Below are positions 1 through 64,000 of a stretch of 64,000 nt of DNA, piece after piece. The notes under the pieces were generated by a model. That model had not been told where the DNA came from, did no database searches, and saw only the letters and a list, made by a program, of their open reading frames with translations. Numbering within the stretch: the first letter of the stretch is position 1; the number at the start of each line of letters is the position of its first letter. Where the stretch lies: the NCBI GenBank assembly GCA_048940925.1, contig JBHLOC010000016.1, positions 1-64,000 on the forward strand. Reading direction: 5' to 3'. The DNA comes from Promethearchaeota archaeon (GTDB lineage Archaea; Asgardarchaeota; Lokiarchaeia; Sigyniarchaeales; SOKP01). The translations under genes were made by a program, and so were the position numbers.

Positions 1-350
1 TGACAAGGTATTGCCGGGCAGCCACGCGCCAACGGATAAGTGCTGAAAGCATCTAAGCACGAAGCCGGACCCGAAAATAGTCAGCCAATCTCGATAATAG
101 AGGTTATGGAGTGTATTATGTATTTAGGTTGGTGTGGTTGGTAAGACGTCCCTGTGTAAGTCGTGATCTAACCGAAAAAAAGCATCATAATCTAAATGGA
201 TGGGACATGAAATAACGAGAATAGGGCGTGGTGACGCGAACTATGTATACGAGACGAGTGCACCCGTAAAAGACGGGGTTGGTGAGGTAGGGGTGTACGT
301 AGGGAGCTTTCGGGCGACCTATTTAGCCTGCTACTCTCAACAGCACGAGT
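1..350 (+). rRNA. rrl: 23S (LSU) rRNA, 3' end (domain VI), truncated by window start; includes an ~165-nt expansion at the H98/ES39 position
   Basis: Conserved GGATAAGTGCTGAAAGCATCTAAGCACGAAGCC (34-66). Archaeal-type terminal segment GAGTGCACCCGTAAAAGACGGGGTTGGTGAGGTAGGGGTGTACG...CGACCTATTTAGCCTGCTACTCTCAACAGCACGAG (256-349). GC content is far above the background. 3' end is approximate. Confidence 0.93.
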
Positions 351-460
351 GTGTGGTGTTGAAAGAGGAATACAAGGTTCAGGCTTAGAGTCTGAGGGTT
401 TGTTTACCAAATTGGTAAAATTTAAGACAAGTAAAAAAGGAGTATGTTCTTGGGCGTCGA

Positions 461-480
461 TTTTTATTTTTTATTTTATT
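461..480 (+). terminator. T-rich tract, likely terminator of the rRNA precursor
   Basis: TTTTTATTTTTTATTTTATT follows the GC-richer 3' spacer; oligo-T is the usual archaeal terminator signal. Confidence 0.4.
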
Positions 481-672
481 CATGAAACCATTTATATAAA
501 ATTTTTAAGATGGTTTGTTTCTAGAAATAATAAACCTTATAATCTCATCATTATTCATCCAGGTGTAAGTAAAATTACATTAAGTTTAAATTAGGTTGAA
601 ATAGAAGAACTAATTCAAGATCTTAAGAATTTGATTAAATAAATATCTACTCTTTATATTATATCTAACTTT

Positions 673-2184
673 TTATCTCATCGAGTTGCGATCAATGAAT
701 TTTTGATAGTCGTGAAGTTTTCTCAATACTATGGCTGCTGTTTCAAAATTTCCTCCAAATACCATGATTTTATTCTCATCATATACATCATAGATCGGGT
801 TGCCTAAACTGGGAGTCAATGAAATGTATATTATTTTTTTATCACGATGGTTAAGACACAATGCTATCTCATAATCTGCTACTTGATTAAACCTATCAAA
901 ACCTCTCATCGTCATCATTTCTTTCATTCGTTTCCCATATTCATTGTCTGGTTTCAACATTTGTATTCTTTCGAGAAAAGTGGCAGATGTCATAGTGAAA
1001 ATTACATCAAAACAGTCGGAATTTAACATCAACTCCATCACATTTTCAAACGCATCGGGATTATTTGTAGCAACCATATCAACAGGATTATTATGACTCC
1101 AATAAAATGGAAGGTGTTTTGAAATATCCTCTATAAGTTGAGGACCATTTGGTTCAGTATTTAAATCTACTACTTTGATTCCGTGTCTTTCGCACAGATC
1201 AGTAAGATGAACTACAAAACCACCTCCACCACTGATAATGCCAGCACGTAAAGGATCATTAGTTGGAAGCGGGAGTAGATATTCAGCACCTTTAATTAGA
1301 TAAATGAAATCCATTATTTGATCAGCTTGAATTACCCCTGTTTGTTTAAATATTGATTTATAAATATTTATTGAACCAGCAATGGATCCTGTATGGCTAT
1401 TAGCAGCCCTAGCACCAGTTTTAGTAATGCCTGCTTTAAGAAAGAGGATAGGTTTTCTTTTACTTGTTTCTGTGCATATTTCTTTAAATCGTCTTCCAGC
1501 ACGTAGACCTTCAGCAAAAAGTGCAATTACTCTTGTTTCATTATCTTGGGCATAATAATGTAAATAATCTTCTAAAATTAATGATGCCTCATTACCACTG
1601 GATACAAAATATCTGATTCTTTGTAATGCATTACATAATATTGTCCCCATTGTCCCTGACTGAGAAACTATTGAAATATTGCCCGGTTTTGGAAGCATAA
1701 ACCCAAAACCTAAGTGTAAAGGAGAATCCTTATCTTCTGATGTATAAAATCCCATAGAATTTGGACCAATAAAAATTAATCCTCCTCTTTCTGCAATTTT
1801 CACCAATTCTTTATTTTCTTTTTGTCTCTCCTCAGTTTTTACCTCTCCAAAACCTGCTGTGATTATTGCTGCTGTCCTGACATCATTTTCTATCGCTTGC
1901 TTTACTGAATCTATCACTGCATCTGGTGGAACGACAATTCCAACTAGATCTATCTTTTCTGGACACTTATCAAGAGAAGAGTAAACCTTATGTCCTAATA
2001 TTTTCTTTTTTTGATATTTTGGATTTGGATTAATTGGATAAATATTCTTTTTAAACCCACTGCCTAAAACACTTATTCCTACAAAAGAACCGATCTTCAT
2101 CATCTTATCAGTTGCTCCTATTATTGCCACATTTTTAGGATTAAACATAACTTTCATTAATTCTAATTTCTCTTCGATATCCAT
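673..2184 (-). CDS. ADP-forming acyl-CoA synthetase (acetate-CoA ligase family), alpha subunit (CoA-binding plus ligase domains, no ATP-grasp)
   Basis: FNPKNVAIIGA, IITAGFGE, IGPNSMG, SQSG, SSGNEA, phospho-His motif AANSHTGSIAG, NNPVDM. ATG at 2184 is preferred over the TTG at 2199. Confidence 0.88.
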   Translation of the reverse strand: MDIEEKLELMKVMFNPKNVAIIGATDKMMKIGSFVGISVLGSGFKKNIYPINPNPKYQKKKILGHKVYSSLDKCPEKIDLVGIVVPPDAVIDSVKQAIENDVRTAAIITAGFGEVKTEERQKENKELVKIAERGGLIFIGPNSMGFYTSEDKDSPLHLGFGFMLPKPGNISIVSQSGTMGTILCNALQRIRYFVSSGNEASLILEDYLHYYAQDNETRVIALFAEGLRAGRRFKEICTETSKRKPILFLKAGITKTGARAANSHTGSIAGSINIYKSIFKQTGVIQADQIMDFIYLIKGAEYLLPLPTNDPLRAGIISGGGGFVVHLTDLCERHGIKVVDLNTEPNGPQLIEDISKHLPFYWSHNNPVDMVATNNPDAFENVMELMLNSDCFDVIFTMTSATFLERIQMLKPDNEYGKRMKEMMTMRGFDRFNQVADYEIALCLNHRDKKIIYISLTPSLGNPIYDVYDENKIMVFGGNFETAAIVLRKLHDYQKFIDRNSMR

Positions 2185-2461
2185 CTCAATAATCCCCAAA
2201 CCAATAATAATTATTGAAAACTAATTTTCAAGTAGATGGATAAATTAAGAATTAAATGTATAATAATTTTCTTATACCTTAAAGTTTAATACATACACTT
2301 ACAAAACCTTATGATTAATTCATTTTTCACTTTTTTTAGGGTAATAATAGTGTTTTTATTAAAAAGAAATTTAAAGATATTAAGAATCAACTTTTCGTTT
2401 ATTATCTATTCTTAATAAATTTTGAAAGTACAATATCACAAAAACAAATAAAAAATTAAAA

Positions 2462-3952
2462 ATGGGTATAAAAATGAGGACAAAAGAAGAATATATGAAA
2501 GATTTAAGTAAAATGAAGAAAAATATATTTGTTAACGGTGAAAGAATTGATCGCTTAGACGAACAGCAATTACCATGCATTGATACAATCGGAACAACAT
2601 TTGATGTAGTTGAAGACCCAGAATATGGTGATTTAATCCTAGCAAAATCTCATCTCAATGGTGAAACAATTAATAGATTTACACATATACATCAAAATAC
2701 CGAAGATCTTCATAAAAAACAAGATATGACACGGAAAATATGTCAGAAGGTTGGTGGATGTATTCAACGGTGTATGGGATGTGATGCAGCTAATGCAATT
2801 TATAATGTTAGTTATGAAGCAGACAAGTCTAACAATGGAGAAACCAACTATCACGAGAACTTTAAAAAATGGCTAGCACGGTTTCAACAGGAAGATTTAA
2901 TCGCAGCATGTGCACAAACTGATGTAAAAGGTAATAGAATAAAACGACCTGCCGATCAAGAAGATCCTGATATGTATGTTCATGTTGTAGAGAGAAGAAA
3001 AGATGGTATTATAGTTCGAGGTTGTAAGCTTCACATTTCAGAAGCCTCTGTATCTGATGAGATTTTAGTTGTCCCTACTAGAGCATTAAGACCAGAAGAT
3101 AGAGATTATGCAGTTTCATTTGCCTTACCAGGGGACTATGATGGAGTTAAACAAGTAGTTACAATACATAATTTGCGTAAAAGAGAATATTTTAAACGTG
3201 GATTCATGCCTGGAGCTACAGACTCATATATTATTTTTGATGATGTTTTTGTTCCATGGGAACGAGTTTTTCTTTGTGGTGAAACTCAACATGCCGGTAC
3301 TCTTGCCTTACTATTTGCTCTATTTCATCGCCACAGTTATTCAGGTTGTAAACCAGCGATTGGAGATTTAGTAGTTGGGACTGCAGCTCTAGCGGCAGAA
3401 TATAATAACATTTCTAAAGCGTCTCATGTACGGAGCAAACTAGCTGAATTAATCTTGGTTACAGAATTAGGCTATGCTGCAGGATATACAGCTTCAGATT
3501 TAGGTAAACCAGAAGTATATATGCCTGGAGTAGGTTTTATTCCTTACGGTCCAGGTAGTTACATTCCAAATTCGATCTATTGTAATGTTGGAAGATGCAT
3601 TTCGGGCGAAAGTGTATTTCGTGAAGCTGAGATCATATGTGATCTTTGCGGTGGTATTCCAGCAACTTTCCCTTATGAACGAGATTTCATTAACCCAGAA
3701 ATAAAGGATCATCTTTATAAATATATTACTAGAAATCCTAAAATTTCACCCAAAAACGCAGCACAATTCTGGCGATATGTTGGTGATTCTTACGTTTCTG
3801 CTACAGGCGGCGTTCATCTCTTTGGAAGTTATCATGGTGGCGGATCCCCAGTAATGGAAAGTATTGCCATTACTACTCAATATGACATTGAATCCAGAAA
3901 AGACATGGTAAAGAAAATTGCTGGAATTGATGATGAATTAAATAAAATTTAA
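2462..3952 (+). CDS. 4-hydroxybutyryl-CoA dehydratase / vinylacetyl-CoA isomerase (AbfD/HpaB) family FAD, Fe-S protein
   Basis: GCIQRCMGCDA and HRHSYSGCK [4Fe-4S] ligand motifs, TDVKGNR, FDDVFVPWERVF, HGGGSP. Confidence 0.88.
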   Translation: MGIKMRTKEEYMKDLSKMKKNIFVNGERIDRLDEQQLPCIDTIGTTFDVVEDPEYGDLILAKSHLNGETINRFTHIHQNTEDLHKKQDMTRKICQKVGGCIQRCMGCDAANAIYNVSYEADKSNNGETNYHENFKKWLARFQQEDLIAACAQTDVKGNRIKRPADQEDPDMYVHVVERRKDGIIVRGCKLHISEASVSDEILVVPTRALRPEDRDYAVSFALPGDYDGVKQVVTIHNLRKREYFKRGFMPGATDSYIIFDDVFVPWERVFLCGETQHAGTLALLFALFHRHSYSGCKPAIGDLVVGTAALAAEYNNISKASHVRSKLAELILVTELGYAAGYTASDLGKPEVYMPGVGFIPYGPGSYIPNSIYCNVGRCISGESVFREAEIICDLCGGIPATFPYERDFINPEIKDHLYKYITRNPKISPKNAAQFWRYVGDSYVSATGGVHLFGSYHGGGSPVMESIAITTQYDIESRKDMVKKIAGIDDELNKI

Positions 3953-4107
3953 AACAAATTCAAGAGTAAATTTTATCTTTTTTTTTTTTACTTTTATTTT
4001 TATAAAAATATAGAGTTCGTAAAATATTATATTTTCAAATTAGGAAAGATCATAAATTTATAAAAAAAACCATTTATTCTGATCTAAAAAGATAGCTATT
4101 GTTCCTG

Positions 4108-4350
4108 ATGACACATTCATCAAATATAGCTAAATTAATTTTGAAATCTTGTATTGGGTGTGGTGTTTGTGTAGATATGTGTCCTACGAAAGCTATTCCT
4201 CTTACTATTATTGGCTACTTTTCTACTTAAACTGAAATAAATGAAAAAGAATGTAATGGATGTAGATATTGTGCTAGAATTTGCCCTCATCAAGCAATTA
4301 TATTATTTAATAGAAAAAATAATACAAAAAATGAAAAGATTTCATTATGA
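4108..4350 (+). pseudogene. 2x[4Fe-4S] dicluster ferredoxin interrupted by an in-frame TAA (4228-4230)
   Basis: Manual translation: MTHSSNIAKLILKSCIGCGVCVDMCPTKAIPLTIIGYFST*TEINEKECNGCRYCARICPHQAIILFNRKNNTKNEKISL*. Two CxxCxxCxxxCP motifs lie in one frame. Confidence 0.85.
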
Positions 4351-4441
4351 ATACATAACTAAAATCTTTTTAACCCCTGTGAGGTAAATTTTGTAATATT
4401 AGAAATAATGTTTAAAGTATAAGTTATCTGATTTATATTGT

Positions 4442-4735
4442 ATGCCAATATATGTACTTGCTACTAAACTTCAAAATCCTGATCTCGTAGAAAAAAGGAA
4501 AGAACAGGGAGAAAAGTGGTTAAGAATAGTAAGAGATAAAATTCCAGATATTAAATGGATTGCACATTACGCTATTTTAGGACCTTATGACTTTCTTGAT
4601 ATTTTTGAAGTAAAAAATGAAAAAGAAGCAGCAAAAGTATCACTTATTTCAAGGTCTGCGGGAGCGACTTTTGCAGAGAGTTGGACTGCTATTCCTTATC
4701 TAGAATTCCTTGAATTAGTTGATGGCTTGAAATAA
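4442..4735 (+). CDS. GYD domain-containing protein
   Basis: 97 aa with YAILGPYDFLDIFE and C-terminal ESWTAIP, typical of the GYD family. Confidence 0.8.
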   Translation: MPIYVLATKLQNPDLVEKRKEQGEKWLRIVRDKIPDIKWIAHYAILGPYDFLDIFEVKNEKEAAKVSLISRSAGATFAESWTAIPYLEFLELVDGLK

Positions 4736-4842
4736 TAAAGATTCTCAAACCATAGGACAGGAAAGTGAAGTAAATTTAATGGAGTCTATAGACTAAGTTG
4801 TTGAATTAGTTAATTTTGAAAGTCTATTTTGGATCTTGAAAT

Positions 4843-5268
4843 TTATATATCGGGGGATTTCCATCTTTCTTTATATTCATTATATCTTTCCCATAAAACA
4901 TCTGGATTGAAATCTTTTCCCTTTTGAATTGCTTCTATAAGAATTGCAGTTTGCATGATTTGGAACTCTTGACTTTTAAGATCTCCTTTATTTAAAAAAC
5001 GTTGTGTCATTTCTATTGATTTCAGAGAGTCTATTGATTTAACATTTCGAATATCAAGATAATATCCAATAATATAAGTGAATAGCAAAAGGAAAGGGAA
5101 AATAATTATGGCAATCCAAAGATTTATATTGTATGCTAGTGAAACTAAGGAAATTGCACTAATTGTTGATGTTATTATTGTATAGTATGACTGACCCATT
5201 TTCAATCGGGATAATTGTTTTCCTACAAAACTTGAGCTTTTGATTCTTTTAAATTTTCGTAATTTCAT
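4843..5268 (-). CDS. hypothetical membrane protein (2 TM segments)
   Basis: Basic N-terminus followed by two hydrophobic stretches; ATG start preceded by AGGT. Confidence 0.65.
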   Translation of the reverse strand: MKLRKFKRIKSSSFVGKQLSRLKMGQSYYTIITSTISAISLVSLAYNINLWIAIIIFPFLLLFTYIIGYYLDIRNVKSIDSLKSIEMTQRFLNKGDLKSQEFQIMQTAILIEAIQKGKDFNPDVLWERYNEYKERWKSPDI

Positions 5269-5670
5269 TGAAATTACCTATTTATAATATATTTTTTAAA
5301 TATTATCGTTTTTACCAATTAAATGATTTTATTTATTATTAAATGAATCTAAATATTATTATTAAGAATTCACAGTTATATGTATTCAAGCCTAAAAAGA
5401 AATATTAAGTTCGACAGGAAAGGGTATCGAAGTTTGGTCAATGGCTACTGATTTAGCATAATTTTACATTTTTCAAGAAGTATTCACTATATTAGTTCTT
5501 GAGGGAGGATTGGGGCATATGAGTAGTGTACACTCCCCAAATAAATCCGCATTTCTCAACAGTAAAATGAATATTGGGGGATAATGGATCTCGAGTAATT
5601 AAATCAAAATTTTTATTTTATTGAATTAAATGAAAAGAGTTAACAATATTTCTAAATTTTGATAAGACTC

Positions 5671-6558
5671 TTATTCATATAAAGAAGTACCATATGATAA
5701 TTTCTCATCTAACGAAATTGAAGCACTATAAAAACCAGACTCAAGAAACTTGAATAAGTCAAAAATCTGGGAAAAATTCTCATATACATAATCAACTAAG
5801 TGCTCAAAGTAAGCATAAAATTTACCATAAGGAATTGTATAATTTCTGAATTCTTTATAATTTAAATGTAATATTACGATTTTTATAAATTGTACTTTAA
5901 GCTTTTCTGATAAATTATCACATATATTGAAGAGATAATTACTACTATACCTCAAATCAATGAATAAAATTAGATCTATTAAATTTTTAATTATTTTGTA
6001 ATTATTTAGAGGAGATTCTAATAAATTTCTGAGTTGAAGTAAGATATTTTTCATTAGTTTTGAACCTGAATAATCAAATACAATATTTAATTCTTCTATA
6101 GTAAATGAATCAAAATACCCATTATAAAGAAAAAATTGAACCGTATTTATATTGCCACTTTCAAATCTTTTTACGACTTCTTCTTTAAAGACTCTTATTG
6201 CTAATGGATCTCCTACTTCAGACAGTCTTTTAAGCAATGGAAATGCTAGTTTGTTATGTAGAATCCGAGTATTATATTCATTTTCAACCCAAGCTTGCAA
6301 ATTTGAACAATGCCCAATAAATTCTTCTTCAGGAGTGAGAGATTTTCTAATTAAATGATCTAAATCCCCTGAAATATCAAGTATTTCAGCAGCATGATCA
6401 ATAGAATCAATTTTTTCAGTAATTTCAATTTCATCCCTTGAAATATTAAGTATTAAAAATTTACACTGTGTAAATAATACATCGTTTACATATATCGACG
6501 TATACCCATTTTCTAGTTTAAGTTCTAGATAATCATTTAGAGTATATTTTTGCATCAA
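5671..6558 (-). CDS. conserved hypothetical protein carrying the Lokiarchaeia-type N-terminal domain usually seen on LRR proteins
   Basis: LELKLENG..IYVN...QCKFLILNI...SIDHAAE...EEFIGHCSNLQAWVENEYNTRILHNKLAFPLLKRL..VGDPLA..VFKEE, recognised from memory of that family. Confidence 0.7.
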   Translation of the reverse strand: MMQKYTLNDYLELKLENGYTSIYVNDVLFTQCKFLILNISRDEIEITEKIDSIDHAAEILDISGDLDHLIRKSLTPEEEFIGHCSNLQAWVENEYNTRILHNKLAFPLLKRLSEVGDPLAIRVFKEEVVKRFESGNINTVQFFLYNGYFDSFTIEELNIVFDYSGSKLMKNILLQLRNLLESPLNNYKIIKNLIDLILFIDLRYSSNYLFNICDNLSEKLKVQFIKIVILHLNYKEFRNYTIPYGKFYAYFEHLVDYVYENFSQIFDLFKFLESGFYSASISLDEKLSYGTSLYE

Positions 6559-6653
6559 ATTTAATAGTAAACTTTAACATTTAGCTTTATTTTTTTTTCA
6601 TCTGAAAATATATTTTATTAGAAGTAAATTTTGTATCAAAATGAGAAAAAATT

Positions 6654-7052
6654 ATGAGTGAATTAAAAAAATTACTTTACGAAAAAATTCCTTTTTATTC
6701 GACTTTAGGTCTTGAATTACAAGAGATAGGTAATGGAATAGCGATTTTTGAAATCAATTTTCGAGAGGATTTAACACAAAATGGAGCTATTCATGGCGGG
6801 GTGTTGGCTAGTCTTGTAGATTCATCCTGTGCATGTGCTGCTTTTTCACTCGTGTTCCCTAAGAATTATATAACAACAATAGATTTAAATATTGAATATC
6901 TTAAACCTGTTTCAAGAGGACGAATAAAAGGAAAAGCTAAATGCATAAAAAGTGGAAAAAATATACTTTTTTGTAAAGCTAAAGTATGGAATGAAGAAGG
7001 AGACCTTATATGTACAGGTAGTTCTCAGCTTCTTCGTGTAGATCTTAAATAG
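6654..7052 (+). CDS. PaaI family thioesterase (hotdog fold)
   Basis: NGAIHGGVLASLVD, TIDLNIEYLKP. Confidence 0.9.
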   Translation: MSELKKLLYEKIPFYSTLGLELQEIGNGIAIFEINFREDLTQNGAIHGGVLASLVDSSCACAAFSLVFPKNYITTIDLNIEYLKPVSRGRIKGKAKCIKSGKNILFCKAKVWNEEGDLICTGSSQLLRVDLK

Positions 7053-7112
7053 TATTTCTAATTTTATATGATTTAAGAAGATTTAAAAAATTTATAATAA
7101 AAAGAATTTAAA

Positions 7113-7697
7113 TTATTTTCCACGGCCTTTATTAGTCCCAATACTTGGCCTAGTTTTTTCAGATCCCCAACCTTTCTTATGTAAACCTCGAGCTCTCTTT
7201 CCAGCAGAAGTTAAACCTCGAGTAACTCTTTTTGAATGTTGAGATTCTGCAATCCATTTTATTTTAGGGTCAGATTTGATTACTGGATGATGCGGATCTA
7301 CTAAAATTACTTCATAATACCAATGTTTACCATCTGAATAGACTTTATAACTATTTAAAACTTGCATGTTTGGGTATTTTCGCTGTACTCGTTCTTCTGC
7401 AATCCATTGAAGATTTTTCCCAGTAGTATATTTGGAGACACCCATTGCTCTTGGTTTTCTTCCTCGCTTTGGACGCGTTTTATGCATACTACCTTTTCTA
7501 ATTCTTGCTCTCACAATAATATATCCTTGTTTCGCCTTGTAACCTAGCGTTCTTGCTCGGTGAATTTTTGTTGGCTTTTCCACTCTTTGTATAGATTTTC
7601 CTTTTCGATATTCAATACCACGTTGCCAATAAGATGTTTCAAATCCTTTTTCGTGTTTTTCAAAGGTTTCCTTTATATAATCATATCCAGACTTCAA
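7113..7697 (-). CDS. rpl15e: 50S ribosomal protein L15e
   Basis: RARTLGYKAKQG, IAEERVQRKYPNMQVLNSY, YEVILVDPHHP, RGLTSAG; TTG start. Confidence 0.97.
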   Translation of the reverse strand: MKSGYDYIKETFEKHEKGFETSYWQRGIEYRKGKSIQRVEKPTKIHRARTLGYKAKQGYIIVRARIRKGSMHKTRPKRGRKPRAMGVSKYTTGKNLQWIAEERVQRKYPNMQVLNSYKVYSDGKHWYYEVILVDPHHPVIKSDPKIKWIAESQHSKRVTRGLTSAGKRARGLHKKGWGSEKTRPSIGTNKGRGK

Positions 7698-7908
7698 TTT
7701 ATCAATACACTATTGTATTTTATTATCTTTAATAATTTATAGAAATTAATTAATTTTATTATTTCTTAATTCACTTAATAGTTATTCAAATAGTTAAATC
7801 TTAAAATCTTCCTTTTGCTTCTTTAGAAATAATTTTAATAGCTCAAATAAATTATACATATTAATTATCGCTAAAATCTTTTATTTGTAAGGAGAATTGC
7901 GGTACCTC

Positions 7909-8388
7909 ATGGAAGAGAATAATAAAAAAAAGGATGAATTTAAAAAAGTGAATATTGAGGAAAATGATGGTTTAAAAATAATCTATGATAAAAATGAATT
8001 AAAAGATAAATTTCCTCATTTAGTTAAAGAAGTCTCTAGCAATCAAAGATCATTCAAAATTGATTCTGTTAGGATGGAAATTGAAAATACAAATGAAAAA
8101 AATTCTCTAACTTCTAATAACTTTTCCCCTGAAGAATTAATAAACCCTGGAGCAATAGATTTTATTAGAAGATGTACAGCACCTGAAGATGCTCTTGAAA
8201 TATTAAATTTTTTATTAAAAAGAAAAGAATTACCCCTTGCTGATTATTTATCATTGAAACATCAAATATTACAGGAAAATGGATTAATTAAATTAATTAA
8301 TAAATATGGTGGATTTAAAAGACCTGGATTTTATGAAAAAAAATTTGGATCTTTGAGAATAAAAAAAAGTGATAATCAAAAGGAGTAA
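7909..8388 (+). CDS. DUF2095 family protein
   Basis: KFPHLVKE, PGAIDFIRRC..EDALEILNFL, KRPGFY. Start is either ATG 7909 or TTG 7897. Confidence 0.7.
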   Translation: MEENNKKKDEFKKVNIEENDGLKIIYDKNELKDKFPHLVKEVSSNQRSFKIDSVRMEIENTNEKNSLTSNNFSPEELINPGAIDFIRRCTAPEDALEILNFLLKRKELPLADYLSLKHQILQENGLIKLINKYGGFKRPGFYEKKFGSLRIKKSDNQKE

Positions 8389-8444
8389 ATAGTAATTGAC
8401 TTAATTCCTAAAACAAAAAATATTAAAAAAAATTATAATATTAT

Positions 8445-8526
8445 GAGAAGAAATATGATGAGCTTATGACAAACCGAACTAATGCTCTTAGTGATGATTC
8501 TTGTCGCCCCAATCTGATTTTTTCTC
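8445..8526 (+). ncRNA. box C/D guide sRNA (2'-O-methylation); D guide predicted to target 23S G2251 (E. coli numbering)
   Basis: C box ATGATGA 8455-8461, D' CCGA 8474-8477, C' GTGATGA 8491-8497, D CTGA 8514-8517. 9-bp terminal stem GAGAAGAAA/TTTTTTCTC and internal ACTAA/TTAGT hairpin. Intergenic. Confidence 0.82.
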
Positions 8527-8558
8527 TTTAATACTACTGAATGGTTCTCCAAAATTCT

Positions 8559-8816
8559 TTATAAAGTATTTCTTTCTAATTCTTTTTTAAAATTATTTCC
8601 TTTTTCCGTTAGGAAATGCTCTTGTTTAATCTTTTTGATTAGTTGCAAATCAAGTAAGACAGGAATTCTTCCTCTAACGCATTCCATTGGTAATCCTGAA
8701 AATAATTTTATAGTTTCAAAAGTTTTTGCTCCCTTGTCAATTGCAAACAATATCTCAATTCCCATATATCCTAAGAGATTCTTTAAATCTTCGATCGTTT
8801 CCTCTCCATTAAACAT
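8559..8816 (-). CDS. small winged helix-turn-helix protein
   Basis: EILFAIDKGAKTFETIKLFSGLP...LLDLQLI...FLTEKG pattern. Confidence 0.65.
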   Translation of the reverse strand: MFNGEETIEDLKNLLGYMGIEILFAIDKGAKTFETIKLFSGLPMECVRGRIPVLLDLQLIKKIKQEHFLTEKGNNFKKELERNTL

Positions 8817-8906
8817 AATCTGTCAGTAATTACGATTTATACTAAATTAAAATTTTCAAATTTGATTGAAGAGTTGTTAGTTCATATTCTCAGAATTTAT
8901 TTATTT

Positions 8907-10076
8907 TTAATTATTAATTTTTTCAGATTCATTTTTTTTTAACGAGCTTTTAGCTTTTTCAACAGTATTGGTTTCAGATTCTTTTGGCAACAATTTTCTC
9001 ATCCATTCAGGAAAAGCTGTTGTTATTTGTAGATTTGTTTTTAAAACTATATATGTTTCTTTATTATAATTCAATTCTTCAATAACATCATATTTCTTGA
9101 GAAATTCAATATTTTCTACAAATGAGCCAAGTGTTTTTTTGGATAGTAACTTAGGTAATGCATCTTTTGAAATTAAACTATTTCTTAATTCAGAAAGAAC
9201 ATTATATTTCTTTGGATCAGCCATTATTTTAATTAGTGTAAAAGTATCTTCCTTTAATTCTTCATCTGTTTTTTTTTCATATTCACTAAAGTACCCTTGG
9301 ACTTTGGGAAGAAGCAAATCAATTAACTCTGGATAATCATCAATGTATTCTATTACACTATCTGGGGGAATTCTTTCTGCATTTACCTCTTTTAATAAAA
9401 GTACATATTTTTCTACTAATCCGATTTGATTTATAAAAATGAATTGTTTATCTTCTAATGTATTAATTATTTCCTCAAAATTCTTATTAGGAAAATTTTC
9501 AATAAACCATTCTCTGAGCATTTCTAAAGGTATTGGTCCTTTTGATAATTTCTCTAAAGTGTCAAATATATGTTTATCATTTAATAAAATTGCGATTTTC
9601 TCTTCTTCAGTTTTTTCTCTTGTAATATCTAATATAGCCCAATATAGACTCTCCACCCACACTTTTATCAAAGATTCATTTTTTATGATTCTTTCTTTAT
9701 CATCTTCATGATAATTTAAATCATTTATATAAAATGCTGTAAAAATCTCTTCATTTGCTCGTAATCTTTCTGAAAATTCTATACATAAGTCTGATATTTT
9801 TTCTTCTATTTCTGGAGATAATTGCTGATCCACAATTGTAGAAACCATTAATATTTCTTTATTTCCACGAGCCCAATCGGAGTGAATCTCAAAATAATAA
9901 TTTAGAGATCTTAAATTTTCAAAAGAATGAGTGAAAAAACCTTCATTAAACTGTTGATCCATAAAATTGGCTATTTTAACCGATAAATCTTTATCCAATG
10001 AGTCTTTAGGATAAGAATAGACTACTAGTGGTCCAATTTTACGATGAAACCATGATAATGCTACGATTGTCTTCAA
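8907..10076 (-). CDS. longin/uDENN-like (folliculin/SMCR8-like) domain protein with C-terminal winged-helix-like repeats
   Basis: N-terminal WFHRKIGPLVVYSYP strand-GP motif and YFEIHSDWARG motif; TTG start after GGAG. Confidence 0.6.
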   Translation of the reverse strand: MKTIVALSWFHRKIGPLVVYSYPKDSLDKDLSVKIANFMDQQFNEGFFTHSFENLRSLNYYFEIHSDWARGNKEILMVSTIVDQQLSPEIEEKISDLCIEFSERLRANEEIFTAFYINDLNYHEDDKERIIKNESLIKVWVESLYWAILDITREKTEEEKIAILLNDKHIFDTLEKLSKGPIPLEMLREWFIENFPNKNFEEIINTLEDKQFIFINQIGLVEKYVLLLKEVNAERIPPDSVIEYIDDYPELIDLLLPKVQGYFSEYEKKTDEELKEDTFTLIKIMADPKKYNVLSELRNSLISKDALPKLLSKKTLGSFVENIEFLKKYDVIEELNYNKETYIVLKTNLQITTAFPEWMRKLLPKESETNTVEKAKSSLKKNESEKINN

Positions 10077-10280
10077 TTAATGAATCTCCAAAACGAGATG
10101 ATTATTTTTTAATTAAAACAGTTAATTTTAGCATGAATAACTTAAATTAAATTAATATTAAAGATTATATATTATTAAAGATAAATAAATTTATCTTAAC
10201 TCAACCTCTATTATCTTTAAGTAATGAAATTTAACAAATAATTAGTGATATTAGCTTTAAGAGAAAGAACAACTGTGACA

Positions 10281-11024
10281 ATGTGTCCTATAAAATTAGT
10301 TGGATTCGATTTAGATGATTGCTTATTTGATTCCACAGGATTATCTGATAGAGCTAGAATTAAGGGTATTGAAGCAATGATCTCACTTGGCTTAGATATT
10401 AAAAGAGAAAAAGCAATAAAGATATTAGAAGAAATTGTCAATGAATATGGTTCTAATTCTTCAAAACATTACAATTATTTTATACGTAGATTAAACCAAA
10501 TGGATGAAGATGTGGAATATATTTCTTACAATGACCAATATAAGTATATAGCTTCCGCTGTTATGGCATATCATGCTGAAAAAATCAATTCAATTAAATT
10601 ATATGATGATGTGGAAGAATGTTTATTAAAATTAAAAAAAAAATCTATTAAAACTGCTATTATTACCGATGGTATTCCAATTAAGCAGTATGAAAAGATT
10701 TTAAGGCTTAAAATTGATCTTTTAATAGATTTAATTGTAATTTCAGATGAAATAGGAATTAAAAAACCAAATCCAGAATTATTTAATTATTGTTTGAAAA
10801 AATTTGGAATCAATGGTTCTGAAACGATTTATATCGGAGACAGAATTGATAAAGATATTATCCCTTCTAATTTAAATGGAATTTTTAGCGTTTACATTCA
10901 TAGAGGAGGAAAATATGACAAATATAATGCAGATTCAAACTTTAAAGGAGCTATGAAACCTAATTTTGAAATCACTAATTTAAACCAAATCTTTGACATT
11001 ATTGAAATCATAAATCAAAAATAA
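10281..11024 (+). CDS. HAD-superfamily hydrolase, subfamily IA (TIGR02253-like)
   Basis: FDLDDCLFD, IITDG, KKPNP, YIGDRIDKDI. Confidence 0.9.
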   Translation: MCPIKLVGFDLDDCLFDSTGLSDRARIKGIEAMISLGLDIKREKAIKILEEIVNEYGSNSSKHYNYFIRRLNQMDEDVEYISYNDQYKYIASAVMAYHAEKINSIKLYDDVEECLLKLKKKSIKTAIITDGIPIKQYEKILRLKIDLLIDLIVISDEIGIKKPNPELFNYCLKKFGINGSETIYIGDRIDKDIIPSNLNGIFSVYIHRGGKYDKYNADSNFKGAMKPNFEITNLNQIFDIIEIINQK

Positions 11025-11044
11025 TCTATTGGTTAATATTTTAT

Positions 11045-11863
11045 ATGAAAGTTGCTTGCCTTCAGCCCAGAATTTTTGAAAATAGACCGAAATGCTATTT
11101 TGAAATTGAACATATTTTAAATAATTTATTAGCAAAATGCAATAAATGTGATATTGTATGCCTACCTGAAAGGTGGACTCCACTTTTTAAAGACATATCG
11201 AAAAATTTACAGAAAGAAAGAGGTAATGATTATAATTTCATTAAAAATTTAGCCAAAAATTATAATATTAATATCATTTCAGGAGCAATTTGGGAAAGAA
11301 GAAGTAATATAAGAAAGCCACTTATTACATGCTACTTTTTTAACGAAAAAGGAGAAGAAATGGGTAGACAAGATAAATTGCATCTCTATTCCTATGAAAG
11401 AGAGCAATTTGAATCTGGTACGGAATTAAAAATATTTAAGTTTAATAATTCAGATTATTTTGCGATTCTTATTTGTTTTGATATGGCTTTTTTCGAAACA
11501 CCTCGATTAGCAGTAGAAAATGGTGCAAATATCTTATTTTCTCCCACTCAAATTAGAGATGATGGAATGTATAATTGGGATATTTATTTAAAAGCTCGTG
11601 CACTTGAAAATAGAGTGCCAATTGCAGCTTGCAATTCGGTTGGACACTATTTTAAAAGGAATTTCCTTGGAAATAGTAAAATTATTTCATTTGCTAAACG
11701 AAATATCTCTCCTTCTAAACTTAAGATTGTAGAGGGTCCTATTGATTCGAGCGGGTATATATTTGATGACATTGATTTAACTTTCCCCAAAAAACTAAGA
11801 AATATTAGATTAAAAGAAAAAATCGATAAGAACAAAATAAATGTGAAGATAATTAATTATTAA
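11045..11863 (+). CDS. carbon-nitrogen hydrolase (nitrilase superfamily)
   Basis: Catalytic triad E (CLPE), K (DKLHL), C (ICFD); ARALEN. Confidence 0.9.
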   Translation: MKVACLQPRIFENRPKCYFEIEHILNNLLAKCNKCDIVCLPERWTPLFKDISKNLQKERGNDYNFIKNLAKNYNINIISGAIWERRSNIRKPLITCYFFNEKGEEMGRQDKLHLYSYEREQFESGTELKIFKFNNSDYFAILICFDMAFFETPRLAVENGANILFSPTQIRDDGMYNWDIYLKARALENRVPIAACNSVGHYFKRNFLGNSKIISFAKRNISPSKLKIVEGPIDSSGYIFDDIDLTFPKKLRNIRLKEKIDKNKINVKIINY

Positions 11864-11865
11864 TA

Positions 11866-12846
11866 ATGGTTAAAAATGTGGAGTTTAAAATGAAAAGTTC
11901 TGAAGAACTCAAAAAAATACTCTTCTGTGGTTTAGAAAATGGTGGAAAAACTTCAATTCTATTAACTTTGGACAGAAAATTTAGTTTATTACCTACTGTT
12001 AAACCTACAATAAAAGCTAAAAGGACTTTTTATACTAATTCATTACTCGGGATCTCTATTGTCAGGTGGGATTTAGGAGGCCAAAAAGGTTATAGGAAAA
12101 TTTATTTAGACAATAAAAGTAAATATTTTACAGATATGCAATCAATTTTTTACGTAATAGATATTCAAACTTCCGAACAATTTAGAGATGATCTAGTTTA
12201 TCTTACTGATATTGTAAATATAATGTCTGCTTCTCATCCAGATAATTTTCAGTTCTTAATTTTACTCCATAAATGTGATCCTGATATAAAAAAAACTAAA
12301 GCTGTTATAAATAAAATAAATTACCTAAAACATAAAATTCCATCAATAATTAATGATTTAAAATTCAATATATATACCACTTCTATTTATGATGAACCAA
12401 GTTTATTAAAAGCATTTTCTGATGGTGTTTTTTATGCTACTCATAAATCTGAGATGTTTCAAACATTATTAAAAGAATATATGGGTAAAACTTATAGTAG
12501 CGCGACACTCTTATTAGATCAGAATTGTTTTATAATCGCCAGCAGATCCACAAATGAAAACTATCAACGAATTTGCGAGTCAATTGCCCCAAGATTAACA
12601 CAGGCATTAGAAAAATTAGAAGAATGGGATATAAATACTATAGATATTGTTACCAATATTGAATTTCCAGAGAAGCATTCTGAATTCCAAAAAGAAGGTG
12701 TTATCTTTCTAAGAAAAATGGATATTAGCGAAACGAGGTTTTATCTGGTTGCACTCTGTTTAAATAAAAATGTAAAAATCAAATCCTACGAATATTTACC
12801 TTTATTAGCTACTAATTTACAAAATTTATTAGAGAGCTTTGAATGA
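11866..12846 (+). CDS. Rag/Gtr-like small GTPase with C-terminal roadblock/longin-like domain
   Basis: G1 GLENGGKTS, G2 PT, G3 WDLGGQ, G4 HKCD, G5 TSIYD..LLKAFS; C-terminal LLLDQNCFIIAS. Confidence 0.8.
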   Translation: MVKNVEFKMKSSEELKKILFCGLENGGKTSILLTLDRKFSLLPTVKPTIKAKRTFYTNSLLGISIVRWDLGGQKGYRKIYLDNKSKYFTDMQSIFYVIDIQTSEQFRDDLVYLTDIVNIMSASHPDNFQFLILLHKCDPDIKKTKAVINKINYLKHKIPSIINDLKFNIYTTSIYDEPSLLKAFSDGVFYATHKSEMFQTLLKEYMGKTYSSATLLLDQNCFIIASRSTNENYQRICESIAPRLTQALEKLEEWDINTIDIVTNIEFPEKHSEFQKEGVIFLRKMDISETRFYLVALCLNKNVKIKSYEYLPLLATNLQNLLESFE

Positions 12847-12995
12847 TTCTTTCTCACTAAATAATATTATGTTATAGAATTTTGAAATCATTCTTTTTTT
12901 AGTAAGATTAAAATTTATTTTTATTTCCAATGACCTCTCTGGGTGGGGTTTAAATACTTCCATTCAAAAAGAATTTTAAAACAATTAAAAATATA

Positions 12996-14156
12996 ATGAC
13001 CATTAATTTAAAATCTGAACATATCTATATAGGCCCAAAAGCTTTATTTGATCCATATTATGTTCCTCCACTTTTATTACATAGAAAAAAAGAACAAGAA
13101 TTATTGTATTCACTCTTAATGGATTCTATTTCAGATGAGTTTTGTGTTAATATACTTTATCAAGGAATAGACGGAGTTGGGAAGAAAGCAGTTGTAAATA
13201 AAGTAGTTAATGATATTTTACTTCAAAATGAAGAGTATATGAAGATTTGTAAAATATGTATCGATTGTAAAGAAAAAAATTTTGAGGAAATGATTTTTTC
13301 ACTGATATCTGATTTACTCTTCTTTTCAAATAGAGAATTTAGCATTGATTCAATTTTAAATTCAAATCGCTCACATATCTGGAATATATTTAAATTATTG
13401 TGTCAAAAAAGTAATTATCGCTTTATTTTTATATTTAACAATGTAGAGTATCTAAAATCTGAACTTTGCAAAAAATTTCTCCATTTTGGAAAAGAAGAAA
13501 ATATTTCTATAATATCAACTGTAAATAAAATGTTAAGGCCAAATACTATTGATATTTTAAAGGAATTCGATTTCAAAAATAAACTAAATTTCTTTACTTA
13601 TAATGAACTTTACTCTATTCTAAAACAAAGAGTTATGTTGACTTTCTCACATCATTTAGATGATGACCTAATTAAATATATTACTGATTTGGTTTGTGAG
13701 CAATATGTACCTGTTCCCGGGAAGGGAATTGAAATTCTTCGAGATCTTTATCCGATATTAAAAGGTAAGAAGAATTATAAAACTTTTGAAGTAATGGAGA
13801 ATTGTCAGAGTCATTTTGATCAATCCCACATATTCGACGAATTCAATATGTTGAATTATATTTCTGAAGAAGATTTGTTAAATATCATTTTTTTAGATAA
13901 CCTTTCAAATTTTTTTACCAATACAATGGATTATTATATATCTGTGGACCAATTACAAGAATTATTTAATATTTCTTGTGAATCTTTGGATTATAAAAAG
14001 GATTTAACTGAATTTCGAACTATAACTAAAGGATTATTAAATATTGGAATTTTAAAACTCTCAAAGCAAGATCCTTATTCAAAAAATGATTTTTATTATA
14101 TGCTGATAAGCCCTCATCAATTAAAAGCTATAATTGATACTGTTTTTAACAACTAA
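12996..14156 (+). CDS. Cdc6/Orc1-like AAA+ protein with degenerate Walker motifs
   Basis: FDPYYVPPLLLHRKKE N-terminus, GIDGVGKKA, FIFNNVE, FTYNELYSILKQR, C-terminal winged-helix-like region. Confidence 0.72.
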   Translation: MTINLKSEHIYIGPKALFDPYYVPPLLLHRKKEQELLYSLLMDSISDEFCVNILYQGIDGVGKKAVVNKVVNDILLQNEEYMKICKICIDCKEKNFEEMIFSLISDLLFFSNREFSIDSILNSNRSHIWNIFKLLCQKSNYRFIFIFNNVEYLKSELCKKFLHFGKEENISIISTVNKMLRPNTIDILKEFDFKNKLNFFTYNELYSILKQRVMLTFSHHLDDDLIKYITDLVCEQYVPVPGKGIEILRDLYPILKGKKNYKTFEVMENCQSHFDQSHIFDEFNMLNYISEEDLLNIIFLDNLSNFFTNTMDYYISVDQLQELFNISCESLDYKKDLTEFRTITKGLLNIGILKLSKQDPYSKNDFYYMLISPHQLKAIIDTVFNN

Positions 14157-14327
14157 TATTTATATATTTCAAGAAAAAATTTCGTAATTCTTTAAAAATT
14201 ACTACACTCTAATAATTCATAAAAATAGAATAATAGCATCAGATTTTTTTATATACAAAACATGCCTATCATATATATAATCGTTTTACTCTATTTTTAA
14301 TAATAAAGGAAGAAATGGAGAAAAATT

Positions 14328-17300
14328 TTGACTTATATTAAGAAAATTTCCATGACGGGATTCAAATCATTTGGAGACCGTACTGTAACAATCAAACTTT
14401 CAAGTGGTTTTACCTGTATTGTAGGTCCAAATGGAGCAGGAAAATCTAATATTATAGACGCACTGTGTTTTGCTTTAGGTAGATTGAGTAAAAAAACAAT
14501 GAGAGCAAAAAGTTTAGAAGACCTAATATTTGCAGGTTCAAGAGGAAAAAACCCTTCTCAGAGAGCAACGGTAACAATGTATTTTGATAATTCAGAGAAT
14601 GTTTTCCCCGGAGGTACAGAATCTTTTGAAATCACTCGTACTATAAAAAGAGGAGGTGGTGGCGGTTATAAGATGAATGGAAAAAAAACTACTCGGCAAC
14701 AGATTCTCAATGCTTTAGCTGCTGCAAATGTTGATCCCGATGGTAGTAATCAATTCGTTTTACAGGGAAAAATTGTAGAATTGACACACATGAATGCAGA
14801 AGAACGAAGACAATTTATTGAAGAACTCATTGGACTTCAAAAATATGATGAAATGAAAGATGTTACGTTAAAAGAATTGGAAAAAGCAGAAAGAGATTTA
14901 GGACAATTCGAAGCAATTTTTAAAGAAGTATCTTCTCAACTCAAAAAAGTTGAAAAAGAAAAGAATGATGCGTTAGCATGGAAAGAACTGGATGATCACG
15001 TGAACTTTTTGAATTCACAGTTAATAGCTTTAAAAATTTCAAAATTAAGAGAAGAAGAAGATGAATTAGAAAAAAAAATAGAAAATTCTCTAAAAATTAT
15101 CGAAGAATTGGAAGAAAAAATTGTTAGACAAGAAGATTTGCTAAAACAAGAATCACTTGTGATGGATAATATTCAACTTACAATAAATGAAAAAGAAAAG
15201 GAGAGAGAGGAAATAACTGAGAATATAACTCAATTAAAGACTAAAATTTCTTCAAATCAAACTACATTAAATCTAGCTAATAAATCAATTGAAAAATTGA
15301 CACAAGAAATAAAAAATTTAGAAAATTTACAAATGGAGCTTGAAGAAGGACAATCTATTGATTCCTTAATAGAACAAGCTACAAATGAGATTTCTGAATG
15401 TGAAAATTTTATTGAAGGATCTAAAAAGGAAATAGAAAAAAGACAGCAGATACAAGCTGAACTAGAGACAAAAATAAAGACAAAAGAAGAAGAAAAATCA
15501 CAATTTCAATCTGAAATCTCAAGTATTAAACAAAATATATCATCTAGTAAAGCACAAACAAAAGTTTTGAGAGAAAATATTAAAAAGAATGAAGATAAGA
15601 AAGTTAAATTAGAAAATGAATTGAATAAATTAAAAAGGGATGCAGAAAGTATAGATGATGCAATAGAAGATGCAAGAAAGGCAGAAAAGGAAATTCGAAA
15701 ACAAATTGATAATTTAAAAGTTAAAGCCTCTGAAGAAAATCAAAATAGAAAAGATTTGGAAAATAAAATAAATTCACTTCAACAAGAAAAAAATAATTTG
15801 AACAATAATCTTGGAAATATAAGGTCATCTTTATCGTCTTTAAATACTGAGATTAATATGAATAACAATAGAATTCAAGATTTAAATAAGAAAAAAATTT
15901 CAATCGAGAAGAAAATCCAGGAATTAAGCAAGGGTAAAGATACTGAACAAGTTGTTAAAGAACTGTTAAAAGAAAATGAAGATGTTAATAAAGTATTAAT
16001 AGGATTAAGAGCAAAATTAAAGGAAGAAAACTCAATTTACAAAAAAAATGAGCAGAATCTAGAACTTTTGAAAATGAAAAAATATTCTCTTGAGTCTGAA
16101 ATTAATGATAATAAAGGAAAAATTGACAATATTAATACTGAACTAAAAATATACTCAAAAGAATTGACTAAATTGGAAAGAGAAAAGAATAATTTAGACT
16201 TACATGTGAATGAACTAAAAAATAATCTTTCAAATACTGAAAAAGATATAGAAAAATTCAGTTTAAGAAAAGAAAACATCCAAAGACGTTTGGAAGAACT
16301 TAAGAAAGAAAGGGAGACCCTCTTAAAAAAAATTGAATCTTCAGAAGAAGAATATGAGAAGAATACGGAAGATATAACTGGAATCTTACAAATTTTAAAT
16401 ATGCTTACTCAAAATATCAATATATCAGTTGAATCTATAAAAAGTAATATACAACAGGCAAATGCTGAAGCAATAGAATTATCTGCTGAAGATTTCAAAA
16501 AATTTGTATTAGATATTGTAGATATAATGAAAACAATCGAAACACTAGGTAGTGATACAGAACAAACTGCCGAGATGTCAGAAATGCTCAGCTCGATATT
16601 AGAAACACTAAGTTTATTTACAGAAAATGCTGATTCTACAATTAATCAACTCATTGAAAGGGTAAAAGAATCTGCTGATGTAGAAGTTCAAACATCAACT
16701 ACTACTTTTGATAGTTTTGTGCAAGATCTAATGGAAATTCTTGAAAATGTATATTTATCTTTAAGAAAGTTAACTATGTCCAAGAGTCAAGAACTATATA
16801 AACAACTAGAAGATATTTCTGAAAATATTAGTGCTCAATCTGATGATTTTAATGATGTTGAGAAAAAATTTACAGGAAAAAATGTACAAAATCAACATAG
16901 TACAGAGAAGCTTTCAATTTCTATTCGTAGACTCGAAGAAATTACTAAAAGAATTCAAGAATTAAATACAAGAAGTTTGAAATCAGAAGAAGAAAACAAA
17001 GATAGAAACACGATTATAAACGAAAGAAAAAAAGAAATTGAAAGTTTAGATATTGAAATTGAAAAGTTAATAGAGCTTAAAGATAAATATTGGGATAATA
17101 TATCTCAAATCCAAGATGATATCGAGAAAAAACAAACAGAATTAGAGACTTTAAGAATAAAGTTACAAGAATTACATGGAATTCAGAACTTATTCGAAAA
17201 TATTACTGAAATTGATGAAAATATACAAAAATTAAATAGTGCAATAGATGATAAAAAGAATTTGATTATTAATACTGAAAATAGTATTAATAAAATTCAA

Positions 17301-18782
17301 GAAGAGCAAAATTCTATTCAAAATGAAATTGATACTTATACTATACAAAAAGAAAAATTTTGGGAGATAACAGAAAAAATCCAGAAGCAAATTGAAGATA
17401 AAAATAAGGAATTAGAAGAAACTATGGATCGTCTTAGGGCACTGGAAAATGTAATGAGAATTATCAATTCAATTGAGGATATTAAAAAGGAAAATATTGA
17501 TGCCAATAATAGTATTGAACAGTGTTTGAAAGATGTTGAAGTTTTCAACTCTCAAGTTGATGAAATTCAAAAAAATGTTGATCAAAGACAAGAAATAATA
17601 GATTCTCTTAGAAATGAAAAAAGTAAAGAATTGGAATTACAAAAAAAAGCCCAAAAGCAATTGAACAAGCTGAATAAAGATTTACAGAAACACCAAGGAA
17701 AATTAAATGAATTAAATAAAAATAAAGAAAGAGAACAGAAAATTATAGAATTAGGTGTAGAGATACAAGACACTGAAAAACAAGTAGAATCCACTTTAAA
17801 CGAATTAGAGAATTTTAAAGAAGAATTAAATAATGAAAATGAGAAAAAGGACAATAAGCAAAATGAAATTGATAATTATGTCCAAGAAAAAGATCAATCA
17901 TGGAAAAAACAAAAACAATTCCAAAAAATAATTACAGATTTGAAATCAGATCTGTCGATGGAAAATTCAAAAAAAAATAACTTTGAATCTAAGAAAATTA
18001 TATGCGCAGATCAAATAGAGACTTTGTTTCAACGATCCAAGGAATTTGGCTCATTACCAAGGGTAACCGAAGATTTATCAGAACCAGGGTTACAATCTGA
18101 AATAGTGGAAGCAACAAAGAAGAAGAAAGCTCTCGAACCTGTGAATTTAAAGGCAATTGAACAGTACGATGCAGTTAAAGAAAGATTTGATGAAATTGAC
18201 ATGCGTAGACAGACAATACAGAGAGAAAGAAAATCGATTTTAGATGCAATAGATAAAATAGAACTTGAAAAAACAAGAACATTTATGAAAGCATATCATG
18301 AGATTAACCGAGAATTTAGTATGATTTTTCAAAAACTCAGCCCTGGTGGTTCGGCCAAAATGATTTTAGATCGTCCTGATAAACCTTTTGAGGGTGGAAT
18401 TAGTATTGAAGCTAGACCTCGAGGTAAAAAAATATCTAGCCTTGAAATTCTAAGTGGAGGCGAAAAAACACTCGTAGCACTCTCGTTTATCTTTGCTGTT
18501 CAGGAATTTTATCCAGCACCATTTTATGTTATGGATGAGATTGATGCAGCCCTTGATGGTCCTAATGTGCATAGAGTAAGCACAGTAATTCAAGAATTTT
18601 CAAAACAAGCACAATTCCTTGTAATAAGTCATAGGGAAGAAAATATTGTGAATGCAGACCGCATATATGGAGTTTCAATGCAGCAAAGTGGAATTACTGA
18701 TATTTTTAGCGTAGATTTAGAGGAGGAGGCTAAACGACTCTTAGAGCTTGAAGATATTGAGCCTACAATTACAGAAAATTAA
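14328..18782 (+). CDS. smc: chromosome segregation protein SMC, elongated, without a recognisable canonical hinge
   Basis: GFKSF, Walker A GPNGAGKSN, Q-loop VLQG, PVNLKAIEQY, signature LSGGEK, Walker B MDEIDAALD, ISHR; long coiled coils; TTG start after GGAG. Confidence 0.95.
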   Translation: MTYIKKISMTGFKSFGDRTVTIKLSSGFTCIVGPNGAGKSNIIDALCFALGRLSKKTMRAKSLEDLIFAGSRGKNPSQRATVTMYFDNSENVFPGGTESFEITRTIKRGGGGGYKMNGKKTTRQQILNALAAANVDPDGSNQFVLQGKIVELTHMNAEERRQFIEELIGLQKYDEMKDVTLKELEKAERDLGQFEAIFKEVSSQLKKVEKEKNDALAWKELDDHVNFLNSQLIALKISKLREEEDELEKKIENSLKIIEELEEKIVRQEDLLKQESLVMDNIQLTINEKEKEREEITENITQLKTKISSNQTTLNLANKSIEKLTQEIKNLENLQMELEEGQSIDSLIEQATNEISECENFIEGSKKEIEKRQQIQAELETKIKTKEEEKSQFQSEISSIKQNISSSKAQTKVLRENIKKNEDKKVKLENELNKLKRDAESIDDAIEDARKAEKEIRKQIDNLKVKASEENQNRKDLENKINSLQQEKNNLNNNLGNIRSSLSSLNTEINMNNNRIQDLNKKKISIEKKIQELSKGKDTEQVVKELLKENEDVNKVLIGLRAKLKEENSIYKKNEQNLELLKMKKYSLESEINDNKGKIDNINTELKIYSKELTKLEREKNNLDLHVNELKNNLSNTEKDIEKFSLRKENIQRRLEELKKERETLLKKIESSEEEYEKNTEDITGILQILNMLTQNINISVESIKSNIQQANAEAIELSAEDFKKFVLDIVDIMKTIETLGSDTEQTAEMSEMLSSILETLSLFTENADSTINQLIERVKESADVEVQTSTTTFDSFVQDLMEILENVYLSLRKLTMSKSQELYKQLEDISENISAQSDDFNDVEKKFTGKNVQNQHSTEKLSISIRRLEEITKRIQELNTRSLKSEEENKDRNTIINERKKEIESLDIEIEKLIELKDKYWDNISQIQDDIEKKQTELETLRIKLQELHGIQNLFENITEIDENIQKLNSAIDDKKNLIINTENSINKIQEEQNSIQNEIDTYTIQKEKFWEITEKIQKQIEDKNKELEETMDRLRALENVMRIINSIEDIKKENIDANNSIEQCLKDVEVFNSQVDEIQKNVDQRQEIIDSLRNEKSKELELQKKAQKQLNKLNKDLQKHQGKLNELNKNKEREQKIIELGVEIQDTEKQVESTLNELENFKEELNNENEKKDNKQNEIDNYVQEKDQSWKKQKQFQKIITDLKSDLSMENSKKNNFESKKIICADQIETLFQRSKEFGSLPRVTEDLSEPGLQSEIVEATKKKKALEPVNLKAIEQYDAVKERFDEIDMRRQTIQRERKSILDAIDKIELEKTRTFMKAYHEINREFSMIFQKLSPGGSAKMILDRPDKPFEGGISIEARPRGKKISSLEILSGGEKTLVALSFIFAVQEFYPAPFYVMDEIDAALDGPNVHRVSTVIQEFSKQAQFLVISHREENIVNADRIYGVSMQQSGITDIFSVDLEEEAKRLLELEDIEPTITEN

Positions 18783-18806
18783 ATATTGTTGAAATGGTGA
18801 TTAATA

Positions 18807-19805
18807 ATATCAGAAGACCAAAAGCCAGAAAAAAAGTATAATTTTAGCCAGTGGATAGTAAAAGATTTAAGAGAATTTGCCTCCAAGAATAATATAAAAA
18901 TTCCATCAAAATCTAAAAAGAAAGATATCATAGAATTGTTAGAAAAAATTGTATCACATCCAGAATTTGTTGATCGATCTGAAGAACCAGAAGAATTGGA
19001 GGAAGAGCTAATAGCAGATTTTGATGACGAGGATGATCTTGCTTTATTAAGGAAAGAAAAAATGGATCTAAAATTTTGGCAGCAACCCCCATTTTCCAGT
19101 TTATTGGATACAGAATTAGCTAAAGAATCAGATATAGCTTTTTATGATTTAGCTAGTCTAGTTGATGAATTTTTCGATAATATGCTTCACGAAGATTTAA
19201 TTAACTATAAGATCTCCGGAATTGCATTAAAGACTTCAGCATCATTACATCATTATAAAATTACTAGTATAATAAAAGAAGAAGAACAAATTCAAAAAAA
19301 AGAAGAATTAGAACGATATCGACAAAGACATAGCAGATCAATACCAAAAGCTCTACCCCAACCAATACAACCTAAAATGCAAATTGCTACAAAGGAGGAA
19401 TTGTTTGATGCTATGAGATCTGCTATAATAGAAGTAATGCAAAGTAAAGAAAAATTAAAAAGAAGGAGGATGCGAAAAGAAGAATTAAAACAACAAAGAA
19501 TACAATTGAGATCAAAAGCTCAATTACCAAAAGAACTTTTAAAACACATTAGTGGAAAAGATCAGACAATTGAAGAGTTACATGAATCATGGTATAACAG
19601 GATAAAAGCTACAATTAATTTAGATGATAAAGAAACGAGTTTTTTTGATTTGACAAAAATTATTAAAGATGAAGAAGAAACTAGCATAGGTAGGAAATTT
19701 ATTTTAGTAAGGATGTTTTTAGCTTTAATGTTTTTATCCACAGGAGGTAAATTGAATTTATCTCAAGATGAAGATTTTAAGAATATATCTATAGATTTAA
19801 AATAA
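18807..19805 (+). CDS. scpA: kleisin ScpA with N-terminal HeH/SAP-like module; probable ATA start upstream of the track's TTG
   Basis: N-kleisin DLASLVDEFF...INYKISGIALKTSASL and C-terminal FLALMFL..GKLNLSQDEDFKNI; lies between smc and scpB. Frame is open from 18801, with GGTGA at 18796-18800. Confidence 0.85.
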   Translation: MSEDQKPEKKYNFSQWIVKDLREFASKNNIKIPSKSKKKDIIELLEKIVSHPEFVDRSEEPEELEEELIADFDDEDDLALLRKEKMDLKFWQQPPFSSLLDTELAKESDIAFYDLASLVDEFFDNMLHEDLINYKISGIALKTSASLHHYKITSIIKEEEQIQKKEELERYRQRHSRSIPKALPQPIQPKMQIATKEELFDAMRSAIIEVMQSKEKLKRRRMRKEELKQQRIQLRSKAQLPKELLKHISGKDQTIEELHESWYNRIKATINLDDKETSFFDLTKIIKDEEETSIGRKFILVRMFLALMFLSTGGKLNLSQDEDFKNISIDLK

Positions 19806-19831
19806 AATAATTATAGACAAATTAAAATCTC

Positions 19832-20737
19832 ATGAATAATTTAAACAAAAATTTAAAGGAAAATCCAGAGGAAGAACCTCTCGAAAATATTGAAGAAATC
19901 TCTGAAGTAGTTTCAAATGAAGGGAATGAAGCAGAAGAAATTAAAGAGAGTGATCAACAGGTTAAAGAAGTTTCTATTGATGAAGTCAGTAAAGATGAAT
20001 TCGGTATCGATGAGAAAGGAGATACTATAGAAGAAAAATATGGGGATATTGAAGATGAGTATATAGAACGTGAAAATTTAGAAAATCTTGATGAGAGTGT
20101 TGAACTTAAACCTTTAGAGAGTGAACCGCTAGAAGAAGTATCATTAGAAGTACAACTCAGAGAATTTCATAGGAACTTAATTGAAGCTTCATTATATGCT
20201 GCAGGCAGGCCTCTGAGCATCGAAGAAATTTCGAATAAGTTAGAAATATCTAAAAAAGAAGTAGAAGAATTAATTAATTTGGTTGCTTTTGATTATATGG
20301 AACGATCGACAGCATTAGTTATAGCTCAAATTGGGGATAGATACCAAATGCAGATTAAACCAGAATATACAGAAAAAGTTTCTAAATTTGCTAAAGGAGG
20401 AGCTATTGCAGAGCGATATTTAAGAACCTTGACTATTATAGCTTTAAAACAACCAATTTTAAAATCAACCGTGGTAAAATTAAGAGGATCTGGAGCATAT
20501 GAACATGTAAAATATCTAATTGATAATGGATTTATAGATGCTGTCAAAAAAGGAAGAACTCATGAGTTAACTACAACAGATAAATATTCTGATATGTTCG
20601 GATTGCCGAAAGATAAAATTGAATTGAAACGTGTTATGATTAAACAATTAGGGGTAGAAGAAGTTACAAGTAGCGAACAACCAGAAGAAATTGAAGATGA
20701 ACAGAACATAGATCAAGAAAAATTAGACAAAGAATAA
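19832..20737 (+). CDS. scpB: kite subunit ScpB with long acidic N-terminal tail
   Basis: IEASLYAAGRPLS, LRTLTIIALKQPI, LRGSGAYEHVKYL, TTDKYSDMFGL. Confidence 0.92.
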   Translation: MNNLNKNLKENPEEEPLENIEEISEVVSNEGNEAEEIKESDQQVKEVSIDEVSKDEFGIDEKGDTIEEKYGDIEDEYIERENLENLDESVELKPLESEPLEEVSLEVQLREFHRNLIEASLYAAGRPLSIEEISNKLEISKKEVEELINLVAFDYMERSTALVIAQIGDRYQMQIKPEYTEKVSKFAKGGAIAERYLRTLTIIALKQPILKSTVVKLRGSGAYEHVKYLIDNGFIDAVKKGRTHELTTTDKYSDMFGLPKDKIELKRVMIKQLGVEEVTSSEQPEEIEDEQNIDQEKLDKE

Positions 20738-20754
20738 ATCCAATTGTTAACAAT

Positions 20755-23355
20755 TTATTTGAAAAAATAAATTTTTATATCAAGATCTTCGATATTCTGC
20801 TTCAAATCTGATTCAACTTCAATAGATTTCTCTTCAGACTTATCAATAACTTCTATATTTGATATTCTATTTGTATTCATTATATCTTCTCTTGAGTCTA
20901 TAATTTTATCCATTTGATTTTTATCAGTTATAAAGATCACTCTCTCAATCTCTTGATTTAAGGGTATTTGAAGCTGTGATTTGAGCATTCTCAGATGTTT
21001 TATTAATTCAATAGCAAATTTACCTTTTTTAGAAAATTCCTCAGAAATGTTTTCATAGTTCATAGGCCACTTCTCTAAATGAATTGATTTCAGATTTCTA
21101 AATTTTTTATAAATGACATGATATATTTCCTCAGAAATAAAAGGCATAATTATCGCTAAAATGTTCAATATTTTGTAAAATAAATTTAGAGCATGTTTCA
21201 ATGAGGTTTTTCTAATGTTTGGATCTTCTATATAAAACTTATACTTTATTGCTTCGATGTATTGATCGCAAATATCATTCCAGAAAAAAGAACGTAAAAG
21301 CATTGTGGCTTCGTGCCAATTGTATGCGTCAAAATATTTAGTAATCAGCTCTAAGTTATTGTTAAATTCTGAATAGAAGAAACAATCAATTGGAGATAAA
21401 TCTTTAGGATTTATATTTAGGTCATTAATATCGACTTTATTTAAACTTAAAAATAAAAATCTATACGCGTTCCATATTTTAGTAATAAATCTTGAAGCAC
21501 CAACCAATTGTTCATACCTTATCCCATACTTTTTATTAAATTTATCTTCTGTAAGCTTGTTCTTTTCCTTTAAGATCTTTTCAATGGAGATTGGCTGATT
21601 AGATTGAAGATTAATCCAAGAAAATTCGAATGGATAATCATCACCAAGTGAACCCATTGCTGCCCAATACCTAAGAGTATCTGCTCCAAAATCAGGCATA
21701 ACTTCATCTGGTGATACAGAATTACCAAGACTTTTAGACATATGCCGACCATCTGGACCAGCGACCATCCCATTTATCATTGCTTCATAAAATGGAGATT
21801 TTCCAGTTAATTTTTTACATCGAAATAATGTATAAAATAACCAAGTTCGGATAATTTCATAGCCTTGAGGTCGATGAACTTTAGCATTCAAATAAATTTT
21901 TTCAAAAAAGGCATCATCTTCTTCCCATTTTGCTATTACTAAAGGAGTTATGCTTGAATCAATCCAACAATCACATATATCTTTTTCTCCTACAATCTTA
22001 TTACTCTTACATTTAGGGCATTCCTCAACAGGTGGAGAAACTTTAACTGGATCTAATGGTAAATCCCCTTTATCTGGAGGTATTACATAATCACAATCTT
22101 TACAATACCAAAAGGGTATAGGAGTTCCGAAAACTCGTTGTCGGGAAATAACCCAATTCCAATCCAGACCTTCAGCCCAATCGAGTAATCTTTGTTTTTG
22201 TTTTTCTGGATACCATCTCATATTTTTTGCTGAATCAATAATCTCCTGAGTAAAATCTTTTACATTAATAAACCACTGATAAACTGGCAAATATTCAATG
22301 GGCTTGCGACAAGATGATCGTTCAGTATGGACAATAATACTATGTTCATAATCTTCTATTTTCTCAATTAGCCCCATCTTATCAAGATCTTTGACAATTT
22401 GCTCTCTAGCTTCCATTATCGTTAATCCTTGATATTTAGAGTTCTTATTCATATGACCATCTTCAGTAAATATTTGGATCTCATCTAAATTATATTCGAT
22501 TTTCCATTTAATATCCATCTCATCTCCATATGTGCAAACATAGACAACACCAGTGCCAAAATTCATATCAACTGTGCTATCCATATAAACTCGAACAGTA
22601 CGGTTCGTAAAAGGAATTTCTATTTCAGCAGCAGATAGGTCATAATAACGATCATCATTTGGATTTACCATTACTGCAACACATGCTTCCATATATTCTG
22701 GACGTGTTGTAGCTATAGACACAAATTCATTGTCTCTACCTACGATTGGTAATTTTAAATACCATAATTTTCCTTTCTCTTCCTGATATCCCACTTCTGC
22801 TTTAGCAACAGAAGTCTCGCAGTTAACACAAAAATGAGTTGGAAATTTTTCACGATATAACCATCCTTTTTCATAGAAATAAAGAAGTGATAATTGAACT
22901 TTATATTTATAATCATCATTCATAGTACGATACGTAAAATTCCAATCAGAAGAATATCCTAACTCATCAAATTGCCTTCTCATATTTTTAATATTGGCAT
23001 CTACCCATTCAACACATTTTTCTAAGAAATCATCTCGTTGATGTTGAGAGATTCCATATTCTCTTTGTACGGCTAATTCCACAGGAAGACCATGACAATC
23101 AAAACCTTGGGGGAAATAAACATTATCACCTTTCATTTTATGATATCTTGCTACGAAATCAATCCATGAATGATTTAAAATATGCCCCATATGGAGATCT
23201 CCACTTACGAAAGGAGGTGGTGTATCAATGGTAAATACTTCATCCTTACAGTCTTCATCAAATGCATATATCTTATTTTCTTTCCAAAATTTCATCCATT
23301 TTTTTTGAACTTCTTTAAAGTTAAACCGTTTTGGATAAATTGTTTCTTGTGCCAT
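20755..23355 (-). CDS. valS: valine-tRNA ligase, archaeal type
   Basis: DTPPPFVSGDLHMGH, GFDCHGLP, ATTRPE, WVISRQRVFGTPIP, RPQGYEIIRTW, HMSKSLGN; no C-terminal coiled coil. Confidence 0.93.
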   Translation of the reverse strand: MAQETIYPKRFNFKEVQKKWMKFWKENKIYAFDEDCKDEVFTIDTPPPFVSGDLHMGHILNHSWIDFVARYHKMKGDNVYFPQGFDCHGLPVELAVQREYGISQHQRDDFLEKCVEWVDANIKNMRRQFDELGYSSDWNFTYRTMNDDYKYKVQLSLLYFYEKGWLYREKFPTHFCVNCETSVAKAEVGYQEEKGKLWYLKLPIVGRDNEFVSIATTRPEYMEACVAVMVNPNDDRYYDLSAAEIEIPFTNRTVRVYMDSTVDMNFGTGVVYVCTYGDEMDIKWKIEYNLDEIQIFTEDGHMNKNSKYQGLTIMEAREQIVKDLDKMGLIEKIEDYEHSIIVHTERSSCRKPIEYLPVYQWFINVKDFTQEIIDSAKNMRWYPEKQKQRLLDWAEGLDWNWVISRQRVFGTPIPFWYCKDCDYVIPPDKGDLPLDPVKVSPPVEECPKCKSNKIVGEKDICDCWIDSSITPLVIAKWEEDDAFFEKIYLNAKVHRPQGYEIIRTWLFYTLFRCKKLTGKSPFYEAMINGMVAGPDGRHMSKSLGNSVSPDEVMPDFGADTLRYWAAMGSLGDDYPFEFSWINLQSNQPISIEKILKEKNKLTEDKFNKKYGIRYEQLVGASRFITKIWNAYRFLFLSLNKVDINDLNINPKDLSPIDCFFYSEFNNNLELITKYFDAYNWHEATMLLRSFFWNDICDQYIEAIKYKFYIEDPNIRKTSLKHALNLFYKILNILAIIMPFISEEIYHVIYKKFRNLKSIHLEKWPMNYENISEEFSKKGKFAIELIKHLRMLKSQLQIPLNQEIERVIFITDKNQMDKIIDSREDIMNTNRISNIEVIDKSEEKSIEVESDLKQNIEDLDIKIYFFK

Positions 23356-23537
23356 TTTAGACTCTAGCTAGAAGAATAATAAATATAAAAATACATAATA
23401 TTTGATAACTTTATAAGATTTATTTAAATCTAATCTAAAAACTTCAAGAAATTAATTACAGGTTAAAAAATGAATAAGTAAAAGAGAACTCAAATCTTAA
23501 ATTTTTAATAGCTTTTTCATTTCTGATCTACTTTCCT

Positions 23538-26285
23538 TCAGCGTAGAATTTCAAGTTGTTCTTCGAGCATTTCCATTCTTTTTTTTAATTGTTCTCGGTT
23601 TTCTCGCTCCCTTTGAACTATTTCTGGATTAGCTCGTATTGCAAAAGGTCCATTCAATTTTATTTCGCTCTTTTGTATTTGTTCAGCAATAGATTCAATT
23701 TGTTTTGAAATACGTACAATTTCCATTTTTATGTCAATTATTTCTTCTAATGGAAGATATATTGCTATCCCTTGAAGAACGAATCGAGCAGAATGTCTTG
23801 GTACATTGGTTACATCAATTTTAAATTTATTTTTATCTATACGAGATAAAGTGATTATTTCTGAAGTGACACTCTCAATTAATCCCCTTTTTTCTCCAGT
23901 TTGTATAATCAATGGTATTTTCAAACCAGATTCTATATTGAACTCCCTTCTTGTTCGTCGAATTTCATGAATTATTGAAGTGATTAAATCAAAATCCTTC
24001 TCGAGTGTGTTCTCTATTAATGATTCATCTGGTTCTGGCCATTTTGCTACAATTAAGGCAGGACCATCTTTTACCTCTTCTGGTAATGCCTGCCATAAAG
24101 TCTCTGTCAGAAAAGGTATGATAGGATGGAGAAGACGTAGTGATGTTTCTAAAACATACAGCAAAATTGATATTGGTATAATTTTATCTCGCTCTTTTTC
24201 ATCATAAATCCGGATTTTAGAAATTTCAATATACCAATCACAAAATTGATCCCAATAAAACGACCTTATCGAACGAGCAGCGTTTAAATAATCATATTCT
24301 TTATAAAAGTTATTAACTTGTTTTATCATTTTATTTAATCGAGAAACAATCCATCGGTCTCCAATATGAAGCTTTTCCATTAGATTTAAAGCTGAAAACC
24401 TTTCGATCTTTTCTGTTTTATCAAGGGTGCTAAGAATATAGTTTACAGATTGCCAGATCTTATTACAAAAATTTTTTGAGGCTCTAAGAAGCCCCTCTCC
24501 AAGATTTAAGTCTTTACCAGGCACCGTGTTTGCAATAAATGTAAATCGTAATGAGTCTGCCCCATATTTTTCAATAATCTTTAATGGATCATATTCTTCA
24601 ATGTTTTCCATTGATTTACTTATCTTCTTACCTTCTTCATTGCGAATCATTCCATGAAAATAACATAATCGATAAGGAGATTGTTTAGTTAATTCTAATC
24701 CTAACATCATTTCTCGAGCGACCCAGAAAAATAGAATATCATATCCTGTTTCACGTATGTCATTGGGATAAAATCTTTTTAAATCTTCACTCTCCATATT
24801 TGGCCAACCTAAAGTTGCGAATGGCCATAACCCGGAAGAAAACCAAGTATCTAAAATATCCTCATCTTGCTTCAGATTTTTATCATTACAAATAGGACAG
24901 TGAGCAGGTTCTTCCATTTCACAGATTTCATGCCCATTTGAGCAATACCATACTGGAATTTGATGTCCCCACCATAATTGACGACTGATACACCAATCTC
25001 TTATATTCTCCATCCATTGATAAAATCGTAATTCTTCTCTTTCTGGTATCATCATAGTTATTCCACTTCTGACGGCATCAATGGCTTCTCTAGCAAGATT
25101 TTTCGTTCTAACAAACCATTGAGTTGAAATTCTTGGTTCAATAACAGTGTTACATCGTTGACAATGAGCGACAGTATGAGTATAAGGTTCAATTTTATCT
25201 AATAAGCCTTCTTTTTTCAAATCCCTGACTATTTCTTCTCGACATTTAAATCGATCTATATTTGCATATTTTCCAGAATATTTTGGAACCATCTTTCCAG
25301 TTTCATCTATGACGGTTATAGCCTCTAAATCATACTTAATTCCAATTTCATAATCATTTGGATCATGTGCGGGAGTAATTTTTAGAGCTCCTGTTCCAAA
25401 TTCAGGATCGACATATTTATCTTCAAAAACAGGGATTTCACGTCCAAGAACTGGTAATAAAGCGGTTTTTCCCTTATATTTAGAGTATTGTGGATGGTTT
25501 ATAGCAATAGCAATTGCGGTGTCACCTAATAATGTTTCGGGACGAGTTGTTGCTAGTATTATAAAATCTGTGGCACCTTCCGCCCATTTACCGGATGCCC
25601 ATTCCGCTTTTGGTCCTTTCCATTTATCTGTTAAAATAGGATATTTCAAATACCATAAGTTACTCATGTGTTCTTCATTTTCGGCTTCTAAATTTGAGAT
25701 CGCAGAGGTGCACCTTCCAGGACACCAATTTACCATATATGTTCCTCTATATATTAAACCTTTATCATAAAGGTGTTTAAATGCTGTTAACACAGCTTTA
25801 TGATATTTCTCATCCAAAGTAAATCTATTGCGAGTCCAATCGCATGAAGCACCCATTCTTCTAGATTGGTCTAATATTATATCCTGATGTTTATTAGTCC
25901 AATCCCATGCTATTTCAATAAATTTTTTTCGTCCAATATCTTTTCTATTAATCCCTTTTTTTGCTAATTCTCTTTCCACAACATTATGGGTAGCTATACT
26001 GGCATGGTCAGTCCCCGGAAGAAATAGAGTTTCTTTTTGGTTCATACGTTCATAACGAGTCATAAGATCTTCAAGTGTAATGACAATCGCATGTCCTAGA
26101 TGAAGAACACCAGTTACATTCGGAGGTGGAAATGTTATACAAAAACGGGGTCCTTTCTCTTTTACTAATCCTAATTCTCGTTGTTTTTCAGGGCGAAAAT
26201 ATCCTTCTGATTCCCACCATTCATAGATACTTTTTTCAATTTTCTGTGGATCATGTACTTTTGATAAATTGTTGAAATCTAACAT
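23538..26285 (-). CDS. valS: valine-tRNA ligase, bacterial type
   Basis: PPPNVTGVLHLGHA, GTDHASIAT, WCISRQLWWGH, LDTWFSS, TGYDILFFWV, KISKS, C-terminal coiled-coil tRNA-binding arm. Confidence 0.92.
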   Translation of the reverse strand: MLDFNNLSKVHDPQKIEKSIYEWWESEGYFRPEKQRELGLVKEKGPRFCITFPPPNVTGVLHLGHAIVITLEDLMTRYERMNQKETLFLPGTDHASIATHNVVERELAKKGINRKDIGRKKFIEIAWDWTNKHQDIILDQSRRMGASCDWTRNRFTLDEKYHKAVLTAFKHLYDKGLIYRGTYMVNWCPGRCTSAISNLEAENEEHMSNLWYLKYPILTDKWKGPKAEWASGKWAEGATDFIILATTRPETLLGDTAIAIAINHPQYSKYKGKTALLPVLGREIPVFEDKYVDPEFGTGALKITPAHDPNDYEIGIKYDLEAITVIDETGKMVPKYSGKYANIDRFKCREEIVRDLKKEGLLDKIEPYTHTVAHCQRCNTVIEPRISTQWFVRTKNLAREAIDAVRSGITMMIPEREELRFYQWMENIRDWCISRQLWWGHQIPVWYCSNGHEICEMEEPAHCPICNDKNLKQDEDILDTWFSSGLWPFATLGWPNMESEDLKRFYPNDIRETGYDILFFWVAREMMLGLELTKQSPYRLCYFHGMIRNEEGKKISKSMENIEEYDPLKIIEKYGADSLRFTFIANTVPGKDLNLGEGLLRASKNFCNKIWQSVNYILSTLDKTEKIERFSALNLMEKLHIGDRWIVSRLNKMIKQVNNFYKEYDYLNAARSIRSFYWDQFCDWYIEISKIRIYDEKERDKIIPISILLYVLETSLRLLHPIIPFLTETLWQALPEEVKDGPALIVAKWPEPDESLIENTLEKDFDLITSIIHEIRRTRREFNIESGLKIPLIIQTGEKRGLIESVTSEIITLSRIDKNKFKIDVTNVPRHSARFVLQGIAIYLPLEEIIDIKMEIVRISKQIESIAEQIQKSEIKLNGPFAIRANPEIVQRERENREQLKKRMEMLEEQLEILR

Positions 26286-26373
26286 TTTTAATCAAATATA
26301 ATGAAATTCTTAATGTGAAACTAATACTCTGATTGATTTTGAAATTAAATATTGGTTGTTTTTTATCTATAAA

Positions 26374-26445
26374 TGGACCTGACGGGAATTGAACCCGTGA
26401 CCTCTTGAATGCGAATCAAGCGATCTTCCACTGATCTACAGGCCC
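26374..26445 (-). tRNA. tRNA-Ala(CGC), intronless, CCA not encoded
   Basis: GGGCCTG TA GATC AGTGGAA GATC G CTTGA TTCGCAT TCAAG AGGTC ACGGG TTCAATT CCCGT CAGGTCC A: full cloverleaf with the G3:U70 alanine identity pair. Confidence 0.97.
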
Positions 26446-26531
26446 AACTATAATTTTTAATATATATATTCTTTAAAACAAAATACCTAAAATTTTTTAT
26501 TATTTTTCAAGGATCATTTGAAAATAAGAGA

Positions 26532-28910
26532 TTAATACTCGGTTCGGGCTATAATTTCATCCTGTGCGTTTTTTGATAATTCTGTAAAATATACCGAGTA
26601 TCCTGCAATCCTTACAACCAAACCTCTATAATCATTAGGATTTTTTTGAGCTTCACATAGAGTTTCTTTCCCCACAACATTAAATTGGACTTGATAACCC
26701 CCTTTAGGTTCAAAAAACGTTCGAATCAGTGGAATCAACACTTCTGTTTTTAACGTATTTGGGTGAAAAGATAAAATCAATGAATTACCATTTGTCATCA
26801 ACTCATTTTTAAGTTTTTTTATAGAATTAAGAATAGCAGTAGGACCTTTTTTATCCATCCCACTTGTAGGACCCAGACCATTCGAAAGTGGTTCTGACTT
26901 TCTTCTACCGTCTGCTGAAGCCGCGGTAAAAACACCAAATGCTAAATGAAATGTTGTGGAATAAATTCCAGGATTAAATTTCCCTCCTCGATAATTTGTA
27001 TGCTTTACAATTTCTTCACAATAAAATCGTGCAACATCAATTGCTATTTGATCAACGTAATTGTCATCGTTTCCAAATTTTGGAACTTTATTTACAAAAA
27101 TTTCACGCCACTCATTTCCTTTTCTTCCTTTATAAGTACCCTTGAAATTCTTTACTAGCAACTGAACTAAATCTTCAAATTGCAGGAGTTTATCTTCAAA
27201 AACAACCTTTTTAATTACAGCAAGACTGTCTGCAACTGTAGCTAGACCAATTAGTTGAGGACCTGTAAAATTGTAAATTGCCCCACCTTTTGTTATATCT
27301 AATCCCCGTTCTATACAAGCGTCTATAGTTGCAGATAAAAATGGTTGAGGAGTAAGTTCAGCAATTGCTTTATCAAGAAAATACATTGTTTTAACCATCT
27401 TTTCAATGAAATATTTTATTTGCTTCTTAAAGTTATCCCAAAGATCTCCATAAGAAGTAATCTCTTTAGAAATTTTAAGTCCGTATTCTCTTCTAGTTAA
27501 CATGTCGACTCCATTGTTCAATACTAATTCTAAACATTTCACTATATTGAATTGGTTTGCATTTGTTGATCCAAATGATTTATATGGATGTTGAGGTTCA
27601 ACACATCCTATTGGTGCGTATTCTCGCGCATCTTCAAGAGTAAAACCTCGATTAATAAGACCAGGGATCATTACATGATCATTAAATAAGGCAATGCTAG
27701 TACCACTTTTTATAGATTCTCCCACTTTATTAAGATAATCTTCTGAAGTATTTTTGTGAATTCTCACACAAAAAGTTGGTTGAACTGTTTTAATATGAGT
27801 GTATGAATCTAAAATAATCATAGATAATTTATTTGTAGCGTCTTTTCCCTCAAAATCTAATCCCCCAATTACTACGTTTTCAGCAATAGGAGGACCCTCA
27901 ACAGCCACCACTCCTTTTGATATAACATAGTTCCATAAAGTAGAAAGCTTTATGAAAAAGCATTCAATAAGAAACTGAACTTTTTCGTCTGTAATCTTCC
28001 CTTTTTCTATATCTTCTAAATAATAAGGATATAAATATTGATCTAATCGCCCAACAGAAATAGCAAAGCCGCCATCTTCTAAGCCACATATTAGATGAGT
28101 AAAGTAGATTAGCTGTAGTGCCTCTTCAAAACTACTTGGTGGATTTCCAGAGATATTATTGCAAATTTCAGAGATATCAAAGAGTTCTTTTTGACGTTCG
28201 AGATTCTGCTCATTTTCAGCCATTTCTCTCGCTAAATTTGAAAACCTTTGCATGAATTTTATAGCTGCTTTCAATTCAATGATTACTGATTCTAAAAAAA
28301 TTTTTTTATTTTTATCATTAGAAAACTTTTCCAAACTCTCACTTGTTTTTTGAATTAAACCCTTGATCCCGTATTTTAATATATTTTCATGTCCTGGAAA
28401 GAAATGACCAATTCCACTAGATAATTCCACATCAACAGTATATACAAGTTTTTCCATAATATATCTTAAATCTGAATTTAAATATGATTGAAACCTTTCT
28501 TGAACAGTCTCTTCTTCATTTTTCCAATAAGGAATAATCTTTTCTTTTATTAGTTCTCTTTCTTCATTTGTTAAGAAAAGCTTTTGGATAGGACGAGTAT
28601 CATAATTATCAATATCTTGCTCTATTGTATCTATTCGAGCTTCAGGATATAGAGGAGTTCCTACAAACTTTGTACATCTATTTCCGATAATATATTCATC
28701 ATTCCAAATTTTAATTGTCATATTTGTCAAATAATAATCCATAGCTTTTGCAAATCTTATGATTGGATTTTCCCCTTTAGTCATTTTATATGACTCTGTA
28801 AAAAGCTTAGCTCTTTCGATACAAATTTCATGTGGAGCTTTTACAAGCTTATCTTTCATATTTAAGACACGATCATTGTAAACTGCAAAAATATTTTGTT
28901 CTACCTGCAT
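26532..28910 (-). CDS. glycyl radical enzyme (PFL-like/PflD family), substrate unknown
   Basis: SVGRLDQYL, single-Cys loop PIGCVEP, PKFGND, QFNVV, Gly-radical motif VRIAGYS. Confidence 0.9.
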   Translation of the reverse strand: MQVEQNIFAVYNDRVLNMKDKLVKAPHEICIERAKLFTESYKMTKGENPIIRFAKAMDYYLTNMTIKIWNDEYIIGNRCTKFVGTPLYPEARIDTIEQDIDNYDTRPIQKLFLTNEERELIKEKIIPYWKNEEETVQERFQSYLNSDLRYIMEKLVYTVDVELSSGIGHFFPGHENILKYGIKGLIQKTSESLEKFSNDKNKKIFLESVIIELKAAIKFMQRFSNLAREMAENEQNLERQKELFDISEICNNISGNPPSSFEEALQLIYFTHLICGLEDGGFAISVGRLDQYLYPYYLEDIEKGKITDEKVQFLIECFFIKLSTLWNYVISKGVVAVEGPPIAENVVIGGLDFEGKDATNKLSMIILDSYTHIKTVQPTFCVRIHKNTSEDYLNKVGESIKSGTSIALFNDHVMIPGLINRGFTLEDAREYAPIGCVEPQHPYKSFGSTNANQFNIVKCLELVLNNGVDMLTRREYGLKISKEITSYGDLWDNFKKQIKYFIEKMVKTMYFLDKAIAELTPQPFLSATIDACIERGLDITKGGAIYNFTGPQLIGLATVADSLAVIKKVVFEDKLLQFEDLVQLLVKNFKGTYKGRKGNEWREIFVNKVPKFGNDDNYVDQIAIDVARFYCEEIVKHTNYRGGKFNPGIYSTTFHLAFGVFTAASADGRRKSEPLSNGLGPTSGMDKKGPTAILNSIKKLKNELMTNGNSLILSFHPNTLKTEVLIPLIRTFFEPKGGYQVQFNVVGKETLCEAQKNPNDYRGLVVRIAGYSVYFTELSKNAQDEIIARTEY

Positions 28911-29029
28911 TGATATCCCAAAAAATCATCAATTTCTATTAATTTGTGCGTATTAATTAAAATTATTATTATGAATTTTAAAAAAGATTATGTCTATAAA
29001 AAATACTTAGATCTTCCAATTAAATATGA

Positions 29030-29866
29030 TTATAGAAATTTTGTTAATTCATGCTCTTTTCTTGAAGAGTATAAAAGATTTTTCTTTCTATTACTTTTAT
29101 ACCTTTTAATTGCTAAATCAAGATAATCTTTATTTATATCAATTCCAATGAATTTTCTATTTAAAATGGTGCATACAATTCCAGTTGTACCAGAACCCAT
29201 AAAAGGATCTAATACCCAATCTCCTTCTTTTGATGAGGCTACAATTATTCGATTTAAGAGTTCTAAAGGTTTTTGAGTAGGATGTTTACCAAATTCTTTC
29301 TCATCCTTTGGAATTAATGGGATAGACCATACACTTCTCATTTGTTTATCTTTATTCTTTAATTTGTCTTTCGGATTATTCCAAAATTTCATTTTTTCGT
29401 AATTAAATCTATGTTTAGCTGTCTTTGATTTACGTGCCCATATTACGATTTCATGACTATGTGTGAAATATTTACATGACAAATTTGGAGGAGCATTTGG
29501 TTTATACCATATTATATCGTTAATTAAATCGAAATTATTTTTTTCAAGCAAATATCCAATCTTATAAATAATGTGTAAAGTACCAGAAATCCAAATAGTA
29601 CCATTTTCTTTCATTAATCTCTTACACCCCTTTAACCAAGCATCAATAAATTTAACATCTTCTTCAAATCCCATTGATTTGTCCCATTCTCCCTTATTTA
29701 CAGAGACCATTTTCCCAGAAGAACATGTAACACCATCATTTGATAAAAAATAAGGGGGATCAGCATAAATTAAATCAAATTTATTAATTTCAAATTGTTC
29801 TAAGATTTTTAGTGCATCTCCATGATATAAGATGAAACTGTTTTCTTGAAAATAAGGCTCTATCAT
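29030..29866 (-). CDS. beta-class N6-adenine/N4-cytosine DNA methyltransferase, DpnA/MboIB-like, solitary
   Basis: ADPPYFLSN.G...GKMVSVNKGEWD, HPTQKP, DPFMGSGTT. Confidence 0.88.
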   Translation of the reverse strand: MIEPYFQENSFILYHGDALKILEQFEINKFDLIYADPPYFLSNDGVTCSSGKMVSVNKGEWDKSMGFEEDVKFIDAWLKGCKRLMKENGTIWISGTLHIIYKIGYLLEKNNFDLINDIIWYKPNAPPNLSCKYFTHSHEIVIWARKSKTAKHRFNYEKMKFWNNPKDKLKNKDKQMRSVWSIPLIPKDEKEFGKHPTQKPLELLNRIIVASSKEGDWVLDPFMGSGTTGIVCTILNRKFIGIDINKDYLDLAIKRYKSNRKKNLLYSSRKEHELTKFL

Positions 29867-30024
29867 TATAAGAAAAAATAAAAGATATATCTATAATCCT
29901 TATGGAATAGATTAAGAAATTATAATATCTTTTAATTATTAACTTTAAAGTTTTATATTATCTAGCACTTAATATTCATGTAATAAAAACATCAAAATTA
30001 TCTACAAGTATTAAAATCTTAGAT

Positions 30025-30966
30025 ATGATTAACAAACAAAAATTTGAAGAATTGTTTAGTCGACAGCTTATCAAAGATATTTCTCAAGAAGATATTGATA
30101 TAGTCCTTTCTGGTCAATATGGTAAAGCACTTGAACTATTAAGAGATGCAGAGGCAACAGGTCTCTTTCCAGCTTTAGTTGGACCACCAGGAGTTGGAAA
30201 AACAATTTTATGCCGATATTTTGCTAGTTTACGGGCTCGTGAGAGTAAATCTAAAAATTTTTACTGGCTTACGATGGATGAGAGCATTAAACCATCTCAT
30301 TTTATAGGTTCATTTGACCCTGCAATTACATTAAAGGAAGGTTTTATATTAGAGGCATTTAATCCCGGCCCTTTATTAAGTGCTATGTTAGAGGGAGGCA
30401 CATTCTTAGCGAATGAGATTAATCGAGCCACAGAATATTCGCAAAATACATTATTAGAGCCTTTAGAAGAAGCTTCAATTGGAATTCCTCATTTAGGTAG
30501 GATTAAAGCTCAAGAGGATTTTTTCTTTATATGCGCTATGAATCCTGAGGAATTATCCGGAACTCATCGTTTATCTGAAGCATTAAAAGATAGGATAAAA
30601 GTGTGGATCAAATTAACTTATCCTGATAAATCAACAGAATTAGATATAATAAGAATCAATTTACCCGAACATTTTCATATCGAAGAATCTGAATTAGAGT
30701 TAATTTATTCTGTTATTAAAGAAACACGACAAAATAAAATTGATGTTGAAATTCCTGCTTCAATAAGAGCTGGAATTGCAATGGCTAAATTATTAGGAAG
30801 AAAAAGACTTTTAGAAAAAGAAAACAAAGTAAGAGAAAAAGAATCTATTTATGTATTTTTATCCGAAATAGCAAGAAATGTGTTATTAGGAAGTATAAAA
30901 CCTAAACCGGGAGTAAAGGTTGAAAATGTCATAGAAAGTATTATTCAAAAAACTTTAGGAGGATAA
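30025..30966 (+). CDS. MoxR-family AAA+ ATPase (CoxD/GvpN-like)
   Basis: Walker A GPPGVGKT, Walker B variant FLANEINR, AMNP, LSEALKDR, lid ASIRAGI. Confidence 0.85.
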   Translation: MINKQKFEELFSRQLIKDISQEDIDIVLSGQYGKALELLRDAEATGLFPALVGPPGVGKTILCRYFASLRARESKSKNFYWLTMDESIKPSHFIGSFDPAITLKEGFILEAFNPGPLLSAMLEGGTFLANEINRATEYSQNTLLEPLEEASIGIPHLGRIKAQEDFFFICAMNPEELSGTHRLSEALKDRIKVWIKLTYPDKSTELDIIRINLPEHFHIEESELELIYSVIKETRQNKIDVEIPASIRAGIAMAKLLGRKRLLEKENKVREKESIYVFLSEIARNVLLGSIKPKPGVKVENVIESIIQKTLGG

Positions 30967-30970
30967 TTCT

Positions 30971-33460
30971 ATGGGGGTATTTCCTGAAAATCCGTGTGAA
31001 TTTGCTGTTGAATTCATTCGACGGATGAGGATCCATCCAGATATAATTCAAATACCTTCCTCACGTCAAGTACTATCGATCCCTAAATTAATTGTATCGA
31101 GATATTACCGGAAGGGATCTGTGACTCCAAGTGATTTCATTGAGATTAGTAAAGTAACCTCTTTTCCAGATAATCAACAATTAGCGAAGGAGATAGCTTT
31201 TGAAATATTATTTCCCAATTATAAAAAGAATATAATGAAATCATTTTTTGAAGGTAATGAATTTGATGAAATCGAAGATGATTTGATTCCTAGGGAGATT
31301 AAATCAGAATTAGATGAATTACAAGAATTAATAGATGAAATTGAAGTTACAAAATCGATTGATTCTGATTTTATCAAACAAATGGAACAATTTATGGATG
31401 AACTAAATCAGAAAAGAAATGAAGAGCCGTTTAAGTCTGCTCTTAACTTTTTTGATGATGATTCTGAATTATATAAAGAACAAATTACATCTTTAGAAGA
31501 ATTATTAAAAGAAGCTAAGAACAGAATGCTACAAAAAATTAATTCTTTAGATCCAAAAGACCTTAAAGCTGGTACTAATTTAGGCTTAAATAGTCTAATT
31601 TCAGAAAAATCCTTAAGAGAATGGGAAAAAGTTACAAGTAAAGCTTTAAATAATCAATCTATTGATTCTGATTTAAATAAATTATTAAAATCAGGCAGTT
31701 TAGAAGATCTTCTGCAATCTATGAAATTCTTAAAAGACACAGACGCCATTTCTAAAAAAAAATTCGAGAATCTGAGAAATGAACTTCAAAATAAAATAGA
31801 TAATTTAGATCAATTATTTCAAGCAGCAAAACATTTAGGAGAAACTCCCAATTTTAATCAAGATAAAATACTGAATAATTCCTTGGAAAAATCTTCATTC
31901 GAGCATAATTTTAATTTAGCAAATTCCCTTGATCAATTTTTTGGTACTAACCTTAGAACCTCATTATTAGACAAATTTGATCAACAGATAAAAAATTCCC
32001 AAATGAATATTTCACTTGAAACTTTAACTAAAACAGCATTTGCTAATAAGTCATGGAATTCACTATTTAATAAGGCTCTTCAAAATGCTATTAACGAAGC
32101 TATGAATCAAAGTAAAAAATACGAAGCTCTCAAAACTTTAACACATCAAATGCAACAATTAGCAAATAGTTGCCCAAATATGCATTGTGGTCAAAAAATG
32201 GCTCAAACTATTCCAAATCTAATTTCCCAAACATTAGATTCATGTGATAATCCTTTTCAATTAAAAAATGCAGTTGAATTCTTAAGAAAACTTGGGTTGA
32301 ATCCAGCACCAGAAGATATAAAGAAATCCGGAGAGAGGATTGGAATGCCAGAGGAAGATATTTTTGAATTAATAGAACCAAATTATCAATTATTAAAAAA
32401 ATTAGTTGATAAAAAGACAGCTGATTTTCAACGTATAAGCAATTTAATGAATCAACTTAAAGATCAATTAAATTATGAAAGAATTAAAGAATTAATAACA
32501 AGTGCTTTGGCTTCAGATAATAGAGATGCTTTAGGAGCTTTAGGAAACTTTAATCTGAGTGAAGCTTTAAGAGGTGCTCAGCAAATTGGTGGTAAAGAAG
32601 CACAAAATAAAATGATCTCTTGTCTAACTGCAGGAGGTGGCGAAAATCTTCTAAAACAATGGTTTATTCATCGAAGTACCTTACCAGAGAATGCAAAACA
32701 AAAAGTAAAGGAATTAGCAAAAAAAGTTTTAATCGAACTTGGTATCTATTATTCACGTGCTCGTTTAGGTAGCTCCACTACAGGACCAATACCTATTAAT
32801 ATAGTTAGACCCTATTCAATAGGAGATGATTTTGAAAATATTGATCTAGAAGAAACAATTTTTAATATTTTAGAGAAAGGAAAAAAATTAGAGCATATAG
32901 AATATGATGATTTTTTCGTTTTTGAAACAGCTAAAGGTCTTAGAACTGCTTGTTTTGAATTAGATATTTCTGGAAGTATGTCGGGAGACAAACTAGCATA
33001 TATGGGAATCTGTGTAACGATGTTGTGCTATGGGATGCGAAAAGATGAACTTGGAATAACTTTCTTTGAGTCAGATACTCACGTTTTGAAATCTTTAGAT
33101 GAAAAAGTAGATTTAGACAAATTAGCAGAGGAGTTATTATCTGTTTCTGCTCGAGGTGGTACAAAACTACAAAGTGCTGTTGAATGGGCAAATAAGCAAT
33201 TTAAAGACCATTCAAATTCACGTGAAAAATTAAATGTATTATTTACTGATGCTGAAATTTTTGATCTTAAGGAAGCTATGATAGAATTTAGAAAAATGCG
33301 ATCATTAGGGGTAGATTTCATCTTAGTTTGTCCAGAATCTTCCTATAATTTAAAAGAGGCTAATAAAATGGTTAAAGTTGCTGGAGGACAACTTTTAACA
33401 ATTAAGGATTGGAATGAATTTCCCAAATTAATTTCAGAGATAATAAAATCAAGGTTCTAA
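30971..33460 (+). CDS. VWA domain protein (CoxE-like) with long helical N-terminal region
   Basis: IDLEETI, MIDAS LDISGSM, GGT, FTD; starts 4 nt after the AAA gene. Confidence 0.82.
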   Translation: MGVFPENPCEFAVEFIRRMRIHPDIIQIPSSRQVLSIPKLIVSRYYRKGSVTPSDFIEISKVTSFPDNQQLAKEIAFEILFPNYKKNIMKSFFEGNEFDEIEDDLIPREIKSELDELQELIDEIEVTKSIDSDFIKQMEQFMDELNQKRNEEPFKSALNFFDDDSELYKEQITSLEELLKEAKNRMLQKINSLDPKDLKAGTNLGLNSLISEKSLREWEKVTSKALNNQSIDSDLNKLLKSGSLEDLLQSMKFLKDTDAISKKKFENLRNELQNKIDNLDQLFQAAKHLGETPNFNQDKILNNSLEKSSFEHNFNLANSLDQFFGTNLRTSLLDKFDQQIKNSQMNISLETLTKTAFANKSWNSLFNKALQNAINEAMNQSKKYEALKTLTHQMQQLANSCPNMHCGQKMAQTIPNLISQTLDSCDNPFQLKNAVEFLRKLGLNPAPEDIKKSGERIGMPEEDIFELIEPNYQLLKKLVDKKTADFQRISNLMNQLKDQLNYERIKELITSALASDNRDALGALGNFNLSEALRGAQQIGGKEAQNKMISCLTAGGGENLLKQWFIHRSTLPENAKQKVKELAKKVLIELGIYYSRARLGSSTTGPIPINIVRPYSIGDDFENIDLEETIFNILEKGKKLEHIEYDDFFVFETAKGLRTACFELDISGSMSGDKLAYMGICVTMLCYGMRKDELGITFFESDTHVLKSLDEKVDLDKLAEELLSVSARGGTKLQSAVEWANKQFKDHSNSREKLNVLFTDAEIFDLKEAMIEFRKMRSLGVDFILVCPESSYNLKEANKMVKVAGGQLLTIKDWNEFPKLISEIIKSRF

Positions 33461-33468
33461 ATGATAAG

Positions 33469-35817
33469 ATGGAAAAAAAATCAATATCAAGTCTAATAAT
33501 AAATAAATTCGGCTTAAACCTTTACCAAAAGAGTCTTAAATTCCTTAGTAATAAAATAAATATTTTTTACTTACGAGAAGAACCATTAAAAATTAGATGT
33601 ATTATATTGGACAATGAACGTGAATATCATCTCATAATTGATGAAGTCAAATCTGAAATATACCATGACTGTCCTTCTTTTTTGATTCACTCTGAAAGAG
33701 ATAAGAAAATATGTGTTCATCTTATTAAACTTTTTCTAATTATCAAAAATCAACTCTCTCAAAAGATATTGAAAAATCTAAAAACTTATAATTTAACTTC
33801 AGAAGATTTAGGTTCAAAAAGAAAAAGCAAAAACTTTTTATTACTATCTAATAGTTGCTTTGAAAGAGAAAATTGTGTTGAAGCACTGAATTATTTAAAT
33901 AAAGCAATAATTAACCAACACGAGAGAGAACCGATTATTCAGACTTATATTAGAACAGCAATAAACAACAATTTATACGTTGAATTCTTTGAATTTTTAC
34001 AATATGGATATGAAAATGAGTTAGGAGATTATTTTATAAAAAATTTTGAACTTGTAGAAAAAGGTTTTAAAAAATTTTTAGACATAATACCTCAGTACTC
34101 TTTCTACAATTTGCTTAAAATAATTGAATCCATAGATATAATTTTTAATTTTATAGATATTTCTCTTCTTGTTTCAGATATAAATAAAATAAATATTTTA
34201 GTTGAAAGCACTAATTTTAATAACAACTACTTCTCAATTTATTTGATTAAGAAAAATTATGAAAAACTTGTTAAAGCAAATCCAAATCTCAAAGTGATCC
34301 TCAAGCAGGAAAAATTAAATTTATTAAAAAAAGATATTCTGAATTATTTTTATTCTGAAATTGATAATTTTTGTATTATTGATAAATTAAAGTTGCTAAA
34401 AAAACAATTCAAAGTAATAGATATACCTAAAGAAAAATTTTATGTTAAATATAAAAATTACAAGACAGAAATTAAAGAACTTGAAAGAAAAGTATACTTG
34501 AAAAAGTTTTCATTTTTAAAATTTTTGATAGAAAAATATAAGATAATTAAATCTAAAGGAGAATTCAGAAAAAAAAGAAATGCATATATTGTACAACATA
34601 ATATAGATAATATAAAAAATCCTGTTTATCACTACATAATTTCTCGTATTGGCTTTTTTGGATTGAATGAACAAACAATTAAATCATCAGAAATCGGTAC
34701 TAATTACTTTATAATGAAAGAATTATTTTTAGATGATTTGAGTTCCTTTCAAGATGTTGATTATTATAGAAAACAATTCTGGGGAGAAAATGAATATGAT
34801 ATTAGATCAATGAACGGTTTTTCTTTGTTAAGCAAAAATATAGAATACAGTTATGAGGGTGAACAAAAATATTCAGATGAAGTTATGATTATTGAATGGG
34901 ATCTAGCAAACAAACCCATTCAAGGAAGTATTGTGAATGCTTATGGCTCTCAAATTATTATTCCAGATCAAAATAATCCATTATTTCATGATATAAAGCC
35001 TTTTGATCTTTGTTATTGTAAAAAGACTCCTGTAAAAATAGAAGGTATTATTAAGACAATTAATATTATTACAAAGTGCTCATTTAAAGATGCTATTAAA
35101 AGTATTTCTAAAGGAATGGATTTTATTGAAGGTTATTATCCATTATCACTTGTAAAAGCTGTTTTAACCAAAGAGCTAAGTCCCTTTCAAGCAAATGAAA
35201 TAGTAATAACTAATCCTAATAAATTGTTTATACCGAATTACTCTCACTTCATCAGAGCTTTTAAGAAATATTTGTTTGACTTTATTTATAAACACAGGGA
35301 TTATATTTTTCAAGAATTAAAAACACACCCTAAAGAGAGATCACTTCAAATCCTTACATTATTAGATTTGAGGAATGAATTAAATGGATTAAATTTGCCT
35401 TTTTTTGAAATTATGAAAGATATTCTTTACTCTAATATTAATTTAAAAGATTTTAAAATAAGATTTTTAAATGAAATACATTCATATATAAAGGAATTGT
35501 TGTTAAAAAGAGATATTGGGAGTACCATCGTATTTGATTTGAAAAAATTACGAAATACTTCTTTTTCAAAATATTCTTATCAAATCTTAAATATTAGGAA
35601 GGAGGAGTTTGAATCATCGAAGATCTATAAATTACATAGTAGAAATGAAGTTAATTATAACATTTCGGAAATAAATGAAACTTTTTATGGTTCTAAAATT
35701 TTAAATATTTTAGATTTAGAAGATAAATTCACTCTTAGACCAGAAAAATTCAAGAAGCTCTCAGATTTTGCTTTAAAATTAAATCTAAAATTGAATATCG
35801 AAAACACCTTTAAATGA
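33469..35817 (+). CDS. large protein with N-terminal SWIM-like Zn finger
   Basis: IYHDCPSF...KKICVHLIKLFL (HxC..CxH variant); third gene of the AAA-VWA operon. Confidence 0.6.
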   Translation: MEKKSISSLIINKFGLNLYQKSLKFLSNKINIFYLREEPLKIRCIILDNEREYHLIIDEVKSEIYHDCPSFLIHSERDKKICVHLIKLFLIIKNQLSQKILKNLKTYNLTSEDLGSKRKSKNFLLLSNSCFERENCVEALNYLNKAIINQHEREPIIQTYIRTAINNNLYVEFFEFLQYGYENELGDYFIKNFELVEKGFKKFLDIIPQYSFYNLLKIIESIDIIFNFIDISLLVSDINKINILVESTNFNNNYFSIYLIKKNYEKLVKANPNLKVILKQEKLNLLKKDILNYFYSEIDNFCIIDKLKLLKKQFKVIDIPKEKFYVKYKNYKTEIKELERKVYLKKFSFLKFLIEKYKIIKSKGEFRKKRNAYIVQHNIDNIKNPVYHYIISRIGFFGLNEQTIKSSEIGTNYFIMKELFLDDLSSFQDVDYYRKQFWGENEYDIRSMNGFSLLSKNIEYSYEGEQKYSDEVMIIEWDLANKPIQGSIVNAYGSQIIIPDQNNPLFHDIKPFDLCYCKKTPVKIEGIIKTINIITKCSFKDAIKSISKGMDFIEGYYPLSLVKAVLTKELSPFQANEIVITNPNKLFIPNYSHFIRAFKKYLFDFIYKHRDYIFQELKTHPKERSLQILTLLDLRNELNGLNLPFFEIMKDILYSNINLKDFKIRFLNEIHSYIKELLLKRDIGSTIVFDLKKLRNTSFSKYSYQILNIRKEEFESSKIYKLHSRNEVNYNISEINETFYGSKILNILDLEDKFTLRPEKFKKLSDFALKLNLKLNIENTFK

Positions 35818-35826
35818 GTTATAAAA

Positions 35827-37017
35827 TTAAGCATCAAATTGTAATTTACCGTATGTTGCATCATGACCTGGTATAAACCAGAAATTTCCTTTTCTTACTT
35901 TATCAATCGCATCAATTAATTCTTCAGGAAATCCATCAAAATTGCTTTTTCCTTCCCAAATATTAAATTCCCCTCCGTTTTTGGTAACTAAATCTTGATA
36001 TAGAGAGATATTTTTTTTACTATATTCGGTACCCCCTAAAATGAGGGCAATTAAATTTAATAGTGGAACAATATATTGAAAATTAAGTGATATAGGATTC
36101 TTGTGATCACTTAATTCATATACTCTAGATAAGACTCCTTTTGTTAATTTTTTACCACAATAAGGACATTTTATTTTATTAAGCTTAGGACTACAAAAGT
36201 AATCTTCACCATGTATATGACGGTCTTCTCTATGTCCATCATAATAATATTTACCTGCTGAAGGTTTGAATTCATAAGTTTTAATGATTCTATTCTTCCT
36301 GATGGAATCAATTAAATTTCTATAGTTTAAATTATTAATCTTCAGTATTGTAGCCTCTCTACCTAATCTATGATAATTTGTAGAATGGCTGTCTGAATTA
36401 GAAATAATTGAAATATTATCTAAATCTGAAATACTTCTTATCATTAGTGGATCTGCACTTAAACCCGTTTCTACAGCGTTAACATATTTCGAACCATCTC
36501 CTAAAGCTTCTCTTAAATTATTAAATTGCGAGTTCTCTCCAAAAATACCAAAAAAAGGTGTGAAAATATGAGCTGGTATTATTTCAATATCATTATCAAT
36601 TGAGTTTAATCCAAAGATTATTTTCTCAGGTGTGTTATATAATTTAGCTCTTCCTTCTTTTCTTAAATTACCAAATTTTGATAAATATTCCACAGATTCT
36701 TCTAATTTTTCAAAATTAGGGAATAATATGATGAAATGGACTTTTTTCATATTCGAGTTATAATTCCAAATAACTTCAATTTCAGTTTGTATAATAAAAT
36801 TTACATTCGGTACTTTAGGGGAATAAAAAACTCCTTCTGAATATTCAAGTAACTCGTTTTTTAATTCATTTAACCAAAGGGGATGAAAACAATCTCCTGT
36901 GGCTACTATTTCGATCCCTTTTTTCTTACAATTGAATGCAATTTTAGAAATATTTATACTTTTGCTTGCTCCTCCAGAATACTTACTATGTAAATGAAGA
37001 TCACATATTTTTTGCAT
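35827..37017 (-). CDS. endonuclease Q family (PHP domain plus Zn ribbon, TIGR00375-like)
   Basis: DLHLHSKYS, TGDCFHP.W, PAHIFTP, ETGLSAD, SNSDSHS, LGREAT, GKYYYDGHR, CPYCGK, PGHDATYG. Confidence 0.88.
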   Translation of the reverse strand: MQKICDLHLHSKYSGGASKSINISKIAFNCKKKGIEIVATGDCFHPLWLNELKNELLEYSEGVFYSPKVPNVNFIIQTEIEVIWNYNSNMKKVHFIILFPNFEKLEESVEYLSKFGNLRKEGRAKLYNTPEKIIFGLNSIDNDIEIIPAHIFTPFFGIFGENSQFNNLREALGDGSKYVNAVETGLSADPLMIRSISDLDNISIISNSDSHSTNYHRLGREATILKINNLNYRNLIDSIRKNRIIKTYEFKPSAGKYYYDGHREDRHIHGEDYFCSPKLNKIKCPYCGKKLTKGVLSRVYELSDHKNPISLNFQYIVPLLNLIALILGGTEYSKKNISLYQDLVTKNGGEFNIWEGKSNFDGFPEELIDAIDKVRKGNFWFIPGHDATYGKLQFDA

Positions 37018-37263
37018 TTTATTTTAATTGGGTTTATAATAACTTGTAATAAATTTAAGTACAAATTATTTAAAAACCACAAAAATTATTTAAATTACAA
37101 ATATTAAGAGAAAAAGTTGGATTTACTATTCATTTTCGAGGTTTTATAAAGAAATATCATAAAGACGGACTTTATAATAACAATATTTTTTTATTTTGGA
37201 TATATTTTATTTTAAATAGGATCTATAAATTTATTTAATAAAATCTAATTAAATGGTCAAGAT

Positions 37264-38544
37264 ATGAAAAACACTTCATTCCAACATCCCTCAAAAGATA
37301 TTGTCGAAAGTAAAGGAACTATTTTAAGAGGAAAAACAATTTGTTTGTGCTTAACGGGTTCAGTAGCTGTAATCTCTTCTCCTATTGTTGCTCGAGAACT
37401 TATGAGATTAGGAGCCGAAGTAATAAGTGTAATGTCTAAAGCCGCTACAAAATTAATTAATCCTGCTCTAATGGAATGGGCAACAGGAAATAAAGTAATC
37501 ACTAAGTTAACTGGGGCTGTAGAACATGTTTATCTAGCGGGAGAAAGACCTAGAAGTGTTGGAAAAGCTGATTTAATTTTGATTTGTCCTGCCACTGCAA
37601 ATACCATTTCAAAAATCGCATGCGGAATCGACGATACCTCAGTTACTACTGTTGTATCAACAGCATTTGGATCATCTATTCCCATAGTTATTGTACCTGC
37701 AATGCATGAAAGCATGTATAGACATCCTATTTTAGAGAAAAATGAAGAAAAGTTAAAAGAATGGGGGATCGAAATTTTAGGACCGAGATTATCAGAGGGA
37801 AAAGCCAAAATTGCTAGAGTAGATGATATAATTGATAGGGTTATAGATTTATTAATTTCTGAGAAAAATTTAGAAGGCAAGAAAATCCTTATTACGGCAG
37901 GACCCACAAGAGAAGCAATAGATTCTGTTAGATTTGTTTCAAATAAGTCATCTGGAAAAATGGGAATAGAATTAGCAAAAGAAGCGGCAGCTAGAGGTGC
38001 TAATGTCTTGTTAATTGCTGGAGAGTGCATGGCAAAACTTCCAGATTATATAAACACTAAACACGTTGTATCTACTGATGATTTTATAAAGGCTGTTAAA
38101 GAAGAAATTTCATACAATCATTATGATTTATTCATTTCAGCTGCAGCAGTAAGTGATTATAAACCAATCGAATGTATTAACGGAAAAATATCTTCTGATA
38201 GTGTAGAAGAATTACATCTTGATATGAAACTGACTCCAAAAATTATAAATGTTGCTAGAAAAAAGGATTACAATTTATTTATTGTTGCCTTTAAAGCAGA
38301 GACGAATGTTTCTAAAACTGAGTTAATTGAAAGAGCGTACAATAGACTCGTTAAATCTGAAGCAGATTTAGTTGTAGCAAATGATATTGGTAGAGATGAT
38401 ATTGGATTTAGTAGCAAATACAATGAAGTATTCATTATAGATAAGAAAAAACATATAACTCATGTTGAAAGAAATACTAAAAGGTTTATAGCATCAAAAA
38501 TACTTGATGTAGCTTTAGATGTTTATAAAAAAAGGGATCTTTAG
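37264..38544 (+). CDS. coaBC: bifunctional phosphopantothenoylcysteine decarboxylase / synthase
   Basis: TGSVAV, PATANTISK, PAMHESM, ITAGPTRE.IDSVRFVSNKSSGKMG, AAAVSDY, FKAET, VAND. Confidence 0.95.
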   Translation: MKNTSFQHPSKDIVESKGTILRGKTICLCLTGSVAVISSPIVARELMRLGAEVISVMSKAATKLINPALMEWATGNKVITKLTGAVEHVYLAGERPRSVGKADLILICPATANTISKIACGIDDTSVTTVVSTAFGSSIPIVIVPAMHESMYRHPILEKNEEKLKEWGIEILGPRLSEGKAKIARVDDIIDRVIDLLISEKNLEGKKILITAGPTREAIDSVRFVSNKSSGKMGIELAKEAAARGANVLLIAGECMAKLPDYINTKHVVSTDDFIKAVKEEISYNHYDLFISAAAVSDYKPIECINGKISSDSVEELHLDMKLTPKIINVARKKDYNLFIVAFKAETNVSKTELIERAYNRLVKSEADLVVANDIGRDDIGFSSKYNEVFIIDKKKHITHVERNTKRFIASKILDVALDVYKKRDL

Positions 38545-38813
38545 AGGTTAATTTTAATAAAAACTGTTAAATTTCTTTTTTCTTAACTCTCCTAAAATTT
38601 TAAAAATTAAGATCCCAATCAAAATATTTAAATAATAATTTACTTACTGTAAGAAGTGAAGAAATTAGTAATAGATAAGCTAATAATTGTTAGACAATAA
38701 GACCAATAGATTATTGTTTTATTATATAATTATTAAACAATAATAATTAGGAATATTTAAGTAAAAGTTTATAATTTGTTTAAAGCATTAATAAAATTGA
38801 AAAGCAAAAGAGT

Positions 38814-41800
38814 GTGTCTAAAATTTCATCTAAAGAAGAAGGCAAGATAAAACAAGGTACCATCGCAGAATATATGCGAAAAAGAACACAGCTTGTAGGT
38901 TTTGAGTTTGGATATTGGAAACATGTTCAATATTGTGCAGAATTTATAGATAACGCGCTTGATGCTATTGAAAGTTTTCAATGGAAGGAATTAAAAAGAA
39001 CTGATTCAAAAGTAAAATTCTCCTTAGATCAAGAATTATTTTTAGAGAAATTCTCTATAGTAGAAGAAGCAAAAGAAGAAAAAAAATCTCAACACCTAGA
39101 TGAGGAAGCAAAACATACCTTAATGCAAGAATTTGGTATTGAAACTACTGAAGTGCAACGGTCTACAGTCCAAGAATTAGAAGTAGAAGAAGAAGAATCT
39201 GGAGAAATTACAGATAAAGAAGAATTGGAAGTAGAAGAGGAGGTAAAAAGAATTATTGACGATATGCAGGAACTTATTAAACCTGTTGAATATATTATTG
39301 ATGTTGAACCAATTTGTATAGTTCGTATAAGAGAATTTGAAGCGCCCTCGTTTTTAACATCTGAAATAAGTCAAAAAAATGTTATGAGTTTTACTTTCGA
39401 AATTTTTGATAATGGAACTGGAATGTCAAAGATAGATTTAAGAAAATTTGGAAGATACTTAGCTTCATCAAAATCTATAGAACTTAAACAAACACGCGGA
39501 AGTCAAGGATTTGGTGCTCCTAGTGCATTTAGTGACGCTCAAAACACTACTGGCAGGCCTATTATCACTGTTTCAAAGACTGTTGATAATGTTTATGCAA
39601 CAGTAACCGAATTTTTCACAACTTCCAAAAATGAGAAAAAGTATTTAATTCACCCCTCAGAGATAGACAGTCCATTTCTTCATGGAACATACATCAAGTT
39701 AAATTATCTTAATGTAAAATACGTCAGGGGTTATGTTGAAAAATATATTGAAGAAACCGCATTTATGAACCCTCATATAACTATTATTTATATTGATCCG
39801 GAAGGAAAGGAAAAGATTTATCGAAGATTAGCTTCTTCTTTTCCCAAAGAACCCAAATACGCCAAACCACATCCTTCGTCTGTTAACATTGGAGATTTGC
39901 AGGATTTAATAACGAAGTCAGATAACAAAAATATTACCGCTTTCTTAAAAGAAAATTTTGTTAGAATTAGTTCTAGAACAGCCAAAGAAATTGTAGAATT
40001 AGCAGAAAAATTTCTTCAAGATAAATTAAACCTCTTGATTCTTGAAAAGGGTTTTGTAACTAAAGTTCAAAAAAAAATTGATAAAATATATTTCCTAAAA
40101 TTTGAAAAACGAGTATTTGGACGATCAAATAAACCAAGAGATAAATTAATTATATATGAAATTGAATCTTTAGATTTGAAAGAAGATTTTTGGAAATTTA
40201 TGGATGAATATAATAAAATTGATAAGAAACAGGAAAAGATTAATAAAGAGATAAGAAAACATAATAATCGAATTGAAAAATCTGAAACCCAAAGAGAAAT
40301 CAAAAACATTGAAAAAGAAGTAAAAAAGTTAATGAAAAATATAGATAATATTAAAAAAGAAAAAGAAAAATTAAAACTTCAAGTGAGTAATCTTTTTGAA
40401 ACTAAAAAAGATGGTTTAATTGAATTAAAAAAAATTAAAAATCGAAGTGATTTCGAAGATTTAGTTAATGAAGTTCAAATTTCTAAAGTCAAACCAATTG
40501 ATTTAACCAAAGAACAATTTAATTCTCTTTTTCTTGCTTTTAAATCTATAAAATACCTAGCACCACCTACAGACACAGCTATTCCTGTAGGTGATTCTAT
40601 CTTAGAGAACACACTAATTAAGGAAATTGGACTAAAAATCTCAGAAAATCTGGATGATTTTGATTTACCACTAGATAACATAAAACAAACAACTGAAATC
40701 TTATTAAAAGAAAAACACAAACTATTAAAAAATGAAGATCCTAAGATAAGGGAGAACATGATAAATAATATATCTATTGATTCTGATGAAATCATTAATA
40801 TAAGCTCTGAAATATTAGGAAGTATCGAAATTGTAGAGGGAAAAGAAGATGATGAACAATACACACAATATATTGATGATATTCTTACTTTTTCTGAATT
40901 AGAACCTATTGAAAGTTATACGAATTTATTTGAATATTTTATTGAGAATTATACTAGAGATGATGATTTTGTCGCTGCTGAAACAAGAGCTCCGACAAGT
41001 GGAAAAGGTTTAGCTTATGTTGTTGAAGCTGTATTGGCTTATTCTAGAAATATTGAAATACCAAAACGTTCTAGAGATGTTTTATCAAGATTTGTAAACA
41101 GAACTCCTAAACTTAGAGATAGCGCAGATTGTGCTATAACTAAAGCAGTTCAATCAGTAAATTGGAAAAATTATAATTTAGATACATATGATAATGGACT
41201 CCCAAAGGGACCAATTAAATTATTGGTTAATGTTTCTGGTCCTTTTGTTCATTTAATGTTTAAATCTCAATCAAAAAACGCTTTAGCTGATGACGAAGAT
41301 TTAATTAAAGAAATTAAATATTGTCTTGAAGCAATTGGGAGAAGATTACGTGTCTATCTTAATAGAAAAGCGAGTCTTCGTAAAACTGAGAAAAGAGCTA
41401 GTTTAATTGACAAATATATACCTATTTTCGTTGAAAGCATTTATAATATTGCAACACAGGGTAATAGCATATATAAAGCGAAGATTAATGTAAAAGAATT
41501 AGAAGATTTAATGAGAGGGGCAATTGGTAAAAAACCTGCACCTAAAGCTTTAAAAGAGCCAGAATTACCTTCTAAAACCGAAACCATAGAGAAAGAACTA
41601 AAAAAAGAAGAAATCAAGCCAGAAGAACCTAAAGAAACTGAAGTAATTAGTGCAGTAAAACCAATAAAAGAAAAAATACATATTGAAAAACCCCAAATTT
41701 CCAAGAAAACTCTGTTGAATTGGAATGTAAAAGAACTTAGAGATTATTGTAATGAAAGCAATATTTATGTTCCATCTAAAGCTAGAAAGGCTGAAATCAT

Positions 41801-42188
41801 AGAAAAAATATTAAAATCATTTGCTGAAGAAAGAGTAATAGAAAAACCAGAAATAATACCTGTAGAAAAACAAATAGTCTCCAAGAAGATTGCTGTAATG
41901 AAACCCTCAAAAAAACCTGCAATTGCTCAAGAAATAATAAAGCCAAAACCTAAACCAAAACTAGCCAAAACACAACCAACTCAAACAACATTACCAGTCA
42001 TAACAACTGATAAAATACTAGAAGCATTATCAGATGAGTGGCAAACCATTAAACATCTTATATTTAAATTAAAAATTAAGGATATGATGGATGCTAGATA
42101 TCTTCAACTCAAACTCAAAGAATTAGAACGTAAAGGAGAAGTTTTAGTAGAAATTAAGATGGGTAGAAAGCATTGGAAATTAAAATAG
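38814..42188 (+). CDS. top6B: DNA topoisomerase VI subunit B, greatly enlarged (1124 aa)
   Basis: GHKL EFIDNALDA, DNGTGM, TRGSQGFG, HGT; KPHP; RFVNRTP; FKSQSK; adjacent to top6A. Confidence 0.92.
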   Translation: MSKISSKEEGKIKQGTIAEYMRKRTQLVGFEFGYWKHVQYCAEFIDNALDAIESFQWKELKRTDSKVKFSLDQELFLEKFSIVEEAKEEKKSQHLDEEAKHTLMQEFGIETTEVQRSTVQELEVEEEESGEITDKEELEVEEEVKRIIDDMQELIKPVEYIIDVEPICIVRIREFEAPSFLTSEISQKNVMSFTFEIFDNGTGMSKIDLRKFGRYLASSKSIELKQTRGSQGFGAPSAFSDAQNTTGRPIITVSKTVDNVYATVTEFFTTSKNEKKYLIHPSEIDSPFLHGTYIKLNYLNVKYVRGYVEKYIEETAFMNPHITIIYIDPEGKEKIYRRLASSFPKEPKYAKPHPSSVNIGDLQDLITKSDNKNITAFLKENFVRISSRTAKEIVELAEKFLQDKLNLLILEKGFVTKVQKKIDKIYFLKFEKRVFGRSNKPRDKLIIYEIESLDLKEDFWKFMDEYNKIDKKQEKINKEIRKHNNRIEKSETQREIKNIEKEVKKLMKNIDNIKKEKEKLKLQVSNLFETKKDGLIELKKIKNRSDFEDLVNEVQISKVKPIDLTKEQFNSLFLAFKSIKYLAPPTDTAIPVGDSILENTLIKEIGLKISENLDDFDLPLDNIKQTTEILLKEKHKLLKNEDPKIRENMINNISIDSDEIINISSEILGSIEIVEGKEDDEQYTQYIDDILTFSELEPIESYTNLFEYFIENYTRDDDFVAAETRAPTSGKGLAYVVEAVLAYSRNIEIPKRSRDVLSRFVNRTPKLRDSADCAITKAVQSVNWKNYNLDTYDNGLPKGPIKLLVNVSGPFVHLMFKSQSKNALADDEDLIKEIKYCLEAIGRRLRVYLNRKASLRKTEKRASLIDKYIPIFVESIYNIATQGNSIYKAKINVKELEDLMRGAIGKKPAPKALKEPELPSKTETIEKELKKEEIKPEEPKETEVISAVKPIKEKIHIEKPQISKKTLLNWNVKELRDYCNESNIYVPSKARKAEIIEKILKSFAEERVIEKPEIIPVEKQIVSKKIAVMKPSKKPAIAQEIIKPKPKPKLAKTQPTQTTLPVITTDKILEALSDEWQTIKHLIFKLKIKDMMDARYLQLKLKELERKGEVLVEIKMGRKHWKLK

Positions 42189-42203
42189 AAAGGGTGAATA
42201 ATT

Positions 42204-43391
42204 ATGAGTGAAAAAGCAAAAAGTAAAGAATGGGATTTAAAGGCTGCTAAAAGTTTGTTTAATGAATATTTAGAGAAAGGAAGTGAAGATAAACCTATTG
42301 AACTCCCTCCTGATACCGTTAAAATAGATGATCTTAAAAGAAAAGAAGCTCTTGAAAGATTATATTTATTGATTGATGATGTGTTAAAAAAAATATATGA
42401 TACAGGTCGTCCATCTATACAACTTCCTTCAAGAACAAGTTCAAATATTATTTGGGATGAAGAAAATGATTTATTACTTCTTGGTAAGCAAATAATGGAA
42501 AAACAGTTTCACTCACTTACAAGTGTGGCAGACATTACACGGTTAATAAAAGTGTTAGAAAAGGTTAATGAGTTATTGATAAAAGATTTACATGCTACCA
42601 AAAGAGAAATTTTTTATTCTGATGTTAAATTATTCCAAGATCAAAAAAACAGTGATAAGAGCATTGAAGATGTTGCTACTATGCTTTATACTACTAGAAA
42701 CGCTACTCACATTGTAGCTTCAGCCAAGGGTTCCTGTATTGGCAGACTTAGAATTAGAGATAAAAATGATATTATCGATTTAGAAGGATTGGGCAGTGGA
42801 GGGTGGACAATAAGCCCAATGCTCGATAATATTGAAATAATTGAATCAGATGCGGAGTTCATAATTGTTGTAGAGAAAGATGCAGCTATGATAAGGTTAT
42901 CAGAAGCTCGCTTTTGGCGAAAATATCCATGTATTATATTGACGGCAAAGGGTGCCGCTGATATTGCAACCAGAATGTTTTTAAGAAAATTAAGTAAAGA
43001 TTTAAATCTCCCAGTTTTTAGTTTAGTTGATAGTGATCCATATGGTCATTATATTCATTCAGTTTATCTAAGAGGATCAAAACGATTAAGTTATGAATCT
43101 CCATTTCTAGCTACGCCAGATATTAAATTATTAGGAGTTTTAACCAGAGATTTAGATAAATATAATGTACCAAATGATTGTAGACTTTCAATGAACAAAA
43201 TGGATATTAAAAGGACAAAAGAACTTCTTAAGGAAGATTTTGTCATAAAAAATAAACAGTGGGAACAAGATCTTAAATTAGCACTTAATTTAAAGATTAA
43301 AGCAGAAATTCAAGCGTTATCGTCACATGGATTTGAATTCTTAACTGATGAATATTTACCAGAAAAATTAACCACGGGTGATTGGATATGA
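42204..43391 (+). CDS. top6A: DNA topoisomerase VI subunit A (Spo11 homolog)
   Basis: TKREIFY (catalytic Tyr), VEKDA, DSDPYG, KAEIQAL; SD GGTGA 6 nt upstream. Confidence 0.96.
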   Translation: MSEKAKSKEWDLKAAKSLFNEYLEKGSEDKPIELPPDTVKIDDLKRKEALERLYLLIDDVLKKIYDTGRPSIQLPSRTSSNIIWDEENDLLLLGKQIMEKQFHSLTSVADITRLIKVLEKVNELLIKDLHATKREIFYSDVKLFQDQKNSDKSIEDVATMLYTTRNATHIVASAKGSCIGRLRIRDKNDIIDLEGLGSGGWTISPMLDNIEIIESDAEFIIVVEKDAAMIRLSEARFWRKYPCIILTAKGAADIATRMFLRKLSKDLNLPVFSLVDSDPYGHYIHSVYLRGSKRLSYESPFLATPDIKLLGVLTRDLDKYNVPNDCRLSMNKMDIKRTKELLKEDFVIKNKQWEQDLKLALNLKIKAEIQALSSHGFEFLTDEYLPEKLTTGDWI

Positions 43392-43906
43392 AAATTTTTC
43401 TTAAAAAAGATGGTGGAGCTGTTCAATTAATTGATAAAGAAAAAATGCAAGAATGGCCTGTTGAACTTCCCTTAATTTTTATTGAATACATTCGAAATAA
43501 TCAATTAAAAAATTATGATGATGCGAAAGTAAGAGTAGAATTAGAGAAGTACCTTGATGAAATTTTAAAAGACGTGGCAATACCTAGATTGATAGGCGTC
43601 TTAGAAGGAAACAATATAGAAGAAATCATTTTAGCTCTAACGAGAATTGAAGAAATTTCAAAAAATAAAATTGAAATGGTTAAACCAATTAAACCTTATT
43701 TGGAAAAATTATCGGAGATGAAAAATACTCAAATTATTAAATTAACCCAAAAGATTTCAAATAATTTTCAAAAAGCAGAGAGAAGAAAAGAGTTAATAAA
43801 AAAAAGAAAAATAATGCGCGAGAAAGAGAAATTATTCTTAGAAGGAAAAATAAATGGACAAGAATATGCAAATGCTAGAAAGGAATATTTAACATTGAAA
43901 GATTAA
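43388..43906 (+). CDS. hypothetical protein with HEAT-like repeat and C-terminal SHOCT-like motif, translationally coupled to top6A
   Basis: ATGA overlap at 43388-43391; AIPRLIGVLEGNNIEEIILAL; LEGKINGQEYANARKEYL. Confidence 0.65.
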   Translation: MKIFLKKDGGAVQLIDKEKMQEWPVELPLIFIEYIRNNQLKNYDDAKVRVELEKYLDEILKDVAIPRLIGVLEGNNIEEIILALTRIEEISKNKIEMVKPIKPYLEKLSEMKNTQIIKLTQKISNNFQKAERRKELIKKRKIMREKEKLFLEGKINGQEYANARKEYLTLKD

Positions 43907-43917
43907 TTTTAATTCAT

Positions 43918-44598
43918 ATGAATTGGGAAAAAGAAAAAATAAATTATAATAATTTTATTATTGAAAACAAAGTAATTGGTTTATTTAAGGAACCAATAGT
44001 ATTGAAATCAGGTAGAGAATCATACTGGTATGTTAATTGGAGAAATATAGCTTCTGATGTCTATTTACTTGATAAATTAACTGATTATTTACTGTCCTAT
44101 ACAGATTACTTAGATCTTAAACCTAATTGTTTTTATGGAGTACCAGAAGGGGCAAGTAAATTAGGAATTATAACCCAATATAAGTGGGCAAAAAGGCATA
44201 AGATTTACAATGCTGGACTTTATACTTTATCAATGGGGAGAGGGCTAAAAAAAGAGCATGGTGACCCGAAAGATAGAGTTTTTTTAGGAACCCCCAATGG
44301 TAAAGTTATAATTTTAGAAGATGTGGTGACAACTGGTGATTCACTGGTTGGAACTATTAAAGAATTAAAGAAAATAGGTATTAACCCTGTCGCTGCTCTT
44401 GTATTGACTGATAGAAACGAGTTACGAGATGATGGCAAGAGTGTAGAAGAAATTATCCTAGAACAAGATGTTAAATATTATGCGATGAGTAATGCTAAAG
44501 AATTACTACCAAAACTTAAATTAGATAAAGAAATAGCGAAAAAAATAGAAGGATACTATAAAAAATATGGCTCTGAAGAGATTATACTAACCAATTAA
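43918..44598 (+). CDS. pyrE: orotate phosphoribosyltransferase
   Basis: LKSGRESYWYVNWR, KKEHG, ILEDVVTTGDS PRPP-binding loop. Confidence 0.85.
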   Translation: MNWEKEKINYNNFIIENKVIGLFKEPIVLKSGRESYWYVNWRNIASDVYLLDKLTDYLLSYTDYLDLKPNCFYGVPEGASKLGIITQYKWAKRHKIYNAGLYTLSMGRGLKKEHGDPKDRVFLGTPNGKVIILEDVVTTGDSLVGTIKELKKIGINPVAALVLTDRNELRDDGKSVEEIILEQDVKYYAMSNAKELLPKLKLDKEIAKKIEGYYKKYGSEEIILTN

Positions 44599-44622
44599 CT
44601 ATAAGAGAGATATTAATACCAT

Positions 44623-45195
44623 TTATGTGTTTGTTAAAAAAAAATCTCGCCAGATTTTTATCAAATTATAAATAAATTTATAAAGTAACTTTTCAGATAT
44701 TGTTAACCTTCTCTCATCTTCCAATGATAATTCTGCTTTGGATAACTTCAATAATTTAAGTAATCTTGTATCAATTACGCTTGCTGTATATGAATTAAAT
44801 CTATCAAGATCAATTACTGGCTTTTTTTTGAGTTTAATATCATTTTCTATAAATATTTTGAACTCCTTAATTTTGGTCAATAAGTAATTATTATCCAATC
44901 TAATCAATTTAGGGTCATCTTTTTCCCTTATAGCATATCGTTGAACATCAACACTATCACATTTATCAGACTCATCTACTTTTAAGATCTCATCTTCAAT
45001 AAAAGGAATAGCAGAAAACATTTTTAGCTTATATTTTTTTCCTTTTTCAAAAGGACCAAAAGATTCCCCTAATAAAGTAAACCCGTTATGACTTTTAATA
45101 CAATCTGTATTAATTTTTTCATTTTTAAAACTAAATTTAATTCTATTTAGTGAACTTGCTAATTGGTCTTCGAACTTTTCCAATAATTCTCTCAC
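44623..45195 (-). CDS. GINS complex subunit, Gins23/Psf2-like (B-A domain order)
   Basis: N-terminal FGPFEKGKKYKL beta domain; C-terminal RLLKLLKLS...LTISEKLLY..I...IKIWR; near mcm. Confidence 0.68.
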   Translation of the reverse strand: MRELLEKFEDQLASSLNRIKFSFKNEKINTDCIKSHNGFTLLGESFGPFEKGKKYKLKMFSAIPFIEDEILKVDESDKCDSVDVQRYAIREKDDPKLIRLDNNYLLTKIKEFKIFIENDIKLKKKPVIDLDRFNSYTASVIDTRLLKLLKLSKAELSLEDERRLTISEKLLYKFIYNLIKIWRDFFLTNT

Positions 45196-45290
45196 CAGAT
45201 TTAATAAATTAAAAAATCTTTATATAATATACAGAAGTATTTCAAGAGAATTAAATATCATATTAAATTATTAATATTCTACCGATTTGA

Positions 45291-48200
45291 GTGATATTAT
45301 TGATTTTAGAAATAATTTTACTTATAATATTTATTGCCTTTTTCATTTTTGGTTTTTATATAATTTTCAGACAAGTTTCATTAGTTAAGAAAGGCGAATT
45401 CAATATAAAAGATCGTCTTCAATGTGTGGTTTATGGAATCATTTTTAGTATGGCAGTTATGGTTGTAATTACAGTTGCCTTTATATTCACCGTAAAAACA
45501 CCCGAATTTTGGGAAACAACGCCCCCCGAAGTACATCCATTAGCATTACTTATACCTTTTACATTCTGTTTAGTTTATATTTCATTATACCCCCTTGTCG
45601 ATTTTCTTTATATTGCTTTAAGTAAAGAGTCAGATGAGGGTTTAACACCCTTTCATAAATTTATTAGTGAACATATAATTAATAGATTTAAGAAAAAATC
45701 TCTTGCAATCATATTTGCTATAATCTTTTTTGCTTTAGTTTTTTTTCTAACTCCTCTTCTTTTAGTACTTATTGGATTGCCTTTTATAATTGGATGGTTA
45801 ACTTTTGTGCTTATATACCCTTTAATGATATTAACATATTATGGTTCTAAGGGATATATTGCTGGAATTTCAAATGTTTATTATCATATTCCCGATATAA
45901 GAAGGTCTATATTTCTTAATTTTGAAGATAGTAAGAGAGGAATGAAGCAATTTGCTTCTAATCCAGGACCATATATTGTTTTTGGATTAATGTTATTTGT
46001 TTTTATATGGGCATGGTTTTCTTTAATCCAAACAATTGCTTTCTTTTTTACAAAATCTCTAGCAATATCAACAATGTCTTCCATATTTGTATTTGTAACC
46101 CTTTTTTTTGGAATAATGGGATATTTCACCCGTTTTTGGGGAAGAAAGATAAAATATCGAGGAATAGATATTTATTTTGCTGCTTATCTTATGGCAGCGA
46201 TAGGAATTAATGTTTTAGTCAATTTTTTAATAGTAAATCCAAATAAATTATTTTATACTTTTAATTTATGGAATTTAACGAACCAAATAGTACCCAATTA
46301 TTATTTATTAGCTTGGGCAGCAGCAATTGAAGAAATAGTATTAGTTATTTTCACATCATATTACTTTTTAGCTAAAAAAAATGAATTTTTAAGAAATATT
46401 CGTTATTCCAGTATCACTAAAAGTGGTCAAACCTTTGATCCAATCCCATTATTTAACCTTATCAAAAATCAAGATCTTAAAATAAGAAAACATGCAGAAG
46501 AAACTCTAATTTTAATGTTTGAAAGAATTCCTCTTAAATCTGATATAAATCTAAATGAATGGAAATATAAATATTTAATATTTGATGGGTTATGTGATTC
46601 TGATCCAAATTCAAGAAGAATATCTTACAAAATTTTGACCCAATTAGAGGAAGATGTTCCAGATATTATATTACCTTGGATAATTGAATCATTAAAATCT
46701 CCAAATTATGATAAAAGTATCCCAATATTAAGATCTTTATTAACAATAGATATAAATCTTTTAGAAAAATTACCAAATGATTTGATCCTTAGTCTTATTG
46801 AAGATACTGAATGGAGAACTCGAATATTAGGATTGAAAGTAATATCTCGATTACTTGATAAAAATAAAGATTTAATTGAATATTTAAATATTATAAAATT
46901 AATAAATGACCCCAATAGTAAAGTTCAAGTAGAAATTCTTAAAATCATTTCTAATTCTTCTTTGATACTCCCTATTGAAATAATATTTGATAAAATTAAT
47001 CATTCAAATAAGGAAATTAGCTCAATAGCTATTAAAAGCTTAAAAAATCTTGAAATAAAGGAATTTGATCCTAAATTAGTTCCACAAATCGTTCCATTAA
47101 TGAAAGATCCTTCTAGTTTAATTAGATCATCCATATTTGGTGTATTTGCCAAAATTGGAAATTTTAAAAAGTATAAAATTCCAATTTTACCATTTTTAGA
47201 AGGATTAACTGATTCTAATGAAAATGTTAGAAATTCTGCAGTATTAGCACTTGAAAAATATTATACCGAACAACCTTCTTCCTTAGATCTAGATTTAATA
47301 ATAAATAAAATTGATCCAAATAATTATGATCAGTTGAACAGTATTATAATTTTACTTGGTAAACTATGGGAATTTAATCCGGAAAAAATATTAATGACAT
47401 TATTAAATTACATAAAAATTGAAAGTGAAAAATTACAAGAAGATATTTCTAAAATCCTAATTGAAAAATATATCAAAAATCCCGATTTGATAATTGGAAA
47501 TTTAATTAAAGTTCCCGATATTTCTAAACATATTACTAAGGGTATAATATCAAGAACAATAATTAATATTGGTAAAAGATATCCTAATAAAGTAATTCAA
47601 AAGTTACTCTCTTATCTGCAAAATGAAAATGACAACATAAGACTAAATGCTATTATCTCACTAGAAGGATTAGTTGATGAGTTCAATATAATTATTGAAA
47701 TAAAACCAATAATAGCATTATTACAAACCGATAAAAATAATCAAATAAAGAAGGAAGCTTCAAAAGTTATATCGGAAATTGCTAAGAATGATCCTTCTTT
47801 AATAAAACCATTTATTTCTGAATTTATTCAAGCATTTAATAAACAAGAATTATCAGTAAAGATCGTTCTTTCTAAATCATTATTAGATATAGCAAAAGTT
47901 TCTCCAGAAATTATTCCTATTAGTAATATTATTAACTTTATTTCAGATTCAGATTCTTTCATTCGTGAGACAAATACAAAAATTTTAGGATTAATAGGAT
48001 ATAAACTTCCTTTACCTGTTATAGACGTTTTAATAAATCAAGCTTTAAAAGATGAAGAATGGATTGTCAGAGAAGCAGCCATTTCAAGTTTAGGAAAAAT
48101 AATTGAACATGTAGAGAAAAAGGAACATATTATTAAGAAACTTATTCCCTTACTTAAAGATGATCAAAATTGGGTCCGTAGAACTACAATGAACATTTTA

Positions 48201-48638
48201 TCAAATATTAAGGAAGTCAATGAAAAACAAATACCGTTTGAGATCATACTTCAAAATCTATCCAGCGAAGACTCTAAAGTTAGGGAAGCAGCAGCAAACT
48301 TAATTAAAATATATTGGAATCAAATTAATGATATATTCGATCACCTAGTTCTATTATTAGATGACTCCTCTAAAGAAGTAAGATCAAGTATAATCAATAG
48401 TTTTGTAGAGATAATTCAAAAGTTAGGACTTAATCAAATATTGTCAAATTTATTAAAGAATCTTAGTGATGAAGGTTCCCTAGAAAGTCAACGTTCAATA
48501 GCAATAATTCTTGGTAGAACTGTGAAATATGAAGATGAAAAAATTAAGAAAAGAGTTATATCTTTATTAAAAATAAGATGTGAAATGAGTCAAGATCCAG
48601 TAATTTGTGGAATTCTTCAACAATTAAAAGAAAATTGA
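45291..48638 (+). CDS. polytopic membrane protein (~8-9 TM) fused to a long C-terminal HEAT-repeat solenoid
   Basis: Hydrophobic helices in aa 1-360; repeated L.D....VR..A...L units from aa ~385 to the end. Confidence 0.85.
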   Translation: MILLILEIILLIIFIAFFIFGFYIIFRQVSLVKKGEFNIKDRLQCVVYGIIFSMAVMVVITVAFIFTVKTPEFWETTPPEVHPLALLIPFTFCLVYISLYPLVDFLYIALSKESDEGLTPFHKFISEHIINRFKKKSLAIIFAIIFFALVFFLTPLLLVLIGLPFIIGWLTFVLIYPLMILTYYGSKGYIAGISNVYYHIPDIRRSIFLNFEDSKRGMKQFASNPGPYIVFGLMLFVFIWAWFSLIQTIAFFFTKSLAISTMSSIFVFVTLFFGIMGYFTRFWGRKIKYRGIDIYFAAYLMAAIGINVLVNFLIVNPNKLFYTFNLWNLTNQIVPNYYLLAWAAAIEEIVLVIFTSYYFLAKKNEFLRNIRYSSITKSGQTFDPIPLFNLIKNQDLKIRKHAEETLILMFERIPLKSDINLNEWKYKYLIFDGLCDSDPNSRRISYKILTQLEEDVPDIILPWIIESLKSPNYDKSIPILRSLLTIDINLLEKLPNDLILSLIEDTEWRTRILGLKVISRLLDKNKDLIEYLNIIKLINDPNSKVQVEILKIISNSSLILPIEIIFDKINHSNKEISSIAIKSLKNLEIKEFDPKLVPQIVPLMKDPSSLIRSSIFGVFAKIGNFKKYKIPILPFLEGLTDSNENVRNSAVLALEKYYTEQPSSLDLDLIINKIDPNNYDQLNSIIILLGKLWEFNPEKILMTLLNYIKIESEKLQEDISKILIEKYIKNPDLIIGNLIKVPDISKHITKGIISRTIINIGKRYPNKVIQKLLSYLQNENDNIRLNAIISLEGLVDEFNIIIEIKPIIALLQTDKNNQIKKEASKVISEIAKNDPSLIKPFISEFIQAFNKQELSVKIVLSKSLLDIAKVSPEIIPISNIINFISDSDSFIRETNTKILGLIGYKLPLPVIDVLINQALKDEEWIVREAAISSLGKIIEHVEKKEHIIKKLIPLLKDDQNWVRRTTMNILSNIKEVNEKQIPFEIILQNLSSEDSKVREAAANLIKIYWNQINDIFDHLVLLLDDSSKEVRSSIINSFVEIIQKLGLNQILSNLLKNLSDEGSLESQRSIAIILGRTVKYEDEKIKKRVISLLKIRCEMSQDPVICGILQQLKEN

Positions 48639-48811
48639 GACCAAATTTATTTTTAGTAAGTAGAAAAACTAAAAATCAATAAATCCTCCACCTGTCTTTT
48701 GGTTTATATAATTATTTATTTACACTTTAATAAAATTATGTGATTAATACTAAGGATTATAAAATTATCAAAATTAATTTAGGCAAATTGAAAAAAGTGA
48801 TATGATTATTA

Positions 48812-50935
48812 ATGACGACACCTATTTCAACCTCTACTCAACCAATTAATAAAATTCAACGCTTTGAAGATTTTTATCGTTTATTTCAAGAAAGACCAGG
48901 AGTATATAAATATCAGGATCAAATAAATGATATCGTCTCAAAAGGAGGAAATTCACTGATTATTCTTTATGAAGATATACTCGCTTTTGATCCTCAAATT
49001 GCTGAAATGCTGAAAAATGATCCTGAATCTTTATTAGAAGATGCGATAGATGCATTTAAAAATATTTTAAAATTTCAGGGTGCATCAATAAATGATCAAA
49101 GATTTTTTGTTAGACTAACAACTAAAGATAAAAAATCTCCTCTGTTAGTTCATTTAAGAATGCTAAGAGCAAAGCATATTGATAAAATGACTTGGTCTAA
49201 AGGAATTTTAGTTAGAAGTTCTGCGATTAGACCAAAACTAGTAAATGCTACATTCGAGTGCAATTTATGTGGCGCCCAATTTGAAGTAATTCAATTAACA
49301 TCGAAGATAAGATGGCCAAAATTTTGCACTAACAAACGATGTAAAGCAAAAACCCAATCAGACTTCCGACTGATATCAAAAAAATCTGAGTTTATTGACT
49401 GGCAAAGCGTTATGATCCAAGAAATCCCTGAAGATTTGCCTCCTGGGAGAATTCCTAGATCCATTCAAGCATTATTAACATATGATTTAGTAGATTCTGT
49501 CAAACCGGGAGATAGAGTTAATGTGATGGGAATTTATAAATCTGTTTTAGCTCAGTCAACTAAAAGTATCAATTCAACTTTATTCAAGACTTATATAAAT
49601 GTTAATTTTATTGATCCAGAAGATAAAAGCGATGATACTATTGAACTTTCTAAAGAAGATAAAGAAAAAATCGAAAAATTATCAAAAGAACCAATGATCC
49701 AAAAAAAGATAGCACGTTCAATTGCTCCAAGTATTTATGGTAGAGACAAATTAAAAATGGCGTGTGCCTTAAGTTTATTTGGAGGAACAAGAAGAAAAAA
49801 ACCAGGTGGAGGATATAAGCGGGGAGATATTCATTTCCTTATGGTAGGGGACCCTGGTACAGGAAAGTCTGTCATTTTAAAAGGTGCAATAGAAGTTTCT
49901 CCTAGAGGATTATATACTTCAGGTAAAGGTTCCACTGGAGTAGGATTAACTGCTGCTGTAATAAAAGAAGCAGAAACAGGTCAAATGAGCCTTGAAGCGG
50001 GTGTTGTTGTGCTGGCTAATGGAGGTGTTGCTGCAATTGATGAATTTGATAAAATGGACACAGCAGATCGCTCAGCGCTGCACGAAGCAATGGAACAACA
50101 AACTGTAAGCATTGCTAAAGCCGGAATAGTAGCCACATTAAAAGCTCAAACAGCAATTATTGCTGCTGCGAATCCTTATTCTGGTAGATATGACAGATAT
50201 AAAACTCCTACACAAAATATCCGTTTGCCACCTTCTCTTTTATCTCGTTTTGATTTGATTTTCGTTGTTGTAGACAGACCTAATCCTTCTGAGGATGCAC
50301 AAATGGCTGAATTTATTTTAAATAATTCCATGGTTGGACCAGAAGATACCTTTGAAGAAGAAGATCTTATCTCTCCAATTGATAAAGATATTCTTAAAAA
50401 ATATGTTAAACATGCAAGAAGAACATGTTTTCCTACTTTAACTGATGAGGCAAAAGAAAGAATAAAAGAATTTTACTTAGAATTACGTGGTCAATATGAA
50501 AGTGAAGATGCAATTATTTCCATTTTAGCTAGAAATCTGGATGCTCTTGTTAGATTGTGTGAATCTCATGCAAAAATGGCATTAAGAGATAATGTAATAA
50601 AAGAGGATGTAGAAGAAATTATAAAATTATTTAAAAAATATCTTAAGGATACTGGTTATGATGAAACGACTGGAAAGATTGATATGGATAGAATTTTTGT
50701 TGGACAATCTAGAAGTAACCTTAATAAACTTGAAACGTTAATGAATAGATTAAAAGAAATTTTTGAAGAAAATAATTGGAAATCAATAGAGAAAAATAAT
50801 ATAGTTCAAATCTTAGAATTAGAAGAAAACTTAGATAAAAAGTTTATTGAAAATGCACTTGAAGAATTGATTAAAGAGGGAACAATATATGAACCCAGGA
50901 ATGGATTTATCAGATTTACAAATAAAACAGAATAA
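48812..50935 (+). CDS. mcm: replicative helicase MCM
   Basis: Zn finger CNLC..CTNKRC, GDPGTGKS, IDEFDKM, AAANP, SRFD, C-terminal winged helix; no intein. Confidence 0.97.
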   Translation: MTTPISTSTQPINKIQRFEDFYRLFQERPGVYKYQDQINDIVSKGGNSLIILYEDILAFDPQIAEMLKNDPESLLEDAIDAFKNILKFQGASINDQRFFVRLTTKDKKSPLLVHLRMLRAKHIDKMTWSKGILVRSSAIRPKLVNATFECNLCGAQFEVIQLTSKIRWPKFCTNKRCKAKTQSDFRLISKKSEFIDWQSVMIQEIPEDLPPGRIPRSIQALLTYDLVDSVKPGDRVNVMGIYKSVLAQSTKSINSTLFKTYINVNFIDPEDKSDDTIELSKEDKEKIEKLSKEPMIQKKIARSIAPSIYGRDKLKMACALSLFGGTRRKKPGGGYKRGDIHFLMVGDPGTGKSVILKGAIEVSPRGLYTSGKGSTGVGLTAAVIKEAETGQMSLEAGVVVLANGGVAAIDEFDKMDTADRSALHEAMEQQTVSIAKAGIVATLKAQTAIIAAANPYSGRYDRYKTPTQNIRLPPSLLSRFDLIFVVVDRPNPSEDAQMAEFILNNSMVGPEDTFEEEDLISPIDKDILKKYVKHARRTCFPTLTDEAKERIKEFYLELRGQYESEDAIISILARNLDALVRLCESHAKMALRDNVIKEDVEEIIKLFKKYLKDTGYDETTGKIDMDRIFVGQSRSNLNKLETLMNRLKEIFEENNWKSIEKNNIVQILELEENLDKKFIENALEELIKEGTIYEPRNGFIRFTNKTE

Positions 50936-51030
50936 TTTTTTGTATCTTTTATGATTGATTTGATTATATAGAAATTTACTTTTTTTAAAATTCATACTTT
51001 ATTAATTAATTTAAGTACTCTAATAGAATC

Positions 51031-51561
51031 TCAATTATCATGAAAATATTTAATTGCTCCCTCCGAAATTGTTTTAAATGCTAATTCTACATTATCCCCT
51101 GTTTTTGCTGAAGTATAAAAAGTTGAAATTGAATTTATTCGTCTGCCTAAAGAAGTGATTTCTTGTTCAGTTAATTCTTTTACCAAATCATTTTTATTAG
51201 CAAGTAATGATATTGGAGCAGAAGGACAATAGTGTTTCATATCTGGAAACCAGAAGTCTTCAATCTGAATAAATGTATTTTTTCTTGTTAAATCTCCAAC
51301 TAAGAGTATACCTTTAGCTCCAGCATAATACGCATTCCTCATTTTAGTCCAACGTTCTTGCCCAGCAATATCCCATATTTGAAGCGTTACTTTAACATTG
51401 TTGTTTAAGATAATATTTTTAATATATATATTTGTACCAATACTTGAACGATAATCTCTTGAAAATTGACCCGAAACAAATTTCTTAACTAAACTTGTCT
51501 TACCAACTGCGGGATCTCCAATTAAAATGATTTTTAGTGTAAATTTCTTGATGTTGCTCAT
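51031..51561 (-). CDS. Rab-like small GTPase, no C-terminal prenylation cysteine motif
   Basis: GDPAVGKTS, SSIG, IWDIAGQE, YYAGA, NKND, TSAKTG. Confidence 0.92.
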   Translation of the reverse strand: MSNIKKFTLKIILIGDPAVGKTSLVKKFVSGQFSRDYRSSIGTNIYIKNIILNNNVKVTLQIWDIAGQERWTKMRNAYYAGAKGILLVGDLTRKNTFIQIEDFWFPDMKHYCPSAPISLLANKNDLVKELTEQEITSLGRRINSISTFYTSAKTGDNVELAFKTISEGAIKYFHDN

Positions 51562-51679
51562 ATATAATATATTTTATGAAGAAAGTTTTTTAAGTTTATA
51601 TGTAAATAATAAAATAATTAAATTCTAAAAATAAATCAACGAAGTTTGAATTTAAAAAATGGGAAAGTGATTATTTTTT

Positions 51680-52774
51680 ATGACTACAGGTATAGTATAT
51701 GATGATATTTATCTTGAACACAGAATTGGAACCCATGTTGAAAGTCATTATAGACTCATTGAAATTATGGAATTCTTAAAAAGTAAAAAGATATTTGAAA
51801 ATCCAAACTTTAAATTAATTAAACCCAGACCCGCTACCCTAGATCAAATTAGATATGTGCATGAAGAAAGATTAATTAATGAAGTTCGAGAAATCAGTGA
51901 TTTAGCAGAAAAAACGGGTCGTATTCAAAGTCTTGATATGGACACTGATGTGTCTTCCAAAACATATGAAGCATCCTTGTACTCTGTCGGAGGTAACTTA
52001 CAAGCCGTAGATGAGATTTTGAGTCAAAATATAAAAAACGCCTTCGCATTAGTAAGACCTCCTGGACACCATTCCAATTCTTATAAATGTGCTGGTTTCT
52101 GTATATTCAATAATATCGCTATCACGGCAGAATATCTCTTTAGAGAAAAGAATGTAAACAAAGTCGCAATAATAGATTGGGATTGTCATCATGGTAATGG
52201 AACACAAGATATTTTTTATCATGGTTCGAAATCTAAAAATGGGCAATTAATTATGTTTAACTCTCATCAGGATGGTAGAACACTATACCCTGGAAGTGGT
52301 TATATTGGAGAAATAGGTTCAGGAAAAGGAGAAGGCAAAATAATTAACTACCCTATGCCCCCTAACTCAGCTGATGATGCAATCATTATTTATTTTGATG
52401 AAATTATTTTACCGATCTTATCAGAATTTAAACCTGAATTTATTCTTATTTCTGCAGGTTTTGATACCCATTGGACAGATGATCTCACAAATATGGGTTG
52501 GACAATTCAAGGACCAGCAAATTATTTAAAAAGGATCAAAAAAATCGCAGAAGAATATTCAAATGATCAAATATTAATCACTCTAGAGGGAGGATACCAA
52601 ATTGATAAACAAGCAAGAGCAGTATATAATTGTTTAAGAGTACTTAATAATGAAGAAGAAAACTTAGTTCTTGAAAAACCTAGATTATCAGAACAAGCAC
52701 TATTAGATTATTTAAAAAAGAAACTAATTCCTGCATTAAAGGATAGATTAAGTCCTTATTGGAAATGCTTTTAA
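51680..52774 (+). CDS. Zn-dependent histone deacetylase family protein (class II-like)
   Basis: RPPGHH, GFCIFNN, DWDCHHGNGTQDIFY, SAGFD, LEGGY. Confidence 0.93.
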   Translation: MTTGIVYDDIYLEHRIGTHVESHYRLIEIMEFLKSKKIFENPNFKLIKPRPATLDQIRYVHEERLINEVREISDLAEKTGRIQSLDMDTDVSSKTYEASLYSVGGNLQAVDEILSQNIKNAFALVRPPGHHSNSYKCAGFCIFNNIAITAEYLFREKNVNKVAIIDWDCHHGNGTQDIFYHGSKSKNGQLIMFNSHQDGRTLYPGSGYIGEIGSGKGEGKIINYPMPPNSADDAIIIYFDEIILPILSEFKPEFILISAGFDTHWTDDLTNMGWTIQGPANYLKRIKKIAEEYSNDQILITLEGGYQIDKQARAVYNCLRVLNNEEENLVLEKPRLSEQALLDYLKKKLIPALKDRLSPYWKCF

Positions 52775-52889
52775 ATTCATTATTCAGAACTATTTTATGT
52801 TATAATTTTGGTATAATTTTATAAACTTACATACCATATTTATGTTAGATAAATATTATATAAATTATTTTAAAAATGAGGAGATAATT

Positions 52890-53777
52890 ATGACGAATGA
52901 TGATAAAAAAAAGAAAAAGAAAGAAATCACACCCCCTCAAATACCACCACCCTCAGTCACTCCACTAACACCTCCTCCTTCAATGCCCCCTCCTTCAGAA
53001 ACACCTCCGATGACACCCCCACCATCTCGACCTCCATCAATTGAAGCACCACCTCCCCCCATTACTGAAACTTTTTCTCCAACTTCAATAGAACCTGCAT
53101 CAACTAGTCCAATAGGTCCCTCACAACAAGATTATGATTCCGTATTAACCCAACTCCAAGAAAAAAGTACCAATATAAATCAATTACAAAATCAAGTTAG
53201 CAATTTAAATATACAATTATCTCAATTAAATGCTCAACTAAAAGAGAAAGATAACCAAGTGACTCGGTTAACAAACCAAATGCAATCTCTTCAAAGTTCC
53301 GCTGAAGCATATCAACAACAGGTAAACCAACTTACAAGTGAAAATGCTCAATTACAAGCACATATTCCCGGATTACAACAACAAGTACAAGAATTGCAGC
53401 AACACAACTCGATGTTACAACAACAAATTGGACCACTACAAGCTCAAATCGCTAAATTGCAAGAAGAAATTGTTTATAAAGAGAAACGAATTGAAGAGTT
53501 AAAAGAACCAAAAGCAGTTATGCCCTCTAGTTTAGCTCAAGGGATCACATCCCAAACAACAACTAGCTTTGGAACTACTCCTTCTTATACAACCTCACCA
53601 ACAACAACTCCTAGCCCATCCGTACAGACCGGAACTGGACGTAGAATCTGTCCAAATTGTGGAGCATCTGGTTTTGCTGTAAAAGAAGTTGAAGACAAAA
53701 CTAAAATAATTAGTTACATTCCTAAACCTATTTACGCGAAAAAATCTGTATGTACTAAATGTGGATTTGAATTTTAA
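52890..53777 (+). CDS. proline-rich / coiled-coil / Zn-ribbon protein
   Basis: PPPS repeats, ~125-aa Q-rich heptads, S/T-rich linker, CPNCG...CTKCGFEF; SD GAGGAG before ATG 52890. Confidence 0.8.
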   Translation: MTNDDKKKKKKEITPPQIPPPSVTPLTPPPSMPPPSETPPMTPPPSRPPSIEAPPPPITETFSPTSIEPASTSPIGPSQQDYDSVLTQLQEKSTNINQLQNQVSNLNIQLSQLNAQLKEKDNQVTRLTNQMQSLQSSAEAYQQQVNQLTSENAQLQAHIPGLQQQVQELQQHNSMLQQQIGPLQAQIAKLQEEIVYKEKRIEELKEPKAVMPSSLAQGITSQTTTSFGTTPSYTTSPTTTPSPSVQTGTGRRICPNCGASGFAVKEVEDKTKIISYIPKPIYAKKSVCTKCGFEF

Positions 53778-54032
53778 TAGATCAAATCTGTAATTTTTAT
53801 ACTTTTTAAGAGAATTTTTCCTTAACTTGAGTTTTAATTGTTAAGGTTAATCTAATTCACAAATCCATTTTTAAAATCAATCATTCACCTAATATAATTA
53901 CAATTTTCGTTTAAAATATAATAGTTAAAAAAATAATAACTTAATATGATATGTGGAAAATTATATATATAATAATTTAAATTAATATTCTAAGCTTATT
54001 TCGATAAATAGATAAGTTCGTCATTGTTTCAG

Positions 54033-57000
54033 ATGTCAGAATTAAGAGAGGAGTTATTAGCAGGGGGGATTAATAAAAAGAGAATAATCGCACTTTTGTT
54101 AGTTACCATCATATTAATCTCCTTATTTACCTTTTCTGTAGTAGTTGTTAGTTTGTTATTCGGAACTCAGAGAATAGAACCTAACAAGGAAAAAGCAATT
54201 ACTCCACCTGAAGATGTGATACTAGTAGCACCTCCCCTTCCTCTTGATTTTTTAGAACAATTATTGAAATATTTTCAGAATGATCCAGAAGCATTACAAC
54301 AACTTACTGAATTTTTAAATGAAATGTTTGATGGTGACATTGATAATTTTGATTTAAGCGATTATTCTCAAGCTCTTCTCCTAATGGGAGCCTTAGCTGG
54401 TGGTGCCGCAGCTGAGCAAGAAGTTTTCAGATTTTATAATGCTACTGATCCTTATTATACCGATATTAATAGTAATAAATTATCAGGCGTTTTATGGAAA
54501 ATGGAATGTTTTAATGAATTTACTGGTGATGAGTGGCAGTCAACAGCAAATAAAGGATTTAATGATTTTTATCCTTATGATGATTATCGTTCTAAGTATT
54601 ACTATTTAGATTTATTTAGAATGAAGATGGCAATGTCCCCTACTCCCGGAATAGCTAATTCTATGGTAATACCTACACTCTTTCCGACTCCATTTATTAT
54701 GGAAGATAGTCTTTCTGCCCCCAATTTAATCCCTGAGTCAACAGTGTTGTATAAAGATGATTTTAATTGTAGCATTGTCGACCTTGAATTTACAAGTGAT
54801 GAATCCGTTAATATGACTTATGAACAATTTGGATTAGATTTACCATCTAATAATGATATTAATAATAGTGCAATTCATTCATCTTATACTCCCGATGTCA
54901 TAAAAGATTTATATTTACAATTACCACCTTCTATTAATGAATATCTCAACTCACATCCTCTATTTAAATCTCATTATGATGCTTTAAACACAATAATAGA
55001 TGAAAATGATAATGCTTTTGTGGTAGCCAACAAAATTAGAAATTATCTTCAAGCCAACTTTGCGGTAGGATATGATGCATTAATGAACGATCCTCAAGAA
55101 GATGAAGAGGATATTGTAGATTGGTTCTTAGAACACGGAGAGGGTTTATGGGCTGAATGGGCTTCTACTTTTTGTGCTTTTACAAGAGCTTTTAATGTAC
55201 CAAGTCGTTTTGTGGATGGATTTAAAACTGACTTTTTAGGAGAAGTTGATGAAATTTATGATGCCAATGAAGGTAGAAATTCTGTATTAATAAAATATAA
55301 ACACTTATACAATTGGGCCGAAGTTTTTGTACCTACAGACGTCTCTGGCAATGGTCAATGGGTCCAAATGGATGTTATTTTTGATAATTTTGGAGGAGGT
55401 CCTATTGAGCCTCCAATAAGTCTTTTCAATATAGATGTAATCTCAAATTTTACGGCTGGTTATCGACCCCAAGTAGCTGAATTAACCGCTACATTAAGCT
55501 CTCCAACAGGAGGTTCTGTTGAGAATAAAAATATTAATTTCTATGATCATACCTCAGAAATTTCTCTTGGGAGTGCATTAACAGATCAATATGGTAATGC
55601 GTCAATTATAGTTGATATTGATAATTCTCAAGTTGTTGGTCCTCACTTTATTAGTGCCTCTTATCAACTATCTACTAACTATACTTATTATGTAGTATAC
55701 GGAGATATTGATGTAACTCTTACGAGTGTAAATCCAACAATGATTAATCGTTCAATTAGTAATACAACCAGAATTCAGGGATTTGTTAATGATCCTATAG
55801 CTAATCAAAGAGTGAAAAATGCTACTGTCGAATTCGTTTTATTAGAAAAAATCTCACAGAATATAATGCCTTGGCCCTTTGATATTACATACACTGATAC
55901 AGATGATAATGGCGATTTTGATGAATATGTGAATGTAAACTCTTGGATTCCAAAGGGATTTTACGAAATTCGGGTTGATTTTAATGGCTCCTGGAGTGGT
56001 TGGCCCGTAGCTCTGGGTATTATGAATGACTCAAGTAATAAAATAGATTTTAATATAACTGAAGAATCTACTTTTAATGTATTATTTTACATTAACAATT
56101 TTGAAGCAGATTATTATGAAAATCCTCGCGTTTCAAGGTATTCAACACTTAAACTAAAAGCTCGTATACTTAATGAAACTGGAGATCCTGTTCCTGGTGA
56201 AATTGTTGAATTTTACGATCATTCTCTTAATACATTTATTGGAAGTAATACTACGGATGTAAATGGTATTACGATTTTTGATTACTATGTAGATAGTAAT
56301 ACTGCTGGCCCTAATTTATTATATGCGAAATTAGGAAAAGTAAAGAATTATTCCTATTTCATTCTAGACGCTCCAATTAGTATCAATCTTGATATATGGC
56401 CACAAAATCGGAATGTTAGTAAAACTGGGTCATTAGATAGAACCTTTTCTATCCATGGATTTCTACAAGATGCACAAAATTTACAACCAATTAAAAATAG
56501 TGGAATCTCTATTCATCTGTTCGAGGTTCCTACCAAAACTGAAATATTAAATGGGCTAATTTTAGAAAGTGGTTCTTATCAATCTGATGTGAATGGAGAG
56601 ATTGATGCAGTATTTAGTGTTGCTAGTTTTGTTGATACTGACAATTATACCTTAGAAGTATGGTTTAATGGAACTTTTTTTACCCCTCCTCCAAAACCAT
56701 ATGCTTTCTATTTATCTTATGTTAGTAACTTTTCAGTTGCGGCTTATGCTGATTATCAGTTAAAAATTTATGATCCAGAGGAAGTTATAATTATTTTTAA
56801 GATTGAAGGAACTCATAGATCACTGTTTTATAATGATGGTAATCCTCCAGAAACGTATAAGAGAGGTGAAATTGCTGATTTTGAAGTTTGGATAAATCAA
56901 AGTGGATTACCTGCTCCTCTAGGTTCAACAGTGAGACTTAGAGATATATATACAAATGATATTTTAGATTTTCATGATTACGATGGCACAGAGGGTGGAA

Positions 57001-57848
57001 ATGCTCAATTTACTGTTGACACTACCACTCTTCATGCGGGATTACATTATATTGAGGTAGAATATGAATATAATTCCATTGTTTATCCTTATAATTCAAC
57101 TTATATCATTATAAATGAGACAGTTAGTATTAGTGGTAGTTCGACTGATTATATTATTTTAAGAAATAATGATATTTTTACCATTTCAGGAACCTTATCT
57201 GATCTTTCAGAAAATCTTAGAGGATTACAAGTAGAAATAATACTCCTCGATAGTGCAGGAACAGATGTTTCAGTTCATCTCGATTTATTTGATCCTAAAA
57301 TTCAATTTATCAATGATGCTGGATATTACTCATATACCAGCAGGATTTTCCAAAATTGTATACAAGGAGCATATGATATTTTGATTAATTTCACGGGGAG
57401 AATAGAACATTCTGATGGAATCCTTTTCATTTCTCTATTAACACCTTATATGGTAAGTTCAAATCATTCCATCCCTATAAACATTACCGCAGGTACTCAA
57501 CTTACTGACCTTTTCTATTATACAGAATATCAGGATGATTATCCATATATATGGGTTGGTGGAGACACTATATATGTGAATGGAACTTTAAACTGGGATA
57601 ACAATACGGGAGTATCTGGAATGATTATAAATGTCACTGTCGAATTGCTTGATGGTACAGTTATATCTTATAACGATACAGTGTATACAGATCTAAATGG
57701 TTATTTTGATGTCTCAATATATATTGATCCTTCTAATCCACTCTGGCCAACAGAAAGAAGTTTAGCTTTAATAAGAATCACTTTTGATCCAATTACTAAT
57801 AATATAGACAATGTTGTAGGTAGTGAAGGTATATTATACCCACCTTAA
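54033..57848 (+). CDS. membrane-anchored transglutaminase-like (catalytically altered) protein with multiple Ig-like beta domains
   Basis: N-terminal TM; GEGLWAEWAS...RAFNVPSRFVDGF, YNWAEVF, WVQMD; repeated TD.NG beta-sandwich units. Confidence 0.8.
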   Translation: MSELREELLAGGINKKRIIALLLVTIILISLFTFSVVVVSLLFGTQRIEPNKEKAITPPEDVILVAPPLPLDFLEQLLKYFQNDPEALQQLTEFLNEMFDGDIDNFDLSDYSQALLLMGALAGGAAAEQEVFRFYNATDPYYTDINSNKLSGVLWKMECFNEFTGDEWQSTANKGFNDFYPYDDYRSKYYYLDLFRMKMAMSPTPGIANSMVIPTLFPTPFIMEDSLSAPNLIPESTVLYKDDFNCSIVDLEFTSDESVNMTYEQFGLDLPSNNDINNSAIHSSYTPDVIKDLYLQLPPSINEYLNSHPLFKSHYDALNTIIDENDNAFVVANKIRNYLQANFAVGYDALMNDPQEDEEDIVDWFLEHGEGLWAEWASTFCAFTRAFNVPSRFVDGFKTDFLGEVDEIYDANEGRNSVLIKYKHLYNWAEVFVPTDVSGNGQWVQMDVIFDNFGGGPIEPPISLFNIDVISNFTAGYRPQVAELTATLSSPTGGSVENKNINFYDHTSEISLGSALTDQYGNASIIVDIDNSQVVGPHFISASYQLSTNYTYYVVYGDIDVTLTSVNPTMINRSISNTTRIQGFVNDPIANQRVKNATVEFVLLEKISQNIMPWPFDITYTDTDDNGDFDEYVNVNSWIPKGFYEIRVDFNGSWSGWPVALGIMNDSSNKIDFNITEESTFNVLFYINNFEADYYENPRVSRYSTLKLKARILNETGDPVPGEIVEFYDHSLNTFIGSNTTDVNGITIFDYYVDSNTAGPNLLYAKLGKVKNYSYFILDAPISINLDIWPQNRNVSKTGSLDRTFSIHGFLQDAQNLQPIKNSGISIHLFEVPTKTEILNGLILESGSYQSDVNGEIDAVFSVASFVDTDNYTLEVWFNGTFFTPPPKPYAFYLSYVSNFSVAAYADYQLKIYDPEEVIIIFKIEGTHRSLFYNDGNPPETYKRGEIADFEVWINQSGLPAPLGSTVRLRDIYTNDILDFHDYDGTEGGNAQFTVDTTTLHAGLHYIEVEYEYNSIVYPYNSTYIIINETVSISGSSTDYIILRNNDIFTISGTLSDLSENLRGLQVEIILLDSAGTDVSVHLDLFDPKIQFINDAGYYSYTSRIFQNCIQGAYDILINFTGRIEHSDGILFISLLTPYMVSSNHSIPINITAGTQLTDLFYYTEYQDDYPYIWVGGDTIYVNGTLNWDNNTGVSGMIINVTVELLDGTVISYNDTVYTDLNGYFDVSIYIDPSNPLWPTERSLALIRITFDPITNNIDNVVGSEGILYPP

Positions 57849-57891
57849 ATTATACAAAAAATAACATTGAATACTAGAAAAAAAATTAATC

Positions 57892-59502
57892 ATGATGGAT
57901 AGAAAAAAGAAATTAAATAGATGCTTAATTGGAATCTTTTTATTTCTTTTAATATCTTCTTTTTTAACAATTTCTATTAGACATAATATTATGCTAAATA
58001 GGAAAAATAATGATAATGAATTAGATGTTGATGTTAAAAAAACTCCGAAACTTTCAAAATTAATTGGAGAAATAAATTTAACAAATTATTGGATTAATGA
58101 AACTACTCATCCTCATGATTCAATTATCCCAATTGAAGGGAAGATATACAAACCAGTACCCCCTCCTCCTCCATATGATAACTTATCGGGTGTTAACGTT
58201 GCTATTGTTGTTGATGGTAATTTAGATACTAATTACACTGCTCAATCTAATGGAGATGGGGAATTTCAAATTAACTATAGAATTCCCTTTAAATTAGATA
58301 TTTATTTAAGTCATAAGATTGAGGTAGAGTGTATTGATGATTTAGGTAATGATGATATTTTTCCAATCAATTTCTTTATTATTTATGTTAATGCTACTTC
58401 CATTTTCGATATAAGTTATAGAGAGAATATTCCTAAACTACCTGGAGAAGATTTTAGAATTGAAGGTTTTTTAAGGTATGATAATATGGATGGGGATGGT
58501 ATTCCAGATGCTCAAATAAATTATAATTGGTATAATGGTTCACATAAATGGCCTATGGGGTCATTTTTCACAAATTCTTTTGGATCTCTTTTAACTAATT
58601 TACCAATCCCTTTCGATGCCTATTCACAAATAATTAATTTAAATTTAAGTTATCCTGGAATTCTATACCTTATTGGTAACTCAGAAATAGCTATCCCAAA
58701 AATTCAATTATTTACAGGTGTAATATGGCAAAATATAGAGATACCAACTAGAGCTTCTGAAGGGGACAACATCACAATCTCAGGACAAATCATTTCAAGA
58801 GATAATACAACTCTTAAATTATACAATAGAACCGTTCTTATCTCCTATGAAGGAACTCAAGTTGACACTATTGAGACTGATTCAGATGGATATTTTACTA
58901 CCACATATACAATTCGATCGGGGGCAGGCAATAGGACTATTCGAATTAGTTTAGACAATACCGCAGGATTAGATATTTCCATTGAACATTACATAAATGT
59001 TACAGCAGCTATTTATGTTCCTATACCCTCATCTGGTCAACCACCTTTTTTCCTCTTTTCTGTAATATTTTTTCCCATTTTAGCAGTTATAATGGGGGTT
59101 TTAATTGTATATGGAATACGATATTATAAAAAACAGGAAAAAGGATCTCGTGTAGTTAATTTGCCTCTTGAATCAAAGCTCATTAATCTTAAAATCCTTA
59201 AAGATACGGGAAGATTAGAAGAATCATTATCATATTTGTTTAATGCTATTTTCATGGATTTAATAAATGCAAAATATGGTAGAACTAGGAAAGAAACTGA
59301 GACAATTAGAGATTTTGCAATTATATCTGTAAAAGAATTAAAATTAACTCCTGCCGCAATATACCCATTTATTCAAAAAGTTGAAGAAGTAATTTATGCA
59401 AAACCTTTCAAAATAACTGAAAACGATTTTTATGAGACATGCGGGTTGTTTTCACCAATATATTTTCAATTAACAGGATATAATTTCGTATTAAATTTTT
59501 AA
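57892..59502 (+). CDS. secreted/membrane Ig-like protein with C-terminal TM and DUF4129-like domain
   Basis: N-terminal TM, TDSDGYF units, TM near aa 385-410, ETIRDFA...EEVIYA. Confidence 0.7.
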   Translation: MMDRKKKLNRCLIGIFLFLLISSFLTISIRHNIMLNRKNNDNELDVDVKKTPKLSKLIGEINLTNYWINETTHPHDSIIPIEGKIYKPVPPPPPYDNLSGVNVAIVVDGNLDTNYTAQSNGDGEFQINYRIPFKLDIYLSHKIEVECIDDLGNDDIFPINFFIIYVNATSIFDISYRENIPKLPGEDFRIEGFLRYDNMDGDGIPDAQINYNWYNGSHKWPMGSFFTNSFGSLLTNLPIPFDAYSQIINLNLSYPGILYLIGNSEIAIPKIQLFTGVIWQNIEIPTRASEGDNITISGQIISRDNTTLKLYNRTVLISYEGTQVDTIETDSDGYFTTTYTIRSGAGNRTIRISLDNTAGLDISIEHYINVTAAIYVPIPSSGQPPFFLFSVIFFPILAVIMGVLIVYGIRYYKKQEKGSRVVNLPLESKLINLKILKDTGRLEESLSYLFNAIFMDLINAKYGRTRKETETIRDFAIISVKELKLTPAAIYPFIQKVEEVIYAKPFKITENDFYETCGLFSPIYFQLTGYNFVLNF

Positions 59503-59613
59503 ATTCAAGTTAATCAAAGTACAATAAAAATGAAAAGAAGTACAAAAAATTATAAATTCAAAAAAAATTATTAAATAAATTGTTTAAAAAAATAACAGAA
59601 ATAGGTAAAAAAT

Positions 59614-59991
59614 ATGGCGAAAAAGAAGAAAAAGAAACCAGAACCAGAGATTGACATCAAACAGAGACTTGATAATGTCAAAGTATTAGTAGAATCTAAT
59701 AGACCCAAGGAAGCTATTGCTTACATATATCTCGTTTATGATGATCTTATCAACATTAAATTTAAAAAACCTAGATTAGCTCATCAGACTATTAGAGAAT
59801 TTGCTATTAACTGTGTAAATGAGTTAGAAAAAAAATTAAAACCAGAATCCGTGTATCCGTTTATTAAAAAAATAGAAGATATCATTTATGGTGGAGTCGA
59901 ACCCACTAATAAAGAATTAAACTTTGCTATCGATTTATTCTCAAATCTTTATAACGAAATTACTGGTAAAACAATCTCGTTTAAAATATAA
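59614..59991 (+). CDS. stand-alone DUF4129-like protein
   Basis: QTIREFA...YPFIKKIEDIIYGG; visibly paralogous to the C-terminus of the upstream gene. Confidence 0.7.
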   Translation: MAKKKKKKPEPEIDIKQRLDNVKVLVESNRPKEAIAYIYLVYDDLINIKFKKPRLAHQTIREFAINCVNELEKKLKPESVYPFIKKIEDIIYGGVEPTNKELNFAIDLFSNLYNEITGKTISFKI

Positions 59992-60053
59992 AATTATATG
60001 AAGAAATACTTTAATAATTTAAGTTTTAAATAATAAAGTTAAGTTTGAAAAAA

Positions 60054-61814
60054 ATGGTAAAAGCAGCAAAAGCAACAGAAAAAAGTCTAAATATTTCAAA
60101 AGGGATAGTCTTTACTTTTTTCACTTTTTATCTCATATTCTTTGGGATTTTTATTAGTATTTACTTTAATTCTCCTACAGGTGGAATACCGCTTTTTGTA
60201 AGTTATTTACCGCTTTTATGTTATGTTGGTGCTGCTTTTTGCGGAATTGCTTTAATTATTTTTATCAGGAATGTAACAACCCATAAAGTACGTCAAACCC
60301 AATCTCGCAAAAAAATAAAAGCAGGATCAGTTTATAAACAAGCCCTCTTCTTAATAATTTTTATTTTTGCATTTATCCCTTTACTATCTCCTATTATTGA
60401 CAGAGGAGTTAATAATCAAAACTTCTCAGTCTATAATAATAGATGGAATGGTTGTTCAGAGTTTAAACGAACTATAGAACAAGCAGGATATAATGTAATG
60501 ACTGTACAATCAAGTTTAAGTACTACTCAACGACTAAATCAATCAATTTTATTAATTTTAATGGGTCCTAATATGTTTTATGACCCAGTTTTTGAAATAC
60601 CATACTTTATAGATTTCTTTAATGGTAGAAATTCTTTATTGTTATGTCACGACCATGGATCTACAAGTACTTTACTATGGGAGATCTTTGTTGCTAATAT
60701 GCTTAATTTCGGGAATCAAAATTCCACAGGAATATTCCCTGTAACCATTTTTCCCAATGGTATTTTACGTGATAATGCTTCTTATGATACTACACCCGAA
60801 TTTCCCGTTATTAGAACATTTGATTATTCCCATCCTACAACATCTGGAATTGATGAAGTTATTCTTTCAGTTGCATCTTGTGCTGCAGGAGGACCCCTCG
60901 TAGAATTTTTTGGATGGGATGTTGTAGGATCTGCTAGTGAATTATACAGCTGGGTAGATAAAAAACCTTTCAATGGAAAGGTAGATCCTGAAATTGATGT
61001 TCTTGACCTGGGATTCATCGGTGAAACGCTCACAGGTTTTCCTAGTGAATTATTAAAGCTACCACTCTATAGTCCATTTACCCCTCATGTATTCTTAGCG
61101 AAGGAATTCGGAAACTCTAGGGTGTTCGTGTCAGCAGATGCTAGTCTTTTTAATAACGAATTAATTGATGAAAATCTTGGATATGATAATAAGCAATTTG
61201 GCATAAATATAGTAGAATGGCTAACATATACGGATCTTGGAGTTGATAAAGATAATTGGGTTGTGGTTTTTGATGAGGCTCATATTCGTCCCGAAAAGTC
61301 GAGAGATTTGTCTTCAGCTGGTATATATGGATTTATAATGCAATACATAGTACATCTTTCAACAAATCCTATTACTGCATGGATCTATCCACTCCTCGCA
61401 GTCTATACTTTAAAAAGATATCTTCCTAAAAAAGATAAACAGAAAGAACAAGAAAAAGTTGCAGAAGAAGAAGAAAAGAAAGAAGAAAAAGCACGATTTA
61501 GAACATCTTCATTTTTTGCACAAAAAATTGAAGAATTTAAAGACAAAGCGAAATATGGTGAAGCATTGCTATTACTCTATAGAAGACTGGAAAGAAAATT
61601 ACATGCATTATTACGAGGTGAAAAAATTTCAACAAAAAGGGTAATTGATATGGTGATTGCTAAAGATCCATCATCAACTAAACTAAAAATAAGAAGATTA
61701 TCCAGATTTATGGATAGAATTTTAGCTATTAAAGAAGGTAAATACAAAGTTAGAACTGAAGACGATTTTGAAGAAATATTTTTCGAAATGAGTTGGGCAG
61801 TGAATAATATATAA
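60054..61814 (+). CDS. DUF4350-like membrane protein
   Basis: Three N-terminal TMs, FSVYNNRWNGCSEF, ADASLFNN, VVFDEAH; standard member of MoxR/DUF58 operons. Confidence 0.72.
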   Translation: MVKAAKATEKSLNISKGIVFTFFTFYLIFFGIFISIYFNSPTGGIPLFVSYLPLLCYVGAAFCGIALIIFIRNVTTHKVRQTQSRKKIKAGSVYKQALFLIIFIFAFIPLLSPIIDRGVNNQNFSVYNNRWNGCSEFKRTIEQAGYNVMTVQSSLSTTQRLNQSILLILMGPNMFYDPVFEIPYFIDFFNGRNSLLLCHDHGSTSTLLWEIFVANMLNFGNQNSTGIFPVTIFPNGILRDNASYDTTPEFPVIRTFDYSHPTTSGIDEVILSVASCAAGGPLVEFFGWDVVGSASELYSWVDKKPFNGKVDPEIDVLDLGFIGETLTGFPSELLKLPLYSPFTPHVFLAKEFGNSRVFVSADASLFNNELIDENLGYDNKQFGINIVEWLTYTDLGVDKDNWVVVFDEAHIRPEKSRDLSSAGIYGFIMQYIVHLSTNPITAWIYPLLAVYTLKRYLPKKDKQKEQEKVAEEEEKKEEKARFRTSSFFAQKIEEFKDKAKYGEALLLLYRRLERKLHALLRGEKISTKRVIDMVIAKDPSSTKLKIRRLSRFMDRILAIKEGKYKVRTEDDFEEIFFEMSWAVNNI

Positions 61815-61897
61815 ATAAATTAAATAAAAAATTTAAAATTCAAATAAAATTGTAAAAAACATTAAAAATAAAATAAAAAATAAGAGGTTATAAAAGT

Positions 61898-62878
61898 ATG
61901 GAAACACAGGATAAAGCAAAATACTATGAAAGAGAAGAAATTGATGTAACACCAATTCGTGAAATAGCACAAGAAGTTCTGAGCGAAGTTTCAAGAGTTA
62001 TTGTTGGTTATGGAGAAATCCTTCAACAGCTTTTTGTTGCTTTGTTAGTTAATGGTCATGTTCTCCTCGAAGGTGTACCAGGTTTAGGTAAAACTGTCAT
62101 GGCCAAAACATTTGCCGCTACGTTAGGAATTAGTTTTAGAAGAGTTCAGTTTACACCTGACTTACTCCCTGCAGATATAACTGGTACTAAAATATTTGAT
62201 CAAAATGAAGGTGCTTTTGTACTTCAAAAAGGACCTATATTTGCAAATGTAGTACTTGCTGATGAAATTAATAGGAGTGCACCTAAAACTCAAGCTGCTT
62301 TACTTGAAGCTATGGCTGAAAGACAGGTAACTATAGAAGGTCAAACCCTCGCACTTGAAAAACCATTTATCGTCATAGCTACAGAAAATCCTGTAGAAAT
62401 GGAAGGAACTTACCCATTGCCAGAAGCACAAGTGGATCGATTTTTGTTTAAACTTTGGTTAGATTATCCAGAAGATACTGAAGAGGTGGAAATTATGAGA
62501 CGACAATTATCAGGTGAATCTCCTTCAGTTGAAGCAATAACTGCAGGAGAGGAAATATTAGCAGCACAAAAAATTATGAATCTAGTTTATATTGATGATA
62601 GAATTCTAAAATATATCCGAGATATCACAATTAAAACGCGAAACCATCCTCAAATCGCTCTAGGATGTGGACCCAGAGCTTCACTCACTTTAATGAAATG
62701 TGCTAAAGCACGTGCTGCAATACTTGGTCGAACTTATGTTACTCCTGATGATGTGCGTGCATTAATCATACCTGCATTGAATCATAGAGTTCTTTTAAAA
62801 CCCGAAGCAGAATTAGAAGGTTTAGATACTCAGAGTGTATTAAAATCGATCATAGAAGAAATTCCAGTACCCATCTAA
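61898..62878 (+). CDS. moxR: MoxR-proper AAA+ ATPase
   Basis: GHVLLEGVPGLGKT, RVQFTPDLLPADITG, LADEINR, NPVEMEGTYPLPEAQVDRF. Confidence 0.95.
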   Translation: METQDKAKYYEREEIDVTPIREIAQEVLSEVSRVIVGYGEILQQLFVALLVNGHVLLEGVPGLGKTVMAKTFAATLGISFRRVQFTPDLLPADITGTKIFDQNEGAFVLQKGPIFANVVLADEINRSAPKTQAALLEAMAERQVTIEGQTLALEKPFIVIATENPVEMEGTYPLPEAQVDRFLFKLWLDYPEDTEEVEIMRRQLSGESPSVEAITAGEEILAAQKIMNLVYIDDRILKYIRDITIKTRNHPQIALGCGPRASLTLMKCAKARAAILGRTYVTPDDVRALIIPALNHRVLLKPEAELEGLDTQSVLKSIIEEIPVPI

Positions 62879-62940
62879 TTCACGAATTTTTTTAATTTTT
62901 TATAAAATGATTAAATATAATGAAGAGACGGTGAAACAAT

Positions 62941-64000
62941 ATTTTAGGTGGAAAAGGTAGAAGTTTAATTTTATTCGCAGTTTTTTTTCTTACAGCTGGA
63001 TTTGCTTTTGAAAATTACTTTCTAGTATACTTTGCTGTATTATTACTTTTTAGTACTATTATCAGCTTACCGGTTTTCCACTATAAAATGAACGTTGAAG
63101 AATTATTAGTCCATCGAGAATTAGAAAAAGAGAAAGTATTTAAAGATGATTTTGTCCATGTAAAAGTAATCATTGAAAATATTGGGAATGCCAGTTTTGA
63201 TTTTCTTGAAATCAGAGATAGTTTTAACCCCCAGCTGTTTAGATTAATTTTAGGTGAAAATTTTATTTCAACTCGAATCGGTCCCAAAGAAATAGTTAAA
63301 TTTTCATATGTTCTTGAACCAAGAGTTAGGGGAGAATATGCGCTTGGACCATTGTCTGTAATAGTTAAAGATAGATTAGGTTTTAATTCATTAGAACGAA
63401 TAGTTCCTGATAGTGTAACTGATATATTAATATATCCCCCATATGAAGATATTAAAAGAATTGAAATATTAGGTTCCAAAAGATCTTTACAATTAAACTA
63501 TGGTTTACAGAGATCAAAGCAAAAGGGTCTTGGATCAGAATTTTATGGCATGAGAAAATATGTTTTTGGGGACCAATTTAGATTAATAGATTGGAAAGCA
63601 AGTGCTCGAGCTCAAACCTTAATAGTAAAAGAATTTGAGAGTGAAAGAGATGTAACTGTTATGATTTTAGTAGATTCTTCAGAAACTATGGCGGGAGGGG
63701 CAATTGAAAATACTAAATTTGAATATGCAATTAGATCATGCATGCTTTTAACTAAAGTAGCTTTAACACGAAGAGATAACGTTGGAGTGTTTACGTTTTC
63801 TGATAAGAAGAATTTCAATTTCTTAAAACCAAATAGTGGCGAGGAACATTTTTATCAAGTGTTAGATTTTGTTGCTCGAGTAAAACCAGAAGGAAAATGT
63901 AGAATTGTAGAAGCCCTTGATTATTTCACACGAAGATTTCAGAAACGAAGTTTAGTTTTCATTATATCTGATTTAGAAGCAAATCCCAAAGAAATCAGTC
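62941..64000 (+). CDS. DUF58 (VWA-like) protein, truncated at window end; probable ATT start; absent from the ORF track
   Basis: Manual translation: ILGGKGRSLILFAVFF...GSEFYGMRKYVFGDQFRLIDWKASAR...KEFESERDVTVMILVDSSETM. GGTGA at 62930-62934; in-frame TGA at 62932. Confidence 0.88.
   Translation, partial: MLGGKGRSLILFAVFFLTAGFAFENYFLVYFAVLLLFSTIISLPVFHYKMNVEELLVHRELEKEKVFKDDFVHVKVIIENIGNASFDFLEIRDSFNPQLFRLILGENFISTRIGPKEIVKFSYVLEPRVRGEYALGPLSVIVKDRLGFNSLERIVPDSVTDILIYPPYEDIKRIEILGSKRSLQLNYGLQRSKQKGLGSEFYGMRKYVFGDQFRLIDWKASARAQTLIVKEFESERDVTVMILVDSSETMAGGAIENTKFEYAIRSCMLLTKVALTRRDNVGVFTFSDKKNFNFLKPNSGEEHFYQVLDFVARVKPEGKCRIVEALDYFTRRFQKRSLVFIISDLEANPKEIS

Follow-up and report, generated by a model that had tools for sequence, protein, structure and literature searches.

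A conserved box C/D sRNA of an Asgard archaeal order with guides predicted for G2251 and U2460 of the 23S rRNA

The segment at positions 8445-8526 of the forward strand of the window (the whole stretch of 64,000 nucleotides that was analysed, designated contig C63) is very probably a conserved box C/D sRNA, for which the 23S rRNA nucleotides equivalent to Escherichia coli G2251 in the P-loop and U2460 in helix 89 (H89) are the likely methylation targets. The kind of RNA is already known, as are both target sites in archaea and, for G2251, in eukaryotes. What is new is an sRNA family that lies beyond any Rfam model and is conserved across an Asgard order, the predicted assignment of its second guide to U2460, and the predicted joining of G2251 and U2460 guides a second time, on a single RNA of a distant lineage. 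No catalogue of Asgard box C/D sRNAs was found in the literature searched.

The C, D', C' and D boxes, the 9-bp terminal stem and the internal hairpin that an earlier note on this DNA had described were each found at the coordinates listed in Table 1, and C8509 is indeed the fifth base upstream of box D. The terminal stem includes one G-U pair, and a single spacer base precedes box C. The sRNA folds with an energy of -17.7 kcal/mol (z = -2.8). A strict C/D'/C'/D pattern combined with a terminal stem gave two matches in the 4.8-Mb genome and none in the reversed-genome control. The layout had been described as closer to that of a snoRNA; this was borne out for the long terminal stem and for the D spacer (16 nt here, with a family range of 15-18 nt and a canonical length of 12 nt), which alone exceed the compact archaeal layout, but box C through box D spans only 63 nt, and the 12-nt D' spacer fits the archaeal rule of about 12 nt. 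The T-rich 3' strand of the terminal stem is a possible archaeal terminator.

Table 1. Coordinates of the sRNA elements, of the neighbouring genes and of the genes for the proteins of the RNP. Positions without a contig name refer to the window.
Feature	Position	Strand	Remark
DUF2095 gene	7897-8388	+	Upstream neighbour of the sRNA
Terminal stem, 5' strand, GAGAAGAAA	8445-8453	+	Pairs with 8518-8526
Box C, AUGAUGA	8455-8461	+	RUGAUGA conserved
D' guide, GCUUAUGACAAA, 12 nt	8462-8473	+	A8469 is position 5; predicted target H89 U2460
D' box, CCGA (CUGA variant)	8474-8477	+	NNGA in most genera
Internal D'-C' hairpin, ACUAA/UUAGU, 5 bp	8478-8482 with 8488-8492 (span 8478-8492)	+	All 5 pairs covary
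Box C', GUGAUGA	8491-8497	+	Mostly NRAUGA in the family
D spacer, 16 nt	8498-8513	+	Guide GUCGCCCCA at 8503-8511; C8509 is position 5
Box D, CUGA	8514-8517	+	Invariant in aligned members
Terminal stem, 3' strand, TTTTTTCTC (also UUUUUUCUC)	8518-8526	+	Pairs with 8445-8453
Winged-helix (wHTH) gene	8559-8816	-	Convergent neighbour of the sRNA
Nop5 gene	C40:188761-189435		Adjacent to fibrillarin (nop5-fibrillarin operon)
Fibrillarin gene	C40:189555-190220		Adjacent to nop5
L7Ae-family genes, two	C26 and C62		

A search for homologues in Asgard genomes, suggested in the earlier note, revealed a conserved single syntenic copy in 123 of the 151 genomes of the order. The search was performed with covariance model R1, which returned exactly one copy per positive genome (112/131 in family f1, 9/14 in f2, 1/1 in f3 and 0/4 in f4); of 24 genomes sampled from the same genus, at least 22 have a homologue by BLAST. 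At nearly every locus fetched the sRNA lies between the same DUF2095 and wHTH genes. It had also been considered that the boxes might not be conserved in relatives; they are conserved across 16 genera, and in the aligned members the flanks diverge while the boxes and both guide cores stay the same. Box D shows no variation in these members. Box C is RUGAUGA throughout save for four identical sequences of genus g13 (AUGAUGU), box C' has occasional variants in the family (UAUGA, CAUGA and AAGGA), and one subgroup of the genus has a degenerate D' box (GUUA or GCUA).

Both stems show covariation. Taking the terminal stem and hairpin together, 14/14 pairs have changed on both sides, and 88.8% of the cells are paired compared with 35-46% when the partner column was slid as a control; the 88.8% figure comes from an alignment fitted to the covariance model, and the genus MAFFT alignment gives a similar picture. 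For the terminal stem, two-sided changes are present at 9/9 pairs with 84% of the cells paired (33 distinct family members), and in the internal hairpin 98-99% of the cells are paired.

In a pattern scan of public genomes nearly all matches were in MAGs that bear the label Promethearchaeota or Promethearchaeia (Asgard). One exact match (L227; DATKTW010000128.1) is on a contig binned as 'Candidatus Nanopelagicaceae bacterium', which is probably a mis-binned Asgard contig. Model R2, run on about 124 genomes from the phylum's other families, found no member of the sRNA family; the sole R2 match outside the order was in genome G179 of family f18, described below.

The assembly that carries the window comprises 4.8 Mb in 90 contigs with 29.7% G+C. 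The sRNA is situated within a 170-nt gap between two convergent genes. The block consisting of the DUF2095 gene, the sRNA and the convergent wHTH gene together with a 389-aa protein (window 7897-10076) is kept across the family, as seen in loci L003-L025, L049-L078 and L163-L178. In many genomes the sRNA starts just 20-50 nt after the end of the DUF2095 ORF, so that co-transcription or processing from the 3' UTR is possible.

The window opens with the terminal 360 nt of the 23S rRNA. The organism's own 23S is assembled only at positions 16-1422 (contig C31) and 2796-2987 (window 1-360); no P-loop motif in an rRNA context occurs in the whole assembly, and H89 and the middle of the 23S are absent from it, as is the 16S rRNA. 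The earlier note had placed its inferred target outside the window; the target is an inferred one, as described there, but it is missing from the entire assembly and not from the window alone. Because the own P-loop and H89 are unassembled, the target sequences were taken from congeners, using the complete 23S of congener G041 (3464 nt; L045:5956-9419) and partial 23S sequences from many genomes.

The P-loop GGCUGGGGCGGC (written GGCUGGGGCGGCUC) is identical in all 35 of the 35 family f1 genomes with the region recovered, seven of which belong to this genus. The D guide (8503-8511) forms a 9-bp duplex with one G-U pair with the P-loop segment UGGGGCGGC, in which C8509 (position 5) is opposite the second G of GGGG; this G corresponds to G2251 both in our alignment with E. 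coli and in that of Dennis (Dennis 2015, PMC4644070). The complementarity with one G-U pair claimed in the earlier note was retained, but the 10-bp pairing of 8502-8511 was shortened to 9 bp because the P-loop of the congeners continues ...GGCU and not ...GGCA. With -19.4 kcal/mol this duplex is the lowest-energy site for the D guide in the 23S and 16S rRNAs, and its energy was matched by only two of 60 shuffled D guides. Using a mismatch-tolerant score, 181 of 300 shuffled guides equalled the own D guide, and the match alone is not significant. The decisive evidence for the P-loop as the predicted target is comparative. In the sister family f2 the P-loop is changed from GCUGGGG to GGUGGGG (GGUGGGGCGCC; C to G before the U), and every f2 guide has a C at position 2, where the others have A or G. 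C-to-U variants elsewhere in the D guide keep the pairing by wobble. The assignment to G2251 by the N+5 rule thus gained support from the energy of the site, the identity of the target in f1 and the tracking of the f2 change by the guide, and on the basis of the congener 23S it is quite likely that the D guide would direct methylation of the G2251 equivalent.

The D' guide had been left unassigned in the earlier note and was placed here on U2460 of H89 by means of compensatory changes. Its core UGACAA is conserved across the order and is therefore under selection. The core pairs with UUGUCA at the start of H89 (G041 LSU 2703-2708; E. coli 2457-2462 when the 20 nt that follow A2453 are aligned without gaps), which brings A8469, position 5 of the D' guide, opposite U2460. 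In this genus an A.C mismatch at D' position 8 leaves only 6 bp contiguous around the target, with 3-4 further pairs (CUU or CUC with GAG) beyond the mismatch. In genera g12, g15, g16 and g21 a G at position 8 gives 10-11 contiguous pairs and H89 is the top rRNA site; only two of 300 shuffled guides score equally to the variants with 11 contiguous pairs. For the own D' guide, 109 of 300 shuffled guides gave an equal mismatch-tolerant score, which is not significant. In family f3 the guide is CGACGA and the target UCGUCG, so that a core which does not vary elsewhere carries two compensatory changes; where f1 pairs CUU with GAG, in family f2 the target GAG is replaced by AGG or GGG, and the guide CUU by CCU or CCC. 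These changes in f2 and f3, together with the swapped-order sRNA of family f18, led us to assign the orphan D' guide to U2460 of H89, a target that is predicted from the congener 23S and that we consider reasonably probable.

Other candidate targets were rejected. With the D' guide, the anticodon loops of tRNA-Met pair over only 6-7 bp. The genome contains 14 exact 10-mer complements of the D' guide, none of them in a structured RNA, and the single 11-mer complement (C7:29414) is antisense to a 411-aa ORF, is without an Rfam match and is at chance level. The 'CAUAAG' site near the 3' end of the 23S (G041 LSU 3276) offers 7 bp only.

The match in G179 (L179:41-114; G179:C129), from the same phylum, is an unrelated C/D sRNA that carries both guides in reversed order. 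Its guides were checked against the rRNA of congener G188. In the first guide (after box C) 10 bp are formed with the P-loop and position 5 faces G2251; in the second (before box D) 10 bp are formed with H89 and position 5 faces U2460. Guides for the predicted targets G2251 and U2460 would thus be joined on one RNA in two distant lineages.

Short motifs may well occur by chance in a genome of 30% G+C, and no Rfam family was matched at threshold, so that the segment could be thought to consist of chance motifs in AT-rich intergenic DNA, or to be a protein-binding or terminator element rather than a guide RNA. The conservation data already contradict this: a single syntenic copy in 123/151 genomes, boxes and guide cores kept while the flanks diverged, covariation in both stems and no match in the reversed-genome control make such an origin extremely improbable. 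A genuine C/D sRNA with its D guide directed to a different site was also considered, namely the 3'-terminal helix of the 23S (window 308-318; UUUCGGGCGAC). GGGCGAC in this helix (window 312-318) can form seven Watson-Crick pairs with GUCGCCC, the conserved guide U would form a Watson-Crick pair with A, and the mismatch-tolerant score of 9.0 is slightly above the 8.5 obtained for the P-loop. However, the duplex contains a C.C mismatch at position 4, beside the would-be target at the duplex edge, and the P-loop duplex has the lower energy. The stem of the 3'-terminal helix covaries from GACC to GAGG in g14 and g16 and the guide does not follow, whereas the guide does track the P-loop change in f2. 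The helix was rejected as the D target on account of this untracked covariation, and we regard it as very improbable.

The sRNA might instead serve mainly as a chaperone for the folding of domain V, pairing transiently with H80 and H89 while one site or both, the mismatched D' site in particular, would be methylated barely or not at all. The two targets share one domain, with about 210 nt between them, most genera have an interruption in the D' duplex, and the D' box is degenerate in part of the genus; in addition, loss of Gm2251 in E. coli is not known to cause a clear phenotype, which was counted in favour of a chaperone. Such a role has been proposed for dual-guide sRNAs (Dennis 2015, PMC4644070). 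On the other hand, every lineage, and the swapped-order sRNA of f18 as well, keeps the same two nucleotides opposite position 5, a register that is required only for methylation, and the genome encodes fibrillarin. Chaperoning would in any case be compatible with methylation, and as the main function it appears rather unlikely.

For the preferred reading as a methylation guide, the following mechanism is proposed. L7Ae would bind the C/D k-turn closed by the 9-bp terminal stem and also the C'/D' element closed by the internal hairpin, after which Nop5 and fibrillarin would assemble on the sRNA. The D guide (8503-8511) would pair with the P-loop segment UGGGGCGGC, and fibrillarin would methylate the 2'-OH opposite C8509, i.e. 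that of the G2251 equivalent. The D' guide (8462-8473) would pair with the 5' strand of H89 (E. coli 2457-2466), placing U2460 opposite A8469. As both predicted targets are located in domain V, about 210 nt apart, the sRNA may also hold the two segments together during folding of the peptidyl-transferase region.

Metatranscriptome contigs from two runs of one study match exactly the interval 8445-8526 with three differences; their mean depths are 739 and 7. The flanks of these contigs are unlike those of the window, and their source is therefore a relative, for which reason the absence of flank coverage says nothing. The contigs record presence in RNA libraries, where DNA carry-over is possible, and transcript ends and level are beyond their reach. 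In the contig from run X20 a 25-nt stretch borders the 82-nt match on each side, and the two stretches are exact reverse complements of one another; an artefact of assembly is one possible cause, and a long inverted repeat flanking the match in that relative is another.

In three archaea the G2251 equivalent (G2520 in the alignment; an sR7, Mka sR13 and others) is a predicted sRNA target, and U2734 of the alignment is the predicted target of sRNAs labelled T17 and I132 (Dennis 2015, PMC4644070). These labels were read here as Tte sR17 and Iho sR132, and U2734 was mapped to E. coli U2460 from the same alignment. A G2251 guide is less of a novelty than the earlier note implied, since the site had already been predicted as an sRNA target in these three other archaea (PMC4644070). 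The sRNAs of that study and the window RNA are alike in RNA class, RNP, use of the N+5 rule and the same two predicted 23S nucleotides. In the thermophiles the two sites are on separate sRNAs (G2520 with U2544, and U2734 with G2768), whereas here they are on one RNA. In this comparison, made by predicted targets, the window RNA is distinguished by its 9-bp terminal stem, 5-bp D'-C' hairpin and 16-nt D spacer.

In eukaryotes the same G is methylated by means of U31/snR67 (PMC3511168, PMC7600485). The U31, snR67 and plant U31 RNAs (Rfam clan CL00053; Gm2619 in yeast and Gm4166/4196 in human) have the same predicted target nucleotide. The guide UUGUCGCCCCA is that of the Rfam snR67 and U31b consensus sequences, including the G-U wobble, and the snR67 consensus also shares the unpaired A at guide position 2. 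A scan against Rfam gave no family at the gathering threshold and only weak snoRNA matches arising from the boxes and guide; the scores were 23.2 bits for snR67 (threshold 55) and 21 for snoU31b (threshold 37), below those for membership. The alignments to snR67 and U31b had to start at C'. In the consensus of both the P-loop guide follows box C and precedes D', whereas in the window RNA it follows C' and precedes D; the second guide of yeast snR67 is directed to Um2724, and that of the window RNA is predicted for the U2460 equivalent. Since an identical target forces most of the guide identity, the window RNA was not filed in CL00053, and the guide string shared with U31/snR67 could also have arisen by convergence. 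In the dual-guide sRNA for G2251 and U2460 found elsewhere in the phylum, the P-loop guide occupies the eukaryote-like 5' position. RlmB, Pet56 and MRM1 are stand-alone methyltransferases that make the same P-loop Gm in bacteria and mitochondria (PMC7600485); they are protein-only systems without a guide RNA, in contrast to the predicted RNA-guided system of the window.

Hoeppner and Poole raised the question of whether an archaeal counterpart exists for any snoRNA of the LECA (PMC3511168). The present family bears on it through the target and guide string that it has in common with U31/snR67, with homology as a possibility only. That the Asgard sRNA lineage is the archaeal orthologue of the eukaryotic U31/snR67 clan is doubtful, and we give it little weight; if it were true, no individual snoRNA family would have been traced from the LECA into the Asgard archaea before this one. 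For the archaea most closely related to eukaryotes, the analysis predicts that the peptidyl-transferase centre carries 2'-O-methyl groups on two nucleotides, G2251 and U2460. Well over 100 MAGs could be annotated for the sRNA with the two covariance models from this work.

Several minor observations were made on the rRNA sequences and on individual copies. The 23S of G041 comprises 3464 nt compared with the 2987 positions of the archaeal model, leaving approximately 480 nt of insertions, which is consistent with expansion segments. The final ~100 nt of the 23S (window 250-360) recur in the genome as extra partial copies (e.g. G000:C48:1421-1505), and relatives have up to 3-4 copies of them per contig. 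In one congener copy of the sRNA (L009; G022:C44:4493-4582) the hairpin contains a run of N and the D guide GUCACUAUAA replaces GUCGCCCCAA, with loss of the P-loop complementarity; the copy could be in decay, or the assembly could be wrong here. Two more box C/D sRNA candidates are present outside the window in the same genome [G000 C70:57943-58009 (+) and C84:8455-8515 (+)]. The repertoire of box C/D sRNAs in this genome looks small. In the C70 candidate the D' box is a canonical CUGA and the terminal stem measures 12 bp; long stems of this kind may be typical of the organism.

Follow-up and report, generated by a model that had tools for sequence, protein, structure and literature searches.

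SMC complexes and type II topoisomerases are known to cooperate, as MukB does with Topo IV and condensin with Topo II. Some SMC-like ATPases, including RecN and Rad50, do not dimerize through a hinge, and use a coiled-coil apex or a Zn hook instead. In archaea, replication origins usually adjoin orc1/cdc6 genes. Some Asgard genomes have been described as carrying two or three SMC operons (Yoshinaga & Inagaki 2021, PMC8665677; van Hooff et al., bioRxiv 10.1101/2024.01.07.573240), and neither of these papers mentions a condensin-type Smc without a hinge; in the papers that were searchable, we found no description of a hinge-less Smc or of an HeH module common to kleisin and Top6B.

We analyzed a 64,000-nt stretch of DNA from a Promethearchaeota archaeon (the window), in which positions 12996-52774 had been proposed to encode a lineage-specific, possibly membrane-tethered apparatus for chromosome condensation and decatenation. 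The original prediction listed an inactive Cdc6/Orc1, a long SMC with a replaced hinge, an HeH-bearing ScpA, an acidic-tailed ScpB, a giant Top6B with HeH and winged helix, a Top6A with a coupled partner gene, a GINS gene, a membrane-anchored HEAT solenoid, an MCM and an HDAC, with unrelated genes interspersed. All 10 of the 10 items were located at their predicted positions within 40 kb, each with the oddity ascribed to it (the GINS gene by a weak match), and the unrelated genes were also found. We think it likely, nevertheless, that the region is not one system, and that it reflects family-level gene order in a Lokiarchaeia-type Asgard chromosome, composed of housekeeping modules that act separately and include two order-specific remodeled machines, Smc-ScpAB and Topo VI.

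A condensin operon with a helical apex in place of the Smc hinge

Smc, kleisin and kite are encoded side by side in an smc-scpA-scpB operon with the following features:

14328-18782, + strand: long-armed, condensin-type Smc without a hinge, 1484 aa (SMC_N 127 bits, TIGR02169 621 bits)
16329-16853, + strand: Smc apex domain, residues 668-842, a tandem duplication of a ~61-residue helical unit that replaces the hinge
18807-19805, + strand: ScpA-type kleisin with an N-terminal HeH, ATA start at 18807, 6 nt after GGTGA
18840-18950, + strand: HeH/SAP/Rho_N-type module of the kleisin (Rho_N 22.6 bits, HeH 19.5 bits)
19832-20737, + strand: ScpB (kite) with an acidic N-terminal extension and an acidic C-terminal tail (PF04079 E 1e-33, residues 116-260)

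The Smc heads match the Pyrococcus Smc head (PDB 5xei, E 3e-121), and the head motifs GPNGAGKS, LSGGEK and MDEIDAALD, read directly, are intact (Walker A, signature and Walker B). In a head tree, the long Smc proteins form a 100/100 clade that groups with canonical archaeal Smc heads, apart from the SMC5/6-like copies. A search of the isolated middle of the protein at E<=10 gave no Pfam hinge match (PF06470), no PDB hinge chain matched, and an HMM that we built from 13 Asgard hinges, run with --max, matched 0 of 14 long Smc proteins while detecting its positive control, the SMC5/6-like paralogues, at 18-26 bits. The duplicated, all-helical apex occupies this position: its halves A and B aligned to each other with an hhalign probability of 97.9% (E 4e-13), versus 0.4-3% for control alignments against the arms. 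Each arm is ~500 residues long versus the usual ~330 (about 1.45x length). An AF2 model of residues 560-960 is a long antiparallel intramolecular coiled coil of two continuous helices, the chain turning back near residues 744-748; pLDDT is >90 along the arms and only 53-80 at the apex. The apex is 65-90% identical in >120 proteins, and a search of 1.84 billion representatives returned only 39 matches. The two apex hairpins of an Smc pair would probably associate in a four-helix bundle to form the dimer, and Smc-ScpAB would then act as any Smc-ScpAB loop extruder.

The same genome encodes an SMC5/6-like copy on contig C7; no third Smc was found in it, and no canonical hinge-bearing paralogue was found in the window's genus. 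A canonical Smc of ~1195-1205 aa (PF06470 E~1e-33) is present with a short ScpB in genera g11 and g14 and in family f2, and genera g1, g10, g12 and g13 have the long Smc and the SMC5/6-like copy only. The long Smc is the sole condensin-type Smc in the window's genus, and the canonical paralogue survives in sister genera.

With Pfam alone, the kleisin gives a weak Rad21_Rec8 match (E 0.039). Profile-profile comparison with canonical Asgard ScpA (hhalign 99.7%, E 1.6e-26, 219 columns) supports homology across both the N-terminal helical and the C-terminal winged-helix parts. Its HeH lies upstream of, and in frame with, the program-called TTG start, and is seen only if the gene is read from a conserved non-AUG start: ATA, ATT or ATC in 10 of the 11 genus loci read, the window's own included, and ATG in the other, placed 6 nt after GGTGA. 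The N-terminal extension carrying the HeH is aligned and conserved in 18/18 genus relatives searched. The module would add a DNA contact near the Smc neck, and the AUA/AUU/AUC start probably holds kleisin synthesis low. By charge profile, ScpB is acidic at both ends, with D+E contents of 35% in residues 1-115 and 33% in residues 263-301.

A Topo VI with an enlarged B subunit

The genome has one type IIB enzyme, Topo VI, whose genes lie downstream:

38814-42188, + strand: Top6B, 1124 aa (NF003218 318 bits, cut-off 274; transducer PF09239 E 1e-28)
41706-41828, + strand: HeH module in the Top6B tail (Rho_N 25.2-26.8 bits)
41988-42185, + strand: C-terminal winged helix of Top6B, 66 residues (AF2 H-b-H-H-b-b, pLDDT ~88-90)
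42204-43391, + strand: Top6A, single copy (Toprim E 8e-58, TP6A_N E 1e-16)
43388-43906, + strand: small ARM/HEAT-like partner protein, its ATG overlapping the top6A stop as ATGA

Top6B, also single-copy, contains a GHKL ATPase and a transducer domain and is paired with Top6A, whose gene begins 15 nt downstream. Three inserts have been added, as the charge profile shows: the first is acidic and lies in the GHKL domain, the second is basic and coiled-coil, and the third is again acidic. The protein also has a flexible C-terminal tail that ends in the HeH and the winged helix. The best Foldseek matches of the terminal domain were all wHTH proteins (Sso10a-2, YodB, ArsR family, Z-alpha) with probability ~1.0 and rmsd 1.4-2.7 A, and the E values were only 0.02-0.2 because the domain is short; 17 of its columns are invariant across families f1 and f2. 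The inserts and the tail, HeH and winged helix included, would provide extra DNA contacts, plausibly helping capture of the second duplex.

The partner gene is translationally coupled to top6A through the ATGA overlap and always adjoins it (25/25 genomes in f1, 2/2 in f2). Its profile matches designed armadillo repeats (E 1.7e-12). In 3 genomes it is broken by 2-5 stops (pseudogenized), and the partner is dispensable in some species.

The HeH modules of both machines were scored against curated cut-offs of 24.9 bits for Rho_N and 28.9 bits for HeH. With Rho_N, the Top6B module is just above the cut-off and the kleisin module below it; the HeH model gave 17-19.5 bits on these two modules and 25.5-28.3 bits on a protein encoded on contig C4, all under its cut-off.

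Replication genes and a membrane-anchored HEAT protein

The remaining genes that had been drawn into the proposed apparatus are:

12996-14156, + strand: degenerate Orc1/Cdc6 paralogue, the fourth copy in the genome (TIGR02928 E 8e-14, 51 bits, cut-off 181)
44623-45195, - strand: Gins23-like protein (NF053565 E 6e-7, 29.5 bits, cut-off 120), divergent from the next gene
45291-48638, + strand: polytopic membrane domain (residues 1-360) plus HEAT-repeat solenoid, hereafter TM-HEAT (HEAT families E 1e-20 to 1e-34)
48812-50935, + strand: MCM helicase with the ordinary domain set (MCM, MCM_OB, MCM_lid, MCM_N)
51680-52774, + strand: HDAC-family deacetylase (PF00850 E 2e-87)

Compared with the three bona fide Orc1 genes of the same genome (contigs C40, C13 and C41), the local paralogue has a Walker A of GIDGVGKK (T->K) and a Walker B of FIFNN (DE->NN) and has lost the sensor-2 Arg. 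It is homologous to Orc1/Cdc6, and is predicted to be ATPase-dead and not a functional member of the family. The weak Gins23 match aligns residues 50-183 to positions 21-154 of 159. Residues 1-360 of TM-HEAT contain 8-9 hydrophobic segments and precede the HEAT repeats, and the divergent pairing of its gene with gins23 is kept in g11 and in the f2 genome G019. It would be an order-specific membrane protein whose stable neighbors are replisome genes, and the dead Orc1 paralogue, Gins23, MCM and the deacetylase would be neighbors through synteny.

Distribution and gene order of the remodeled genes

The original prediction had proposed a check on whether the Smc hinge replacement, the two HeH modules and TM-HEAT co-occur across Asgard genomes. 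In a 151-genome sample of the phylum, the non-canonical Smc apex was present in 23/25 f1 and 2/2 f2 genomes, and the Top6B tail, TM-HEAT and the Top6A partner were each present in 25/25 and 2/2. Among 123 genomes of other families, the Top6B tail was found in none, and the apex, TM-HEAT and the partner gave single weak matches only; the Top6B tail and TM-HEAT also occur in families f3 and f4 of the same order. Within this sample, the four features have the same distribution and are confined to one order. The traits named in the proposed check do occur together. All traits fall in one clade; therefore, their co-occurrence amounts to one evolutionary event and lends no independent weight to coupling, and inside the clade the HeH varies on its own. 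Genus g10 (apparently part of g12 too) has the HeH on the kleisin and lacks it on Top6B. In g11 the kleisin carries a Zn-ribbon and Top6B no more than a plain P/K linker, and in f2 K/S/T-rich basic tails are found instead on all three of kleisin, Top6B and Top6A. In these comparisons, the module is gained, lost and swapped independently on the two proteins. The common HeH would be a promiscuous DNA tether and not a matched tag.

Within the family, related and unrelated genes alike keep their order, and in g11 the same stretch is collinear, including a tRNA synthetase, CoaBC, a transglutaminase and others. The 40-kb co-location is ordinary family-level synteny, largely dissolved in the sister family; in f2, the 40 kb on either side of smc lack Top6, MCM, HDAC and the Orc-like gene. 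What stands of the predicted lineage-specific deviation is that Smc-ScpAB and Topo VI depart from standard archaeal versions in an order-specific way; their union in one apparatus is not supported, given that the synteny is general and the HeH varies independently.

Several observations count against separately acting modules. By our rough estimate, the ~6-7 DNA-metabolism transcription units of ~15 in 40 kb are denser than chance. The smc and top6B genes are linked in f1 (13-38 kb across five genera) and f3 (~10 kb), and one genus of f2 has TM-HEAT at 14-16 kb from smc. Only four proteins of the 4.8-Mb genome bear an HeH-type module, and the kleisin and Top6B are two of them.

The best-surviving alternative, although an unlikely one, is that the similar HeH (and winged-helix) modules bring Smc-ScpAB and Topo VI to the same DNA, where the two would work together and tie compaction to decatenation by analogy with MukB/Topo IV or condensin/Topo II. 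The two HeH modules are identical at 15/37 residues (~40%, hand count) and of one subtype, for which our own HMM found three bearers in the genome, both machines are remodeled in the same order, the 10-38 kb linkage holds in f1 and f3, and in f2 all three proteins share one kind of tail. However, HeH presence is uncoupled between the machines, the same module occurs on a gelsolin-like protein, smc and top6 genes are never in one operon and have unrelated genes between them, and the linkage is lost in f2.

We regard as improbable a grouping of initiation, helicase, segregation and decatenation genes near a replication origin for dosage or timing. An Orc1-like gene, gins23, mcm, smc and top6 do lie within 40 kb, but this Orc1 is degenerate, the three intact genes lie on other contigs, the window has neither a long AT-rich intergenic gap nor an ORB-like repeat family, and the cumulative GC skew climbs across it without a turn. 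Similarly improbable is a broader arrangement in which the hinge-less Smc-ScpAB of this order is coupled physically on DNA to the tailed Topo VI and, through TM-HEAT, whose gene lies between gins23 and mcm, perhaps also to the replisome; if true, such coupling would represent an archaeal, membrane-anchored forerunner of the condensin/Topo II chromosome axis.

Least probable is that TM-HEAT is a kleisin-associated HEAT subunit (a proto-HAWK) anchoring the SMC complex and chromosome to the membrane: it has the order-wide distribution of the long Smc, is encoded 14-16 kb away from smc in genus g2 of f2 and ~27 kb away in f1, and matches Cnd1, Adaptin_N and SCD models, but those are generic HEAT cross-matches (the SCD match without a significant stretch), the complex already has its kite in ScpB, genus g5 of f2 does not have TM-HEAT near smc, its constant neighbors are gins23 and, in f1, mcm, so that its tightest linkage is not to smc, Atlas yielded no lead, and a published search did not find HAWKs in prokaryotes (bioRxiv 10.1101/2024.01.07.573240). 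A tie between TM-HEAT and the SMC complex is not supported, and neither is the membrane-tethered part of the proposal.

Comparison with known systems

The two remodeled machines can each be set beside a described counterpart. Plant Topo VI has the accessory proteins RHL1 and BIN4, of which the extra small partner here is reminiscent; the partner is ARM/HEAT-like, however, with no similarity to RHL1 or BIN4 detected, and some species dispense with it. The enzyme shares GHKL, transducer, Toprim and 5Y-CAP domains with Topo VI (Top6A2B2) of Methanosarcina and Sulfolobus, from which it differs by three inserts and an HeH-WH tail that make its B subunit twice as large. The HeH modules resemble SAP/HeH/LEM/Rho_N modules in their ~35 residues, two helices and conserved extended loop, and match the Rho_N and HeH models, with only Top6B on Rho_N above the cut-off, but here they are found on an archaeal kleisin, Top6B and a gelsolin-like protein, and their DNA binding is only predicted.

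As in archaea with SMC5/6-related or duplicated SMC complexes, the genome has an SMC5/6-like copy, whereas the long Smc groups with canonical archaeal heads. Like RecN and Rad50, the long Smc has a non-globular apex at the end of its coiled coil, through which it would need to dimerize; in contrast to them, it has true Smc heads, no CxxC hook, and a kleisin and kite as partners rather than Mre11. The likeness is one of possible mechanism and not of homology. The closest counterpart is prokaryotic condensin Smc-ScpAB (B. subtilis, Pyrococcus; TIGR02168/02169; PDB 5xei, 4i99), with which this complex shares the ABC head with intact Walker A/B, signature and Q-loop, the operon order, an ScpA-type kleisin and a ScpB kite. 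It differs in having a duplicated helical hairpin for the alpha/beta hinge, longer arms, a kleisin with an N-terminal HeH and a non-AUG start, and acidic extensions on ScpB, and in that its Smc, a paralogue beside the canonical protein in some genera, here serves as the only condensin-type Smc.

Gene content of the window

The original prediction had read a group of DNA-metabolism genes in this window as one integrated, possibly membrane-tethered chromosome-organization system, comprising an inactive Orc1-like protein, an unusually long Smc with ScpA and ScpB, a Topo VI with an enlarged Top6B and a coupled partner gene, GINS, a membrane-anchored HEAT-repeat protein (TM-HEAT), MCM and an HDAC. 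Pfam and NCBIfam scans of the window, which has a G+C content of ~28%, identified every one of these genes (the NCBIfam match to Gins23 is weak but consistent), and the peculiarities ascribed to them were confirmed. The Orc1-like protein is a degenerate, fourth paralogue in the genome, with a T to K change in Walker A, DE to NN in Walker B and loss of the sensor-2 arginine. A replication origin in the window was considered and rejected, given the lack of ORB-like repeats, a long intergenic gap or a skew turn. The window also encodes Ras-, Rag- and Arf-type GTPases, which, together with the Lokiarchaeota/Promethearchaeota labels attached to close homologues, assign it to Lokiarchaeia-type Asgard archaea, and a Rag/Gtr1-type and a Ras-family GTPase, both typical eukaryote-signature genes of Asgard archaea, flank the region:

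11866-12846, Rag/Gtr1-type GTPase
14328-18782, 1484-aa condensin-type Smc (long Smc), first gene of smc-scpA-scpB
20755-26285, minus strand, tandem Val/Ile/Leu-type class I tRNA synthetases, both full-length (866 and 915 aa)
33469-35817, 782-aa ORF with no Pfam match
43388-43906, plus strand, partner gene coupled to top6A
45291-48638, plus strand, TM-HEAT
51031-51561, Ras-family GTPase
Interspersed unrelated genes (Pfam/NCBIfam): two class I tRNA synthetases, glycyl-radical enzyme, DNA methylase, MoxR-VWA pair
Further interspersed unrelated genes (Pfam/NCBIfam): PHP protein, CoaBC, phosphoribosyltransferase, Ras-like GTPase

One genus of the host family (g11) has a counterpart at the same place for only one of the two tandem synthetases.

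The long Smc carries a helical apex in place of the hinge

Every true SMC protein is regarded as defined in part by its hinge, which is also considered important for its mechanism. The heads of the long Smc score 621 bits against TIGR02169 and match the Pyrococcus head 5xei with an E value of 3e-121, and all ATPase motifs are intact. No hinge was detected among PDB sequences, and the isolated middle third had no Pfam match at E values up to 10. Our own HMM, built on hinge sequences taken from 13 Asgard Smc proteins, scores these proteins at 196-295 bits; it still picks up distant SMC5/6-like copies at 18-26 bits, providing a positive control, and detected none of 14 long Smc proteins. Residues 668-842 instead form an apex of two homologous helical units of ~61 residues each, and these two halves of the apex align with one another by hhalign at 97.9% (E 4e-13; control segments from the arms, 0.4-3%). 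AlphaFold2 modeling of residues 560-960, using a 13-sequence alignment, gave two continuous helices with a turn at ~744-748; pLDDT exceeds 90 along the arms and is 53-80 at the tip. Over 120 proteins, 1474-1487 aa long, share the apex at 65-90% identity, yet among 1.84 billion representative proteins no more than 39 match its profile. A Rad50/SbcC identity was rejected because the head scores far higher on Smc models, the protein has no CxxC motif, and ScpAB is encoded adjacently.

Two apex-type helical domains also occur N-terminally in a second family of 920-1,180 aa (P0135, P0137, P0138 and P0142; for example G019:C26:18475-19077), ahead of a middle part rich in beta structure and a K/A/P tail resembling histone H1; this family was not found in the host genome.

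Across 151 sampled genomes of the phylum, 23 of 25 from the host family (f1) and both from a second family of the order (f2) have the apex, with only two marginal matches elsewhere (E 7e-5 and 7e-4). The two f1 genomes lacking a match, G086 and G136, were not counted as losses because their assemblies are only 91-93% complete. Direct reading also placed the apex in another family of the order, f4; the copy in family f3 is partly masked. Besides the long Smc, genera g11 and g14 and family f2 possess a canonical Smc of ~1195-1205 aa that has a hinge and is accompanied by a separate short ScpB, while the host genus (g1) and genera g10, g12 and g13 show only the long Smc and an SMC5/6-like gene, which in the host genome lies at:

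C7:48645-52124, SMC5/6-like gene, with three neighbors that have no Pfam match

At three loci (L028, L029 and L030, on G173:C10, G019:C3 and G164:C139), the hinge-bearing smc paralogue of sister genera is followed directly by the short scpB, with no scpA between or beside them, the position occupied by scpA in the canonical operons of other Asgard families. A tree of the heads recovers the long Smc proteins as a clade (100/100) whose internal branches are short, within the canonical archaeal Smc group; this tree does not resolve the relationships between clades, such that the orthologue of other Asgard Smc proteins could be either the long Smc or its Lokiarchaeial counterpart with a hinge.

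The kleisin and ScpB have lineage-specific extensions

Profile comparison identified the kleisin as ScpA (99.7%, E 1.6e-26). Its reading frame runs on upstream of the mechanically assigned TTG start, and the extension, which aligns in 18 of 18 genomes of the genus, encodes a helix-extension-helix (HeH) module. At the head of this frame (window 18789-18809), an ATA codon lies 6 nt beyond GGTGA, and the TGA within GGTGA is the in-frame stop. Among 11 loci from the genus, this one included, the codon 6 nt past GGTGA is ATA, ATT or ATC in 10 and ATG in one, and the equivalent codon is ATG in two sister genera. A non-AUG codon appears to serve as the scpA start. Although smc and scpA share a reading frame, a read-through fusion was rejected, since two stops (TAA and TGA) lie between them; that relatives carry an ATG start at the same codon shows that a separate scpA start is used. 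The N-terminal add-on of the kleisin differs among lineages: it is an HeH module by direct reading in g1, g13 and g14 and by HeH-query matches in kleisin-sized frames near smc in g12 and g10, a Cys/His Zn-ribbon-like motif in g11, and a K/S/T-rich basic tail in f2, f3 and f4. ScpB bears acidic extensions (35% and 33% D+E).

Topo VI is enlarged and has a co-translated partner

The genome has a single Top6A and a single Top6B. The latter has gained three inserts, two of them acidic (the first lying between the N-box and the G1 box) and one a basic coiled coil, together with a tail consisting of a linker, an HeH module scoring above the Rho_N cut-off, a basic linker and a 66-residue domain. Because a PDB sequence-profile search of the tail found nothing, we turned to AlphaFold2 and Foldseek, which predict a winged helix fold for the 66-residue domain. 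The tail is present in 25 of 25 f1 and both f2 genomes, and in f3 and f4, and is absent from all 123 genomes of other families. It includes one HeH copy in g1, g12 (G100) and g14 and two in g13; g10, g11 and f2 have a P/K or S/T/K linker instead, and several g12 species also lack the HeH, as judged by alignment ranges.

The ATG of the partner gene at 43388 overlaps the top6A stop codon as ATGA, with GGTGAT 6 nt upstream. The protein combines a small N-domain with two ARM/HEAT-like repeats, which match designed armadillo proteins at an E value of 1.7e-12, and a tail that is basic and helical. The gene accompanies top6A throughout f1 and f2; nonetheless it is dispensable, as it contains 2-5 in-frame stops in three genomes (G059:C1:85661-86071, G009:C166:19747-20175 and G017:C32:95407-95868), two of which belong to the host genus.

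Related modules occur on other proteins. In the host genome, a gelsolin-like protein of 308 aa (C4:11530-12453; L081:1031-1954), whose gelsolin-repeat match is weak (E 0.024), ends in an HeH belonging to the subtype seen on the kleisin and Top6B; a domain that may bind actin would thus be joined to what is probably a DNA tether. A fourth, SAP-like module lies at the N terminus of a SWIM-like 310-aa protein (C77:66020-66949; Rho_N/SAP type, 39.5 bits), whose CxC...CxH motif resembles a SWIM zinc finger. Elsewhere in the phylum, a Topo VI-B transducer domain occurs in open frames of 2,258-4,305 aa, versus 1124 aa here, in six other Asgard families (for example, G055:C1:2677812-2678312, G103:C1:2910392-2910892 and G065:C198:1228-1731).

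Two order-specific variants, probably not one membrane-tethered system

What the region really contains is a pair of known machines, each in an order-specific variant; that part of the original prediction stands, and there is no support for the integrated system with a membrane tether. The co-occurrence test that the original prediction proposed showed its traits to occur together perfectly, which is uninformative because all of them define the same single clade. In favor of one system are a density of DNA-metabolism units that, by a rough estimate, exceeds chance expectation, an smc-top6 distance of 10-38 kb in f1 and f3, and, in one genus of f2, a TM-HEAT gene 14-16 kb away from smc. However, gene order in one g11 genome follows that of the window from smc all the way to its end, with every unrelated gene included, whereas in f2 only smc-scpA-scpB stay together, with Top6, MCM, HDAC and the Orc-like gene absent within 40 kb on either side. 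Moreover, variation of the add-on modules on the kleisin is independent of that on Top6B, and HeH and SAP-like modules also occur on the gelsolin-like and SWIM-like proteins. Weighing these four lines, single-clade co-occurrence among them, against the points in favor, we consider functional cooperation between Smc and Topo VI unlikely and membrane tethering through TM-HEAT highly improbable.

TM-HEAT is itself order-specific; its HEAT repeats span ~700 residues and come after 8-9 hydrophobic segments. An ESM Atlas search with its membrane domain gave no lead. Its gene lies between the divergent gins23 and mcm, 174 nt downstream, an arrangement kept in g11, and the pairing with gins23 is also kept in f2 genome G019. 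Setting the integrated system aside redirects the TM-HEAT question towards the replisome genes with which it travels, and leaves attention on the two real novelties.

Asgard archaea are the closest archaea to eukaryotes. Duplicated Asgard SMC complexes have been described in two studies of archaeal SMC evolution (PMC8665677; bioRxiv 10.1101/2024.01.07.573240), neither of which mentions a hinge-less form, and a replisome survey describes Asgard Topo VI with multiple Top6A/B pairs and motif insertions, its main text making no mention of the Top6B tail. A whole Asgard order runs a hinge-less condensin-type Smc, in several genera with no other condensin-type Smc, and represents a natural experiment on the purpose of the hinge. 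Its oversized Topo VI, with putative extra DNA-binding modules and a co-translated partner, offers a second handle on how these archaea manage larger genomes.

Follow-up and report, generated by a model that had tools for sequence, protein, structure and literature searches.

SMC proteins are defined in reviews by their hinge (PMC10586767), and it is a long-standing question whether this domain serves as a DNA entry gate, as a DNA-binding site or as a mere clasp. In Bacillus subtilis, an Smc carrying the zinc hook of Rad50 in place of the hinge supports normal growth (PMC5344682, Burmann 2017), a laboratory swap which suggested that the hinge fold is dispensable in this organism. The arm length of B. 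subtilis Smc is constrained, with a period of 91 aa, and natural arms fall into modes of 341, 423 and 515 aa (PMC5344682). A clade of SMC proteins from marine Actinomycetes has no hinge, and no replacement module has been reported for it (PMC12153180, Sussfeld 2025). Rad50/SbcC and LmuB of Lamassu, which use a zinc hook, and RecN are SMC-superfamily ATPases that also dimerise without a hinge; they lack kleisin and KITE genes (PMC10586767).

The Smc characterized here is encoded in a window of 64,000 nucleotides, the whole stretch of DNA that was analysed, from a Promethearchaeota archaeon of the Lokiarchaeia (GCA_048940925.1, JBHLOC010000016.1:1-64000). With the Smc-ScpAB complexes of B. subtilis and Pyrococcus, and the archaeal SMC of PMC8665677, it shares ABC heads, a place in the canonical head clade, adjacent scpA and scpB genes and a long antiparallel arm. 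It differs from them in three respects: the alpha/beta hinge is missing and an acidic helical module of 130 aa stands in its place; the arms exceed theirs by ~95 or 190 aa on each strand, according to the family and the choice of arm end, and consist partly of tandem repeats; and ScpA has an extra N-terminal extension that is HeH-like, Lys-rich or Zn-finger-like. Like the engineered Smc(Zh), it is an Smc-ScpAB with a probable, unrelated dimerisation device and shows an arm-length periodicity of ~91 aa; however, the Lokiarchaeia swap is natural and order-wide, and a putative metal-free helical zipper replaces the hook. The actinomycete proteins likewise have SMC-clade heads and neither hinge nor CxxC, but they represent a bacterial lineage described as simply lacking the hinge, are probably unrelated, and were not identified among the 41 proteins matched by a profile of the Lokiarchaeia module. 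In contrast to Rad50/SbcC, LmuB and RecN, the Lokiarchaeia Smc has no CxxC, does not come near the family cut-offs of Rad50 or RecN, is accompanied in its operon by both a kleisin and a KITE gene and, at 1484 aa, is much longer than RecN (~560 aa).

The two precedents, the zinc-hook Smc (PMC5344682) and the actinomycete clade (PMC12153180), lower the surprise of a hinge-less Smc. What is added here is a two-module paralogue that serves as a model of dimer geometry, and a genome without a hinged paralogue or its ScpA and ScpB copies. A search of the literature outside subscription papers, accessions included, retrieved no description of the Lokiarchaeia hinge-less Smc or of its module, and the family is absent from the main text of two SMC phylogeny papers (PMC8665677; bioRxiv 10.1101/2024.01.07.573240).

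A condensin-type Smc and its operon

The features discussed below, all on the + strand, are the following.

14328..18782, +, smc, 1484 aa, condensin-type heads without a hinge (Pfam, NCBIfam scores, head trees)
14328..14852, +, N-terminal half of the Smc head with Walker A, R-loop and Q-loop (intact in 20/20 hinge-less homologues checked)
15195..16070, +, N-strand of the arm, three tandem units of 97/98 aa (aa ~290-581; HHalign between units 96-98%)
16374..16538, +, apex helix, repeat 1 (aa 683-737), with a wide hydrophobic face and small residues mid-helix
16548..16565, +, GSDTEQ loop (aa 741-746), sole site of internal indels in the module and hairpin tip in the preferred model
16587..16772, +, apex helix, repeat 2 (aa 754-815; repeat alignment, conservation)
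17025..17852, +, C-strand of the arm, three tandem units of 90 aa (aa ~900-1175; HHalign between units 94-99%)
18195..18737, +, C-terminal half of the Smc head with signature, Walker B, D-loop and H-loop (motif check)
18801..19805, +, scpA kleisin; the open frame starts at 18801, and an HeH/SAP-like motif is encoded upstream of the TTG at 18936
19832..20737, +, scpB (KITE) with an acidic N-terminal extension (PF04079 E 1e-33; TIGR00281 over its cut-off)

The preliminary description of this locus assigned the head motifs and the neighbouring genes to the Smc-ScpAB type, and both assignments are borne out. All ATPase motifs from Walker A to the H-loop are intact in each of the 20 homologues checked, and scpA and scpB adjoin smc. 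Over its full length the protein matches SMC_N and P-loop families in Pfam; it exceeds the cut-off of TIGR02168 (593 bits against 567) and falls below that of TIGR02169 (621 against 729). No Rad50/SbcC family scores above 109 bits, where the cut-offs are 450-1090, and RecN gives 22 bits against 408. With respect to MukBEF, MksBEF and Wadjet, there is no MukB-hinge match in Pfam and the JetC scores are weak, of the kind given by a coiled coil or a P-loop. PADLOC found no match among the partner genes, and no Mre11/SbcD-like gene was seen beside smc, which is flanked by scpA and scpB and by the gene of an AAA protein. A classification as Rad50, RecN, MukB/JetC or SMC5/6-like protein was rejected on family scores, partners and head tree. 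A role in a defence system was also rejected: the gene is present in a single copy per genome, is found order-wide, is largely congruent with family labels and has no PADLOC partner. The Lokiarchaeia Smc descends from Smc-ScpAB but lacks the hinge by which such proteins are defined, and is thus a variant rather than a plain member.

The two genes that follow smc encode 289 aa (as scpA was called) and 301 aa (scpB). ScpB is recognized by both Pfam and NCBIfam. A mixed ScpA profile that includes canonical Asgard ScpAs matches solved ScpA chains (E 3e-23) and also Scc1 chains; homologues from hinge-less operons have a PF02616 match of their own, which is weak. By this profile the gene 3' of smc is an ScpA-type kleisin and the putative partner of Smc. 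Its true start probably lies upstream of the called TTG. ScpA relatives carry HeH, Lys-rich or zinc-finger-like N-termini, tags of a kind present on other Lokiarchaeia proteins, which could add DNA binding.

Upstream of smc (11866-14156) are found a Rag/Arf-like GTPase and a Cdc6-like AAA protein, the gene for the latter being syntenic in many genomes of family f1. Downstream (20755-26285), two class I aminoacyl-tRNA synthetase genes that resemble each other stand in tandem; their motifs are ValRS-like, and in relatives they often adjoin scpB.

The region in place of the hinge

Positions 16374-16751 correspond to aa 683-808 of the frame 14328-18782. It had been proposed that this part of an Asgard Smc-ScpAB carries a duplicated all-helical domain instead of a hinge, with neither hinge motifs nor a CXXC zinc hook. 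A motif scan of the entire 1484-aa protein found none of GxxGxV, GX6GX3GG, AIExALG, GRxTF and CxxC. As had been anticipated for PF06470, Pfam gives no SMC_hinge match, and no MukB-hinge match either, whether the whole protein is searched at E<=0.1 or aa 650-850 at E<=1. PF06470 is absent from all 120 homologues listed of the 169 found, and the module contains 0-1 Cys across 31 homologues. The AlphaFold model of the module has no beta strand, and no hinge stands among the listed fold matches, as against the canonical hinge fold that had been named as contrary evidence. In the ESM Atlas, the features near 0.9 on the apex are all unnamed clusters, and neither SMC_hinge (0.76) nor zinc-hook (0.77) exceeds chance. 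Together, Pfam, the repeat at family level and the helical model support the proposed replacement.

As this metagenome assembly contains 8% contamination, one might suspect an assembly artefact, a chimera, a pseudogene or a hinge diverged past detection. These explanations are already refuted and retain a negligible probability: there are 169 homologues, with PF06470 in none of the 120 listed, and the same gene is present in three single-contig genomes. As to an undetected hinge, the apex model contains no strand, and a PF06470 search of this genome picks up only one other gene, a diverged SMC5/6-like gene whose hinge is still detected.

The repeat was described as ungapped, with a 71-aa period and 11/55 identities between aa 683-737 and aa 754-808. 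This alignment is confirmed and is clear across the family, although the unit is somewhat longer, ~58 aa (aa 680-740 and 751-812) rather than 55. In the single sequence the diagonal ranks seventh, below the coiled-coil background, and 11/55 identities alone prove little. At family level, with 31 diverse homologues, profiles of the two halves align by HHalign at 98.45% (E 4e-15, 58 columns). Offset 71 has a repeat profile score of 68, whereas no other offset between 55 and 89 exceeds 7; the score of 68 was reached by 0/20,000 shuffles in which the hydrophobic class was kept. The GSDTEQ turn was correctly placed at the protein midpoint: it spans aa 741-746 and the midpoint is 742.

The module is better conserved than the flanking arm. 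Its helices have a hydrophobic fraction of 0.38, about twice that of the arm (0.18-0.25), on an arc of ~160 degrees as in four-helix bundles. The net charge ranges from -9 to -19, with a mean of -15, whereas most sampled hinges are roughly neutral; DNA binding by the module is therefore unlikely. A PDB sequence search with the apex profile returned nothing below E 0.02. A Pfam Apolipoprotein match on the apex (24 bits against a cut-off of 90) was dismissed as a generic amphipathic match.

Predicted fold and proposed pairing of the apex module

AlphaFold predicts one Smc module as four helices (residues 2-60, 64-92, 98-132 and 136-200) that form a closed bundle with a pLDDT of 76. In shape it resembles the bundles of catenin, vinculin and the FAT type, with a Z of 15.6 and an rmsd of 1.6 over 119 residues. 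This match is tied with de novo designs and is read as that of a generic four-helix bundle rather than as homology with catenin or vinculin; the Foldseek search that had been recommended for the predicted apex, carried out on the one-module model, recovered only generic four-helix bundles.

According to this model, each module would fold on itself into an up-down-up-down bundle that caps the arm and docks, by its surface residues, onto a second such bundle or onto a partner protein. N-cap-like residues conserved at aa 712 and 784 agree with the closed form, as does the generic shape match; aa 712 is always N, S, G or T, which also suits a helix N-cap. However, single-chain predictions often close hairpins that are swapped or oligomeric. 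In 31 diverse rows the two 3-residue turns of the model lack Pro and indels altogether and contain hardly any Gly; the hydrophobic phase is kept through both with a period of 3.65-3.67, near 11/3, an argument with one free parameter that is only suggestive. The confidence of one-module models (pLDDT 60-76) is below that of the two-module model considered next (83-88 in five models), and the strong acidity disfavours simple surface self-docking. Overall, closed bundles that dock by surface appear rather unlikely.

A different picture is provided by DSAG12_01461 of P. syntrophicum, a non-SMC protein that contains the module twice, the copies matching the Smc apex in HHalign at 99.8% and 98.1%. 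The model of this protein, with a pLDDT of 88.5 (83-88 over five models), consists of four ~122-aa helices which run continuously across the suspect turns and places the two hairpin tips at equal distances from the linker. Alignments with small four-helix bundles extend over residues of both modules, as in that of 4uos, which covers 188/188 residues at an rmsd of 3.2 within the model range 50-414, and the two hairpins are thus modelled as a parallel zipper, side by side with tips together in one four-helix bundle. The protein is a stand-in for Smc: its linker forces parallel geometry, and its modules are only ~21% identical to each other or to Smc. DSAG12_01461 and its relatives (L042-L048) are unannotated proteins of 900-1300 aa with two apex modules, a probable beta-rich region and a Lys-rich tail. 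In another protein (L049:1036-3723, genome G220), one and a half apex modules resembling those of f1 Smc lie between a small-GTPase-like N-terminus and a C-terminal zinc ribbon, an architecture that indicates reuse of the module.

The reading preferred here extends this geometry to Smc. Each Smc would fold back at the GSDTEQ loop, so that the module prolongs the intramolecular antiparallel arm as a 130-aa helical hairpin, made of a duplicated amphipathic helix of ~58 aa with a 71-aa period, in the place of the alpha/beta hinge. Two such hairpins would lie side by side, tips together, much as in a chemoreceptor dimer, and form a four-helix bundle with a length of ~9 nm. The resulting zipper would close the top of the Smc-Smc-ScpA ring and keep the arms in rod register, while heads, ScpA and ScpB would act as in Smc-ScpAB, in ATP-driven DNA capture, loop extrusion and chromosome organisation. 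The apex itself would be a static acidic clamp, for which DNA binding or gate opening is unlikely. The chemoreceptor cytoplasmic domain is alike in the proposed arrangement of two hairpins in one four-helix bundle; this is an analogy only, there being no sequence relationship, and its Foldseek matches are weak and non-specific (E ~0.04).

The steps of this proposal differ in strength. Gene anatomy, lack of hinge and hook, the repeat and its conservation, one origin, partner genes, arm repeats and acidity are observed directly in the sequences. The all-helical fold of the apex and the parallel pairing in the paralogue are predicted by modelling; that the Smc dimer copies this pairing, that a ring forms and that loops are extruded we infer by analogy. 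Parallel pairing is favoured because the tips-together arrangement of the paralogue is what two rod arms would present, and the closed bundle obtained with the Smc module alone, instead of an extended hairpin, is a point against it. The identification of the module as the dimerisation apex is well supported by its exact hinge position, its conservation and the modelled paralogue. Dimerisation through the apex in some form can be held with considerable confidence, and the full scheme of fold-back hairpins, parallel zipper and otherwise ordinary Smc-ScpAB action with a probability somewhat better than even.

Were the hairpins extended but antiparallel, those of two Smcs would overlap in a domain-swapped fashion and give a linear 180-degree dimer or head-to-tail chains, whose long segmented arms would bend back or bridge two DNA sites. 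The RecN structure has an antiparallel overlap of the domain-swapped type in its coiled-coil tip dimer. Such a pairing shares the continuous-helix signature with the parallel zipper; each helix is big/small complementary around its own middle, and arms ~1.5x the normal length, made of repeated units with short breaks, would accommodate it. We regard it as unlikely: the natural two-module paralogue is modelled as a parallel pair, no covariation appears on the diagonals specific to this arrangement, although the signal is weak, and the steps in arm length point to a rod. Mean-field covariation of the apex, in a shallow set of 208 sequences (~60 effective), stays at noise level, with a slight rise of the H2-H3 band (mean z 0.3) over flat values elsewhere; given the pseudo-symmetry of the module, closed, parallel and antiparallel pairings are similarly complementary.

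The arm steps emerge from a comparison of families. A weaker fourth unit continues the N-strand to aa ~678 (HHalign 79-94%). The Smc of family f4 is without exactly one unit per strand, 97 aa on the N-strand and 90 aa on the C-strand. Counted from one fixed landmark of the head to the other, most families have ~1104 residues, f4 has 913 and hinged Smcs have ~817. A rough estimate with an assumed hinge size gives arms of ~500 aa in most families and ~400 aa in f4, within ~20 aa of the 515 and 423 modes. As the step of ~94 aa per strand matches the functional period of 91 aa (PMC5344682), and the estimates sit near natural modes, it is suggested that the arms remain constrained as in a rod-forming Smc dimer, which argues against antiparallel overlap and fits the parallel zipper.

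Distribution, origin and companion SMC genes

Across the four families of this Lokiarchaeia order the module occurs in 113/134, 1/1, 14/14 and 2/4 genomes, and it is essentially absent from ~245 other Asgard genomes. Two strong exceptions (G039 and G063) probably reflect mis-binning, the genes being near-identical, of the Loki type and located on short contigs; a match in G292 (L050) and matches to 487-aa cysteinyl-tRNA-synthetase-like proteins were attributed to chance. The apex profile gave no match in seven genomes from other orders of the class, and among 1.84 billion representatives only 41 proteins were retrieved, those identified being Lokiarchaeia or weak unrelated repeats. The named homologues belong to Promethearchaeota/Lokiarchaeia and include Ca. 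Harpocratesius repetitus (MCF2138850.1) and two cultured species, P. syntrophicum (WP_147661926.1) and L. ossiferum (UYP46603.1), which makes the family amenable to experimental tests. Wherever it forms part of an Smc, the ATPase motifs are intact, and the gene order is mostly smc-scpA-scpB. Other Asgard Smcs are ~1190 aa long and mostly have canonical hinge motifs.

In head-only trees, which comprise Asgard sequences only and in one case use SMC5/6-like rows as outgroup, the hinge-less Smcs form one clade (100/100). Its sister group (98/94) is made up of hinged Smcs, which come from the other orders of this class and from one additional family. Hinge-less Smcs fall within the canonical clade and SMC5/6-like genes outside it. 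Since the hinge-less heads form a single clade, sister to hinged Smcs, the hinge was, by these trees, replaced once, early in this order. The hinge-less Smc is a derived side branch and not the eukaryotic ancestor, since eukaryotic SMCs retain the hinge.

Two further SMC genes deserve mention. In G129, from another order of the class, a 1262-aa SMC (L077:1730-5515) has canonical-type heads, no hinge match and a zinc-hook-like CxxC near its middle (aa ~624-627); no scpA or scpB adjoins it, it lies outside the hinge-less clade in the head tree, and it may be a second, independent hinge replacement. G279 carries a degenerate C-terminal SMC head fragment (L096:4767-5657) in which signature and Walker B are not intact, and the hinge-less Smc was not found in the same genome.

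P. syntrophicum and L. ossiferum each have three SMC genes: the hinge-less one in its smc-scpA-scpB operon, a hinged canonical one with a second, linked scpB and a second, unlinked scpA, and an SMC5/6-like one. In the order as a whole the hinged canonical Smc is usually followed by a diverged scpB only, with the second scpA elsewhere (L092, L093, L100-L106). It occurs in only 26/154 genomes of the order, and in none of the 53 genomes of this genus or the 42 of the other largest genus. Neither this paralogue nor its ScpA and ScpB copies were found in the present genome, in which the hinge-less Smc is the only condensin-type Smc and only one ScpA-type and one ScpB-type gene were found; near-complete relatives show the same gene set. 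The hinge-less Smc therefore represents a paralogue lineage, and the second, hinged Smc that some relatives keep has been lost from this genome. The check for a second SMC with a normal hinge, advised in the preliminary description, did yield one hinge-bearing SMC, but this is the diverged SMC5/6-like gene and not a condensin-type Smc. This gene (L095:5646-10297, genome G000, contig C7), called SMC5/6-like by its divergence in a tree without eukaryotic SMC5/6, is followed by two small genes, candidates for its kleisin and KITE, for which no family match was obtained. The SMC5/6-type role thus appears to be held by a separate, hinged gene.

This gene inventory bears on whether the apex joins the two Smcs at all. 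The ring might be open on top, or held by heads and kleisin, with the module as a stiff cap or docking site in a complex that tethers or clamps DNA without loop extrusion. The module is also present in non-SMC proteins, and in the cultured species the coexisting hinged Smc could do the canonical job. Against this stand the absence of the hinged paralogue from the two largest genera, the failure to find in this genome the paralogue's ScpA and ScpB copies or the two-module protein, a partner candidate that family f3 carries, and the wide conserved hydrophobic face, which needs burial. An open-top ring is decidedly unlikely.

With the hinge-less Smc, the SMC complexes of Asgard archaea, usually counted as two, become three, which bears on the ancestry of condensin and cohesin. 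The family also constitutes a natural test of the need for a hinge, in which the domain was replaced once, the gene was kept order-wide and the hinged paralogue was later lost in the two largest genera. If the parallel zipper is true, the only condensin-type motor of most species in this family would extrude loops with neither a hinge gate nor a hinge DNA-binding surface, a direct limit on models of DNA entry and segment capture. The chances are about even that kleisin-type SMC rings possess, after hinge and zinc hook, a third natural dimerisation device in the form of an acidic, probably non-opening four-helix zipper.

Elsewhere in the window, a 1115-aa HEAT-repeat protein (45291-48638) has Cnd1 and SCD matches that look like generic HEAT. 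The Topoisomerase VI B subunit (38814-42188) is unusually long, at 1124 aa, and has a weak HeH/Rho_N-like motif near its C-terminus.

What the first reader, a model, noticed from the sequence alone, without database searches (positions are those of the whole stretch)
18807..18950. Hidden HeH/SAP-like module on ScpA that is shared with Topo VI B
Seen: the scpA frame is open 45 codons upstream of the track's TTG and encodes WIVKDLREFASKNNIKIPSKSKKKDIIELLEK (W at 18852). The C-terminal extension of Top6B encodes WNVKELRDYCNESNIYVPSKARKAEIIEKILK (W at 41721). They share 14/28 identities without gaps, and both sit on flexible charged linkers. Known: the xVxELRxxxxxxxI.....K..II..L pattern is the HeH fold (SAP, LEM, Rho-N), used for nucleic-acid or chromatin tethering, and it is not a standard part of ScpA or Top6B. 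Inference: this lineage has added the same tether to its condensin kleisin and its decatenase, which could co-target both to DNA or a common partner.
Basis: partly seen in the sequence, partly recalled or inferred. Interest (0 to 1): 0.85.

Follow-up and report, generated by a model that had tools for sequence, protein, structure and literature searches.

The report
SAP/HeH DNA-tether module on ScpA, Top6B
A small, known type of DNA-binding module (SAP/HeH) is fused to the SMC kleisin ScpA and to topoisomerase VI-B in this Lokiarchaeial genome, but it also sits on an actin-regulating gelsolin and a zinc-finger protein and is swapped for basic tails or a zinc finger in sister lineages, so it looks like a general tether and not a dedicated condensin-topoisomerase link.

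Summary
The scpA frame is open for 45 codons upstream of the TTG at 18936 and encodes a ~40-residue helix-extended loop-helix module. A copy sits in the C-terminal extension of Top6B: 14/28 identical without gaps, BLASTP E=1e-9. The module belongs to ScpA. It is conserved across 19 same-genus orthologs (dN/dS about 0.1). The gene most likely starts at ATA 18807, six bases after a GGTGA ribosome-binding site, and a close relative has ATG at exactly that position. ATT/ATA/ATC starts behind GGTGA-N6 recur genome-wide here.

The fold and profile place the module in the SAP/HeH/Rho_N superfamily; the closest solved sequence is the Ku70 SAP domain.

The co-targeting reading is only partly supported. 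This genome has four carriers: ScpA, Top6B, a gelsolin-domain protein and a CxC..CxH protein. A sister genus adds a GIFT-domain protein. ScpA's copy is closer to the gelsolin copy than to Top6B's. One sister genus has the module on ScpA but not on Top6B. Another has a zinc-finger-like motif on ScpA, and a sister family has lysine-rich tails on both.

Best reading: an interchangeable, linker-borne DNA tether, restricted to one Lokiarchaeial family. DNA binding is inferred, not shown. This scan found the same thing earlier on other genomes.

The parts
14328..18782 (+). smc (1484 aa), ending TAA 18780-18782, directly upstream of scpA
   Evidence: ORF. Pfam SMC_N 126.6 bits spanning residues 3-1457. 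No SMC_hinge hit.
18796..18800 (+). GGTGA Shine-Dalgarno-like site of scpA, 6 nt before the ATA start
   Evidence: Sequence. GGTG lies at -11 from the aligned start codon in 17 of 20 loci. A genome-wide peak of ATH codons occurs at exactly GGTGA+6 nt: 20 ATH, 8 canonical, 4 other, against 0-1 for scrambled motifs.
18807..19805 (+). scpA as it most likely is: 332 codons starting at ATA 18807. The gene-caller start TTG 18936 cuts off the module.
   Evidence: ATA aligns to the ATG start of a close relative, whose product begins MSEDPKPEKEYNFNQW and whose gene has GGTG-N7-ATG upstream. 16 of 19 genus orthologs have ATT/ATA/ATC here and no canonical start before the module. L020 and L022 have a stop one codon upstream.
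18843..18956 (+). HeH/SAP-like module of ScpA (W at 18852; helix 1, extended loop IKIPSKSKK, helix 2)
   Evidence: Pfam Rho_N 23.2 bits, HeH 19.7, Ish1 18.3, all just under their cut-offs. AF2: helix-loop-helix, pLDDT 80.6 and about 83 in full-length ScpA. dN/dS 0.08-0.10 over 171 ortholog pairs; both other frames are closed in 19/19 loci.
18963..19085 (+). acidic low-complexity linker between the module and the kleisin N-terminal domain
   Evidence: Sequence EFVDRSEEPEELEEELIADFDDEDD. pLDDT below 50 for model residues 61-86.
19832..20737 (+). scpB
   Evidence: Pfam SMC_ScpB 116.7 bits, cut-off 27.4.
38814..42188 (+). top6B, 1124 aa, with a long C-terminal extension
   Evidence: Pfam Topo-VIb_trans 100.4 bits, cut-off 24. 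The extension is conserved over its full length in the genus.
41700..41837 (+). HeH/SAP-like module of Top6B (residues 963-1008, W at 41721) between K/P/E-rich linkers
   Evidence: Rho_N 25.5 bits against a cut-off of 24.9 on the isolated C-terminal part and 26.8 bits in the genome scan. Found in 10 of the 11 same-genus Top6B loci fetched.
41997..42185 (+). conserved C-terminal ~63 residues of Top6B, winged-helix-like by eye, present whether or not the HeH module is
   Evidence: Conserved into families f2 and f3 and genera g12 and g13. No Pfam hit. Fold not tested.
42204..43391 (+). top6A
   Evidence: Pfam TOP6A-Spo11_Toprim 195.7 bits and TP6A_N 60.9 bits.

Best explanation
The 45 'hidden' codons are the true 5' end of scpA. 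Translation most likely starts at ATA 18807, six bases behind a GGTGA ribosome-binding site. This adds a ~40-residue SAP/HeH-type helix-extended loop-helix module to the kleisin, joined by a ~40-residue acidic, disordered linker. A paralogous module sits between K/P-rich linkers in the C-terminal extension of Top6B.

The module is a mobile domain of one Lokiarchaeial family. It has been shuffled onto at least five unrelated proteins, as one or two copies and always at a terminus on a flexible linker.

Its most likely job is that of the Ku70 SAP domain: a weak, sequence-unspecific, possibly AT-preferring DNA tether. Such a tether would raise the local DNA affinity of its host, so SMC-ScpA and Topo VI would load or stay on the chromosome more efficiently.

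Shown here:
- the coding status and conservation of the module;
- the start position, by comparison with relatives;
- the fold class;
- the distribution among host proteins and lineages.

Inferred: DNA binding and its effect on the host enzymes. My confidence in the structural and annotation part is about 0.9. My confidence in the DNA-tether function is about 0.55-0.6.
For: Coding status and start:
- The module is conserved in 19 genus orthologs with dN/dS about 0.1.
- ATA 18807 aligns to the ATG of a close relative, with the same SD upstream.
- 16 of 19 orthologs have ATH at this position and no canonical start upstream of the module.
- GGTGA-N6-ATH is a genome-wide class: 20 ATH against 8 canonical starts at that spacing, and 0-1 for scrambled motifs.
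- An independent contig shows no indel.

Fold and family:
- AF2 gives helix-loop-helix at pLDDT 80.6.
- The two-copy gelsolin relative P0010 passes the Pfam cut-offs of Ish1, HeH, SAP and Rho_N.
- The best hits of the module profile among 1.84 billion representatives are multi-copy SAP/HeH/Rho_N proteins.
- The best solved sequences are the Ku70 SAP domain and the Rho N-terminus.
- The structural neighbour lists are rich in SAP, LEM and Rho-N domains.

DNA tether:
- Basic columns are conserved: K/R17 in 100%, K/R32 in 97%, K33 in 100%.
- Mean net charge of the core is +2.2; ScpA's copy is +4 with pI 9.8.
- At the same two positions, sister lineages carry other nucleic-acid-type appendages. Family f2 has Lys/Ser/Thr-rich tails on the ScpA N-terminus and in the Top6B extension. 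Genus g13 has a CxxC..HxC zinc-finger-like motif on ScpA and a K/P-rich linker on Top6B.
- Ku70 offers a precedent for a linker-borne SAP that raises DNA affinity and loading (PMC11936186).
Against:
- Two carriers are not obvious DNA proteins: a gelsolin-domain protein and a GIFT/ABC_transp_aux-domain protein.
- The copy on the CxC..CxH protein is net acidic: -1, pI 5.0.
- SAP-like and LEM folds can also bind proteins. MANF/CDNF SAP-like domains bound to BiP, and the emerin LEM domain bound to BAF, are among the structural neighbours.
- The window's ScpA copy itself scores just below every Pfam cut-off.
- Structural match statistics for so small a domain are not significant on their own: Foldseek E is at least 0.7, and VIA Z of 5-7 is within the chance range.
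- Initiation at ATA rests on comparative evidence, not on protein data.
Confidence: 0.58

Rival explanations
1. The module is a protein-protein adaptor. All carriers (ScpA, Top6B, gelsolin protein, CxC..CxH protein, GIFT protein) dock through it onto one common partner or scaffold, for example a BAF-like chromatin protein, an actin-fold ATPase or a membrane-proximal scaffold, in the way LEM domains bind BAF and MANF SAP-like domains bind BiP.
For: The carriers are functionally mixed and include an actin regulator. The closest Foldseek neighbours are CDNF/MANF SAP-like domains bound to the BiP nucleotide-binding domain, and LEM-BAF is also in the list. The strongly conserved W-T-V-K-E-L face could be a protein interface.
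Against: No candidate partner was identified. Replacement of the module by lysine-rich tails and a zinc-finger-like motif in sister lineages fits a generic nucleic-acid contact better than a specific protein interface. By sequence the profile is closest to DNA-binding SAP domains (Ku70, Tho1, Siz1) and to the Rho N-terminus.
Confidence: 0.2
2. One reading: the lineage put the same tag on condensin and on its decatenase in order to co-recruit the two machines, that is, a functional SMC-Topo VI coupling.
For: Both enzymes carry the module in four genera of the family: g1, g14, g15 and g16. The smc-scpAB and top6BA operons lie only 19-25 kb apart in this window, in nine other genus genomes and in one genome of family f3.
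Against: Genus g12 has the module on ScpA but not on Top6B in three genomes that are 98-100% complete. ScpA's copy is more similar to the gelsolin copy (51%) than to the Top6B copy (44%). At least three other host proteins carry the module. In two complete genus genomes the two operons are 0.3-0.6 Mb apart.
Confidence: 0.1
3. The module binds RNA or single-stranded nucleic acid rather than duplex DNA, as expected from its Rho_N-like score and from the RNA-linked SAP proteins (Tho1, SF3B2, hnRNP-U).
For: Rho_N is the best-scoring Pfam family for the ScpA, Top6B and CxC..CxH copies. Several structural neighbours are RNA-processing SAP domains.
Against: In Rho, RNA is bound mainly by the adjacent OB fold and not by the N-terminal helices (established knowledge). 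ScpA and Top6B act on duplex DNA.
Confidence: 0.08
4. The 45 codons are not translated. ScpA starts at TTG 18936 or later, and the open frame is an untranslated or decaying remnant.
For: There is no ATG, GTG or TTG in the 45 codons, and several database gene calls of orthologs start inside or after the module.
Against: dN/dS is about 0.1 and both other frames are closed in 19/19 orthologs. Relatives with an ATG at the aligned position encode the same N-terminus. The first canonical start in orthologs wanders from codon 19 to codon 128 and would delete conserved kleisin sequence. There is a genome-wide class of SD-N6-ATH starts.
Confidence: 0.03

Closest known systems
Ku70 C-terminal SAP domain (PDB 1jjr; Pfam SAP PF02037)
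   Same: A ~40-residue helix-extended loop-helix at a protein terminus on a flexible linker. It is the best solved-sequence match to the module profile, with a shared TV..LKE.C...K.S..KK.E pattern. It is described as raising DNA affinity and loading of a DNA-handling enzyme (PMC11936186).
   Different: The host is a eukaryotic end-joining factor. Here the hosts are an archaeal kleisin, Top6B, a gelsolin protein and others. The archaeal copies have a conserved Trp before helix 1 and an I-x-[IV]-P-S-K loop. The E-value of the 1jjr match is inflated because that record holds the segment twice; per stretch it is 0.07-0.13.
Rho_N (PF07498), the N-terminal helical subdomain of bacterial Rho
   Same: The best-scoring Pfam family for the window's copies. 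The Top6B copy passes the cut-off when scanned alone: 25.5 bits against 24.9. T. maritima Rho gives E=0.01 against the profile.
   Different: There is no adjacent OB fold and no helicase. The module is used as a free-standing terminal appendage, and the ScpA copy falls just below the cut-off (23.2 bits).
HeH/LEM-like domains of inner nuclear membrane proteins (Heh1/Heh2/Src1, LAP2; PF12949) and Ish1 repeats (PF10281)
   Same: Same fold class. The gelsolin-linked copies in relatives pass the HeH and Ish1 cut-offs. Tandem duplication of the module occurs as in Ish1 and LAP2.
   Different: No membrane anchor and no nucleus. True LEM domains bind BAF, which was not looked for here.
Canonical prokaryotic ScpA of SMC-ScpAB (Bacillus, Pyrococcus)
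   Same: The gene lies between smc and scpB. The kleisin body is conserved, and JGI names an ortholog as Rec8/ScpA/Scc1 kleisin.
   Different: Canonical ScpA begins directly with the SMC-neck-binding helical domain. Here a DNA-tether-type appendage and an acidic linker precede it: HeH in five genera, a zinc-finger-like motif in g13 and a basic tail in family f2.
C-terminal extensions of type II topoisomerases (the CTD noted for Asgard and eukaryotic TopoVIB, PMC9665070; the chromatin-tether region of the eukaryotic Topo II-alpha CTD, from general knowledge)
   Same: A long, disordered, basic C-terminal extension beyond the transducer that ends in small folded elements. PMC9665070 lists a CTD as present in Asgard TopoVIB.
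   Different: That paper does not mention a SAP/HeH module (0 occurrences of HeH, 1 of SAP). The HeH insert is restricted to four genera of one family, while the terminal winged-helix-like element is wider.
AUU-initiated bacterial genes (E. coli infC, pcnB); ATT/ATC/ATA are listed as starts in NCBI table 11
   Same: A near-cognate AUH start behind a strong SD.
   Different: Here it is not a single regulatory exception. It is a class of at least 20-26 genes at a fixed GGTGA-N6 spacing in one archaeal genome, conserved at scpA across a genus.

Membership tests
SAP/HeH/Rho_N superfamily (Pfam SAP PF02037, HeH PF12949, Rho_N PF07498, Ish1 PF10281) | About 35-45 residues folding as helix, extended loop, helix | tested here: met
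   AF2 of the module with 60 aligned copies: helices at 13-22 and 33-45, a 10-residue loop, pLDDT 80.6. The same elements appear in full-length ScpA at pLDDT about 83.
SAP/HeH/Rho_N superfamily (Pfam SAP PF02037, HeH PF12949, Rho_N PF07498, Ish1 PF10281) | Profile score above the curated family cut-off | tested here: met
   Top6B copy: Rho_N 25.5 bits (cut-off 24.9) on the isolated C-terminal part, 26.8 bits in the genome scan. The CxC..CxH copy scores 36.6-39.5 bits. Relative P0010 passes Ish1 (45.9), HeH (33.8), SAP (31.5) and Rho_N (27.4). The ScpA copy alone is just below the cut-off: Rho_N 23.2, HeH 19.7. Top hits of the module profile are strong SAP/HeH/Rho_N proteins.
SAP/HeH/Rho_N superfamily (Pfam SAP PF02037, HeH PF12949, Rho_N PF07498, Ish1 PF10281) | Conserved hydrophobic core (L in helix 1, I/L before the loop, I-I/L in helix 2) and a basic S/G-K-x-K-K turn into helix 2 | tested here: met
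   In 60 copies: L16 98%, I25 93%, S29 95%, K33 100%, K/R32 97%, K/R17 100%.
SAP/HeH/Rho_N superfamily (Pfam SAP PF02037, HeH PF12949, Rho_N PF07498, Ish1 PF10281) | Structural superposition on solved SAP, LEM or Rho-N domains | tested here: inconclusive
   Neighbours include Tho1 SAP 1h1j (TM 0.77, rmsd 1.9), CDNF/MANF, E1B-AP5 SAP, PIAS1 SAP, Rho 1a62 and emerin LEM. However, Foldseek E is at least 0.7 and VIA Z is 5-7.3, within the chance range for a small helical model.
SAP/HeH/Rho_N superfamily (Pfam SAP PF02037, HeH PF12949, Rho_N PF07498, Ish1 PF10281) | Binds DNA or another nucleic acid | not testable with these tools
   Only indirect evidence: conserved basic positions and positional replacement by basic tails or a zinc-finger-like motif in sister lineages.
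ScpA kleisin of SMC-ScpAB | Encoded next to smc and scpB | tested here: met
   smc 14328-18782 (SMC_N 126.6 bits), scpA, then scpB 19832-20737 (SMC_ScpB 116.7 bits).
ScpA kleisin of SMC-ScpAB | Kleisin N-terminal helical domain and C-terminal winged helix recognised by a family profile | tested here: inconclusive
   Only a weak Rad21_Rec8 C-terminal hit: 13.4 bits, E=0.047, cut-off 22.7. AF2 shows a helical body ending in helices plus a beta hairpin. JGI names ortholog P0107 as Rec8/ScpA/Scc1 kleisin.
Topoisomerase VI subunit B | Transducer domain and GHKL ATPase; encoded next to top6A | tested here: met
   Topo-VIb_trans 100.4 bits (cut-off 24). HATPase_c_3 22.1 bits, just under its cut-off of 25. 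top6A follows at 42204-43391 (Toprim 195.7 bits, TP6A_N 60.9 bits).
Gelsolin/cofilin domain proteins of Asgard archaea (1DGelX-type architecture); applies to the third carrier, G000:C4:11530-12453 | N-terminal gelsolin domain recognisable against solved Asgard gelsolins | tested here: met
   The family profile A3 hits Thor ProGel 7c2f (E=1e-7), 2DGel3 7c2h (5e-7) and Loki 2DGel 7whg (6e-7). Pfam Gelsolin is sub-threshold: 14.9-18.4 bits.

The most novel reading that the evidence does not exclude
The family-specific W-type HeH module is a common address label. It brings SMC-ScpA, Topo VI and an actin-severing gelsolin-domain protein to the same site on the nucleoid, or to one shared partner. 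That would physically link the lokiactin cytoskeleton to chromosome compaction and decatenation, as a primitive actin-assisted chromosome segregation apparatus in an Asgard archaeon.
Probability: 0.08. Interest if true: 0.85.

Novelty: new variant of a known kind. Interest (0 to 1): 0.45.

Why it matters
**Annotation.** Standard gene callers truncate ScpA in this genus because the gene starts at ATA, ATT or ATC. Comparative studies of Asgard SMC complexes would therefore miss an entire domain.

**Biology.** SAP/HeH modules are best known as chromatin tethers of eukaryotic proteins such as Ku70, PIAS, SAF-A and inner nuclear membrane proteins. Here one Lokiarchaeial family uses the same module as a plug-in appendage on a kleisin and a type IIB topoisomerase. 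Sister lineages use lysine-rich tails or a zinc-finger-like motif at the same positions. This suggests that Asgard SMC-ScpA and Topo VI generally need an auxiliary DNA contact that is not part of the textbook enzymes, and that idea can be tested with recombinant proteins.

**The gelsolin copy.** The copy on a gelsolin-domain protein is the odd one out. It gives a concrete handle on whether actin regulators touch the nucleoid in these cells.

**Limits.** The module is lineage-restricted: 29/29 genomes of one family, against 3/121 elsewhere in the phylum at E<=1e-5. It therefore says little about the ancestor of eukaryotes.

Tried and rejected
**Frameshift or homopolymer error.** I first considered that the ATG at 18794, in another frame, joins the scpA frame through the 7-A run at 18829-18835. 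I rejected this. The short upstream frame is not conserved in relatives. 19 orthologs share the layout without a canonical start. An independent contig shows no indel.

**Read-through from smc.** The smc stop is in the same frame, with two stops in between. No evidence supports read-through, and L020 and L022 place a further stop one codon before the ATH.

**RadA as a carrier.** An earlier scan note reports this for another genome. This genome's RadA (C42) has a CxxC-containing N-terminal extension instead, and no module was found with the 60-copy profile. The 420-437 aa carriers of genus g14 that I suspected to be RadA are GIFT/ABC_transp_aux-domain proteins.

**Complex prediction of lokiactin with the module**, meant to probe the protein-adaptor rival.

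**RNA evidence.** No RNA holder was listed among public runs. Only DNA contigs could be laid.

**Foldseek against the PDB.** No match at E<=0.001.

**Literature.** The searches were Asgard + SAP domain; Asgard + kleisin/ScpA; topoisomerase VI + Asgard; Lokiarchaea + start codon; and SAP/LEM/Rho/archaea. In the held library they found no description of a SAP/HeH module on archaeal ScpA or Top6B, nor of AUH initiation in Lokiarchaeia.

**M. mazei Top6B paper (PMC5922973).** I searched it for CTD or C-terminal-domain DNA binding and found nothing usable.
Full report
**1. Observation**

The stop-to-stop frame containing scpA opens at 18801, right after TGA 18798-18800. It holds no ATG, GTG or TTG until the TTG at 18936 that ORF finders use. 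These 45 codons read LIISEDQKPEKKYNFSQWIVKDLREFASKNNIKIPSKSKKKDIIELLEK, with W at 18852.

Top6B (38814-42188, 1124 aa) carries WNVKELRDYCNESNIYVPSKARKAEIIEKILK at residue 970, W at 41721. BLASTP gives E=1e-9.

An HMM made from the two segments alone, run over every six-frame ORF of the 4.8 Mb, 29.6% GC genome, finds the two seeds and exactly two further copies. There is a clean gap to the noise: E 3e-10 and 4e-4, then 0.04. A 60-copy profile gives the same four.

**2. The module belongs to ScpA, and the start is ATA 18807**

All 24 same-genus genomes have the ScpA ortholog. In 20 fetched loci the match runs into the N-terminal module within an open frame of 334-340 codons.

Selection on the module is clear. 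Across 19 loci (171 pairs) it has pS 0.66, pN 0.11-0.13 and median dN/dS 0.08-0.10. The other two frames are closed in 19/19 loci.

Several observations point to an ATH start:
- A conserved GGTG(A) sits just upstream, at -11 from the aligned codon in 17/20 loci.
- Six bases after it comes a conserved ATT, ATA or ATC followed by Ser.
- 16 of 19 genus loci have no canonical start between the upstream stop and the module.
- The first canonical codon wanders from codon 19 to codon 128.
- In L020 and L022 a TAA lies one codon before the ATH.
- Database relatives that do have an ATG begin MSE... at exactly this aligned position. P0039 begins MSEDPKPEKEYNFNQWTVKDLREF, and its DNA reads GGTG-tatacaa-ATG-tca-gaa-gac, against the window's GGTGA-ttaata-ATA-tca-gaa-gac.

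The pattern is genome-wide. I took ORF 5' ends with a stop no more than 8 codons upstream, at least 150 open codons, and no other canonical start up to 25 codons downstream. The position GGTGA+6 nt then holds ATH 20 times, a canonical start 8 times and anything else 4 times. Neighbouring spacings and scrambled motifs give 0-3. A second case lies in the window at 62941.

An independent metagenome contig covers 18700-19039 without an indel. Its only difference is synonymous in this frame. The refutation clause 'ScpA starts at 18936 or later and orthologs lack the module' is therefore not met.

**3. What the module is**

The window's ScpA copy scores just under the Pfam cut-offs: Rho_N 23.2 against 24.9, HeH 19.7, Ish1 18.3. 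The Top6B copy passes Rho_N when scanned alone (25.5 bits), and scores 26.8 bits in the genome scan.

Other sequence evidence:
- A two-copy relative on the gelsolin protein (P0010) passes Ish1, HeH, SAP and Rho_N.
- The module profile searched against 1.84 billion representatives gives 4545 hits at E<=1e-3. The best are multi-copy proteins that Pfam calls SAP/HeH/Rho_N at 90-180 bits.
- Against solved sequences the best match is the Ku70 SAP domain, followed by the Rho N-terminus, Tho1 SAP and Siz1 SAP. The Ku70 E-value is inflated because the segment is duplicated in that record.

Structural evidence:
- AF2 predicts helix 13-22, a 10-residue extended loop and helix 33-45, at pLDDT 80.6.
- In full-length ScpA the module is confident (about 83), and an acidic stretch below pLDDT 50 follows it.
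- Structural neighbour lists are full of SAP, LEM, Rho-N and MANF/CDNF SAP-like domains. Their statistics are not significant for so small a fold.
- The conserved positions are the hydrophobic core and a basic S-K-x-[KR]-K turn into helix 2, with K33 invariant in 60 copies.

**4. Who carries it**

This genome has four carriers:
- ScpA, at the N-terminus.
- Top6B, in the C-terminal extension.
- A 308-aa protein on contig C4 with the module at its very C-terminus.
- A 307-aa protein on C77 with an N-terminal copy and a CxC..CxH motif.

The C4 protein is a genuine Asgard gelsolin-domain protein. Its profile hits Thor ProGel 7c2f at E=1e-7 and Loki 2DGel 7whg at 6e-7. Its architecture resembles the '1DGelX' class of Akil et al. 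2020 (PMC7444086).

In public data the best 120 of 356 hits fall into the same four families. All that carry a source name come from Promethearchaeota/Loki-type MAGs. One or two tandem copies occur in each family. Genus g14 adds a fifth host, a GIFT/ABC_transp_aux-domain protein with a C-terminal copy. This genome's RadA has no copy.

Over 31 core positions, ScpA copies are 44% identical to Top6B copies. They are 43-51% identical to gelsolin copies and 32-33% identical to the CxC..CxH type. There is no special ScpA-Top6B relationship.

**5. Phyletic pattern**

At E<=1e-5 the module is found in 29/29 genomes of the window's family (six genera). It is found in only 3 of 121 other Asgard genomes from 24 families.

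Within the family:
- Genera g1, g14, g15 and g16 have it on both ScpA and Top6B.
- g12 has it on ScpA, but its Top6B extension is only a K/P-rich linker plus the conserved terminal element.
- In g13, ScpA starts with MPKCPYCGKIFQRLSQHKC, a zinc-finger-like motif, and Top6B has only a basic linker. The CxC..CxH protein alone keeps a copy.

In the sister family f2, ScpA begins with 60-90 residues of Lys/Ser/Thr-rich tail, and the Top6B extension holds a Lys/Ser-rich stretch.

Three different small appendages therefore occupy the same site on ScpA. Each is of a kind usually associated with nucleic-acid contact, and each is followed by an acidic linker. This is the strongest, though indirect, argument that the site's job is a generic DNA contact.

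**6. Mechanism**

This part is inferred. The ScpA N-terminal domain binds the SMC neck next to the heads (established for SMC-ScpAB). A SAP-type module on a ~40-residue leash there could reach DNA clamped on or passing the heads.

The C-terminal end of the Top6B transducer abuts Top6A and the DNA gate (established for Topo VI). A module on a long K/P-rich leash there could hold the enzyme on DNA between strand-passage cycles.

The closest functional precedent is Ku70. Its linker-borne SAP raises DNA affinity and loading (PMC11936186). The AT-rich genome (29.6% GC) would suit the AT preference reported for SAP domains, which is general knowledge and was not tested here.

**7. Rivals**

- A protein adaptor remains possible, at about 0.2. 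The reasons are the gelsolin and GIFT hosts, and the fact that MANF/CDNF and LEM relatives bind proteins.
- The specific SMC-Topo VI coupling is weakened by g12, by the extra hosts and by the identity matrix.
- My attempt to model the module with lokiactin was not run by the tool.

**8. Novelty**

In the held literature I found no description of a SAP/HeH module on archaeal ScpA or Top6B. PMC9665070 records only that Asgard TopoVIB has a CTD.

The domain class is known. The architectures, and their interchange with basic tails and a zinc-finger-like motif, are new variants.

The same finding, and the AUH-start phenomenon, were already reported by this scan on other genomes of the group. My tests on this genome agree with those notes, except that RadA is not a carrier here.

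Noticed in passing
genome-wide; in the window 18807 (ATA) and 62941 (ATT): ATT/ATA/ATC codons exactly 6 nt after GGTGA behave as start codons for a class of genes. At ORF 5' ends without any other canonical start there are 20 ATH, 8 canonical and 4 other codons at that spacing, against 0-1 with scrambled motifs. The 62941 case restores a TM-like N-terminus (ILGGKGRSLILFAVFF...) that the ATG at 63088 would cut off.
   Followed up: partly
window 14328-18782 (smc); middle region 16128-17027: The 1484-aa SMC matches SMC_N across both ends but gives no SMC_hinge (PF06470) hit, not even at E<=10 in residues 601-900. These look all-helical and acidic, so the hinge may be replaced or highly divergent.
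   Followed up: partly
window 41997-42185 (last ~63 residues of Top6B): A conserved terminal element, winged-helix-like by eye, is kept in every Top6B extension examined (own genus, g12, g13, families f2 and f3) whether or not the HeH module is present. It has no Pfam hit. Free-standing 81-94 aa ORFs similar to it exist in relatives.
   Followed up: partly
G000:C4:11530-12453 (= L001:3531-4457): A gelsolin-domain protein (N-terminal gelsolin domain, ~150-residue middle region, C-terminal HeH module). Relatives have two tandem HeH copies (375-378 aa). It may correspond to the Loki version of the '1DGelX' architecture, whose domain X was left unexplained in PMC7444086.
   Followed up: partly
L052 and L053 (genus g13 scpA); G000:C42 RadA (L039:241-1500, minus strand): A short CxxC...H motif (MPKCPYCGKIFQRLSQHKC on g13 ScpA; YYCPECKRMHTKGKVYKDH on this genome's RadA) occupies N-terminal positions where other lineages carry the HeH module. 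This suggests a second interchangeable appendage.
   Followed up: no
window 14328-20737 and 38814-43391: The smc-scpA-scpB and top6B-top6A operons lie about 18 kb apart here. They lie 19-25 kb apart on the same contig in nine other genus genomes, and about 18 kb apart in one genome of family f3. They are 0.3-0.6 Mb apart in two complete genus genomes.
   Followed up: no
L037:334-1593 (genus g14): A protein with an N-terminal IFT52-GIFT/ABC_transp_aux-like domain, a coiled coil and a C-terminal HeH module is a fifth host family. It is not found as a carrier in this genome.
   Followed up: partly
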